NCBI RefSeq assembly: GCF_004010195.1
Contig: NC_057718.1
Span: 72,741,187 to 72,805,186 of the forward strand
Origin: Chiloscyllium plagiosum
Taxonomy: Eukaryota
DNA: 64,000 nt
Direction of reading: 5' to 3'
Shown one piece after another: positions 1-64,000 of the stretch. A model generated the notes under the pieces. The model was given only the letters and a program-made list of their open reading frames with translations. It ran no database searches and was not told where the DNA came from. The translations under genes were made by a program, and so were the position numbers. Within the stretch, counting starts at the first letter, position 1; each line of letters starts with the position of its first letter.

Positions 1-600
1 CTCACAGACTTAAGACACTCTCTGCACTCACTACACACACACATACACTTTCTCACACTCACAATCCCCAACCCAGACAGACACACACACACAGACAAAG
101 ACAAACATGCACACATATATTTTGTGGGGTGAATTTGTACTTGCAGGGTTACATTGTACTTTGCTCAAAAACTGCATGCATTCATGTAGAACTCAGCTCA
201 AAAACTGCTTGAATTTATATAAAACTCCGTTATCTCACTTTTTAGATCAGAATCAATCTAAACATCATGGCATAAGACAGAACACAGGGGGCCAACACTT
301 CAACATATTGTCTAGCATTGTTAAAAGCTAACCCGAGAATGCAACTTTTTTAAAAAAAGTTTGTGATTTACACATGAAACAAGTGAAACTATCACTGTAT
401 TCTAGCAGATGAAAGGCTTAACAGCCAATCAATTTTCAATGTATAATTTCAGTTACATCACACTGTAAATTTTTGCAATAAATTCTGTGTTAGGATTGAG
501 CCCTCCACTATCACCTGATGAACGAGCGTTGCTCCGAAAGCTAGTGTGCTTCCAATTAAACCTGTTGGACTATAACCTGGTGTTGTGTGATTTTTAACTT
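1..600 (+). mobile_element. Penelope-like element terminal region with hammerhead core
   Basis: (CA)n-rich segment and terminus CTGATGA..GAAAGCTAGTG...ctgttggactataacctggtg, shared with 25740-25867. Confidence 0.65.
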
Positions 601-1075
601 TAAATTGGAAAGGGTGCAAAAAGCATTTACAAGAATATTTCAGAGACTGGAAAGTTTGAGTTATAACATACTGAATAGACTGGGAAATTCTTCTCGCATA
701 TAGGAGACATGACCTTATAGAGGTTTATAGAATCACAAGGGCATGGATAAGGTGAATAGCCAAGGTCTTTTCCACAGGTAGGGGAATTCAAAACTAGAAG
801 GCTTAAGTTTAAAGTGAGAGGGGAAAGATTTAAAAGGGGTCTGAGGGGCAACTTTTTCACAGAAAGGGTGGTGCACATATAGAACGAGCTGCCAGAGGAA
901 GTGGTAAAGCTGAGTACAATTATAACATTTAAAAGACATTTGGACAGGTATATGGATAGGAAAGGTTTAGGGGGACTAAATACAAATACGGCTAGTTCAG
1001 TTTAGGAAACCTGGTCTGCATGGACAAGTTGGGATAAAGGGTCTATTTCCATGCTGTACATTTCTATGACTCTAT
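600..1075 (+). mobile_element. CR1 3' end
   Basis: Similar to the other CR1 tails in the window (ttttcacagaaagggtggtg...catgctgtacatttctatgactct). Confidence 0.75.
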
Positions 1076-2573
1076 GAGGGCAACTAAAGGACACTGTCTC
1101 CCTGCTAAATGCTGGAATTTGATCACAGTCAAGAAGAATCAATATACAGAATTTCAACAAATCTATAAAACTAGGATGGTGAAACAGACTGTTTCTGCTA
1201 CCCATATCAAATGCTACTGATAACATTACTGCTGATGCTAAGGAGGTTCAACTACTCAGGAACATTTATTCAGGAACAAAATTTATTACCTATTTGGACT
1301 TGCTTTTTATTTCTAAACTATGATAGACATGTTGTGCTACTAATTCCTCTCGCATTTTATAATTACTTATTATTAATCTTTCCTTATTTAATTAAGAAAG
1401 CCAGGTTAAATTGGCTTGTTTAAAAACATATGCTCCCCTGGTGCTGGTGGAAAGACATTCACAAACAAAGGAATCTATTGCTAAAAGCCTTATTCTTCTT
1501 CCTATCTGGTCCTGAATTGTCCTAGACATCTAGGAGTTCTCTGAACTTATTACTCCTACATTTCCCTCTCAAGGGCACATGTTGGATCTATACTCTCCCC
1601 AGCTCCTTTTTGAATGCTACCTTCCTCCTCCCCCATTTCTCCACTGCAGATTTATCCATAAGGACTTGTTCCCAGTATGCTGTGGCCAGCTCCTGTTTCA
1701 TTTTTAAAAAAATCTATCTTCCCCCAACCCAAAGCTGTCTTTTACAGGCTCTCATTTTCCTTGAACAGAAGAAAATTGAACCGTACCATATCATGGTTAT
1801 CTATTGCCTAAATGTTCCCCCACTGTCACATCGAACACTTGTCTGGCTTCTTTCCCCACAACTAGATCTAGCACTGCACCATCCCTTGTTGGGCCTTCAA
1901 CTTTATAATACAAAAACTCCCCTGGACACATTTCAAGAAATCCACCCCTCTGGACACTTAATTCTATATTTATTCAAACTTATGTTAGGAAAATTGAAAT
2001 TCTCTAGTATAATTACCTGATTATTACTCTTACACACCTCTGTGAACTATCTACATTTTTGGTCCTTTATTTCCCACTGAATGGGTCTATAACACACTCC
2101 CAGTAAAGTAGCTGCACCATTAACATTCTTAGGTTCTACCCACAAAGCCTCATGTAAGGACCTTTCCAAGATATCATCGCTCCTTATTGCAGTAATGGAT
2201 TACTTAATTAATAGTGCTACACCACCACCCCTTTTACATCTTCTGCTATTTGCCTAAAGAGCCTGTACCCCGAAATGTTTAGTTGTCAGTCTAGTCCTTC
2301 CCTCAACAATGTTTCCATGATAGCAACAATATCATACTCCCATGTGTCATTTACTGATCAGTCTTACCTATTACACGCCTAGCATTAAAGATCATTCAGC
2401 CTTGCCTTAGTCTCGAGACTCAACATTTCTGAACTCACTGCGACTTGCTTCCTTTGCTGTAGCATCTGGTAAAACTAAATTGCAAAAAATTGCGATAGCT
2501 TTCAAACCTCAACCAACATAATACGGCCAATACATGCAGAGATAGATTTACTTAAAAATATGAAAATTAGTAC

Positions 2574-2763
2574 CATCAGTTCAATGTCACTGCCAATAAT
2601 ATAAAGTTGGTCCTCCATAGAAAGCTTCCGATTCAGATGAGCGAGTACATAGGTGATCCCTGGTAACCGTACAGCAGGGCTGGTCAGAATACTCCCCCAA
2701 AGAGCACTGTAAAATGCAGACTGCTCCACTGCAGCTGCAACTTTCTCCAGCAATGTGTTTGCC
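2574..2763 (-). CDS. DOP1A: DOP1A coding exon: (R)ANTLLEKVAAAVEQSAFYSALWGSILTSPAVRLPGITYVLAHLNRKLSMEDQLYIIGSDIELM
   Basis: Overlaps ORF 2502-2753; acceptor ctttgtatgcag|G, donor ATG|gtacta; 190 nt; continues the frame of exon 54196-54366 (AG+G = Arg); sequence recalls DOP1A rather than DOP1B. Confidence 0.95.
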
Positions 2764-4889
2764 CTGCATACAAAGAAAGGCCATTCAAATAATCTTACAT
2801 ATGACCCTTTTCATAATTTTATTTATTAACAGTGAACAAACCTTATTGTTCAGGTCTCTTTCTACGAATGTTATTGACCACAACTAAGGAAGCCTAATTT
2901 ATTAGGCTTATCTTGTGAACAGAGATTTGGAGCAACAGCAGAAAGCGAGGGTAAGATTTCATAGATGTTTGGTACTTGGGTGTCAGATACCCTAATCATT
3001 ATTTGCTTCTCTGATGATCCTCTTTCTTTAAACAATGTGATTATGAAAACCATTTGGTTGAAAAGTTATCTGCCATTCCCGCCAGCCTGTGACTGCATTT
3101 CTTATAAATGACAATGATCAAGTAATGAGTATTTTTAAAACTAAGAAATATTACAAAAAATTATCTTCAAAAACATTTTTACAAACAGAATATAAATTGG
3201 AAATGTTCAAACTTTCTCCAACTATCATTAAAATAATGCTGATATATTGAAAAATGAAATAGCAGGGACTTAAGACCTTCCAGATCAGTTAATATGCTGT
3301 TTGTAAATACAGTTGTTGATTTATCATTTAAAGATAAATATGTGAGCCTTTAAGGTCACAACCACAATTAACTAAATAATGAGCTAACAAGACACAAAAA
3401 TGGGAGTCTGGGGTTGGCTTTCCAGGCTCTTCAAGCCTGTTTCTGACAAGTTTGACATGATCATGACAGACTGCCTACCCAACTCTCCTCCTGCACTATC
3501 CCCAAATCCCATTCCTTAATAAGATGATTAAAAAGGTCAGAATTTAATTGTTTGGCCAAGGAAGACTGCAGAGTGGAATTTCAGCTCAATTTCACTTTAC
3601 AGCTTAGAAATAACTAGTATTTAAAGATTGCTTTATAGCTTCCATATCAGCATGCATTTGTTTTTCTATATATAATCTAAATAACCGACTCTGTTTCATA
3701 CTTTGTAAAGATTGTTTTTAGTAGTCAAGCCAATCAGATACCAGAAAAGTGCCAAAACTAGGTTTGCTTAAACGAGACTGTACTTGACTGATGAAGAGAA
3801 CACTATGCTGAAAACAAGAAACTGGTGTTTCTCATTCCCATCACTGCACAACTTCTTTCCCGTTGGAACATCAAATTAACTTTGCATCCTCCCTTCTTCA
3901 CTCCCCTGTCACTCAAATTATTTCAAGTCTCTCACCCACTTTACTTCCAAAATTGAATTTGACTTTTATTTTTAAAAGAACTGAAATTATGAGTAAAGAC
4001 TTTCTTTTCATGGGTTAATATAAATATAACTGTCAAAAAACAATGGCTAGGCAATCAAAGGCTTCCTATTTATTTATGAATGCTACTTGCAGGAAAAATA
4101 TATTTGAATTAGAAAAAGAAGGCATCGTCTCCATTTGAACTAAAATGTTTATAAAATGAAAGTAATAAAACAATTTAAGGTAAGCGCGAGATGGAACATG
4201 ATAAACTTTTTAACACACATGGTGGAGTGTGTCTGGAATTTACTTCTCAAGTTGGTGGCAGAGGCAGAGACCCTAAACTCTTAAAAATTCCTGGATCTGC
4301 ACCTTATGTGCTGTAAGTTAAAGGGCTATTGGCTATGTGCAGGAAGATGAGATTAGAAAGAGCATTTGGGTGTCTTTGGGCTAGCCTAGACAAGATGGGC
4401 CAAATCACCCCTTTTGTACCATATACTTTCTCTAAAAGCTATCACCAGTAACATAACATATACATTAACATAGTACTATAATCAACACACTCTGACTGAA
4501 CATTTTGTCCCTTTCTCACCCAAGTTAGATGTTGAAAACTCAATTTAAAATTCCCAAAGGACAGTCTTTCGTGATTTGAAACATTTACGCTGTTTCATTC
4601 TCCACAGATGCTGCCAGATTTGCTGAGTTATTCTCGCACATTACCTTCTTTATTTAAATTTAATCGTCACTGAAAGAACTTTTGAAATATGTTCTCTAAC
4701 TTTTCTTTAAGTAGCCTTGAAGACAAACTAAGAACAGGAATAAATATTGATCAATTAACAGAAATGGATAGATATACACTCTGTAGTGAATGCAGTAAAC
4801 ATGAATTACATAGAACACAGCACTGAAGCAGGTCATTCAGCCCAACTAGTCTTGCTGGTGTCCGATTCAAAATAAGTCTTCTTCCATTC

Positions 4890-5200
4890 TCAAGGGCAAA
4901 ATTAAGAAAATAGTGCAACAAAGACCCTACATACAAAGCCTGTAGAATACTGATGCCACATATGCAACAAGCTGTTAGGCATAACTATATTGCTCTGTTA
5001 GCAGTTGTAATCATGTACAAAAGGGATTCATAAAGTGATCAAGAGTTCTAATTATGCATAAGGGTGTGCGCGTGGCCAAGAGTCTTCAGAGTTTGCTGAG
5101 ATTGGTCACTGTACATTGTCCCTGAATATGACGGAGTAAACCAGCTGCTGAATAACACTCACGGTTCGGTCTCTGAGAAGTGGATTGAGTTCTCCCAACA
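4890..5200 (+). repeat. ERV 5' LTR (5' part not recognisable)
   Basis: Aligns by eye with 31390-31735 (e.g. tgctctgttagcagttgtaatcatg vs tgctctgttaatagttgtaatcatg); AGTAAA at 5135; ends in ...CCCAACA immediately before the PBS. Confidence 0.8.
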
Positions 5201-5202
5201 GT

Positions 5203-5216
5203 TGGCACAGTCGGCA
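5203..5216 (+). promoter_or_regulatory. Primer-binding site, tRNA-Ser-like
   Basis: TGGCACAGTCGGCA, 2 nt after LTR end; 12/14 match to TGGCGTAGTCGGCA, the complement of a tRNA-Ser 3' end. Confidence 0.7.
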
Positions 5217-5759
5217 AACCAAGTCGTCGGAAGATTGTGACGGGAGCCCCAGTAGGGTGAGTATGTTATTTTACCATCCATATGTCGAGGATCTAACCAG
5301 TCATGGCCTCAGACTCATTCCAATAATTAAAGAACTAAAGTAACACCGTGTTTGTTCATCAAAGCAGAACCACTAGTTTATTGCTGCAAACAATGAATTG
5401 ATCATGGGAAGAGGAGGGAGAAAAGCACAGGCAAACCAATAGCAATGGATGTGAAACTGTTCAAAGACTAACACAGTTGACTTCAGTGATATACCAATAG
5501 CTAGGGAGGTGAAGCTGAAACTGACAGGCAACCTTACTGGGAAAGGTAAAGTTACTGAAAGACTGATCTAGGTGATCTTAGGAGTACTCAGGGAGAATAA
5601 GTCACAAGACAAACTGATGATGACGGCCTCAAACAGGGAGGGTGAAGAAATAGGAGGCCTCCAATGGGGTCCAGAAGGTATCCAGAAGTGCTCCGAAAGC
5701 TTGTGATTTCAAATAAACCTGCTGGACTATAACTTGGTGCTGTGTAACTTCTGACTTTG

Positions 5760-8700
5760 GAGAAAGTGCAGACTGCAGATGCTGGAGATCAGAGTCAAGA
5801 GTGTGTGGTGCTAGAAAAGCTCAGGTCATGCAGCATCCGAGGAGCAGGAGAATCGATGTTTCAGGCCAGAGCCCTTCACCAGGAATGAGGCTGGGAGCCT
5901 CCTGGGTGGAGAGATAAATGGGAGGGGGTAGAACTGGGGAGAAGGTAGCTGAGGTGGATGGAAGTGGGGGTGAAGGTGATAGATCGGAGAAGAGGGTGGA
6001 GCGGATAGGTGGGAAGGAAGATTGTCAGGTGGGAAAGGTCATGAGGATAGTGTTCAGCTGGAAGGTTGGAAGTGGGGTAAGATGTGGGGGAGGGGAAAAG
6101 AGGAAACTGGTGAAGACCACATTTAAGCCCAAGGGTTGAAAGGTCCCAAGAGGGGAAGATGAGGCGTTCTTCTTCCAGGCTTGGATGGTGACGGAGGCGG
6201 CCCAGGACCTGTATTTCCTCAGCAGAGTGGGAGGGGGAGTTGAAATGTTTGACCACGGGATGGTGGGGTTGATTGGTGCGGGTGTCCCAGAGATGTTCGC
6301 CAAAGTGATTTGCGAGTAGGTGTCCAGTTTCCCCAGTGTAGAAGAGACTGCATCGGTAGCAACAGATACAATAAATGATGTGTGGAAGTGCGAGTGAAGC
6401 ATTGATGGTTGCGGAAGGCTCCTTTGGAGCTTGGATGGAGGTGAGGGGAGAGGTGTGGGCGCAGGTTTTGCAATTCCTGCAGTGGCAGGGGAAGGTGCCA
6501 GGAGGGGAGGTGTGGACCTGACCAAGCAGTCGCAGAGGGAATGGTCTTTGTGGAAAGCGGATAGGGGTGGGGAAGGAAATATATTTCTGGTGATGGGGTC
6601 CGTTTGCAGATGGCGGAAATGTCAGTGGATGATGCAATTTATGCAGAGGTTGGTGGGATGGAAGGTGAGCATCGGGGGGGAGGGGGGGGTTTAGTCCTTG
6701 TTGCAGTTAGAGGGGTGGGTTTCGAGGGTGGAGGTGCGGGGCATGGAGGAGATGCGTTGGAGGGCATCTTCAACCATATGGGAGGGGTAATTGTGGTCTT
6801 TAGAGGAGGTGACCATCTATTATGTTCTGTGGTGGAACTGGTCCTCCTGGGAGCAGATGTGGCAGAGGCGGAGGAATTGGGAACACAGGATAGCATTTTT
6901 GCAGGAGGTAGGGTGGGAGGATGTGCAATCCAGGTAGCTGTGGGAGACGGTGGGTTTATAAAAAATGTCAGTGTTGAATTGATCATGGTTGGCGGAGATG
7001 GAGAGATCCAAGAAGGGGAGGGTGGTGTCAGAGATGGTCCAGGCGAATTTAAGGTCACGGTGGAATCTGTTGGTGAAGTTGATGAACTGTTTGACCTCCA
7101 CGTGGGAGCACAAGATGGCACCAACGCAGTCATCGATATAGCTGAGGAAAAGGTGGGGAGTGCTGCCGGTGTAACTCCTGAAGATGAACTGTTCTACGTA
7201 GCAGACAAAGAAACAGGCATAGCCCTTTTGTCTGGAGGAAGTGGGAGGATTTGAAGGAGAAGTTGTTGAGGGCGAGGACCAGTTCAGCCAAACAAATGAA
7301 TGTCAGTAGAAGAGTACTGGTGGGGACGTCAGGAGAGGAAGAAACTGGATGTCCATGGTGACGATGAGGCATTGGGGGCCAGGGAAATTTAAGTCTTGGA
7401 GGAGATGGAGAGTGTGGGTGCTGACTCGAACGTATTTGGAGAGTTCCTGGACTAGGGAGATAGGACAGTATCGAGGTAGGTGGAGATGAATTCGGTGGGG
7501 CAGGAGCAGGTTGAGACGATGGGTCGGCCTGGGTAGTCAGGCTTGTGGATCTTGGGTAGGAGGGTAAAATCGGGCGGTGGGGGGTTCTCGAATTGAGGTT
7601 GGAAGCTGTGTGTGGGTTATCCCTGAGGTGATGTGGTTGTATATGGTCTGGGAGATGCTGGTTAGATGATGCGGAGTCATGGTCATGGTCGAGCAGGCAG
7701 TAGGAGGAGGTGTCTTCGAGTTGGCGTCAGGATTCAGCGGTGTAGAGGTCAGTGTGCCAAACTACCACTGCACCCCTTTTGTCCGCTGGTTTGATGGTGA
7801 GGTTGGGGTTGGAGTGGAGGGCTGTGCGTTGTGAGGGCGAGAAGTTGGAGTGGGTGAGGCAGTTGGACAGATTGAGGCGGTCGACATCACGGCAGCAGTT
7901 TGAAATAAAGAGGTCAAGGGCGATTAGGAGGCCAACACGGGGTGTCCAGATGGATGGGGTGTGTTGGAGGCGGGAGAAGGGGTCGTCAGTGGGTGGGCGG
8001 GAATCCTGGTTGGGTTAAAAAAAGTAGGCATGGAGGGGGAGGCAAAGGCGGAAGAAACATTCAATACAGCGTGTGGAGCTCATTAATCTGGGACCGTAGA
8101 GGGACAAAGGGGAGACCTTTATGGAGGACTAAATGTTCGTCCTCAGTGAGGGGAAGGTCTGGGGGAATGGAAGACACGGCAGGGATGGCAGCAAAGACCT
8201 GGAGTGGGGCTGGAGTTCGAGGTGGGGGCAGAGACAGTTGCTCGAATGGGCACGGTTATAGAGTCAATAGTGACATCACCAAAGGAAGTGACGATCACAA
8301 AGGGGGTGGCTGTGTTAAAGGGGGCGGAAGTGACATCACGGGCAGGAAGGGCAACGTTACTATTGGGTACTCGGCTGCTGATATCAGTGGCAGCAGAAGT
8401 GATGTCACAGATATAACACACCATCCGCAGGGTGATTGCCGCAGGGCAACATACGGGGCAGAAGTGATTCTCAAGGTAGGTATTATGTCTGTGATAGTGA
8501 ATCTAGTGGCGGCAGTGGATCGTGCAGTGATCGAGGCAGCGGTAGTCTCTACAGTAGTGGAGGTGGTTGTGTGGTCAGCTGCAGGCCATGCAGTGTCGTC
8601 GGTGGCGGAAGTGATGTCATCGCAGTAGTGGAAGAACGGTTGTGTGGCTATAGCATCTGGACAGTTCAAGAGGCCAGGAGAAGGTTCTGGAAGGTTCAAG

Positions 8701-10207
8701 GAAGCACGTGTATGGAGAGATGTACATGAAAGTTTGTTTAGCTTACATTCTTTTTTGTCCGATGAAGTAGATAAATACCGTTTGTCGAGAGTATTCTTCG
8801 GAGGGTGCACAAATACACAGGTCCGCTGCAGGTCTGAGAAAGTGAGGCTCTGAGCTGGGGCAGTATGACTGTAGGTAGAGTAGATGGCGGCGCATGGCTG
8901 ATAGCATGGAGTGGAGGATCCGGAAGGAGAATCGTTGTTGAACGTTTTGAATTTGTAGTGTGTACTGGGTATCCTGTTCAGGTCCAAACTGAGTTGGTCT
9001 AAATGTGGTCCAGAGTCCATGTGGGATCAGACGGTTCCGTAGACAGGTACTGAGGAAGGAGATGTGGTTTGGTAGCAAGTCTGCTTGAGGATGTGGCTGA
9101 GAGCTTCAGGGCAGAGGAGAGGACTTGGGTTACCTCATGCAAAAATGCTATCCCATATTCCCAATTCCTCTGCCTCCACTGTATCTGCTCCCAGGAGGAC
9201 CAGTATCACCACAGAACACACCACATGGCCTCCTTCTTGAAAGACCACATAGTTGAAGATACCCTCCAACACATCTCATCCATGTCCCACACCTCCACCC
9301 TCTAACCCCACCCCACCCCTCCAACTGCAACAAGGACAGAACCCACCTGATCCTCACCTTCCACCCCATCAACCTCCACATAAATCGTATCATCTGCTGA
9401 CATTTCCACCACCTACAAACGGATCCCACACCAGGGATATATTTCCTTCCCCACCCCTATCCGCTTTCCACAAATAATGTTCCCCCTCTGACTACCTGGT
9501 CAGGTCCCCTAACTACCCACCCTCCCCTCACGGCACCTTTCCTTGCCACTGCAGAAATTGCAAAACCTGCGCTCATACCTCTCCCTTCACCTCCATCCAA
9601 GGCCCCAAAGGAGCTTTCCACATCCAAAGTTTCACCTGCACTTCCACAAATGTCATTTATTGTATTAGTTGCTCCTGATGCAGTCTCCTCTACACTGGGG
9701 AGACTGGACACCACCTCACAGAGCCCTTCAGAGAACATCTCCGGGACACCCACACCAATCAATCCCACCACCCCCTGGCTGAACACTTCAACTCCCCCTC
9801 CCACTCTGCCGAGGAAATGCAGGTCCTGGGCCGCCTCCATCGCCACTCCCTCACCACCCGATGCCTGGAGGAAGAACACCTCATCTTCCCCCTCGGGACC
9901 CTTTAACCCTAGGGCATCAATGTGGACTTCACCAGTTTACACATTTCCCCTCACCCTAGATCCAACCTTCCCCATGACCTGTCCCACCTGTCAATCTTCC
10001 TTCCCACTTATCCGCTCCATCTCCTCTCCGACCTATCACCTTCACCCCCACGTCTATCCACCTTCTTCCCAACCCCACCCCCCTCCCATTTATCTCTCCA
10101 CCCAAGGCTTCCAGCCTCATTCCTGCCTGAAACATCGATTCTCCTACTACTTGTATGCTGCATGACCTGCTGTGCTTTTTCAGCACTACACACTCTCAAC
10201 TCTGACG
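5760..10207 (-). mobile_element. Penelope-like element: long minus copy (5760-~9080) plus inverted 3' copy (~9120-10207, +)
   Basis: RT motifs (FINFTNRFHRDLKFAW..LPFLDL..FYKPT..YLD), GIY-YIG/CxxC region (CRNCKTC, IIYCICC..YTGETG); 10-bp flanking duplication tctgactttg at 5750-5759 and 10208-10217. Confidence 0.88.
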
Positions 10208-10805
10208 TCTGACTTTGTCCACTCTAGTCCAACACCAGAACTTTCGAATCACAAACATAAGAATTTGAGAGCACGACCCCTTATAACCCAAATACAGCAC
10301 CAATAAGAAGGGTACAAAGGACCGTGGACAAGGAGACAATTGAGATTGTTGTAACTGAACCATTCGTAACTGCAGACAGACAAATGCTGAAAATAAGCTT
10401 CCTTGACTGCAATGTAACAATAGGAATAGAGAAGTTTTGCACAAATTGGACAACCTGATAGAGGGGCACGACATCACCCAAGACAATGTACATGTACTGG
10501 TAAAAGCCCAACACCCAAGCCATAAGGGAAAGACTACCGCAAGGGATAATGGATAAAGCATGGATGTAAAGGGGAGATACTTACCAGAAGAAAATTAGCA
10601 CATTCAGAAATAGGATCAAAAATGCATTAGCATCAATTAGAAACAATGTTACCACAACAAAACAAGGGCCTAAAGGAACCTGTAGAGGAAAGGAAAGTCA
10701 AGCATATAGGATCAATTCTGGGTTCTAGGATCCAAGCTGAACTTATGGGATATATTTAGAAGTGTTAAAAAAATGGCATGAAGGCAGAATAACTTAAGGT
10801 GGAGA

Positions 10806-11543
10806 GGCAACAGCCTAGTAGTACTATCACTGGACTGTTAATCCAGAGACCCAGGTTATTAGATTAGATTAGATTACAGTGTAGAAACAGGCCCTTCGGC
10901 CCAACAAGTCCACACCGACCCGCCGAAGCGAAACCCACCCATACCCCTACATTTACCCCCCACCTAACACTACGGGCAATTTAGCATGGCCAATTCACCT
11001 GACCCTGCACATCTTTGTGATGTGGGAGGAAACCGGAGCACCCGGAGGAAACCCACCCACGTTATGATCTGGGGATTCTGGTTCAAATTCCACCATGTCA
11101 GATAGTGGAATTTGAATTCAATAAACATCTAGGGTGGCATGGTGGCACGGTGGTTAGCACTGCTGCCTCACAGCACAAGGGACCTGGATTTGATTCTACC
11201 CTCGGATGACTCTGTATGGAGTTTATACATTCTCCCAGTGTCTGCGTGGGTTTCCGCCCATGGTCCAAAGATGTGCAGGTTAGGTGGATTGGCTATGCTG
11301 AATTACCTGTGGTGTTCAGGGATGAGTGGGTTAGCCATGGAAATGCAAAGTTACATGGATAGGAGATGGGTGGGTGGGATGCTCTTCGGAGAATCAGTGT
11401 GGATTCATTGGGCAAATGGCCCATTTCACACTGTAGGGAATCTATGGATTCCGAGGATCTGAAATTAAGAGCTGAATGATAACCATGAATCCATTGTCAA
11501 TTGTTGGAAAAATCCGTTTGGTTCATAAACGTCCTTTAGGGAA
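10806..11543 (+). mobile_element. Second tRNA-derived SINE family copy carrying two nested HE1-like SINEs (~10857-11060 -, ~11131-11455 +)
   Basis: tRNA-like head (ggactgttaatcc..ggttcaaattcc) whose body resumes after each nested SINE. Confidence 0.6.
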
Positions 11544-11544
11544 G

Positions 11545-12457
11545 CAGAACCAGAAAACCAACCTCAAACCGGGGTTTTCATAGTTCAGATACCAAGGAGT
11601 GATTTAGTGGAACTTTTGAAAGCCCTCATATCAAAGTATGGGTAGAGGTCTTGGATAGTGACATGATCCTGAGTGGGGACCCCTAAACATACGTACAAGC
11701 CACTGTAGAGGATAGATTTTGTTGCATGTTGGTCGATACTGGGCTGGCCATCTCAATGACGGACATGCATCTCCTGATAGCCAGCGCAATCATGTATATA
11801 ACCAATCCCCAGGAAAAACCTCCTCAAAGCAAGACTTAAGTCAGATAATATTGCTATTGCTAGAAACTGATACCATTAGCACTCCCAGAAGATCATGGAT
11901 TTGTTGTAATATTGAGAGAACCATTATGGACAACAATGTATTAAGACTGTAAGGAACAGTCATTCGCTCTGACAGCAACCAAACCCTCTGGGCTAGAATA
12001 AAAAAAAAACAATGGTCCACACTTGTGGAAGCACAAGTAGCCACTTGCTCAGTGGATTGCCAGTGTATTTTACCAAGCTGATAAAAGAAAAGGAATGTGG
12101 AGCATTGTGGCATTAGCATATCCAAATTTGTAAGCAAAACATAAACAGGACTGTTGAAAGATCTGAATGTATCACCTTAAGATTGAGGAAAGGCTGCACT
12201 CACCCCAAAAACAGTAAACCACTAAAACAAAAGTGCTAAGAATAGGAGAAGTAGCAGAATAATTAGGAAAATGGGGAGTCATGAGGCCACATACTCTGAA
12301 ATTAACATGCCTATATACCCTGTGAAGAAACCAGACAAGTCACTCCATCTCAGTGGACTATACAGACCTTAACAAGATTATTAAATGGGAATATCCTATA
12401 GTAGTGGGTCAAGCTACAACATTTAATGATTTAAAAGACATTTACACCACATTTACC
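11545..12457 (+). pseudogene. ERV gag end / protease / RT N-terminus (degraded)
   Basis: DP*TYVQATVEDRFCCMLVDTG (aspartic protease motif, DTG at 11735-11743); NMPIYPVKKPDKS at 12304-12342 followed by DLNKI (RT start). Confidence 0.85.
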
Positions 12458-13650
12458 TGTTATGAAGTTAAAGACGTGTACTGTACCTTTAAAAGAGTGA
12501 ATACTGTTTTGCACTGAGAATTTAAAAGCACCTGTCATATAACTAGTTAGCAGTCTCAGAGTGTACTGGGAAATTGAAAATATGTAACATTTGGCTAGGA
12601 GACAAATACCCAAGTTGGTTGTTGTTCTGACAGCAATTCAAAATTAATCAGTTTAAATTATGCCCCAGGATACAAAAACCCAGTCAAGTTTGAATTTATG
12701 GTTTTTGCAAATCTCAAACCAGTGAGATGATCCGTTGTATAAGCAGGCATTTTCAAAGACAGATAGAGAGTAACTGCCATCGAGAAACACTGCCATTCAA
12801 AAACACTCTCTAACAAAAGTACCTTGTTCATATGAAAAATATTCGCAATAAAAGATTCACGACAACCCAGGGAGATCTTCAGCCAAAAGAAGAAAGACAC
12901 TGATGAGGACAGCTGCTGTGTGGTTTTGAAATTAAGTGGTTTTGAAATTAAGTTGATGTAACTTTAATAAAGGTTTTTATTGGAACAGTATATTGTATAG
13001 AGTTGGAGGCAGACAACTCTGTTGTTAAGAAAAAGAGGGGCTTACAGTTGTGAATAGTTGTTGTCTAATGTTCACCTTTAGAGTTAAGGAATAAATTGAT
13101 AGTATTTTTTCTTTAAATAGTGGAATTTGGGGAGTTCTCTGTCATTCATACTTTGGCAAGGTGAGCTTTTCTGGATGTTTGGTTTAATTAACAGAACGGT
13201 TCATTGCTTGTCGTAACAGTTTGGGGGCTTGGGTCTGTGATTTGGACAGGTTTAGACAGATCCAGTCTGACCTTTTGACAGATTTGAACAGATTTGGGGT
13301 AGGAAAGATCCCAGCAGATTTAAACACTTGCCAACTAGTGTCCTAGATCTTTAAATAAAACATGGGAGAGACAATTTGTTTAATTTCAGTTACTTGTGGT
13401 TGGTTAAATTAAAAATGAGAGAAATGGCTCTTAAGATTGCTAAAGAGGTTCTGAGATTTGAAGTTGATTCCCAAATTTGCCAAGAAAGTTTATAAAGACA
13501 CAAGAAGGTCATAGTTTTAGAATTAGCAAAGGGGTTAGAATTGGATCTAACCAAGGACAAAAGTAAAGCTGAAATTGTAAGGGAGTTAGTCAAGCACTTA
13601 GGTGTATCAGAGCAACAGACAGTGTAGTACAGTGAGAAAAACTTAAATTA
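12458..13650 (+). mobile_element. Truncated second LTR element (Gypsy-like): LTR 12458-13218, PBS-Pro, gag N-terminus
   Basis: TGTTATGA...TCGTAACA inverted termini; AATAAA inside; TGGGGGCT at 13222 (tRNA-Pro PBS start); decayed reading MALKIAKEVL...VLELAKGLELDLTKDKSKAEIVRELVKHL from ~13424. Confidence 0.75.
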
Positions 13651-14070
13651 CACACCATATTAAATATGGATTCTGGTCTATCCTACCTCATGCTAAATGC
13701 CAAGATATGTTTGCATTTATGGTGGCATAGGCCCGATATACTTGGACCTGACTGCCTCAAAGATTTCATATTAGCCCAGCCAGTGATGGATGCTTTGAAA
13801 GGAGTCCAGCTAATTCTGGAATGAGTAATCCTTTAATATGTAGACAACCTACTAATTGCCTCAATAAACCCAGCTAGCCACACTAAGGTCTTAGCAAAAA
13901 TCCTCTCAGTATTAGAAACAGTTGGCCTAGAAGCCAATTCCATCAAACTTCAGCTAGAAAGGGACCAAGTCACCTATCTGGGATACGACATCAGCATAGC
14001 ATCCCAAGCTCTCCCATGGAGAGAAGCAGTGCAGAACATGTCCCAACTAATTACAGTCAGGAAAATTAGT
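13650..14070 (+). pseudogene. ERV reverse transcriptase core (degraded)
   Basis: GFWSI...FAF...YTWT*LPQRFHISPA (13752-13781), YVDNLLIA (13837-13860, decayed YVDD), KLQL..QVTYLGY (13945-13986). Confidence 0.9.
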
Positions 14071-14840
14071 TAATAGTTAGAGGATCAGATAGAAGGTTTG
14101 TTGGAAATGAACAAGACTCACGGTGTGCTGCCTTTCAGGTGCCAGGATTGGAGAGGTCTTGGATCATGTCTTTGGGGTCTTGAAGGGAGAGGGGAACCAG
14201 CCCCAAGTCGTGGTCTATGTAGGTACCAACAACATAGGTTGAAAGAGGGATAGGGATGTAAGGCAGTACTTTAAGGAGTTAGGGTGGAAGCTGAGAGCTA
14301 AAACAAACAAACAAACAAACAAACTAACAGACAGACAGAGTTGTTATCTCTGGTTTGTTACCCATGCTACGTGAGAGCGAGGCAAGGAATAGGGAAAGAT
14401 ATCAGTTGAACATATGGCTGCAGGGATGTGCAGGAGGGAGAGTTTCAGGAACATGGATAATTCTGGGAAAATGGGACCTCTACAAACAGGATGGTGTTCA
14501 CTTGAACCAGAGGGGTACTAATTAATATCCTGGGTGGGAAACGTGCTGGTGCTATTCGGGTGGGTTTAAACTAGTTCAGGAGGGGGATGGGAACTTGAGG
14601 TGTAGCTCCAGCGCACAGGAGGATGAGAGTAGGGAGGGCCTGGATAGGATTTTACAGTCACAGAAATGTGCTGGCAGACTGCAAGCTGGTTTAAAGTGTG
14701 TCTACTTCAACGCCAGAAGTATCCAAAACTTTTGACGAGGATTTGTCTACTGAGGTAGTATGGGCTAAGGTGAGAAACAGGAGAGGAGAGGTCATACTGC
14801 TGGAAGATTTTTTTTTATAGGTCTTTTATAGGATTTTTTT

Positions 14841-15153
14841 TGGTGGCACGGTCACACAGTGGTTAGCACTGCTGCCTCACAGCGCTGGAGACCCGGGTTC
14901 AATTCCCGACTCAGATGACTGACTGTGTGGAGTTTGCACATTCTCCCAGTGTCTGCGTGGGTTTCCTCCGGGTACTCCGGTTTCCTCCCACAGTCCAAAG
15001 ATGTGTAGGTCAGGTGAATTGGCCATGCTAAATTGCCCGTAGTGTTAGGTAGAGGGGTAAATGTAGGGTAATGGGTGGGTTACGCTTCGGCGGGTCGGTG
15101 TGGACTTGTTGGGCCGAAGGGCCTGTTTCCACACTGTAAGTAATCTAATCTAA
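14841..15153 (+). mobile_element. HE1-like SINE
   Basis: Family copy. Confidence 0.88.
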
Positions 15154-17176
15154 TTAAGAGAGATTGAGGAGCAGCAAGTCCTGACAAGCTAAAAGGCCTC
15201 TGCAGAGTTCCAGGGATGTGGAGGAGGATAGACAAAACGATACTGGATAGGAGTGAAAGCAACAGGGTGGACTTTAACTTCCCCAACATTGACTGGAAAT
15301 GCTGTAACTCTAGTACATAGGATGGATCAGTTTTTGCCCAGTGAGCAGGAGGGTTTCCTGACACAGTATGTCGATGGGCCGACAAGAGGGGAAGCTGCAC
15401 TGGATCTGGTGTTTGGGTAATGAACCAGGCCAGATGTTTGATTTAGTGGTAGGTGAGCACTTTGAGAAAGTGGCCATAATTCAGTTACGTTTAGTTGAGC
15501 GATGGAAAGGGATACGTACATGCCACAAAGGAAAGAGTTATCAATGGAGCAAGGGCAATAATAATGCAATTAGGCAAAACTAAGGAGGCACAGAATGGGG
15601 TAGCAAAATGCAGGGGATGGGGACAATCGAAACGTGGAGCTGGTTTAAGGAACAGATATTGCATATCCTTGATAGGTATGTCCCTGCCAGGCAGGGAGTG
15701 AGTGATACGGTAAGGGAACAGTAGTTTACTACAGAAATTGCATCTCTTGTTAAGGGGAAGGAGGCGGCTTACGTGACAATGAGACGAGATGGTTCAGATA
15801 GAGTCAGAGTCAGATGTACAGCACGGTCCAACCCGTCCATGCCGACCAGATATCCCAACCCAATCTAGTCCCACTTGACCCAGCCCATATCCCACCAAAC
15901 CCTTCCTATTCATATACCCATCCAAATGCCTTTTAAATGCTGCAATTGTATCAGCCTCCATCATTTCCTCTAGCAGCTCATTCCATATACATACCACACT
16001 CTGCGTGAAAACGTTGCCCTTCAGGTTTCTTTTATATCTTTCCCCTCTCACCCTAAATCTATGCCCTCTAGTTATGGACTCCCCGACCCCAGGGAAAACA
16101 CTTTGTCTATTTATCCTATCCATGCCCCTCATGATTGTATAACCATCTATAAGATCACCCCTCAGCCTCCGACGCTCCAGGGAAAAACAGCCCCAGCCTG
16201 TTCAGCCTTTCCCTATAACTCAAATCCTCCAACCCTGGCAATATCCTTATAAATCTTTTCTGAACGATTTCAAGTTTCACAACATCTTTCCGATACGAAA
16301 GAGACCAGAATTGCACACAATATTCCAATAGTGGCCTAACCAACGTCCTGTACAGCCGCAACATGACCACTCAACTCCTGTACTCAATACTCTTACCAAT
16401 AAAAGAAAGCATACCAAACACCTTATTCACTATCCTATCTATCTGCGACTCCACTTTCAAGGAGCTACGAACATGCACTCCAAGGTGTCTTTGTTCAGCA
16501 ACACTACCTCAGACCTTACCATTAAGGTGTTTAAGTCCTGCTAAGATTTGTTTTCCCAAAATGTAGCACCTTGCATTTATCTGAATTAAACTCCATCTGC
16601 CACTTCTCAGCCCATTGGCCCATCTGATCAAGATCATGTTGTAATCAGAGGTAACATTTTTCGCTGTCCACGACACCTCCAATTTTGGTGTATCTGCAAA
16701 CTTACTAACTATACCTGTTATGCTCACATCCAAATCATTGATGTAATTGACAAAAAGTAAAGGGCCCAGCACCGATCCTTGGTCACAGGCCTCCAGTCTG
16801 AAAAACAACCCTCCACCACCACCCTCTTCTACCTTTGTGCCAGTTCTGTAATCAAATGGCTAGTTCTCTCTGTATTCCGTGAGATCTAATCTTGCTAACT
16901 AGTCTCTCATGGGGAACCTTATCGAATGCCTTACTGAAGTCCACATAGATCACATCTACTGCTCTGCCATTATCAATCCTCTTTGTTACTTCTTCAAAAA
17001 ACTCGTTAGTGAGTCATGATTTCCCACACACAAAGCTATGTTGACTATCCCTAATCAGTTATTGCCTTTCCAAATACATGTACATCCTGTCCCTCAGGAT
17101 TCCCTCCAACAACTTGTCCACCACTGACGTCAGACTCACTGGCCTATAGTTCCCTGGCTTGTTCTTACCACACTTC

Positions 17177-17474
17177 AGGCGGCACGGTGGCACAGTGGTT
17201 AGCACTGCTGCCTCACAGCACCAGAGACCCGGGTTCAATTCCCGCCTCAGGCGACTGACTGTGTGGAGTTTGCACGTTCTCCCCGTGTCTGCGTGGGTTT
17301 CCTCCGGTTTCCTCCCACCATCCAAAGATGTGCAGGTCAGGTGAATTGCCCGTAGTGTTCGTAAGGGGTAAATGTAGGGGTATGGGTGGGTTGCGCTTCG
17401 GCGGGTCGGTGTGGACTTGTTGTGCCGAAGGTCCTGTTTCCACACTGTAATGTAATCTAATCTAATCTAATCTA
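17177..17474 (+). mobile_element. HE1-like SINE
   Basis: Family copy. Confidence 0.9.
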
Positions 17475-17701
17475 AAAACTTCTTAAAACAGTGGCACCAC
17501 GTTAGCCAACCTCCAGTCTTCTGGCACCTCACCTGTGACAATCGGTGATGCAAATATCTCAGCAAGAGGCCCAGCAATCACTTCTCTAGCTTCCCAGAGT
17601 TCTCGGGTACACCTGATCAGGTCCTGGGGATTTATCCAATTTCATGTGTTTCAAGACATCCAGCATTTCCTCCTCTGTAATATGGACATTTTATCAAGAT
17701 G

Positions 17702-18570
17702 TCAGATTACAACAGGATCTGGACCAGATGGGCCAATGGGCTGAGAAGTGGCAGGAGAAAGTGAGGTCTGCAGATGCTGGAGATCAGAGCTGAAAATGTG
17801 TTGCTGGAAAAGCGCAGTAGGTCAGGCAGCATCCAGGGAACAGGATGAGAAGTGGCAGATGGAGTTTAATTCAGATAAATGCGAGGTGCTGCAGTTTGGG
17901 AAAGCAAATCTTAGCAGGACTTTTACACTTAATGGTAAGGTCCTAGGGAGTCTTGCTGAACAAAGAGACCTTGGAATGCAGGTTCATAGCTCCTTGAAAG
18001 TGGAGTCGCAGGTAGATAGGATAGTGAAGAAGGCATTTGGTATGCTTTCCTTTATTGGTCAGAGTATTGAGTACAGGAGTTGGGAGGTCATGTAGCGGCT
18101 GTACAGGACATTGGTTAGGCGACTGTTGGAATATTGCGTGCAATTCTGGTCTCCTTCCTATCGGAAAGATGTTGTGAAACTTGAAATCGTTCAGAAAAGA
18201 TTTACAAGGATGTTGCCAGGGTTGGAGGATCTGAGCTACAGGGAGAGGCTGAACAGGTTGGGGCTGTTTTCCCTGGAGCTTTGGAGGCTGACAGGTGATC
18301 TTATCGAGCTTTACAAAATTATGAGGGGTATGGATAGGATAAATAGACAAAGTCTTTTCCCTGGGGTCAGGGAGTCCAGAACGAGGGGGCATAGGTTTAG
18401 GGCAAGAGGGGAAAGATATAAAAGAGACCTATGGGGCAACTTGTTCACTCAGAGGGTAGTACATGTATGGAATGAGCTGGCAGGTGGGACTAGATTGGGT
18501 TGGGATAGCTGGTCGGCATAGACGGATTGGACCGAAGGGTTTATTTCCATGCTGTACATCTCTATGACTA
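17702..18570 (+). mobile_element. CR1 3' fragment nested in CR1 B
   Basis: WQMEFNSDKCEVL, LEYCVQFWSPSYRKD, CR1 tail. Confidence 0.85.
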
Positions 18571-20608
18571 TGTCACCATCTATTTCCCTACATTCTATAT
18601 CTTCCATGTTCTTTTCCACTGTAAATACTGATGCAAAATAGTCATTTAGTATTTCCCCCATTTTCCGCGGCTCCACATAAAGGCCACCTTGCTGATTTTG
18701 AGGGGCCCTATTTTCTCCCTAGTTACCCTTTTGTCCTTAATATATTTGTTAAAACCCCTTTGGATTCTCCATAACTCTACTTGCCAAAGCTATCTCAAGA
18801 CCCCTTTTTGCCCTCCTGATTTCCCTCTTAAGTATACTCCTACTTTCTTTATACTCTAAGGATTCACTCGATCTATCCTGTCTATACCCGACATATGCTT
18901 CCTTCTTTTTCTTAACCAAACCCTCAATTTCTTTAGTCATCCAGCATTCCCTATACCTACCAGTCTTTCCTTTCACCCAAACAGGAATATACTTTCTCTG
19001 GATTCTCGTTATCTCATTTCTGAAGGCTTCACATTTTCCAGCCGTCCCATTACTTGCAAACATTTGCCCTCAATCAGCTTTCGAAAGTTCTTGCCTAATA
19101 CCTTCAAAATTGGCCTTTCTCCAATTTAGAATTTCAACTTTTAGATCTGGTCCATCCTTTCCATCGCTATTTTAAATCGAATAGAATTATGGTCGCTGGC
19201 CCCAAAGTGCTCCCCACTGACACCTCAGTCACCTGCCCTGCCTTATTTCCCAGGAGTAAGTCAAGTTTTGCACCTTCTCTAGTAGGTACATCCCTATACT
19301 GAATCAGAAAAGTTTCTTGTCCACACTTAAAAATTCCTCTCCATCTAAATCCTTAACACTATGGCAGTCCCAGTCGATGTTTGGAAAGTTAAAATCCCCT
19401 ACCATAACCACGATTCTTATAGATAGCTGAGATCTCCTTACAAGTTTGTTTCTCAATTTTCCTCTGACTATTGGGGGGTCTATAATACAATACCAATAAG
19501 GTGATCATCCCTTACTTATTTCTCCGTTCCACCCAAATAACTTCCCTGGATATATTTCCCGCAATATCCTCCCTCAGTACAGCTGTAATGCTATCCCTGA
19601 ACAAAAACACCACTCCCCCTCCTCTCTTGCCTCCCTTTCTATCCTCCCTGTAACATTTGTATCCTGGAACATTAAGCTACCAGTCCTGTCCATTCTGAGC
19701 CATGTTTCTGTATTGCTATGAGATCCCAGTCCCATGTTCCTAACCATGTCCTGAGTTCATCCGCCTTCCTTTACATTGAAATAAATGCAGTTTAATTTAT
19801 TAGTCCTACCTTGTCCCTGCCTGCCCTGACTGTTTGACTTGCTTCTGTTCTCAACTGTACCAGTCTCAGATTGCTCTCCCTGGGTCCCCCCCCAACATAC
19901 TAGTTTAAATCCTCCCGAGAACCTCTAGCAAATTTCCCTGCCAGTATATTAGTCCCCTTCCAATTTAGTGGCAATCTGTCCTTCCTGTACAGGTCACTTC
20001 TACCCCAAAAGAGATTCCAATGGTCCAAAAATGTGAATCCTTCCCCCATACCAGCTCCTCAGCCATGCATTCATCTGCTCTGTCCTCCTATTCCTGCCCT
20101 CACTAGCTCGTAGCACTGGAAAGAATCCAGATATTACTAATCTCAAGGACCTCCTTTTTAAATTCCTGCCTAACTCTCTGTAAGCTCCCTTCTGAATCTC
20201 AGCGAAATTGCCCGTAGTGTTAGGTAAGGGGTAAATGTAGGGGTATGGGTGGGTTACGCTTCGGCGGGTCGGTGTGGACTTGTTGGGCCGAAGGGCCTGT
20301 TTCCACACTGTAATGTAATGTAATGTAATCTAATCTAATCAACCTTTCCCTTCCTATGCCGTTGGTTCCAATGTTGACAATGACCGCTTGCTGGCCCCTC
20401 TTCCCCTTGAGAACATTCTGCACCCTCTCAGACATCCTTGATCCTGGCACCAGGGAAGCAACATAACATTCTGATTTTTCGCTGCTGGCCACAGAAACGT
20501 CTGTCTGTACCTTGGACTCGAGAATCCCCCAACACAATTGATCTCTTGGAACCCGATGTACCCCTCATTGCATTAGAGCCAGTCTCAATACCAGAAATTT
20601 GGCTGTTC

Positions 20609-20931
20609 GGGCGGCACGGTAGCACAGTGGTTAGCACTGCTGCTTCACAGCGCCAGAGACCCGGGTTCAATTCCCGCCTCAGGCGACTCTCTGTGTGGAG
20701 TTTGCACATTCTCCCCGTGTCTGCGTGGGTTTCCTCCGGGTGCTCCGGTTTCCTCCCACAATCCAAAAAAATGTGCAGGGGTTAGGTGAATTGGCCATGC
20801 TAAATTACCCGTAGTGTTAGGTGAAGGGGTAAATGTAGGAGAATGGGTCTGGGTGGGTTACGCTTCGGCGGGTCGGTGTGGACTTGTTGGGCCGAAGGGC
20901 CTGTTTCCACACTGTAAGTAATCTAATCTAA
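20609..20931 (+). mobile_element. HE1-like SINE (a 3' half copy lies at ~20205-20341)
   Basis: Family copy. Confidence 0.9.
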
Positions 20932-21202
20932 TTCCCGGTGAATTGATCACCCTCTACATTTTCCAAAACACCATACTTGTTTGAAATGGAGATAGCCACA
21001 GAAGACTCCTACACTAACTGCCTACCTCTCTTACCTTTCCTGGAGTTAACACATCAATGTGACTGTATCTGCGACTTTACCCCTTTCTATAACTGCCATC
21101 TATCACATGCCGATCCTGTTGCAAATTCCTCACTGCCTCTAACTGTCTCTCCAACCGATCCATTCGATCTGATAGGATTCGCAACCAACAGCAATCATTG
21201 CA

Positions 21203-22421
21203 AAGTTTGTGCGAGGTTTTGTAGCTCGGGTGCTCGTCGTTGTGGTTCTGTTCGCCGAGCTGGAAGTTTTTGTTGCAAACATTTCGTCCCCTGGCTAGGC
21301 GACATCATCAGTGCTTGGGAGCCTCCTGCGAAGCGCTTCTTTGATGTTTCCTCCGGTCTGTCCCTGCCGCTTCCGGTTGTCAGTTTCAGCTGTCCGCTGT
21401 AGTGGTTGGTATATTGGGTCCAGGTCGATGTGTTTGTTGATGGAGTTTGTGGATGAATGCCATGCCTCTAGGAATTCCCTGGCTGATCTCTGTTTGGCTT
21501 GCCCTATGATAATAGTGTTGTCCCAGTCGGATTCATGTTGCTTGTTGTCTGCGTGTGTGGCTACTAAGGATAGCTGGTCGTGTCGTTTCGTGGCTAGTTG
21601 ATGTTCATGTATGCGGATTGTTAGCTGTCTTCCTGTTTGTCCTATATAGTGTTGAGTGCAGTCCTTGCATTGTATTTTGTACACTACATTCGTGGCTACA
21701 GGAAAGCCACACACACAGACCAAGTCCTAAATCATGAAAGTAACCACCCCAACACACACAAACGAAGCTGCATCAGGACACTATTCAAAAGGGCCACAAC
21801 ACAGCTGGAAGTTTTTGTTGCAAATGTTTCGTCCCCTGTCTAGGCGACATCATCAGTGCTTGGGAGCCTCCTGCGAAGCGCTTCTTTGATGTTTCCTCCG
21901 GTGTTTATAGTGGTCTTTCCCTGCCGCTTCCGGTTGTCAGTTTCAGCTGTCCTCTTTAGTGGTTGGTATATTGGGTCCAGGTCGATGTGTTTGTTGATGG
22001 AGTTTGTGGATGAATGCCATGCCTCTAGGAATTCCCTGGCTGTTCTCTGTCTGGCTTGCCCTATGATAGTAGTGTTGTCCCAGTCGAATTCATGTTGCTT
22101 GTTGTCTGCGTGTGTGTGAATTTGACTGGGACAACACTACTATCATGGGGCAAGCCAGACAGAGAACAGCCAGGGAATTCCTAGAGGCATGGCATTCATC
22201 CACAAACTCCATCAACAAACACATCGACCTGGACCCAATATACCAACCACTACAGCGGACAGCTGAAACTGACAACCGGAAGCGGCAGGGACAGACCACT
22301 ATAAACACCGGAGGAAACATCAAAGAAGCGCTTCGCAGGAGGCTCCCAAGCACTGATGATGTCGCCTAGCCAGGGGACGAAACGTTTGCAACAAAAACTT
22401 CCAGCTCGGCGAACAGAACCA
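21203..22421. mobile_element. Penelope-like insertion: two minus-strand terminal repeats, a short RT fragment and one plus-strand repeat
   Basis: GIY-YIG peptide NVVYKIQCKDC..YIGQTGR..RIHEH..REFLEAW; RT thumb YRKATHTDQVLN at ~21695-21800; 17-bp flanking duplication (1 mismatch) at 21186-21202 and 22422-22438. Confidence 0.9.
22350..22389 (+). ncRNA. Minimal type I hammerhead ribozyme motif
   Basis: GCA-CTGATGA-T-GTCGCCT(AGCC)AGGGGAC-GAAA-CG-TT-TGC: conserved core, stem II, palindromic stem III, stem I GCA/TGC. Confidence 0.75.
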
Positions 22422-25400
22422 CAACAGCAATTATTGCAGATATAATTCACAATAACCTGTAAACTCTCCTTAAACTCCCACATCTGACAAGAAGCGCATA
22501 TCCCTCTACTAAAGGCCATTTTAGCTCCTTCGCAATCTACAGACCCCGACAATAACACAGTTATTCCTCTACAAAACACTGCTCCAGGTTAAATTAATAG
22601 TTAGGGCTTATATTTTAAGTTCAAGCAAGCGACATATCTCAAAAAATATAATCAAAAAAGAACCCACTCTACTCACTCCTGCAAACTCTGTCGGCTACAC
22701 TTAAAACTATTCACTTATCTGATTCTGTGCTGTGACTTTGCCCAAAACAGTTCCTCCAAGATCAGTTGTGAATTTCACTGTTTGTTAATTTTCTCAGCTG
22801 CACTCGGATGTCCAGCGATACATGAACTCAAACAACAAAGGCAGTAACTGTGCAGGTACACTGTGGTGTCAGTTTCTTTCTCTCTCTCTTACACTGGCCT
22901 CACCATGTGCTTCCTTTGTCTGTTCTTCTCCCTTTTAAAACTGCTGTTGTTTTTGACTTTTTTTTCCAAAGTTCCAAAACAATGCAACAGCATATGAAAC
23001 AGTGATTGCTGCTTGTGGAATTCAAGGAAATCACCTCCAACACTTAAAATACCTCAATAAAAAAGGAGCAGCTGTTACAGCCAGAAATTTTTCCCGTCCT
23101 CCATCTTGGATTAACCAGATGAGACAATGGAGAGTTACAGATTAGCTAGGAAGGTTTTAAAGAGAGAGTTAAGAAGAGCAACGAGAGGACATGAGCAGTC
23201 TTTAGCAGATAGAATAAAGGAAAACCTTAAAGCTTTCTGAAGATATGTTAGGAATAAAAGGATGACTAGGGTAGGAATGGGGCAGTCAAAGACATAAGTG
23301 GGAAGTTGAGTGTGGACCCTGTGGAGATTGGAGAGGTGCTAAACGAATATTTCTCATCTGTTTTCACTCAGGAAAAGGAGAATATTGTAGAGGAGAAGGA
23401 TGAGATATGAAATATTAGACTAGAAAGGATCGAAGCTAGCTACGAAGAGGGGTTATCAATTCTAGACAGAATGAAAGCAGACAAGTCCCCTGGGCCAGAT
23501 GGGATTTATCTGGGATTCTCTGGGAAGCTAGGGTGGTGTTGGAGCCTTCGGCTTTGATCTTTGAGTTGTCGTTGTCTACAGGTTTAGTACCAGAAGACTG
23601 GAGGATTGCTAATTTTGTGTTCTTATTCAAGAAGGGCAGTAGAGATGATCCAGGTAATTATAGACCAGTGAGCCTTATGTCTGTTGTAGAAAAAGTTGTG
23701 GAAAGGATTATAAGAGATAGGATTTATAATCATCTAGCAAGCAACAATTTGGTTGCAGATAGTCAACACAGTTTCGTCAAGGGCAGGTCATGGCTCACAA
23801 ATGCCACTGAGTTTTTTGAGAAGATGAGGGTACGGCAGTTGACGTGGTGAATATGGACTTCAGGCTGTTGAAGAAAATGCAGAGGCATGGGATTGAGGGT
23901 GATTTAGCAGTTTGGATTAGAAACTGGCTTACTATAAGGAGGCAGCGAGTGGTGGTTGATGGAAAGTATTCAGTTTGGAGAGCCGGCTATGAGTAGTGCG
24001 CCACAAGGATCGGTTTTGGGACCACTGCGGTTTGTCATTTTATAAATGATTTAGATGCAGGCATAAGTGGATGGGTTAGTAAGTTTGCAGATGACACTAA
24101 AGTTGGTGGTGTAGTGGACAATGTGGAAGAATGTTGCAGATTGCAGGGGGACATGGATAAACTGCAGAATTGGGCTGAGGGGTGGCAAATGGGAGTTCAA
24201 TGCAGATAAATGTGAGGTGATTCACTTTGGGACGAATAACAGGAAGGCAGAATACTGGGTCAATGGAAAGATTCATGGTAGTCTGGGTGTGCAGAGAGAT
24301 CTTGGAGTCCATGTGCATTGATCTCTGAAAGTTGCCACCCCAGTTGATAGTGCTGTTAAGGAGGCATATACAGTGTGTTAGGTTTTATTGGGAGAGGGAT
24401 TGAATTCCGGAGACGTAATGTCATGCTGCAACTATACAAAAAGCTAGTGTGGCCACACTTGGAGTATTGTGCACAGTTCTGTTCGCCCCATTACAGGAAG
24501 GATGTGGAAGCATTGGAAAAGGTGCAGAGGAGATTTACCAGAATGTTGCCTGGTCTGGAAGGAAGGTCTTATAAGGAAAGGCTAAGACACTTAGGTCTGT
24601 TCTCAGTGGAAAAAAGAAGGCTGAGAGGGGATTTGATAGAGACATACAAGATCATCAGAGGATTAAATAGGGTATACAGTGGAAGCAATTTTCCTAGGAT
24701 GATCATGTCAGCTTGTATGAGGGGGCATACCCTCAAATTGAGGGGGGGATAGATTTAAGACAGATATCAGAGGCAGGTTCTTTAAGGGCGTGGAATGCCC
24801 TGCCTATCAATGTAGTTAACTCAGCTACATTAGGGAGATTTAAACAATGCTTGGATAAACCCATGGATGATGATGGGATAGTGTAGAGGGATTAGCTTAG
24901 ACTAGTTCACAGGTCAGTTCAACATCGAGGGCCAAAGGGCCTCTTCTGCACTGTATTGTTCTAATGTTCTAAACCTTAGTACCTAGGATCTTTCTGAAAA
25001 GGCTAGTCCACTTCAAGGACTAGCCAAATCACAGCCAAGGATCAGAGCGAGTCAGAGATGTACAGCATGGAAACAGACCCTTCAGTCCAACCCGTCCATG
25101 CCGACCAGATATCCCAACCCAATCTAGTCCCAGGAACAAGTAACCTTTGTTCAACTCAAAACGGCAATGTGCTCTACACTAGCCTTAGGGTTATCGCATA
25201 TAAGCAAATCATGTCACCTGTACCAATTCCAGAATGGGAATTACATGCAGTAGTAACTCAGAACTGTACAGAAATAAACAGACCTATAGGATATTACACC
25301 ACAAAACAACCTCTATTAATGATTAGCATCAGGACTACCAACTAAATAGACTGCATGGCATGGCAGGACAAGTAACATAGCTCCTTACCCAAATGGGACA

Positions 25401-25695
25401 CATAATACTGCACACTGGTATAATTATCAAACACAAGATGACTACAGTTAGTCTCAGACAGTCAGAGAGCTTAATCAGGAAGCAGTTTGCCACAATACGA
25501 GGGAGTAACAATTGTAAGAGATACAGGCATGAACCCCGCCACTTATTTGATACAGGAAGGTCAGCAGCACAAACATAGGGGTGGGGGAGGTAATGGTTAG
25601 GAGGTAGGATTGCAGAAGATTCTTTCGAAAGAAAAGCAGTTGGTACATATATTGTTGATGGATCATGAAAGTATGTGGATGGCGAACCAAGGAGA

Positions 25696-25867
25696 TGTGA
25701 TTCAGAGATGCCGGTGTTGGACTGGGGTATACAAATTTTTGCTATAAATTCTGTGTTACGATAGAGCCCTCCACAATCACCTGATGAAGGAGCGTCGCTC
25801 CGAAAGCTAGTGTGCTTCCAATTAAACCTGTTGGACTATAACCTGGTGTTGTATGATTTTTAACTTT
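25696..25867 (+). mobile_element. Short Penelope-terminus insertion in the ERV RNase H region
   Basis: Near-identical to 470-600; 12-bp TSD gaaccaaggaga at 25684-25695 and 25868-25879. Confidence 0.85.
25778..25812 (+). ncRNA. Minimal hammerhead ribozyme motif
   Basis: CAC-CTGATGA-A-GGAGC(GTC)GCTCC-GAAA-GC-TA-GTG. Confidence 0.7.
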
Positions 25868-27399
25868 GAACCAAGGAGAGTTTGGGCTGTAGTAAATGAG
25901 AAAGGGAAAACTGTAGCAGGAAGAGCAGGTCTTGCTCAGCGTAGGTGGTAGAGTTACTAGTTTTATTGGAGGCTCTCAAACAGAGAGCGGACCACAAAAT
26001 TAACATTTAAACAGATAGAGTGCCCATTTGCAGTCATCCTCTATTAATGATGGCTTGGAAATGAAGAGGATATACCATCTCACATTCAGCATAAGCAAAG
26101 GGTTAGGGATTTGCTGGAAGCAGCCTGGCTCCCACAGAAGCAGCAGCATTAAAGATAAAATCATATTGGAAGATAGAAACACCACCACAAAGGGAAATGC
26201 TTGGGCTGATGAAGCAGCCACATGGTTTGGGCTCCCCAGAAGGTCAACCATTGGGGGCTGTTAATGGAGATACAGTTAATACCAAAGCGCTGCAGGAAGT
26301 TGCATGCAGTAGAACAAACCAAGGAACAGGAAAAGACAAAGTATGGAGAAAAGAGAGAAAGGTGGTAACATTACCACGCATACAGCAGAAATTTTTAAAT
26401 TTAGACCAAAGGCCCCAGCATGTAGGAAGGAACAAGATGACAAGCAAAATTACCTGATGCTGGTGGTGGTGGAAAGGGATGGGAGAGATGTGGCTAAACA
26501 CTGCCAACTTTGCCGCACCTGTAACCAACATGGTAAAGGTAGAGGCATTAAAGTAAGAATGGGATACCAACCCAGACTTAAGGGGCCCATAGCAACAATT
26601 ATAAATAGACTTCACTGACCATTACCCACTTCAAGAAGAAAAACTTACTGATAAATTAATCAGTTCACCAGGCATTCTTAACCCACTATTAAGGTAGCTC
26701 GAATATGTACTGAGGAAATCATACCTAGATGGGGAGTTCCATAGCAATTAATTCTGATCAGTGACACGTTTCCTGGAAGGTATCAAAGGGAACATGTGAA
26801 CTATTAGGGATAAAACAATGCTTCCACTTCCCAAATCATCCCCAAAACTCAGATAGTGGAAAAGAATGAACCAAAGTATAAATGCAGTATTAGGAAAAGC
26901 CCCAAGCGAGAATGGAAAAGGATGGGTAAACAGAGTGTTTATGAGACCTAGGACCACCCCAAATAGGACTACTGGACCATCTCCACACAAGTTAGTAACA
27001 AGGCTAGCTCTAATATTTCCTCACGGGGTTAGAAGAGGAGGTAAAGAGTTAGTAGTCACCAAATACTGAACCGGACAATATATGCAACTGTTATGCTGAC
27101 AGTTACGTGACTTAAAAGGAAAAGTTAGAGACCAACAGATTGTAGAAGACTTAAAAACAAAAACAGACATGAGTTAAGACAAATGCTACCCAAGCATTGG
27201 CAGATAAGGCAAAGGTGCAGATAGGAGCTCAAAGGGTAGGATTAGCACCAAGAAGACATGGGCCACAAAAGGTGCTAACAAGTAACACGTGTATGTGTGC
27301 GCACGCACATGAGAAGTAAAGGACACCGGAAACACTGGTCACAGGTGAAATAGCTAAACAAAACTAATACTAGTGACAACCGGAGACCTCTCTCTCCTC

Positions 27400-30300
27400 T
27401 ATGGATTTTTCCTACTCCTCCAAGTACGGTAATACGTGATCCTGACTGGGGAGCGTAATGCTATGCATTAAAGCGACCACGCAACCCAAAATCTCATATC
27501 TCAACCATATGAATCCAAAGATGTCAAGGTCGATAAAAAGATTTAACCCTCTGGAGAAGGCTTGATTATGTAGGGAATTGGAAGCCTCTGCAAACGCAAC
27601 ACATTACATGTACCAACTAATACACAAGGATCACTGTCATATGCTCATGTGGTGCCTGAGAAAATAAACTGGGGGAATTCAGACCCTTCCATAATGAGAT
27701 AGGATAAATTGAATTGGACATCAGAAAAGGTAGAAGCCCAGTGATATGGTGAAGAAACTTTACTTGGGGTTGGACATATTGGAGTTGGTCCATGCCCCCA
27801 CAAATACCAGTTTATAACAGTACTATCAGCTGCCCCCACATGGACTCTTGGTCAACTTTCTTCCCTGAAGATAATGATGGGGTAGCTAAGTACACAAAAG
27901 TATGGGGTACATTAGTACACTTGATCAGGGAAAGAACACATTGACAAGAATGGGATCAACAACCACAACAATCTCCAGTACCTGTGCAATATCTATCTTC
28001 CAGTACCATAAGACCATAATGCAAAACCAGGGAATGGTATAATAATGAAAAGATCCCACAAACGTTTTACGATGGGAGTGCCATACCAAATTGAGGTGGT
28101 GGTTTTCGAGCTAACTCCAACAGATTTGCCAGCCCAGTACGCTTCTCAAATCAGGCACTGCATATGACCTTACATAGAAACATAGAAACATAGAACAATA
28201 CAGCACAGAACAGACCCTTCGGCCCACGATGTTGTGCCGAACTTCTAACCTAGATTAAGTACCCATCCATGTACCTATCCAAATGCAGCTTAAAGGTCGC
28301 CAATGATTCCGACTCTACCACTCCCACGGGCAGCGCATTCCATGCCCCCACCACTCTCTGGGTAAAGAACCCACCCCTGACATCTCCCCAAAACCTTCCA
28401 CCCTTCACCTTAAATTTATGTCCCCTTGTAACACTCTGTTGTACCCAGGGAAAAAGTTTCTGACTGTCTACTCTATCTATTCCTCTGATCATCTTATAAA
28501 CCTCTATCAAGTCACCCCTCATCCTTCGCCGTTCCAACGAGAAAAGGCCGAGAACTCTCAACCTATCCTCGTACGACTTCCTCTCCATTCCAGGCAACAT
28601 CCTGGTAAATCTACTCTGCACCCTCTCCAAAGCTTCCACATCTTTCCTAAAGTGAGGCGACCAGAACTGCACACAGTACTCAAACTGTGGCCTAACCAAA
28701 TTCCTGTACAGCTGCAACATCACTTCACGACTCTTGAACTCAATCCCTCTGCTAATGAACGATAATACTCCATAGGCCTTCTTACAAACTCTATCCACCT
28801 GAGTGGCAACCTTCAAAGATCTATGTACATAGACCCCAAGATCCCTCTGTTCCTCCACCTGACTAAGAACCCTACCATTAACCCTGTATTCCGCATACTT
28901 ATTTGTTCTTCCAAAATGGACAACCTCACACGTGGCAGGGTTGAACTCCATCTGCCACTCCTCAGCCCAGCTCTGCATCATATCTAAGTCCCTCTGCAGC
29001 CGACAACAGCCCTCCTCACTGTCCACAACTCCACCTATCTTCGTATCATCTCCATTTCTCAGCCACTATATCCACTGCTCTACCCTCATCCACATGCTTG
29101 GTCACCTCCTCGAAGAATTCAATATGACTTGTAAGGCAAGACCTACCCTTCACAAATCTGTGCTGGCTGTCCCTAATCAAGCAGTGTCTTTCCAGATACT
29201 CGTAAATCCTATCCCTCAGTACCCTTTCCATTACTTTGCCTACCACAGAAGTAAGACTAACAGGCCTGTAATTCCCGGGGTTATCCCTATTCCCTTTTTT
29301 GAACAGGGGCACAACATTCGCTACTCTCCAGTCCCCTGGTACCACCCCCGTTGCCAGTGAAGACGAGAAGATCATTGCCAACGGTACTGCACTTTCCTCT
29401 CTTGCTTCCCACATAATCCTAGGATATATCCCGTCAGGCCCGGGGGACTTGTCTATCCTCAAGTTGTTCAAAATGTCCAACACATCTTCCTTCCTAACAG
29501 GTATCTCTTCTAGCTTACCAGTCCATTTCACACTCTCCTCTTCTACAATACGGTCCCTCTCGTTCGTAAATACTGAAGAGAAGTACTTGTTCAAGACCTC
29601 TCCTATCTCTTCCGACTCAATACACAGTCTCCCACTACTGTCCTTGATCGGACCTACCTTGCTGCATACGCACCTCTAGGTGCAATCTAAAAGGCAAGGG
29701 AGAAGAATCAAGAGGACTGGTGGAATTAGCAGAAGCCAGATATGCTTTTGTGGTAGCAACAGTAAACATCTTGACATTGAAGCCCTCAACTCAAAGATTG
29801 AGGAACTTTACAAAGAAATGAGAGGGGAGCACAAATAACAGGGGAAGACTATAAAATCATAAATAAGGCAGGAGGAGAAGGAATTAAGATCATCTACAAG
29901 ACCATTGGAAGTCTCCGACCCCGACCAATACATTAAACACCATTATCATTAGAGTATCTCACAATTAATGAGGAACCAATAGGATGCAGATATGCTCTCT
30001 GGATGGAGCCTGAACCCTAAACCAAATCAGCAAGAATCTGTTGCAAACACAACAAGGGAGGATTCCAGATTGGATTGGAAGATGAAGATTTGGAAAGATA
30101 GAGTTAGGCAAAGTGCTACCATTGTAACCCAACATCACTGAGGTAGGTTCTGAAACCAAGAGGAAACTGCAAGAAAAGGGGTAGCTTGTATATAGGACTC
30201 ATCCTACTGTTACCAACCTTTAGAATAAATCTCTCCATATCTCCACAATACTGGCCACTTTCAGCAACAAGCCCAAATACTTACAACATGTGAGATGAAG

Positions 30301-30900
30301 TGGGAAAGGGAAGTCACAGGAGTAGACTCTCAAGAGTGTACAAATACCCCAAAACAATGGTATGGTCTCCTCCTATCTGGAAGAACCCAAGACACACTGG
30401 TGAACTTAAAAATGGGAGTAAACTGTTCTTAATTCATTCGCCCAGAAAGCAATACTCACATAGCCCAACCAAAGCAGTGAATTATTACACAAGAAACATT
30501 TTACCAAGCAGAAGGGATTAATCACTGTTTACCCTCTCCTAATGTACTTACTTATAAAGGACTCCTCCTCTTTATATAGAGAATACGGAACTGATCCTAC
30601 CTCCAAAGGAAGGAGGTGAGGAAGAGTGTGTCCAAGGAATGGAGGGTGAGGATCTTAAATCGTACCATATCCCTGAGCTACCCAAAATATCACAGCTAAG
30701 ATTACCAGACACCAGCTTATGCGAGAACCAAAGGAACTTATAACAAGACAGAGCAAGAGATTGATCAACATAACAAGGACACGACACTAAACCTTTTGAT
30801 TAAGGGCTTCTTGAGACCATATGGAAATGGGGACTAAATGTGGATAAGAATTGCCTCGCAGTCCAACTAATTCTAAGTCTCAGTCAGATGATTAGCACAC
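27400..30900 (+). pseudogene. ERV env remnant (interrupted by CR1 at 28170-29657)
   Basis: Position between IN and PPT; furin-like RIKR at 29704-29715 followed, after a frameshift, by GLVELAEARYAFVVATVN..DIEALNSKIEEL; later GRIPDWI and WKWG..WIRIAS. Confidence 0.65.
28170..29657 (-). mobile_element. 5'-truncated CR1 LINE inserted in ERV env
   Basis: ORFs 29046-29594 and 28250-29026 (KSPGPDGIYP, PGNYRPVSLTS, RPQFEYCVQFW) with an internal deletion; (tttctatg)n tail at ~28172-28195. Confidence 0.92.
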
Positions 30901-30926
30901 TGGAGGAAGAAGGAGAAAGGTAGGAC

Positions 30927-31735
30927 TGATATACGGGAGGTAGCATTTAAGGAGATGCAGAGTTTAACAAGGGGTTAGTACTGCTGCCTCTCAGTGCCAG
31001 GGGCCCTGTTTCAATTCCAGCCTCAGGCGACTGTCTGTGTGGAGTTTATGTCTCCATGTTTGCATGGTTCCCTCTGGGTGCTCCAATTTCCTCCCATAAT
31101 CCAAAGATGTGCAAGTTAGGTGAACTGGCCGTGCTAAATTGCCCATAGTGTACAGGGATGTGTAGGTTAGGTGCATTAGTCAGGCGTAAATGTAGAGCAA
31201 TAACGTAGGGGAATGGGTCTGAGGGGGTTACTCTTTTGAGGGTCAGTGTGGACTTGTTGGGCCGAAGGGCCTGTTTCCACACTGTAGAAATTTTATGATT
31301 CTATGAAATGGCAAGCATATGAAAAAATTAGCTTAAACGAGCAAGCTATTGCCCAAAAGTGAGATCTGAAGAAGACTGAAACTGGGAAATTAGCCACATA
31401 GATGCGCTACATGCAACAACCCATGGAATATTCAGCACCACATTATGCAAAAAAGTGTTAGACATAACCACAGTTTGCTCTGTTAATAGTTGTAATCATG
31501 TGTAAAGGGACTCAGGACTTGTAAAGTGATCAAGCAGTTGCAATTATGTAAAAAGAGACGTGGGAACCATAAAAAGTGATGAAGCAGTTGTAGTCATGTA
31601 CAAAGGTGTGCACTTGATCAGTCACCAGAGTTTGCTCAGACTCATGCTCCCTGTATATGCTTGAATAAACCAACATTTGAAGAACACTCATGATCAGATC
31701 TGCAAGAAGTGAGTTGAGTGGCGTTCTTCCCCCAG
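30927..31735 (+). repeat. ERV 3' LTR with PPT upstream and a SINE inserted at ~30971-31305
   Basis: Purine tract gaggaagaaggagaaaggtaggac then TG; homology to 4890-5200; AATAAA at 31664. Confidence 0.75.
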
Positions 31736-33256
31736 CGTTCACTATTTCGGCCATTCACTACTTCTTTCTATTCATTTTCCCCTCTTGTATTCCATTTATT
31801 TTCCTTTAGAGAACATTTGGGGTTATTGCTTTCAATTACTATCCAAAAACATTTCTCTTCATTATTTTCTTGCATTTATTGGTAGTTACCTTGTAACTAT
31901 GGCCACTATATCTGAACTCCCTCACATTAAGAGTTGTACAGCACAGAAACAGACTCTTCAGTCCAACTCATCCATGCTGATCCAATTGAACTGAACTAGC
32001 CCCATTTGTCCACATTTGGTCTAGTTCCCTCTAAACCTTTCTTATTGTATCTGTCTAAATGTCCTTTACATGTTGTAATTGTACTCACCTCTACCACTTC
32101 CTCTGGCAGCTCATTCCAAAAATGTACACCCATCTGTATGAAAAAGTTCACCCTCCGGTTCATTTTAAATCCTTTCCCTCTCACTTTGGATCTATTTGCC
32201 CTCTAGTTTTGGACTTCCCTACCCTGGGAAAAGGACCTTGGCCATTCACTTTATCTATGAATCATATCATTTTATAAAGCTCTAGAAGGTCACCCCTCAG
32301 CCTTCTACACTCCAGGATACAAAGTCCCAACCTATCCAGCCTCTCCTTAAATCTCAAATCCTTCAGTCTCAGTAACATCCTTGTACATCATCTTTGCATC
32401 CCTTCCAGTGCAATAACATCCTCCCTATAGTACGGCAACCAGAATTGTACGCAGTACTCCAAATGTGGCCTTAACAATGTCCTGTACAGCCGTAACATGC
32501 CGCCCCAGCTCATATATGCAATGCTCTGATCAATGAAGGCAAGCATCTCAAATGCTTTCTTTCCAACCTTGCCCACCTGTGATGCCACTTTCACTGAACT
32601 ATGCACCTCCATTCTTCAAAACCACTATTTGGCAACACTCTCCAAGAACCTACCATTAACTGAGTCAGTCCTGTACTGGTTTGTCTTACCAAGATGAAAA
32701 TCTTGCATTTATCGAAATTAAGCTCCATTTTGCCATTTTTCAGTTAATCAAGATCCCATTGTACTGGTAGATAACCTTCTTCACTGTTTACTAAATCACA
32801 AACTTTGGTATCATCTGCAAACTTACTAGCCATGTCTCCTATATTCTCATCTAAAATTGTTTATATAAATGATGAACAACAGTGGATCCAGCACTGATCC
32901 TTGCAGCACACCACTGGTCAAATACCTACAGTCTGAACAACAGCCCTCTACAACCACCCTCAGTCTCCTCCATAAAGCCAATTTTGTATTCAATTGGCTA
33001 GCTGTCCCTGGATCTCATGTGCGATCTAATCTTATTAGCTTGTCTACTACACAAACTTGTCGAAAGTCTTTCTAAAGTCCATGTAGACAACATCTACCAC
33101 TCTGCATTCATGGGTCTTGGTCACCTCTTCAAAAAAACTCAATCAAGTTTGAGAGACACTATTTCCCATGCACAAAAGCAGCCAAACCATCTCCGAACAG
33201 TGCTTGCCTTTCCAAATGCACGTAGATCTTGTCTCCCAGAATTTCCCCAACACCGT

Positions 33257-33569
33257 GGGCGGCACGGTGGCACAGTGGTTAGCACTGCTGCCTCGCAGCG
33301 CCAGAGACCCGGGTTCAATTCCTGACTCGGGCGACTGACTGTGTGGAGTTTGCACGTTCTCCCAGTGTCTGCGTGGGTTTCCTCCGGGTGCTCCGGTTTC
33401 CTCCCACAGTCCAAAGATGTGCAGGTTAGGTGAATTGGCCATACTAAATTGCCCGTAGTGTTAGGTAAGGGGTAAATGTAGGGGTATGGGTGGGTTTCGC
33501 TTCGGCGGGTCGGTGTGGACTTGTTGGGCCGATGGGCCTGTTTCCACACTGTAATCTAATCTAATCTAA
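33257..33569 (+). mobile_element. HE1-like SINE
   Basis: Near-identical family copy. Confidence 0.9.
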
Positions 33570-33579
33570 CCTCTGATGT

Positions 33580-33780
33580 CAGTATTAGAGTGGCGCTGGA
33601 AAAGCATAGCAGGTCAGGCAGCATCTGAGAAGCAGGAAAATCGATGTTCTGGGCAAAGACTCTTCATCAGCCTTTGCCCGAAACATCAATTTTCCTCCTC
33701 CTTGGATGCTGCCTGACCTGCTGTGCTTTTTCAGCACCACTCTAACCTTGATTCTAACCTCCAGTATCTGCAGTATCCAT
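33580..33780. mobile_element. Small inverted pair of Penelope termini
   Basis: gcaggtcaggcagcatc ... gatgctgcctgacctgc inverted arms, same terminus family as 42600-42730. Confidence 0.7.
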
Positions 33781-33984
33781 CTCCACCACTGACATCAGCC
33801 TTACTAAACAGTAGTTATCTGACCTTTCTTTACAACCCTTCTTAAATAGCTGCACATTTGCAACTCTCTAGTCTTCTGGCACCTCATACATGGTTGTCAA
33901 TGATAGAAGTATCTCTGCTCGGGGCCCCACAATTTCTTCCCTAGATCCCACAATGTCCTGGCAGACACTTAATCAGTTCCCAGT

Positions 33985-36420
33985 GAAATAAGAGGGCAAA
34001 ATGGAGGAAACTGAAGTTAAAGAGATTTTTTAAAAATACATTAAGGACAAAAGGAAAACTAGGGAGAGAATTGGGTCTCTCAAAGATCAGCAAGGCAGCC
34101 TATGTGTGGAGCTGCAGAAGGTGGGAGAGATACTAAACGAGTATTTTGCATCAGTGTTTACTGTGGAAAATGACATGGAAGATACAGAATGTTGGGGAAA
34201 TAGATGGTGATATTTTGAAAAATCTCCATATTACAGAGGTGGTGGGTGCTGGATGCTCCAAAATGCAAAGAAGTGGATAAATCCCCAGGACCTGATCAGG
34301 TGTACCCTAGAACTCTGTGGGAAGCTAGAGAAGTGATTGCTGGGCCGCTTGCTGAGATATTTGTATCAAGTGTTACAGGTGAGGTGCCAGGAGACTGGAG
34401 GTTGGCTAACGAGGTGCCACTGCTTAAGAAGGGTGGTAAGGACAAGCCAGGGAACTATAGACCAGTGAGCCTGACATCGGTGGTGGGCAAGTTATTGGAG
34501 GGAATCTGGAGGGACAGGATGTACATATATTTGGCAAGGTAAGGACTGATTAGGGATAGTCAACATGGCTTTGAGTGTGAGAAATCATGCCTCACAAACT
34601 TAACTGAGCTTTTTGAAAAAGTAACAAAGAAAATTAATGAGGGTAGAGGTACAGATACGATCTATATGGACTTCAGTAAAGCATTCGACAAGGTTCCCCA
34701 TGGGAGACTGGCTATCAAGGTTGGATCTCAAGGAATACAAGGAGAACTAGCCATTTGGATATAGAACTGGCTTGAAGATAGAAGACAGAGGTTGGTGGTG
34801 GATGCTTGCTTTTCTAACTCGAGCCTGTGACCAGTAGAGTGCCACAAGGAATGGTGCTGGGTCTACTACTTTTCATAATTTATATAAATGATTTGAATGT
34901 GAACATCGGAGGTATAGTTAGCAAGTTTGCAGATGACACCAAAATTTGAGGTGCAGCAGACAGCGAGGTAGTACAACAGGATCTTGATCAGATGGGCCAA
35001 TAAGCTGAGGAGTGGCAGATGGAGTTTAATTTAGAAAATTGCGAGGTGCTGCATTTTGGAAAAACAAATCAGAGCAGGACTTATAAACTTAATGGTAAGG
35101 TCCTAGGGAGTGTTGCTGAACAAAGAGACCCTCGCAGGTAAAGAGAATAGTGAAGAAGGAGTTTAGTATGCTCTCCTTTATTGGTATTGAGTACAATAGT
35201 TGGGAGGTCATGTTGTGGCTGTACAGGACATTGGTAAGGCCACATTTGGAATATTGCATGCAATTCTAATGCTTTCCTATTGGAAGGATGTTGTGAAACC
35301 TGAAAAGGGTTCAGGAAAGATTCACAAGGATGTTGCCAGGATTGTAGAATTTGAACTATCCGGAGAAGCTGTTTTCCCTGCAGCAGAGGCTAAGGGGTGA
35401 CGTTATAGAGGTATATAGAACATAGAACATAGAAGAATACAGCGCAGTACAGGCCCTTGGGCCCTCGATGTTGCGCCGATCCAAGCCCACCTAAACTACA
35501 CTAACCCACTATCCTCCATATACCTATCCAATGCCCTCTTAAATGCCCATAAAGAGGGAGAGTCCACCACTGTTACTGGCAGGGCATTCCATGAACTAAC
35601 GACTCGCTGAGTGAAGAACCTACCCCTAACATCAGTCCTATATCTACCCCACCTTAATTTAAAGCTATGCCCCCTTGTAATACCCGACTCAATACGCGGG
35701 AAAAGGTTCATACTGTCGACCCTATCTAACCCCCTAATCATCTTGTACACCTCAATCAAGTCACCCCTAAACCTTCTTTTCTCTAGTGAAAACAGCCCCA
35801 ACTGCCTCAGTCTTTCCTCATACGATTTTCCTTCCATACCAGGCAACATCCTGGTAAACCTCCTCTGCACCCGCACCAATGCCTCCACATCCTTCCTATA
35901 GTATGGCGACCAAAACTGCACACAATATTCCAGATGCGGCCGAACCAGAGTCTTATACAACTGCATCATGACCTCAGGACTCCCGAACTCAATTCCTCTA
36001 CCAATAAAAGCCAGTACGCCATATGCCTTCCTCACCGCACTATTTACCTGGGTGGCAACTTTCAGAGATCTGTGTACATGGACACCAAGATCCCTCTGCT
36101 CATCCACACTACCAAGTATCCGACCATTAGCCCAGTACCCCATCTATTAGCCCAGTACCCCATCTGCAAAGGAGCAACTTTTTCATGCAGAGGGTGGTGC
36201 GTGTATGGAATGAGCTGCCAGAGGAAGTGGTGGAGGCTGGTACAATTACAACATTTAAAAGGCATCTGGATGGGTATATGAATAGGAAAGGTTCGGGGGG
36301 ATATGGACCAAATACTGGCGAGTGGGACTAGATCAGTTTAGGATATCTGGTCAGCATGGACGAATTGGACTGAAGGGTCTGTTTCCGTGCTGTACATCTC
36401 TGTGACTGTCTGACTCTATG
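33985..36420 (+). mobile_element. Degraded CR1 LINE with a younger opposite-strand CR1 3' end inserted at ~35415-36165
   Basis: KSPGPDQVYP, PGNYRPVSLTS on +; ORF 35496-36143 on - (215 aa CR1 ORF2 C-terminus). Confidence 0.85.
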
Positions 36421-38489
36421 GCAAGGGCAGCAAATACATGGGAACACCATCCCCTACAAATTTCCCTCCAACCCACTCTCCATTCTGACTTGCAAATATA
36501 TTTCTGTTTCTTCAGTGTCACTGGAATTCCCTCCCTCACAGCATTGTGGGTCTACCTGCAACAAATGGACTGCAGAAGTTCAAGACGACAGCTCACCACC
36601 ACCTTCCCAAGGTAATCAGTGTTGGGCTGTGTATACTGGCTCAGCCAACAACACCCACATTCCATAAGTGAATTAAAACAACAATGACAATTTAATAGAG
36701 TGATGCCTGAAACAAAAAAGACTAAGTTACTGCCTAAAGATGTCTTTCAGTTATTGGAAATGAAAAAATTTTGTGATCTCGTTGATATCTATGAAAAAAA
36801 ATTAAATGAGTTGGTTGGTCTCAAATCTGCTCAGAGAATCCAGGGTAAATGTATGTAGTCATTGTAAGCAGTCCAGAGATGAGCAGGTTAGGTGGGTTAG
36901 CCATGCTAAATTGACCATAATGTCCAGGGATGTGTGCGATTGGTGGATTAGCTATGGGGAAATGCAGGATAAGGGGGCAGTGGGTCTGTGTGGGCTTGAT
37001 GGGCCCAATGACCTGATTCCACGTTGTAGGGAGTCTATGATCTGATGATTTCTAACCTATTCGGACATGTTACTATACATCTGGAGGGCAGATGGGATTT
37101 AAACATGGGCCTTCTTGAACAGAGGTCAGGACACTACCATTATGTCACAAATCCCTCTGAGTGTCTGATGTTCTACCAACTGAACCACCTCAACTCCAAT
37201 ATGAAAATTGAAAGAGTAAAACACCCTTATTTCTAAAGCACTGATCCTTATTGATTCAAATTTAAGAAATGTGTCCATTAATTTGGTCACAGTAACTCCA
37301 GTGAAGAACAACATAATAGCAACCAGATGGTCAGTAACATTCTTCCATGGACATGAAATCTGAGAAAAATACATTTTTTTCACTGGAGAATGAGAACACA
37401 GATTGTATTTCATCAAAAGATCAACAATGGGCATTTCATTGTGTGTTTAAAAATGGGATTACTTTTTAATTCAAATTTTCCATCAAGAGGCCGCTGATTT
37501 GTGGAATTTTCTCAGTATGATCATGCCTTCCAATCTCTCCTAAGTTGTTTTCATTCAATACATAAACATTCATTACCACAAACATCTCGGTAAGGAAATT
37601 AAATTTAAAGCCCGTGAATTTAGAACGTGCAGCGGGTATATTTCCAGTAGCTCACTTATACGTTTCATTCTGAAATGCTTTCTGGGGCAGGTTCTTTGCT
37701 CTTCTGCAGGTGCCATCATGAATAAGATGGTCTCACAGGCTCAGAGACAGTGGATAGGAGGGAAATGGACCAAGCAGACCGTGACATCAATCAGCGTGGA
37801 ATGAAGTTCCAATGCCAACCTCTTCAGAGCTCAATGTGCCAGTAGGTACCATCCTTCACCCGCACTAATTAAAAGAATAGTCTGTTTCCAGGTTGACTGA
37901 CAATTAATATCTACTGGCTGCTGCTGATTTTGTAGAATTTCTGAGGGGTTTATATTTTCATTCAAAGTTGTTAAAGTCTCCATGAATTGTAATAAGTGCA
38001 AATGGAAGAAATTCTGATTTCATGGCTTCAGCGGCTCACCCGCTTCCTGACCTCTCTGTCACCATTTTTTCTTTGGGTGCTGGAAATTTTGTCATGAGAT
38101 GTCCTCATAGCATCCTCTCCCTCCACCACATCCCTCCCACTCTTATGCTTGAGGATCTCCCTGCTTTAGAATCTGGCTCTGCTGAGCAAGCTGACATTAG
38201 TCCCCTTTGCATCCTTTGTGATCACATTTTTTTTTATTCATTCACGAAATGAGGGTGCCGCTGGCTAGGCCAGCATTTATTGCCCATCCCTACATAGCTG
38301 CCGGGCTAGAGTCATGTCCTTAGGGGAGTGGGAGGGGGAGTTGAAGTAGTCAGCCACAGGATGGTGGGATTGTTTGGTGCGTGGTCATAGAGATATTCCC
38401 TGAAAGATATTTATTGAATTCAAATTCCACAACCTGCCATGGCAGGTCCCAGAGCTCTACCTGAGTCTCTGGATTAACAGTCTACAATT

Positions 38490-39930
38490 ACAGGAAATTG
38501 ATGTCATGTTCCTAACCTCCCTACACTCTAGGTCCTGCACCCTAAAGCTACAGTCTGGGTTCCCATGCCCCTGCAGAGTTAGTTTAAACCCCCGCCAAGA
38601 GCACTAGCAAACCTCCCCCCAAGGATACTGGTGCCCCTCAGTTTCAGGTGTAGACCATCCTGTTTATAGGGGTCCCACCGTCCCCAGAAAGAACCCCAGT
38701 TATCCAAAAACCGGAATCCCTCCCTCCTGCACCATCCCTGTAGCCACGCATTTAACTGTTCTCTCTCCCTATTCCTCGACTCTCTATCACGTGGCACGGG
38801 TAACAAACCAGAGACAACAACTCGGTTTGTTCTAACTCTGATCTTCCAACCTAGCTCCCTGAAAGCCTGTCTAACATCCTCGGCACTCCTCCTACCTATG
38901 TCGTTGGTGCCAATATGGACCATGACTTCGGGCTGCTACCCCTCCCCCTTAAGGACCAGGAAAACACGATCAGAGACGTCACGTACCCTTGCACCTGGGA
39001 GGCAACATACCAAACGTGAGTCTCTCTCGTTCCCACAAAACCGCCTATCTGTGCCCCTAACTATCGAGTCCCCAATTACTACTGCTCTGCTCTTCTTCAC
39101 CCTTCCCTTCTGAGTAACGGGGACAGGCTCCGTGCCAGAGACCTGAGCCCCGTTACTTACCCCTGGTAAGTCATCCCCCCCACAAGTATCCCACACTGTA
39201 TACTTGTTCTTGAGGGGAATGGCCGCAGGAGGTCCCTGCACTGGCTGCTTCCTCCCAGTCCCCCTCACTGTAACCCATCTATCTGCCATCTTTGGAGTTA
39301 CTACTTCCCTATAACTCTGATCTATGACCCCCTCTGCCTCCCGAATGATCCGAAGTTCATCCAACTCCAGCTCCAGTTCCCTAACACGGTCCAGTTCCCT
39401 AATAAAATCATGAGGGGCATGGATACGATAAATAGACAAAGTCTTTTTCCTGGGGTAGGGGAATCCAGAACTAGAGGGTATAGATGTAGAATGAGAGTGG
39501 AAAGATAGAAAAGGGACCTAAAGGGCAACGTTTTCACGCAGAGGGTTGTGCATGTATGGAAGGTGCTGCCAGAGGAAGTGGTGGAGTCTGATACACCCAT
39601 CCAAATGCCTTTTAAATTGTATGAATAGGACGGGTATAGAGGATTACATGCCAAGTGCTGGCAAATGGGAGTAGATTAGGTTAGGATATCTGGTCGGCAT
39701 GGACGAGTTGGACCGAAGAGTCTGTTTCCGTGCTGTAGTTCTCTATGACTCCATCCACCTTCACAAAGCTACCAACTATCTCACACTCTGCATCCTGTAT
39801 GTTCTTCAGTGCTTCCAACTGTCACTCCAATCGATCCACGTGGTCTGAGAGGAGCTGCAGCCAGACACACATCCTGCAGATAGTTGCCAGGAGCAGTCAA
39901 TTGCTCCCTGATCTCTCACATATCACTCCA
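38490..39930 (-). mobile_element. CR1 ORF1 (SGNH esterase) fragments with a CR1 tail (+) at ~39400-39750
   Basis: VIGDSIVRGTDRRFCG..CLPGARV, VHIGTND, DGLHL. Confidence 0.85.
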
Positions 39931-41503
39931 CTAACTGCTATCGGTCACTTTAACAACTGGTGGACTTAGGTTAAAAAAAAAGTTTTACCTTTACCTTGTT
40001 GCTGCTTGCTCTCCTCAGCAAAGTCTGGTATTCACTTTTTGCTCTCGCTTGGGTCTAACCAGCAGGACCCTGACCACAAAGCAATCCCTTGCATACAGTT
40101 AGAGACATTGGGCACATTCTGTCCAGCCCATTCATGTTAAAATAGGAGATCTTATAGAAATGTTAAGTCTTCTGTTTCTAAAAGAAGAAAATCCCTAACT
40201 TGTTCAACATTTCCCAAAAACTACAATTCTACTGATAAGAACCGAAAGTAGTATTCAGTTAACCATCACATCCTCGGGTTAACATATCAAGTTGAAGTCA
40301 GGCTTTTAGGAAAGGCTGACACCATAACTAAAAGTGTAAACATACAACTCCATCACTCAGATATAAAACGAACAAACGAACGAAATAATGAGATTTTTTC
40401 AGAATTATATATTTTTCCATCATTAAGGTGAATTTCAAACATTAGAGATATTAGAGATTATTTAACATTTCTTTTTAAAGTTAATCCTTTACTGGAGTTA
40501 GTTGTTACTAACAAGGATGGCTGGTAACTGAAAAGTGACAGGGTTCCCAGGTGCTAGCTTTTTTTGTCCTCAGATTAAAAGAGGTCATAGGTATGGAAGA
40601 AGTCTTGACAAGTTGCTGTGAATAACTTGAATACTGTACATATTGCAGCCATGATGCACCAATGGGAGAGAGAGTAAATGTTTTAGGCGTTAGTCGGGGC
40701 AATCAAGGGCATTATTTTGATATGGATCAGCCACGAACTTTGCTAGAGCTGCAATTTTCCAAACAAGTGCAAAGGATTCAAAGACCTGATTTGTATCAGA
40801 CTGGCAATGGTGCATAAATGTAGGGATTAGTTAAACATATATGAAGGTCAAAATGGTTTTGCTGGGGGATTTCAACTTGCATATTGATTGAAACAATCAG
40901 CATGTCAAAAATGTAGTGAATGTCTCCAATGGTCCAGGGCAGTTTTCTGCATTTGACTTGTATTTGACTTAGTAATGAACAATGAACCAATATTTAGTTC
41001 AAAAACTGAAATTGCTAGAGAAAGCTAGCAACTCTGACAGCAACTGTGCAAAGATAGTAGAGTTAATGTAAAACCAAACACCATAAAACTAAATGGAAAA
41101 ATAATTCAATAATGCAAAATATAGCACTGATCCTGTTAATTCCGGAGGTATTATGAATAACAAAGGCTGACAAAACAGGGATAAAAAGGGCACATGGAAA
41201 GAAAACTTACAAGGCATATCAAAATTTGTAAAAACAAAAACTACAACGATAGTAGAAATGAAAGAGGGGGACTCAGTCAAAATGTGGATTACTTAAAAAC
41301 TGATAATTGCTCATTAATACAACTTAGAATTGCTGCACATTTTGAATGTCTTTGCAATAGCTTTCAAGTACAGGAAAAGGACAATGTGTCAAAAACAGTG
41401 ATTTGTACTCATCAACATTAACTATTTATATGGACTTCAGTAAGATCTTTGAAAAGGCCCCATTTGGAAGGCAGATCTAAAGGTAACTGCCTTATGGGAT
41501 CCA

Positions 41504-42732
41504 TCTTCTGCAGCTACACTGGCACCACCCTCCACCTTTTCCTCCGCTACATCGATGACTGTATCGGCACTGCCTCGTGCTCCCATGAGGAGGTTGAACA
41601 GTTCATCCACTTTACCAACACCTTCCACCCAGACCTCAAATTCACCTGGACTGTCTCAGACTCCTCCCTCCACTTCCTAGACCTTTGCATTTCTATCTCG
41701 GGCGACCGAATCAACACGGACATTTACTATAAACCGACGAATCAACACGGACATTTACTATAAACCGACCAACTCCCACAGCTACCGAGACTACACCTCC
41801 TCTCACCCAGACCCCTGTAAAAACGCCATCCCATATTCCCAATTCCTTCATCTCCGCTGCATCTGCTCCCAGGAGGACCAGTTCCAAATCTGTACAACCC
41901 AGATGGCCTCCTTCTTCAAGGTCCGCAATTTCCCCCAGACGTGGTCAACGATGCCCTCCACCGCATCTCTTCCACTTCCCGCTCCTCCGCCCTTGAGCCC
42001 CACCCCTCCAGCTACCACCAGGAGAGAACCCCACTGGTCCTCACCTGCCACCCCACCAACCTCCATGTACAGCGTATCATCCGCCGTCATTTCCGCCGCC
42101 TCCAAACGGACCCCACCACCAGGGATATATTTCCCTCCCCTCCCCTATCAGCGTTCCGAAAAGACCACTCCCTCCGTGACTCCCTGGTCAGGTCCACATC
42201 CCCCATTAACCCAACCTCCACTCCCGGCACATTCCCCTGCAACCGCAAGAAATGCAAAACTTGCGCCCACACCTCCCCCCTTACTTCCCTCCAAGGCCCC
42301 AAAGAATACTTCCATATCCGCCACAAATTCACCTGCACCTCCACACACATCATCTATTGCATCCACTGCACCTGATGTGGCCTCCTCTATATTGGGGAGA
42401 CAGGCTGCCTACTTGCGGAACATTTCAGAGAACACCTCTGGAACACCCAGACCAACCAACCCAATCACCCCGTGGCTCAACACTTCACCAGTCTGACCTA
42501 TCACCCTCACCTTGACCTCTTTCCACCTATCACATTTCCCACGCCCCTCCCCCAAGTCCCTCCTCCCTACCTATTATCTTAGTCTGCTGGACATACTTTC
42601 CTCATTCCTGAAGAAGGGCTTATGCCCGAAACGTCGATTCTCCTGTTCCTTGGATGCTGCCTGACCTGCTGCGCTTTTCCAGCAACACATTTCAGCTCTG
42701 ATCTCCAGCATCTGCAGTCCTCACTTTCTCCT
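41504..42732 (+). mobile_element. 5'-truncated Penelope-like element
   Basis: FLRYIDDCIG RT motif, CNRKKCKTC..HIIYCIHC GIY-YIG region; 13-bp TSD cttatgggatcca at 41491-41503 and 42733-42745. Confidence 0.92.
42604..42640 (+). ncRNA. Minimal hammerhead ribozyme motif
   Basis: TC-CTGAAGA-A-GGGC(TTAT)GCCC-GAAA-CG-TC-GA. Confidence 0.65.
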
Positions 42733-44204
42733 CTTATGGGATCCAAGGCAAGTTATGAAACTGGATGTAAAACTGGCTGTAAAACTGGCTTAAAAATTTG
42801 ATAGGTTGGACTGTGGTGGTGGTCAGAAGTCACATGATACTATAATCTGGTGTTGAGAGATTTCTGGTTTACAAAAAGGACACTAAGGGTGACAGTGGTG
42901 GGTTATTTTTTGCGATTGGAAACCTCTGATCAGCAGTGTGCCACATGGATCAGTGCTGGGATCCTTGCTGTTTGTGATGTACATTAACATAGATGATGAG
43001 AATGCAGAAGGCATCATTAGGTAAAAACAATGACTGCAGATGCTGGAAGTATTCCTGATGAAGGGCTTTTGCCCGAAACATCGATTTTACTGTCCCTCGG
43101 ATGCTGCCTGAACTGCTGTGTTTTTCCAGCAACACTCTAATCTAGACTCAGAAGACATAATTAGTAAGCTTGCAGATTATGTAAAAATTGGCAGTGTTAC
43201 TGATAGTGAGGAAGATAGTCTAAGGCTACGGTCTGATAATGATCAATTGGTAAACTGGGCAGAGTAATGACAGATGGAATTTAATCCAGATAAATGTGAG
43301 GTGATGCATTTTGGGAGTTCTCATATGAGAAGGATATGCCAAGTGAATGGTAGATACCTAGGGAATATGGAGGAAGAAAGGAATTTGGTTGAAGGTGTCA
43401 ACACAGGTAGATAGTGTGGTGAAGGTGGTTATGGATGCCTGCCTTCATTAGCCAGGGCATAGAGTATAAGAGCAGGAAGTCTTGTTGCAACTTTATAGAG
43501 CATTGGTTAGGCCATAAATGGAATAATGTGTGCAGATATGGACCCCATTATTGGAAGGATATGACTGCTCTGGGAAGAATGCAGAGGAGATTCACCAGGA
43601 TATTGCCAGAAAAAGAAAGTCTCTTATGAGAAGAGACTGGATAGGTTGGGTTTGTTTGTCTTGGAGCGGAAGTGGCTGAAGGGGATCTGATTGAGGAATA
43701 CAAAATAAGAGGCACAGAAAAGATAGGTCATGAGAATCTTTTTCCCATGACAGAGGTGTCTAAAACCAGAGGACATAGGTTTAAGGTGAGTAGTTTCCAG
43801 GAGATCTGAGCAATTTCTTTTACGAGAGGGTGGGAGAAATATGGAACTCGCTGCCTGACAGGTTAGTGAAGGCTGGTACTCTTGCAATATTTAAGAAGCA
43901 TCTGGTTGAGCATTTAAACGCCAAGTTCAGAGTGTGTTGCTGTGCTGGAGTGCTCTGGACCGAAACGTCGATTTTCCTATTCCTCGGTTGCTGCCTGACC
44001 TGCTGTGCCTTTCCAGCAACACATTCTCAACTCTGATTTCCAGCATCTGCAGACCTCACTGTCTCCTATTTAAAAGACAAGGCATAGTCGGCTATGGACT
44101 AAGTATAGATAAATGGGAATGGTATAGTTTGGTGTTTGTTGGTGGGCTGAAGGGCCTGTTTCTATGCTGTATTTGTTTTAATTATAGTATCATACAGTCA
44201 TAGT

Positions 44205-47200
44205 GTCAGAGAGATGTACAGCATGGAACCAGACCCTTCGGTCCAACACGTCCATGCCGACCAGATATCCCAACCCAATCTAGTCCCACCTGCCAGCACC
44301 CGGCCCATATCCATCCAAACCCTTCCTATTCATATACCCATCCAAATGCCTCTTAAATGTTGCAATTGTACCAGCCTCCACCACATCCTCTGGCAGCTTA
44401 TTCCATACATGTACCACCCTCTGTGTGAAAATGTTGCCCCTTAGGTCTCTCTTATATCTTTCCCCTCTCACCCTAAACCCATGTCCTCTAGTTTTGGACT
44501 CCCCGATCCCAGGGAAAAGACTTTGTCTATTTATCTTATCCATAACCCTCATAATTTTGTAATCCTCTATAAGGTCACCCCTCAGCCTCCGACGCTCCAG
44601 CGAAAACAGCATCAGCCTGTTCAGCCTCTTCCTGTAGCTCAAATCCTCCAACCCTGGCAACATCCTTGTAAGTCTTTTCAGAACCCTTTCAAGTTTCACA
44701 ACATCTTTCCGATAGGACGGAGACCAGAATTGCATGCAATATTCCAACAGTGGCCTAACCAACGTCCTGTCAGCTGCAACATGACCTCACACCTCCTGTA
44801 CTCAATACTCTGACCAATAAAGGAAAGCATACCAAATGCCTTCTTCACTATCCTATCTACCTGCGACTCCACTTTCAAGGAGCTATGAACCTGCATTCCA
44901 AGGTCTCTCTGTTCAGCAACATTCCCTAGGACCTTACCACTAAGTGTATAAGTCCTGCTAAGATTTGCTTTCCCAAAATGCAGCACCTCGCATTTATCTG
45001 AATTAAACTCCATCTGCCACTTCTCAGCCCATTGGCCCATCTGGTCCAGATCCTGTTGAGGACTTCCTTTTTTAAATTTCTGCCTGACTCTCTCTAATCT
45101 CCCTTCAGAGTCTCAACCTTTTCCCTTCCAATGTCATTGGTTCCAATGTGGACAATGAACTCCTGCTGGCCCCTCTCCCCCGTGAGAACATTCTGCACCC
45201 TCTCCGAGACATCCTTGATCCTGGAACCAGGGAAACAACACACCATTCTGCTTTTTCTCTGCTGGCCACAGAAACGTCTGTCTGTACCTCTGACTACAGA
45301 GGCCCCTAACACAACTGATCTCTTGGAAGTCGACGTACCCCTCATTGCATTAATCTGAGGAAACCCTCTTCATTGTCCAATTTTGGTGTCATCTGCAAAC
45401 TTACTAAATGTACCTCTTATGCTCGCATCCAAATCAATGATGTAAATGACAAAAAGTAGAGAGCCCAGCACCGATCCTTGTGGCACTCCACTGGTCACAG
45501 GCCTCCAGTCTGAAAAACAACCCTCCACCACCACCCCCTGTCTTCTACCTCTGAGCCAGTTCTGTATCCAAATGGCTAGTTCTCCCTGAATTCCATGAGA
45601 TCGAACCTTGCTCATCACCTTGTTGAATGCCTTACTGAAGTCCATATAGATCACATCTACTGCTCTGCCCTCAATCTTATTTGTTACTTCTTCAAACAAC
45701 TCAATCAAGTTTGTGAGACATGATTTCCCACGCACAAAGCCATGTTGAGTATCCCGAATCAGTCCTTGCCTTTCCAAATACATGTACATACTGTCCCTCA
45801 GAATTCCCTCCAACAACTTGCCCACCACCGAGGTCAGGCTCACCAGTCTATAGTTCTCTGGCTTGGCTTTACAGCCCTACTTTAAACAGTGGCACCACGT
45901 TTGCCAACCTCCAGTCTTCTGGCACCTCACTTGTGACTATCGATGATACAAATATCTCAGCAAGATGCCCAGCAATCACTTCTCTAGCTTCCCAGAGTTC
46001 TCGGGTACACCTGATCAGGTCCTGAGGATTTATCCACCTTTAACCGTTTCAAGACATGCAGCACTTCCTCCTCTGTAATCTGGACATTTTGCAATATGTC
46101 ACCATCTATTTCCCTACAGTCTATATCTTCCATATCCTTTTCCACAGTAAATACTGATGCAAAATATTCATTTATTGTCTTCCCCCATTTTCTGTGGCTC
46201 CACACAAAGCCCGTCTTGCTGATCTTTTCTCTCCCTAGTTACCCTTTTGTCCTTAATATATTTGTTAAAAATCCTTTGGATTCTCCTTAATTCTATTTGC
46301 CAAAGCTATCTCATGTCTCCATTTTTCCCTCCTGATTTCACTTTTAAGTATACTCCTACTTTCTTTGGACTCTTCTAAGGATTCACTCGATCTATCCTGT
46401 CTATACCTGACATATGCTTCCTTCTTTTTCTTAACCAAACCCTCAATTTCTTTAGTCATCCAGCATTCCCTATACCTACCAGCGTTCCCTTTCAGCCTGA
46501 CAGGAATATACTTTCTCTGGATTCTTGTTATCTCATTCCTGAAGGCTTCACATTTTCCAGCCGTCCCTTTACCTGCGAACGTCTGCCTCCAATCAGCTTT
46601 CGAAAGTTCTTGCCTAATACCGTCAAAATTGGCCTTTCTCCAATTTAGAACTTCAACTTTTAGATCTGGTCTATCCTTTTCCATCACTATTTTAAANNNN
46701 NNNNNNNNNNNNNNNNNNNNNNNNNNNNNNNNNNNNNNNNNNNNNNNNNNNNNNNNNNNNNNNNNNNNNNNNNNNNNNNNNNNNNNNNNNNNNNNNNNNN
46801 NNNNNNNNNNNNNNNNNNNNNNNNNNNNNNNNNNNNNNNNNNNNNNNNNNNNNNNNNNNNNNNNNNNNNNNNNNNNNNNNNNNNNNNNNNNNNNNNNNNN
46901 NNNNNNNNNNNNNNNNNNNNNNNNNNNNNNNNNNNNNNNNNNNNNNNNNNNNNNNNNNNNNNNNNNNNNNNNNNNNNNNNNNNNNNNNNNNNNNNNNNNN
47001 NNNNNNNNNNNNNNNNNNNNNNNNNNNNNNNNNNNNNNNNNNNNNNNNNNNNNNNNNNNNNNNNNNNNNNNNNNNNNNNNNNNNNNNNNNNNNNNNNNNN
47101 NNNNNNNNNNNNNNNNNNNNNNNNNNNNNNNNNNNNNNNNNNNNNNNNNNNNNNNNNNNNNNNNNNNNNNNNNNNNNNNNNNNNNNNNNNNNNNNNNNNN

Positions 47201-48810
47201 NNNNNNNNNNNNNNNNNNNNNNNNNNNNNNNNNNNNNNNNNNNNNNNNNNNNNNNNNNNNNNNNNNNNNNNNNNNNNNNNNNNNNNNNNNNNNNNNNNNN
47301 NNNNNNNNNNNNNNNNNNNNNNNNNNNNNNNNNNNNNNNNNNNNNNNNNNNNNNNNNNNNNNNNNNNNNNNNNNNNNNNNNNNNNNNNNNNNNNNNNNNN
47401 NNNNNNNNNNNNNNNNNNNNNNNNNNNNNNNNNNNNNNNNNNNNNNNNNNNNNNNNNNNNNNNNNNNNNNNNNNNNNNNNNNNNNNNNNNNNNNNNNNNN
47501 NNNNNNNNNNNNNNNNNNNNNNNNNNNNNNNNNNNNNNNNNNNNNNNNNNNNNNNNNNNNNNNNNNNNNNNNNNNNNNNNNNNNNNNNNNNNNNNNNNNN
47601 NNNNNNNNNNNNNNNNNNNNNNNNNNNNNNNNNNNNNNNNNNNNNNNNNNNNNNNNNNNCCCGTGAGAACATTCTGCACCCTCTCTGAGACATCCTTGAT
47701 CCTGGCACCAGGGAAACAACACACCACACTGCTTTTTCTCTGCTGGCCACTGAAACGTCTGTCTGTACCTCTGACTACAGAATCCCCTAACACAACTGAT
47801 CTCTTGGAAGCCGACGTACCCCTCGTTGCATTAGAGTCAGTCTCAATATCAGAAACTTGGCTGTTCGTGCTACGTTCCCCTGAGAATCCATCACCCCCTA
47901 AATTTTCCAAAACAGCATACCTGTTTGAGATGGTTATATCCACAAATGATACCTGCACTAGCTGCCTACCTCTCTTACCCTTCCTGGAGTTAACGCATCT
48001 ATGGTGACCGTATCTGAGACATTTCCCCCTTCCTATAACTATCATCCATCACATACTGTTGCTTTTGCAAATTCCTCATCACTTCTATCTGTCTCTCCAA
48101 TCAATCCACTCGATCTGATAAGATTCGCATCCAACAGCATTTATGGCAGACATAATCCGCAGTAACCCTTAAACTCTCTTTAAACTCCCACATCTGACAA
48201 GTACATATCACTGCAAAGGCCATTTTTGCTCCTTCACAATCTACTGACCCAGAAAATAACACCATCTTATTCCTCTACAAACAATGCCCCAGGTTAAATT
48301 AGTAGCTATGGCTTATATTTTAAGTTTAATCAAGAGACTCATCTCCAAAAACATATAATCAAGAAAGAATCCACTGTACTCAATACTGCAGCCTCTCTCT
48401 TGGACAGACTTAAAACAACAATTAACTTATCTGATTCTGTGCTGTGAACTTCACCCAACAGTTCCTCCAAGATTAGTTGTGAATTTCACTGTTTGTTAAT
48501 TTTCCCAGATGCACTCCGATGTCCAGCGATGCAGGAATTCAAACACCAAGGCGGTAACTGTGCAGGTTCTCTCTCTCTCTCTCCTGCACTGTCCTCACCA
48601 TGTGCTTCCTTTGTCTGCTCTTCTCCCTTTTAAAACTGCTGTTGTTTTGACTTTTTTTTCCCAAAGTTCCAAAACAATGCAACAGCATATAAAACAGTAA
48701 TTGCTGCTCCTGAATTTCAAGGAAATCACCTCCAACACCTAAAATACCTCCACAAAAAGGAGCAGCTCTTACCGCTAGAAATTTTTCCCATCCTCCATCT
48801 TGGATTACCC
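44205..48810 (-). mobile_element. Near full-length CR1 LINE (same family as CR1 B), spanning an N gap
   Basis: 5' UTR, ORF1 esterase (47660-48045), ORF2 RT ([23 protein letters not shown]), tail. Confidence 0.92.
46697..47659. other. Assembly gap (N run)
   Basis: Ns. Confidence 1.
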
Positions 48811-48950
48811 TGTTTCTTCGCTGAATCCCCAGGACCAGAAGTAAATTCACCTTCTCAAAAGCAACTCGGGACAGGCAATAAATGCTGGCCAGCCAGCGGT
48901 ACTCACATTCCACGAATATAAAAGAAAATTGGCTATAGGCAGACAGTTGT

Positions 48951-49266
48951 GGGCGGCACGGTGGCACAGTGGTTAGCACTGCTGCCTCACAGCGCCAGAG
49001 ACCCGGGTTCAATACCCGCCTCAGGCGACTGACTGTGTGGAGTTTGCACGTTCTCCCCGTGTCTGCGTGGGTTTCCTCCGGGTGCTCCGGTTTCCTCCCG
49101 CAGTCCAAAGATGTGCAGGTCAGGTGAATTGGCCATGCTAAATTGCCCGTAGTGTTAGGTAAGGGGTAAATGTAGGGGTATGGGTGGGTTGCGCTTCGGC
49201 GGGGCGGTGTGGACTTGTTGGGCCGAAGGGCCTGTTTCCACATTGTAAGTAATCTAATCTAATCTA
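48951..49266 (+). mobile_element. HE1-like SINE
   Basis: Near-identical to 63392-63708. Confidence 0.9.
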
Positions 49267-49907
49267 AAAAAAAGTTGTGATAGTGGTAGAAGTCATGATG
49301 AATTAATCTCTTAGATGAAAATGATTACAAACACCTCAACATGGTCTTCTGCACCAATATTGTAGGCTCCACCTATAAAGGAGAAGGATAAGGATGGTCC
49401 TGAAGCCTTCTCTATTGTCCTCCATTCTTCACAATTGAATGTGGCAGAACTGACCGGACATATTAACAATGAACCACCTAGTGAGGTCAAGAAGGTGCTG
49501 CTTCCCACTGTTTGGTATTTGTATGCACCTTGCAGTTTCACCATTTTCAGGTCTACTTTGTTCTGATCCTGTGATGCTCTTGCAAATCCTTCACTGAATT
49601 TGAGTCAGTCAGCTTGTTTAATACTAATTAGAGGCAGCACAGTGGCTCCATGGTTCGCACTGCTGCCTCACAGTGTTAAGGACCCGGGTTCAATGCCACC
49701 AGTGGGTGACTTTCTGTGTAGAGTTTGCATATTCTCCTCTGTGCCTATATGGGTTTCCTCTGGATGCTCCAGTTTCTTTACTCCAAGAATGGAGTAAGAT
49801 GGATTTGCATTGCTAAATTGTCCCATAATCTTCAGGAATGTATAGATTAGATGCGTTAGCCACGGTAAATGTAGGGTTATAGGGATAGGGTCGTGGGGTC
49901 ATTCTGG

Positions 49908-50278
49908 GTGTGAGGATCTGAAATCCGAGTACAGGCTGAAGTAACTAGTTGTAGTCAGAAACAATCATTTAATACATGCTCTTACTAACATAGGCAGCAA
50001 TAAAATGGCTTTTTAATGCAAATAACAAAATAAAATGGCTTCTAGGCTGCAAATTGACAATTCTGCTTAAAGCTGCTAAAAGCTACATTCCTGAATTAAT
50101 GATAACACGCTCCAACAAAGATTAGCAGAAAATTCTTTCTTTACAGCATAGAAATAACTAGGCTAGATAAGACATTACTAGCCATCCTAACTGACCTTGT
50201 AAGTGCAAGTGGAGAAAGTAGTTTTGGGAGATAAAGGTGCTTGGATGTGGAAGTTCCCAGGAAATATCATCGGACTAA
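49908..50278 (-). repeat. Solo-LTR-like repeat, copy 1
   Basis: Aligns with 56105-56437; minus strand reads TTAGTCCGATGATAT...GATCCTCACA with ATTAAA near the 3' end. Confidence 0.55.
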
Positions 50279-52109
50279 GTACAATACACTGCTGAGCCTG
50301 TATAAGGCTCTGGAATACTGTGAACACGTTTGGGCCCTGTATCTAAGGAAGGATGGCCTTGGAGGGAGTCCAGCAGAGGTTAACTATGATCAAATGGCAG
50401 AGAAGACTCGATGGGCCAAATGGCCTTAATCTGCTCTTACATTCACATGCAGTTACGTGGTATACTGGCCATACTATGTGCTAGAATTATATCCTGTGTT
50501 ATCTGTTAGACAAACCAAAGGCTGGATTGAATTAATGCTTCCTTCAGAATCAAACTATCATCGAGAAAGCAAATTTTATTTATTTTATTTTTATTTTTAC
50601 TTACAGTGTGGAAGCAGGCTCTTCGGCCCAACAAGTCCACACCGACTCTCCGAAGACCAACCCACCCAGACCCATTCCCCTACATTTACCCCTTCACCTA
50701 ACACTACGGACAATATAGCATAGCCAATTCAATTCTACAAAAAAAAAACTATAATTCATAGATTCTTGTCAATAAACAGTAACAATAGTTTTGCACACAT
50801 TCCACAAGGAACCTACCTTTGAAGAAGTGACTGAAGATTGAAATGAAATCAAAATAATATTGAAGGTGAGAACGGAATACAATAGCTTGTTCAAAAGAAA
50901 CATTCTTGCTATATTATATGTCAAGTATGCTCTAGTGACCAAGCTACAAAAGCTTTCTACGAAAGCCTGCTGCACTCTGCAAACTAACCTTGATTCATCC
51001 TAACAACGGGTGGACAGTACATGAATAAAGGATACAAATCCACAAAGTTGTGTGAGATATAGGATCCTTCCGTGGAGCCTTCCAAAAATGCCTTGTGAAA
51101 TGCATCCATGATTGCTGAGATCAAGGCTAAGTAGATTTCTCCCATATATTCTCTCCATGGCTACTGCAAACCCAGTCTGACAATTATGTCCTTAAGGATC
51201 TGGCCAGCTCCATCAGCAGTGATGCAATTAAACTATTTACTGTGACATAGAACAGATTAGAATGGCTTTTCCACATCACTTCAGTTAAGAATCAACCAAA
51301 TTACTCCTGAAACCATACCAGAAAATCATTGCAAGTTTCTTCCTTTTATGTGAAATAGGGTTTTTAAAACCATGCAATAGATTCATGATCATAATTACTA
51401 ACACTAGTTTCTTGTATCAGACTTTAGTTCAAATTCAACTAAATTTGAATTCACTTACTTAATTCCCTGGATTATTTGCCCAGGCATCTCAATTATAATT
51501 CTGATGAACATGTAAGTACCTAAACTAATGACAGTTTCTATCACTAAGGATGTTTTCATAACTATGAGTGATTACTGCATTTTCTAGAATACTAGCCCAC
51601 TAACATGCAACTGCATAATTAGTGGGAAAAGATAAAACAGCAAATGATGGTGACAGAGAAACATGACTGATACTGAAACTTCTACATTAACACCACTTCC
51701 TGCCATCACAGGAAATGTAACACTGCACAATTTTAATACAATGCAAATGAATTTCAGTTTATTCTCCATACAGGGAATTCTTCTATAACACATGCACGCT
51801 CTTGGGCAACCCCATATGATATAAAAATTGCATTTTAGAAACAATGCTTAATCTGTTGGCAATGTAATCACATTACAATCAACACACATTTTAAAAGTTT
51901 GCACTGTAGAAATAGTGTCCTCAATTCATCAATCGTGTTATTGCGAATTCAAATTGACAAAACGAGCGTTATAGCTGAATGACCTATGAGTTCATTCATT
52001 CAAAAAAGTTACATTAAAAGGAATGATTAAAAAAAAATGAAGATTACTCAGTTACATATGAATGAACATAGTAATTGGTACAATGAACAGAATTCTCCCT
52101 AAAAATAAA

Positions 52110-53755
52110 TCAGTGAATCCTTAGAAGAGCATAAAGAAAGTAGGAGTATACTTAAGAGGGAAATCAGAGGGCAAAACAGGGACATGAGATAGCTTTGGCA
52201 AATAGAATTAAGGAGAATCCAAAGGGTTTTTACAAATATATTAAGGACAAAAGGATAACTAGGGAGAGAATAGGGCCCCTCAAAGATCAGCAAGGCGGCC
52301 TTTGTGTGGAGCCACAGAAAATGGGGGAGACAATAAATGAATATTTTGCATCAGTATTTACTGTGGAAATGGATATGGAAGATATAGACTGTAGGGAAAT
52401 AGATGGTGACATATTGCAAAATGTACAGATTACAGAGGAGGAAGTGCTGCATGTCTTGAAACGGTTAAAGGTGGATAAATCCCCAGGACCTGATCAGGTG
52501 TACCCGAGAACTCTGTGGGAAGCTACAGAAGCGATTGCTGGGCCTCTTGCAGAGATATTTGTATCATCGATAGTCACAGGTGAGGTGCCAGAAGACTGGC
52601 TAACGTGGTGCCACTGTTTAAGGGCGGTAAAGACAAGCCAGAGAACTATAGAGCGGTGGGCAAGTTGTTGGAAGGAATCCTGAGGGACAGGATGTACATG
52701 TATTTGGAAAGGGACTGATTCGGGATAGTCAACATGGCTTTGTGCGTGGGAAATCATGTCTCACAAACTTGATTGAGTTTTTTGAAGTAACAAAGAAGAT
52801 TGATGAGGACAGAGCAGTAGATGTGATCTATATGGACTTCAGTAAGGCATTCGACAAGGTTCCCCATGGGAGACTGATTAGCAAGGTTAGATCTCATGGA
52901 ATACAGGGAGAACTAGCCATTTGGATACAGAACTGGCTCAAAGGAGAAGACAGAGGGTGGTGGTAGAGGGTTGTTTTTCAGACTGGAGGCCTGTGACCAG
53001 TGNNNNNNNNNNNNNNNNNNNNNNNNNNNNNNNNNNNNNNNNNNNNNNNNNNNNNNNNNNNNNNNNNNNNNNNNNNNNNNNNNNNNNNNNNNNNNNNNNN
53101 NNNNNNNNNNNNNNNNNNNNNNNNNNNNNNNNNNNNNNNNNNNNNNNNNNNNNNNNNNNNNNNNNNNNNNNNNNNNNNNNNNNNNNNNNNNNNNNNNNNN
53201 NNNNNNNNNNNNNNNNNNNNNNNNNNNNNNNNNNNNNNNNNNNNNNNNNNNNNNNNNNNNNNNNNNNNNNNNNNNNNNNNNNNNNNNNNNNNNNNNNNNN
53301 NNNNNNNNNNNNNNNNNNNNNNNNNNNNNNGCTACAGGGAAAGGCTGAACAGGCTGGGGCTGTTTTCACTGGAGCGTCGGAGGCTGAGGGGTGATCTTAT
53401 AGAGGTTTACAAAATTATGAGGGGCATGGATAGGATAAATAGACAAAGTCTTTTGCCTGGGGTCGGGTAGTCCAGAACTGGAGGGCATAGGTTTAGGGTG
53501 AGCGGGGAAAGATATAAAAGAGACCTAAGGGGCAACTTTTTCACGCAGAGAATGGGAAGTGTATGGAATGAATTGCCAGAGGATGTGGTGGAGGCTGGTA
53601 CAATTGCAACATTTCAGAGGCATTTGGATGGGTATATGAATAGGAAGGGTTTGGAGGGATATGGGCCGGGAGCTGGCAGGTGGGACTAGATTGGGTTAGG
53701 ATATCTGGTCGGCATGGACGGTTTGGACCGACCATGCTGTACATCTCTTTGACTG
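52110..53755 (+). mobile_element. 5'-truncated CR1 LINE spanning an N gap
   Basis: KENPKGFYKYIK, KSPGPDQVYP, DFSKAFDKVPH, tail. Confidence 0.9.
53003..53330. other. Assembly gap (N run)
   Basis: Ns. Confidence 1.
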
Positions 53756-54195
53756 TTTTCAAAAGGATGCATGACTAACTCAAAGATGAGTTTTAAAATG
53801 CAGCTGTCAGTAAATCTGATAGAAGATGAAGCTATTCGGCATAACTTAGAACCATGAAAGATCATACTTGCGTTGTTTATTGTTATTTTGTATTTATTTC
53901 ATTTTTAACCAATGAGATGTTTAAATTCACTTTATAATTACTATGGAACTTATCTGCTATATATTAAGTCTAAAAACAAATCTCACAAGTGCTAAAATAT
54001 TTATATAATTTGTCACCAAGTAATCACTTTACACAATCTATTACAAATAGTGGATTAGTGCTTGACTATATATTCAGCATTTATTTTCATTAAAAAGGCT
54101 CCTCAGCTAAACATATGTAATGCAGACATGAAACAAACAGTAACATTCACCCCCAAGGACATTTTCATCATATTTATATTCAATTATCTACTCAC

Positions 54196-54366
54196 CTGTC
54201 GTAGTACTCAGAGCCTTCTTCCAGACCAGGCAACACCCCAGTCAACAGTCCTTGCAGTCCTGGTTTCAGAGTCTTACCCAGAGGCAAGAAATAGACTTCA
54301 TATAAGCTCAACAGCACAGGTTTGACAGACATAGCCGCATTGACAAGAAGAGGGAAAAGGCCAGAG
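54196..54366 (-). CDS. DOP1A: DOP1A coding exon: (S)[56 protein letters not shown](R)
   Basis: Within ORF 54192-54392; acceptor tttcctcag|C, donor AG|gtgagt; 171 nt, phase 2 to 2, in frame with both neighbouring exons. Confidence 0.96.
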
Positions 54367-55458
54367 CTGAGGAAAGAATAATTTCCAAACATCCAAAATC
54401 AGTTTTCCAATCCCTCTCTGAAAGGCAGCAATTTCTTTATAAATATAGTTTTAAAACCACTTTCAGCCTTTCTGTACTTCAGTTAAACAGCTATTTATCA
54501 TTAATGAGCATAGGAACTGAAGACCACCAAGTAACTTCAATGTAGGTAGTGTTACAACCAAATCAGCATGTTAAATCAAGATCCACACGTTTGTTTCTAT
54601 TGGAAGGAATCCACAACTGGAAAATTGATCTAATTCTGCCAATTCTCAATGCAACGGATGTTGTCAAGACAATAGCCCTAACAAGAAAATAGACCTCTTC
54701 TTTTATCGCAACTGTTTTAACAGTGTGGCTTCACAGGCTGTGAAGTGTTAACCAGACTGCACAGGATTGAAGTGGTAATTAGTGCAGACTGCATAGTGAT
54801 AGCAGGAGCCCCTGCCTAATGAAGTAGTTGGATTTCTATTTCTTTTCCTATTTCCAAAGCAACATTATTGCTCCAATTTCATAACCACTCCACAAAAGTG
54901 TACATAATGCATGGTATGCTTCCAGGCAATGGCCAATCTTCTGTAACACATTGCATTGAGTGGTAGTTTACATGATTTTAGTACAAGTCCGCTGATGGTG
55001 GTATCAAATGTCCTTGACTGAAAAATTTTGTCTTTTACAATCTTTTATCTCCATATACTCTACAGGGCAAGATAGCCATGATAGCTAGACTTGATCATAA
55101 TTTCCCAGCATAGAACTTCACTAATAACCACCATTAACGTGACCAACCATAGTTTCTGCTCTACTTAAATATTTTAATTAACCTGTTCAGATGCTATGGC
55201 AATTCCAAGACAGGTAGAACTTGAATGTAAACCTTCTGACCCAGGCAATGGTGCACTACCACTGTCACAAGAGATTTTACAATTTTAGAACATAGAACAA
55301 TACAGCACAGAACAGGCCCTTCAGCCCTCAATGTTGCACCAACCTGTGAACTATTCTCAGCTTGTCCACCTACAATATCCCAAAATCACCCATGTGCTAA
55401 TAACTAATTAGCCAATAACAGCCTCTTAAAAGGGTTTCTATGCCTGTATAAAATATTG

Positions 55459-55770
55459 GGGCAGCACGGTGGCTCACAGCACCAGGGACCTGGGTTTAAT
55501 TCCAACCTCAGGCGACTGTGTGTGGAGTTTACACATTCTCCTTGTGTCTGTGTGGATTTCCTCCAGGTACTCCGGTTTCCTCCACAATCCAAAGATGTGC
55601 AGATTAGGTGAATTGTCCATGCTAAATTGCTTATCGTCTTCAGGGATGTGTAGGTTAGGCGCATCAGTCAGGGGTAAATGTAGGGGAATGAGTTTGGGTG
55701 GGATAGTCTTCAGAGTGTTGGTGTGGACATGTTAGGCCAAAGGGCCTGTTTCCACACTGTAAGCAATCTA
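55459..55770 (+). mobile_element. Older HE1-like SINE
   Basis: Diverged family copy; similar old or partial copies at ~30971-31305, ~36870-37045, ~49632-49890 and ~50600-50732(-). Confidence 0.8.
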
Positions 55771-56104
55771 TGATCTAAACCTTTGCTGAAAGAAGAAAGA
55801 ATGCAATTGCAGAAGCACTAACAAATGTTTCCAACCTGTACGGACCAAGAGGCAGATGCAATTGAAGCTTTCAAAAACCAACTGGATGAAGAAAATAATT
55901 GCAAGGCTATGGAAATAAGCCAGTGACTTATTCCTGCAGAGAGGACACAAGAAACCGAATGGCATCCTTCCGTACTAAAACTATTCTACGAATAAGTTGC
56001 CCCGTGCTGTGTGTAACCTGATCTATATGGACTTCAGTCAGGTGTTTGACAAGGGTCCCCATGGGAGACTGGTTAGCAAGGTTAGATCTCATGGAATACA
56101 GGGA

Positions 56105-56437
56105 GTGAGGATCTAAAATCTGGATTTAGGCTGTTGTCAGGAGCAACCATTTAATACATGACTTTACTAACAACAAAATGGCGTCTTAATGTAAGTAACA
56201 AAGTAACTTCTAGGTGCAAATTGACAACTCTGTTTAAAATGGCTTTTTACCCTGCTAAAAGCTGCATTCCAGAACTAACAGAACCAAAGGTTAACAGGCA
56301 ATGCTTCCGTCACAGTATGGAATTAACGAAGCTAGATAGGACATTACTAACCATCCTAACTGACCTTGTAGATGCAGGTGCAGAGAGATAAAATGTGCAA
56401 AACAAAATTGGTTCCCAGGAAATATCATTGGGCTAAC
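56105..56437 (-). repeat. Solo-LTR-like repeat, copy 2, inside a CR1 RT fragment
   Basis: Aligns with 49908-50278; host CR1 breaks at ggaatacaggga and resumes at ~56707. Confidence 0.55.
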
Positions 56438-57639
56438 CTGCTACTCAATGTCATTTTATTTTATATAAATGTCGTTTAATTACATTTTATTGGATTTGCT
56501 CTGTAATTAAGGTTGTACTATTTCTTATAAAAATTGTTCTTGTTTTAAGCCATTCACACACAGTTTCTGTTTAACTTCTGTGTCGCTGGACAACCTGAGC
56601 CCGGCCGTGATAATGAAGTGTGAAATCTTGCAGAACCAGACCGAATTGCTAGTGTTTATTTGACCAATCGCAGAACCGAGGGACCCCTCCCGTGGGTCAA
56701 GATCTTCAGGAGAACTAGTTATTTGGATACAGAACTGGCTCAAAAGGTGGTGGTGGACAGTTGCTTTTCAGACTGGAGGCCTGTAACCAGTGGAGTGCCA
56801 CAAGGGTCCACTACTTTTCATCCTTTATATAAATGATCTGCAGTACTCACTTTCGCCCTGTTCAGTTATGGAGTACATTCAAGACTGAGATTGCTGGATT
56901 TTTGCACATAAAAGAAATGTAACAGTTTGAGGATGAGGTAGTAACAGGGAGCTGAAGTAAAAGGTTAGGCATGATCATAATGAATAGTGCAGTAGACTAA
57001 AGGGCCATACGGTCAATTCCAGCTTTTATTTTTATGTTACTAGGTTGCAGCTGTTTTCTTGATCTCCTAATGTCATTGACACAGACATGTGCAAATACAT
57101 GTACACTAATGTGCTTACATACACTCCTATAAACATGCACACAGGCAGATGGCACAGAGACACAATTGCTCACCAAGAAATGCACAATTTCATGCACGCA
57201 CAGTCACACACTGTTGTTTGATGACAGTCAAAAGTAGGAGTGCTGGATGAATTGCTCTCATTCTCAAATGATTGAACTTCGAATATAACTTCACAGTACA
57301 GCAGAGATGCCATTTGGTCTGTTATACCTATGACACCTCTTTGAACAAGATATCCAGTCAGTCTAAATCTTTTGCCCTTCCATCATGCAGTAATAATTCA
57401 GATCATCATGACTTATCATGGCTCAGGACAACTAGAATTTGAAGCCTTCCAAAAAATAAAAATAAACATCGAACCTTTAATCAGTGAGAAACAAAATAAA
57501 TTAATATAAGGAATTTCAACTGTTTGTAGAAAGGGTTTGTTCTTCTCCCAATATTAGACCTAAAGCTAGTTGAATGACAGCCCATCTTCTACCAGGCTGT
57601 CTGCTGGACTGATATTTAAGAAACTGTTTGATTGTATAA

Positions 57640-60380
57640 GACAGAGTGATGGTGGAGGGGTGCTTTACAGACTAAAGGCCTGTGACCAGTGGTGTACCAC
57701 AAGGATTGATTAGATTAGATTACTTAGTGTGGAAACAAGTCCTTCGGCCCAATAAGTCCACACCGACCCGCCAAAGTGCATCCCACCCATACCCTTACAT
57801 CTACCCCTTCATCTAACACTATGGGCAATTTAGCATGGCCAATTCACCTGACCTGCACATCTTTGGACTGTGGGAGGAAACCGGAGCACCCGGAGGAAAT
57901 CCACGCAGACACGGGAGAATGTGCAAACTCCACACAGTCAGTCACCTCTGGCGCTGTGAGGCAGCAGTGCTAACCACTGTGCTACCATGCCGCCCACAAA
58001 TGGTACTGGGTCCACTGCTTTTTGCCATTTATATCAATGATTTGGATATGAACATAGGAAGTATAATTAGTAAGTTTGCAGATGACACCAAAATTGGGGG
58101 TGTAGTGGACAGTGAAGGTGGTTACCTCAGAGTACAATGGGACTTTGATCAGATGGGTCAATGAGCCAAGGATTGGCAGATGGAGTTTAATTTAGATAAA
58201 TGCGAGGTGGTGAATTTTGGAAAGGACGTATACACTTAATGGTAAGGTCCTGGGAAGTGTTGCTGAACAAAGAGGCCTTGATCATGGGTGCTTTAAAGTG
58301 TTTTTGCCCACTCAGCTTGTCCAAATTACACATTACCCTCTTTTCATTCTCCTCACAGCATACCCTTTCACCCAGCTTTCTCTCATTTGCAAATGTTGAG
58401 ACATTACATTTTATTTTCCACATCAAATATACTGTAAATAGATGAAGTTTTAGTACCCGTCCCTGTAGTAACCTACGAAACACTGCCTGCTATTCAGAAA
58501 AAGGCCCATTTACTTCTAATCTTTCTTTCCTGCTGCTAACTAACTTTCTACCCATGTCAATGCACTACCCAATTCCATGCAGTTTAGGTTTTCACATTAA
58601 TCTCTTGTGGGACATTTTGAATTTCAGAAGGATTTTCACAACAAACAATATCCACTGGCTCTCTTTGATCAATTCTACTCATCACATCCATGAAGAATTC
58701 CAGTAGATTCATCAAGCACAATTTCCCTTTTGCAAATCCATGCTGTCTGTGTCTGATTCTACCGTTTTCTAAGTGCTTTGCTTATAAAATCTTACTGGCC
58801 TACAAGTTCTGTTTTCTCTTTATCATTCTTCTTAATAAATGGTGAGCTTATTCCACCTATCCACCAATATGTTAAGAACTGCTCCAGAGTCCAAAGAAGT
58901 TTCGAAAGTGACAACCAATGCATTCACTATTTCTAAAGCCACTTCCTTAACTACTCTGGGATATAGATTACCTGATCTTGGGGATTTATCAGCCTTCATT
59001 CCCATCAATTTCACCTTAATCATTTCTCTACTAATACAGATATTCTTCAGTTCCTCCATCTCATTAAACCCCGTGATCCCTGTCATTTCTATGCATTATT
59101 CATGACCTCATTGGTGATGGCAGAAGCAAAGTAGATAGTCAGCCATTTCTTTATTACCGATCATAAATTTCCCTGTTTCTGACTTTAATCGATCTTCAGT
59201 AGCTTTCACCAATCTTTATAAACTTCCACAGTCTGTTTTGTTTTGTGCTGTAAAAGTTTAGCCTCATACTCTATTTTCCTTTTCTTAATCAATCCCATGG
59301 TTCCTCTTTTGTTGACTTTAATTTGCTCCCAAACCTCAAGTGTTTCGCTTTTTCATGCCAATTTCTCACTTCTACTCACACAAATTCTACATTGCCTGAG
59401 CTAGTATCTTTCCTCAATATTATATTTATATCCTCTTTATGAGGATATAATCCTCCGCCTTTTCATTTGTTTGTCCTTTCTAAATACTGAATACCCCTAC
59501 ATTTTCAACTCCCATTCCCTGGACAGCCTGCAGCCAAGTCATCATATTCCCAACTACATTTACAGCTACATGATTAATCAATCTACTTTATTTCAAATCC
59601 TCTGTGCACCCAGGCACAAAGTCTTCAGATTGGTCTTTTTAAATATTCATCATCCGATTCTTACAATTTTCTTCTAAACTGTGGCCTTGTTAATTTTCCC
59701 CAACCACAGGAGAAATATCCCCCCACCCCCGGCATCACTCCTAGACCTGGCCAGTTTATATTAGCCCCACTTCTCCCAGAAGCAGCCCAATGCCACAGGA
59801 ATCTGCAACCCTCCCCTAACGATCTCTTTCGTCATTTATTCATTCATCGTATCTTGCAATTTCCACTCTGCCAAAGCAAGTGGCACTGGTAGCAATCCTA
59901 AAATCATGACCTTTGAGGTCCTACTTTTCAGCTTGTTTTCTGAATCCCTGTATCTTGCTTTTAGGACCTTATCCTTTTTTAACTCATGTCATTGGTACCA
60001 ATGCGCATCATGACCACTGACTATTCATCCTTGCCCTCCAGGATGTCCTATAGCAAATCTGAAGCGTCCTTGACCCTGGTATCAGGGAGGCAGCAAATCA
60101 TCCTAGATTTTCATTTGCAGCCACAGAAATGATTTGAATAACATATGACAATTGCATTTCCACACTTTTTGTTCCACCCTTTCGCAGCAAGCTAACTGGT
60201 GCTACAAATTTGGCTGTTGCTTTTTCCCCCCAAGAGGCCATTCCTCTCAACAGTATCTCAACCTGCATGTCTGCTTTTCGGGGAAATAGCCACAGGGGAT
60301 TCTCGCTCTGCCTGTCTTGTCCTCTTACTCATGTTAATGCACTACCCAATTCCAAGGGTCATCATTCCCTTTCAGCCTGT
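57640..60380. mobile_element. Old CR1 fragments (+ at ~57640-58280, - at ~58290-60380)
   Basis: LGPLLFAIYINDLD..FADDTK; FANERKLG; KADKSP..LYPRVVKE. Confidence 0.7.
57708..57996 (-). mobile_element. HE1-like SINE
   Basis: Reverse-complement family copy. Confidence 0.85.
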
Positions 60381-61639
60381 GGAGTCTTAGCCTCAGGTCA
60401 AATCATATCTGATCTCATCAAAATCAGTGCCTCCACCCCATTAATAACTTTGATTATAGGCCAATTCCTTGTCCTTTTCCATAACAATCTTAAATCTAAT
60501 GGAGTAACAATCGCTGTTGCAATATTACACAAGTTTTACATTCAAATGAATTGCTTTACATGTTTATTACTGCTGAGAAAAGAGACATGCTGCTAAAGCT
60601 TTCCTTCTTGCGCTCATCAGGAAAAACACCGAATGCCAAATTTCAAATGATCTTCACAATGTTTGCATTACAAGTGAAAAGGATGCTGATTAAGTTGGAA
60701 AGTCGACACAATTTGACTGAGGCCATCAGTGCATTAAAAAGGTTCTCTACCTCACAAATCATCTGCAATATTCTGTATGAATTTCATTGCCAGTGTGATG
60801 TCAGTTATAGCAACTAGCTAATTGAATCAAACAAAATGTATCTTAAATTGTTCTTAATAAGCAAAGTACGGCTCCCAAATAATTTTAAATAGGGCAAGAC
60901 TTGAACAAACTCACCCGGAAGTAAGTCACTGCTAGTAACAGTAGCTGAGCTATGTTCCAAACTTGACAGATTATCAGAAGCTTTCCACTAACTGAATGAT
61001 GCCATCAGACCAAAAAAAAATTTTTCCATCTTACAATAATTTATACTGTATGAATTTCATTATGTACTGGAACAATACACATCTTCAGTTACATTTAATA
61101 GTCACAGTATAAAACATTGTTAACCAGTCGCTAAATGTCTTCAATATGATTCGTCAATTTTGCAACACTTTCTGAACAAGCTTAAGCATGGTATTAAGTA
61201 CACTAACAACCAATAAAAATTAATAATCAAGTTTAACCATGGCTCACTTACATTTACTGGAACTGACATACTTACAGATGCAGAGTACCACTCTCTGCAA
61301 ACAGGTTTAAACCTTGTGTATATTTTTAATTATCCAAGAATTTGGGATGCCTCTAAGTTCTATTGATTTCTCAGTGATAACATATTCGTCAATCAAAACT
61401 GATTTGCCAACTGATGAAAATCCTTTTACTGAGTTGCATAAATTGTGATTATTGGAAACCTAGTATTCTTTCGTTTATCCCAATAAGTGAAAATTGAGAC
61501 GTTTCATCAATATATCGCTTTTTTCAGTAATATTCATTTGGGTTATTTGTGATCCACAGGCCATAACTGCTCATAGATCTCCACCTTTCAAGAATGCAAT
61601 TCTTATTGTTTTTCTGAAAATAACTAATATATAGCCCAC

Positions 61640-61821
61640 CTGTATAAGAAAAGATCCTTGGCCAGTCTTTTAGAGCCAATGATTTTAAAGATGATCTCAT
61701 AGGTTTCTAGTGCTTTTCGATGGACACCACTGGGCAGTGCTGGGTGAAGACACTGGGCCAACCGCTTGCCAATAGTTAGCTTCTTTGGGACCACCTGGTA
61801 CTTTGCATTGTTCTGTAAAAC
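61640..61821 (-). CDS. DOP1A: DOP1A coding exon (Dopey N-terminal domain): [60 protein letters not shown](S)
   Basis: Manual translation; acceptor ttgacag|GTT, donor AG|gtgggc; 182 nt, phase 0 to 2; peptide recognisable as Dopey N-terminus ([12 protein letters not shown]). Missed by the ORF track in this frame. Confidence 0.95.
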
Positions 61822-62479
61822 CTGTCAAATATATTAACATTGATAACCAGTTACAGAATATTCTATATGGAGAGTACAAGACGGGCTAGAGGTCAAATGT
61901 GCAGAACTGAATTAACTATTGTTTCCTGTTACAAAACACTTTTCAAAATTTCCAATGACTCACAAGTCATGAGTTATGCATATCACCAAAGCAAAAATAT
62001 GTACTTAGTCTGAACTAACATTAGCAATGACAATGCGAAAATGACAGGGAGAATCTGTTCTAAGATTAAAAATATCTGGACAAATCAACTTGCCACAAGA
62101 GAATTTAGAAGTGAACGTATACTCTGTACACCTTATTAGGCTTAAAAAGGCTTTTATTTTAAAAAAGGTGCAATATGATCTTTGTACACCAATCTTAAAG
62201 CAAGACCTAACATATCCAACTTAATGCTTCTTAGATCATAAGACATAGGAGTTGAGCAATCAGCCCATCAACTTTACTCCTACAGTCAGTGAGGTCATGG
62301 TGTGATCTGATAATCCTCAACTCTACCTTCCTGTCTTTTTGATACAACCCTGATTCCCTTAATGATTAAAAAATGTCTATCTCAGCCCTGAATATGCTTA
62401 ATTATCCAGTCTTGACAGCACTCCATGATAATGAATTTCACATGTTAACTATCTTCTCAGATTAGAAATTCCGTCTCAT

Positions 62480-63300
62480 CAGTGAATGTGCAAGAGAGAA
62501 CTTAAAAGGGACATTGGGGCCGCTAAAGAGCAACCTGAAAGGACATTGGAAAGTAAAACAAAGGAAGATCCAATGCTTTACAGGTGCATTAAGGGCAAAA
62601 GGATAATAACTCAAAGAGGCCCATTAAAGACCACAGTGGTAACTTGCAAGTGGAACCAGAGGAACACTTTGGGTCAGCATCATTACTGAAAGGGATGACA
62701 CAGAGTATAAAATTGGCAAGTCATGTTACAGCAAGTCATGTGCAGAACTGTAGTTAGACCTTGTTTGTAATATCATGTGCAGTTTTGGTCACCACACCAA
62801 AAGAATGATGTATCTCGGTACCTATGACAACAAAAACATCAAATCAAATGGTTAACCAGGATGTTGCCTGGTTTGGAGCATATATAGCTATAAGGAGAGA
62901 TTCGACAAAGTTGGTTTCTTTTCATTTGAATGTCGAAGGATGAGGAACAACCTAGAGGTAGTTTACAAAATAGATGAAATGTATAGTCAAAGTATTCTCC
63001 CAAGATAGAAATATCAATTACTAGGAGACATGGGTTGAAGATAAAAGAGAGTAAGTTTAAAGGAGATGTGAGAGGCATTTATTCTTTAAGGCACAGTGGT
63101 TGATTAGTGCCTGGAATGGGCTGTCAGACGTGGTGGCAGAGTCAGATACAACAGCAACATTTAAGAGGCATACTGACAGATAGAGGAACATGCAAAGAAT
63201 TGAGGTATACACACCACTTTTAAGCAAAAGGCTTTTAGCTTAGAAGTGCATCATGTGTCAGCTCAGTATTGGTGGGTCATTCTTGTGCTGCACTGTTGCT
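62480..63300 (+). mobile_element. Old CR1 ORF2/3' fragments
   Basis: Degenerate similarity to the other CR1 copies. Confidence 0.6.
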
Positions 63301-63391
63301 TATACTCTGTGATACAATTGAATAAATTATCACAGGTATAGAGGAGGTTCATTCCTGCCATCGACCAACTAGGTCGTACCTACCACCTAGT

Positions 63392-63708
63392 GGGCGGCAC
63401 GGTGGCACAGTGGTTAGCACTGCTGCTTCACAGCGCCTGAGACCTGGGTTCAGTTCCCGCCTCAGGCGACTGACTGTGTGGAGTTTGCACGTTCTCCCCG
63501 TGTCTGCGTGGGTTTCCTCCGGGTACTCCGGTTTCCTCCCACAGTCCAAAGATGTGCAGGTCAGGTGAATTGGCCATGCTAAATTGTCCGTAGTGTTAGG
63601 TAAGGGGTAAATGTAGGGGCATGGGTGGGTTGCACTTCGGCGGGTCGGTGTGGACTTGTTGGGCCGAAGGGCCTGTTTCCACGCTGTAATCTAATCTAAT
63701 CTAATCTA
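63392..63708 (+). mobile_element. HE1-like (V-SINE) tRNA-derived SINE
   Basis: A/B-box head GGTGGCACAGTGG..GGTTCAGTTCC, central gtgtctgcgtgggtttcctccggg domain, CR1-like tail and (aatct)n. Confidence 0.9.
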
Positions 63709-64000
63709 AAAACCTGTGTTCACCTATCACTACCTCACCATTCCACGCTCCACACCCCCCTTTCTGCAGCACCCCTCTAACCTCACCTCCATTCCGGAAG
63801 AAGGGTTATACCCAAACGTTGAATTCTCCACCTACTGATGCAGCTTGGCTTGCTGTGTTCTTCCAGTCTCCTGCTTGTCTGCTTTGGATTCCAACATCTG
63901 CAGTTTTTTTTTGTCTTTGAATGTCTGGCAAGCTTTAGAGTTGACAATCCTCAAGGCCCAGATGAAATGTATCACAGATCTTGAGTCAGGCATGCAGGTA

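What the first reader, a model, noticed from the sequence alone, without database searches (positions are those of the whole stretch)
4890..31735. Hidden, near-complete ancient provirus shattered over 27 kb of a DOP1A intron
Seen: after mentally removing younger insertions, about 7.4 kb remains that reads collinearly on +: LTR (to 5200), PBS, putative gag pieces (5260-5690, 10240-10800), MLVDTG protease (11726), RT (12304; LPQRFHISP 13752; YVDNLL 13837), tether, RNase H (25648, 26193), HHCC/DDE integrase (26400-27350), env-like region, PPT and second LTR. No long ORF survives, so the ORF track does not show it. Known: a tether domain plus a separate RNase H plus env is retroviral rather than Gypsy architecture. 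Inference: an old cartilaginous-fish retrovirus lineage, antisense to the host gene, possibly unclassified.
Basis: partly seen in the sequence, partly recalled or inferred. Interest (0 to 1): 0.8.

Follow-up and report, generated by a model that had tools for sequence, protein, structure and literature searches.

The report
Ancient shattered snakehead-type shark provirus
The broken remains of a long-dead retrovirus lie spread over 27 kb of a shark gene intron; it likely belongs to the known snakehead-retrovirus-like group, is probably very old, and its envelope protein likely resembles measles-type fusion proteins rather than the usual retroviral kind.

Summary
Confirmed. Ten pieces (7,435 nt) read in order on + as LTR-PBS-(gag)-protease-RT-tether-RNase H-integrase-env-LTR. 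They sit antisense in a ~51-kb intron of a Dopey gene, split by eight younger insertions. Every frame is broken.

It is not unclassified. Three RT/tether fragments, placed separately, fall in one shark clade (98/90); epsilon and foamy placements are rejected. RT signatures and a tRNA-Ser-type PBS match snakehead retrovirus and published clade Huo ERVs, by eye.

The LTRs differ by K2P 0.30-0.36, 8-12 times the distance to the orthologous copy in a second organism. Two or three other relics exist in the genome.

Env is not gamma-type: no CX6CC, and ~385 codons from furin site to anchor. Language-model features of a relative's Env point to F-type fusion proteins, but both folds failed. The scan noted a similar F-like shark provirus on other DNA.

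Verdict: a new, unusually old member of a known kind.

The parts
4889..5199 (+). 5' LTR, about 310 nt; start approximate, ends in CA
   Evidence: Aligns to the 3' LTR and to two other genomic LTRs
5202..5219 (+). Primer binding site, tRNA-Ser type (tRNA identity recalled)
   Evidence: TGG-initial site 2 nt after the LTR; 12 of the first 14 letters match the PBS of elephant-shark CmiERV scaffold 2
5254..5263 (+). Likely major splice donor in the leader
   Evidence: Same GGGTGAGTAT after the PBS in younger relatives L035, L046, L047; function inferred
5264..5693 (+). Leader / putative gag piece 1
   Evidence: Position only; no homolog found
5694..10212 (.). Younger nested repeats (Penelope-like by appearance, label recalled)
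   Evidence: Repeat hits over most of the block
10213..10812 (+). Putative gag piece 2
   Evidence: Weak hit to the Gag part of P0028 at 10395-10517, E 0.03
11545..12465 (+). Gag end, protease (MLVDTG at 11726) and RT N-terminal part; broken
   Evidence: tblastn with relatives, RT part to E 1e-14; profile E 1.5e-15; 6 stops in 132 codons
12457..13654 (+). Inserted LTR-type fragment (TG...CA ends) inside RT
   Evidence: Read directly from the sequence; family not identified
13655..14066 (+). RT core; active-site motif reads YVDN; broken
   Evidence: Pfam RVT_1 E 1.7e-7; tree placement
14067..24974 (.). 10.9-kb nest of younger LINE and SINE-type insertions
   Evidence: Repeat hits; LINE RT at 23440-23850
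24975..25690 (+). RT thumb, tether (connection) domain and RNase H start; an ~80-nt repeat inside
   Evidence: Profile E 2.3e-13 at 25241-25573; the matching part of relatives is Pfam RT_RNaseH_2, ahead of a separate RNase_H
25691..25868 (.). Short insertion with an 11-nt target-site duplication
   Evidence: Duplication seen; a contig of organism B joins across it without the insert (run X5 record 17)
25869..27350 (+). RNase H and integrase (HHCC, core, C-terminal); broken
   Evidence: P0022 E 7.5e-20; phmmer, 5 hits in 1.84 billion proteins; IN tree
27350..28166 (+). Env surface part (by position)
   Evidence: No significant homolog; unique sequence between IN and the furin site
28167..29654 (-). 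LINE fragment inserted in env
   Evidence: RVT_1 E 1.1e-6
29655..30968 (+). Env fusion subunit: furin-like site 29704, membrane-anchor motifs 30822-30875; broken
   Evidence: Colinear hits to P0006, E 3.4e-6; 67% DNA identity to a second copy, L110
30969..31287 (+). SINE-type insertion
   Evidence: Multi-copy repeat
31288..31369 (+). 3' untranslated tail with decayed polypurine tract
   Evidence: Homologous purine-rich stretch before the LTR in L110
31370..31735 (+). 3' LTR with internal duplication; AATAAA at 31664
   Evidence: LTR-host junction shared with organism B (run X5 record 23)
2514..2765 (-). Host Dopey exon downstream of the intron
   Evidence: Dopey_N
54180..54380 (-). Host Dopey exon upstream of the intron
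   Evidence: Dopey_N positions 94-161, continuing into 156-252 at the next exon

Best explanation
This is a dead, near-complete endogenous provirus, likely of the snakehead-retrovirus-like clade (Huo), lying antisense in a Dopey intron and broken up by eight later insertions. Shown: the order of parts, the broken frames, the host intron, the shared locus in a second organism, and one insert that is younger than the provirus. Inferred: an exogenous virus primed on tRNA-Ser entered a shark ancestor's germ line in one old wave; it probably made Gag-Pol by stop read-through (as its young relatives' layout suggests) and Env from a spliced RNA; the copy was tolerated because it faces away from the host transcript, and then decayed neutrally. 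Its Env was likely an F-type fusion protein, not a gamma-type one. No present function is indicated.
For: Colinearity. Each separate fragment is closest to the shark clade or its teleost kin, e.g. IN1 57% against 24-27% for epsilon, gamma and foamy. RT/tether fragments in a 9-row shark clade, 98/90. AU test rejects union with epsilon (p 7e-88) and foamy (p 0.002). The young relatives' RT signatures (LTIDY, D.xNGFWS, LPQGFHxSP) recur in the SnRV row and in Huo rows Ca_mi_ERV1, Ch_my_ERV12, Ch_pi_ERV20, Ma_te_ERV13; the window keeps decayed forms. The PBS matches CmiERV scaffold 2, Han's SnRV-like lineage I. All four family LTRs are 0.30-0.49 apart. 22 stops in 529 aligned codons. Env: no CX6CC in relatives, furin-to-anchor 408 aa in P0006 and ~385 codons here, against ~380 in foamy and ~137 in gamma Env; Atlas neighbours of a relative's Env are Fusion_gly and Baculo_F clusters at 0.92-0.93.
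Against: SnRV itself was not in my tree: the link to Huo is by eye from supplements, read from a flattened figure listing. In my tree the presumed Huo rows form a grade below class I, not one clade, and the best PDB hit of a relative's Pol is MLV RT (E 3e-84 against 7e-48 for foamy). The Pol profile was built from these relatives, which favours them. The IN tree gave no starred group for the fragments. The F-type reading has no structure behind it: pLDDT 34 and 35, no Pfam F hit in 19 of 19 Env rows, no PDB hit, Atlas recognition 1818 is below its 2300 guide, and profile comparison with foamy Env is not significant (E 0.07). The two LTRs are no closer to each other than to one other copy, and no target-site duplication was found.
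Confidence: 0.8

Rival explanations
1. A basal class I (epsilon-like, clade Mu) provirus carrying a WDSV-type Env.
For: Relatives' Pol hits MLV RT best in PDB; gag-stop-pol in one frame and a CCHC knuckle in relatives; shark Env aligns to the epsilon-like L082 Env over 366-371 columns, above 100 of 100 shuffles and above 13 of 13 other Envs.
Against: AU test rejects union with epsilon; fragments are 17-31% identical to epsilon against 31-57% to the shark clade; RT signatures are SnRV-type; the Env match is weak (probability 4-8%, missed by hmmsearch).
Confidence: 0.08
2. A lokiretrovirus, which would extend that lineage to cartilaginous fish.
For: Tether plus separate RNase H and a probably F-like Env are loki traits (PMC7947760); LTIDY occurs in loki RT too.
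Against: Loki rows read CPFGYxNSP where the window reads LPQRFHISP; relatives score far better to MLV than to Ty3; no loki reference was in my tree.
Confidence: 0.04
3. Two or more unrelated insertions of the same old family that only look like one provirus.
For: 5'-3' LTR distance equals the distance to one other copy (0.362 each); no target-site duplication; the 5' half was not checked in organism B.
Against: No domain is duplicated or missing along Pol; profile positions resume where each insert interrupts; the family has only a few copies in 3.6 Gb, so chance adjacency is unlikely.
Confidence: 0.04
4. A fish foamy-like ERV (clade Tu).
For: The window's RT core hits foamy Pol first in PDB, E 3.5e-4 against 3.5e-3 for MLV; fusion-subunit length is foamy-like.
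Against: AU p 0.002; fish foamy ERVs have YIDD, mostly a Lys PBS and no Cys-His box (PMC5210030, passages), whereas relatives here have YVDD and CCHC.
Confidence: 0.03

Closest known systems
SnRV-like ERVs, clade Huo (Xu et al. 2018, PMC6001957; passages, S2 Fig listing and S2 Data rows seen), above all turtle Ch_my_ERV12 / Ch_pi_ERV20 / Ma_te_ERV13
   Same: RT signature motifs and long stretches that match the young shark relatives by eye; simple LTR-gag-pol-env plan.
   Different: This copy is far more decayed and split; I saw no description of Env type for these ERVs in the passages read.
CmiERV lineage I, elephant shark scaffold 2 (Han 2015, PMC4422223; part 1 of 2 of the text and supplement hits seen)
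   Same: Cartilaginous-fish host, SnRV-like RT motifs, same Ser-type PBS.
   Different: LTR divergence 0.033 there against 0.30-0.36 here; no direct sequence comparison could be run.
Snakehead retrovirus (SnRV; PMC12193657 passages; RT and RNase H rows in the PMC7947760 supplement)
   Same: RT and RNase H motifs.
   Different: SnRV has accessory ORFs and a 136-residue Env tail; here only ~500 nt lie between the anchor and the LTR, 320 of them a SINE-type insert, so little room for either.
Lokiretroviruses (PMC7947760, parts 1-3 of 4 read) and foamy virus Env (PMC11468914, passages)
   Same: Env related to paramyxo/pneumovirus F, which is the likely Env type here.
   Different: Different Pol lineage; for this clade the F link is only a feature-level lead.

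Membership tests
Retroviridae (against Ty3/Gypsy) | Tether plus separate RNase H, order PR-RT-RH-IN, env before the 3' LTR | tested here: met
SnRV-like / clade Huo | Groups with SnRV in a Pol or RT tree | not testable with these tools
   SnRV was not recovered in 8 viral-collection scans; supplement sequences could only be read
SnRV-like / clade Huo | RT signatures shared with SnRV and Huo rows | tested here: met
   By eye; motif search in fetched relatives; decayed in the window itself
SnRV-like / clade Huo | Outside gamma+epsilon and outside foamy | tested here: met
Epsilonretrovirus / clade Mu | RT clade with WDSV/WEHV-type references | tested here: not met
Spumaretrovirinae | RT clade with foamy viruses | tested here: not met
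   AU p 0.002 against mammalian foamy references; fish foamy ERVs not included
Lokiretrovirus | RT motif CPFGYxNSP; sister to all retroviruses | tested here: not met
   Motif differs; tree position not tested
Gamma-type Env | CX6CC motif and short fusion-subunit ectodomain | tested here: not met
   Absent in P0006 and P0007; 408 aa against ~137 aa
F-type (paramyxo/pneumo/foamy) Env | Long fusion subunit: furin site, helices, beta-rich domains, helix, anchor | tested here: inconclusive
   Length and Atlas features fit; Pfam, PDB and folding gave nothing

The most novel reading that the evidence does not exclude
This provirus entered before the living shark orders split and survives at the same place in their Dopey introns, making it one of the oldest near-complete proviruses on record; and its Env, like that of all SnRV-like ERVs and of walleye epsilonretroviruses, has the paramyxovirus-F fold, so F-type Env is the ancestral retroviral fusogen (loki, foamy, Huo, epsilon) and gamma/beta-type Env is the later replacement.
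Probability: 0.25. Interest if true: 0.75.

Novelty: new member of a known kind. Interest (0 to 1): 0.42.

Why it matters
As a locus it is an inert fossil, and SnRV-like ERVs are already known from sharks. Two things lift it. First, age: LTRs 30-36% apart in a slowly evolving lineage give a testable, very deep date for SnRV-like viruses, and nested inserts give a stratigraphy of shark repeats. Second, Env: if SnRV-like and epsilon Envs are F-type, the fold found in foamy and loki viruses reaches into Orthoretrovirinae, which bears on the open question of where retroviral env came from. I did not find that stated in four paper searches; subscription papers such as the 2024 spumavirus cryoEM study in Cell were not visible and may cover it.

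Tried and rejected
Close copies in the own genome: none; best RT matches 30-43% among 119 other hits, from 150 scored of 1402 candidates; DNA searches gave only 63-78% relics. Env folding failed twice (pLDDT 33.9 and 35.4), and no fold search was obtained. Env profile against 339 reference ORFs by hmmsearch: nothing under E 0.9. Shark Env against foamy and gamma Env profiles: E 0.07 and 0.02, on 49 and 24 columns, not meaningful. Metagenome scan gave two Pol contigs at 39% that end at about the end of pol. Organism C (run X10) showed only short low-depth pieces and is not counted as an orthologue. The 5' junction and the large inserts were not examined in organism B. A shark clock could not be fixed: 2.2e-9 per site per year gives 68-82 My, the 2.2e-10 assumed in PMC4422223 gives an impossible 680-820 My. 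Deltaretrovirus rows were dropped from the careful RT tree after long-branch warnings, with 13 other rows, most of them near-duplicates (59 rows, 46 after 3 additions). PMC9972966 and PMC190236 were not held; PMC10587355 was seen only as a listing. bioRxiv supplements are closed.
Full report
Observation. The named motifs are at the stated coordinates. No long ORF exists in the proviral pieces. A profile of 19 natural Pol relatives hits the 64-kb window only on the plus strand and only in rising order, from 11842 to 27310, and single natural proteins map the same way. The two LTR-like segments align far above chance. The ten pieces total 7,435 nt and are separated by eight inserts, most of which hit repeats elsewhere; two hold LINE RT. 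The host is a Dopey gene on the minus strand, with consecutive exons at 54180-54380 and 2514-2765. The genome has a second Dopey locus; that this one is DOP1A is recalled. Gag is the weak part: position plus one E 0.03 hit.

Nesting. One insert has an 11-nt target-site duplication and is absent from a contig of organism B that joins straight across. This shows directly that the provirus came first there. The same runs carry pol, env and the 3' LTR-host junction at 3.0% (132 of 4,390 nt, X5) and 3.7% (134 of 3,650 nt, X7) difference, counted from the pieces listed, so the insertion is shared by two organisms. The 5' half was not checked.

Copies and age. No close copy was found. Relics at 63-78% DNA identity lie on C31 (env plus LTR), C32 (LTR) and possibly C3 (pol, perhaps a sister family). 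The LTR pair differs by K2P 0.30 with a local alignment and 0.36 +/- 0.045 with a global one. All four LTRs are about equally far apart, which fits one old wave but does not prove that these two are partners. The distance is 8-12 times the A-B distance. At the mammalian rate quoted in PMC4422223 that is 68-82 My; sharks are reported to be slower, so it is probably older, but no sound rate was available.

Relatives. The genome holds a much younger related family with LTRs 95-99% identical. It has a Pro-type PBS (recalled), a CCHC Gag, a stop between gag and pol in one frame, tether and separate RNase H. Named Env homologs are all from sharks; 16 of 16 hits are shark-labelled or unnamed. Pol homologs extend to teleosts.

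Class. I placed single-frame fragments separately. The three RT/tether fragments fall in a shark clade at 98/90, inside an 11-row group with teleost ERVs at 100/98, outside gamma, epsilon and SSSV-like references (reference labels rest on layout and recalled lengths). AU tests reject union with epsilon and with foamy. The integrase fragments are nearest the same rows but without starred support. An earlier scan note pointed to the SnRV clade, so I checked it. The SnRV RT row and Huo rows of Xu et al. share the relatives' signature motifs, and three turtle rows match them over long stretches by eye. Han's SnRV-like elephant-shark provirus has the same PBS. Against this: SnRV was not in my tree, the presumed Huo rows form a grade there, and MLV is the best PDB match. 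Loki is unlikely on motif grounds.

Env. The window keeps a furin-like site at 29704, colinear matches to the natural Env P0006 and anchor motifs near 30822-30875. The fusion subunit is about 385 codons, like foamy (~380) and unlike gamma (~137), and relatives lack CX6CC. Atlas features of a relative's Env are nearest Fusion_gly and Baculo_F clusters, as are those of the epsilon-like L082 Env at 0.90, which aligns weakly to the shark Env. Pfam, PDB and two folds gave no support. So 'not gamma-type' is shown and 'F-type' is likely, about 65%. Published F links cover loki (PMC7947760) and foamy (PMC11468914); PMC9967133 (passages) says only that epsilon Env is distinct.

Verdict. A real, cleverly spotted fossil provirus; most likely a new, very old member of the SnRV-like clade, with no sign of present function. 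Its value lies in two testable leads: orthologue dating across sharks and the fold of Huo/epsilon Env.

Papers seen: parts 1-3 of 4 plus supplement hits, PMC7947760; part 1 of 2 plus supplement hits, PMC4422223; part 1 of 4, PMC10699275; passages plus supplements, PMC6001957; passages only, PMC4977317, PMC9967133, PMC11468914, PMC12583693, PMC13524379, PMC11521997, PMC5210030, PMC12193657, PMC8922424, bioRxiv 2021.11.05.467493 and 2024.03.17.585361.

Noticed in passing
L035, L037, L040, L046, L047, L051, L052 (own genome): An abundant young family of the same clade, LTRs 95-99% identical, with a different PBS and the same non-gamma Env; Env homologs in several shark genera.
   Followed up: partly
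L082:5962-9648: The epsilon-like (WDSV-type) Env also draws F-type neighbours in the Atlas at about 0.90 and has 379 aa from furin site to first anchor.
   Followed up: partly
L034:2907-4955 against PMC6001957 S2 Data: The young shark family's RT matches turtle ERVs (Ch_my_ERV12, Ch_pi_ERV20, Ma_te_ERV13) closely by eye, hinting at shark-turtle exchange.
   Followed up: no
window 12457-13654: An LTR-type insert with TG...CA ends sits inside RT and had no hit among the fetched loci.
   Followed up: no
L110:5250-7970 and L114:7220-7480: Second relic copy (env plus LTR) and a probable solo LTR of the same old family.
   Followed up: partly
window 21803-22406: Inverted repeat with 290-nt arms, 98% complementary, 24 nt apart, inside the large nest.
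   Followed up: no
window 46697-47659 and 53003-53330: Runs of N in the same intron, outside the provirus.
   Followed up: no
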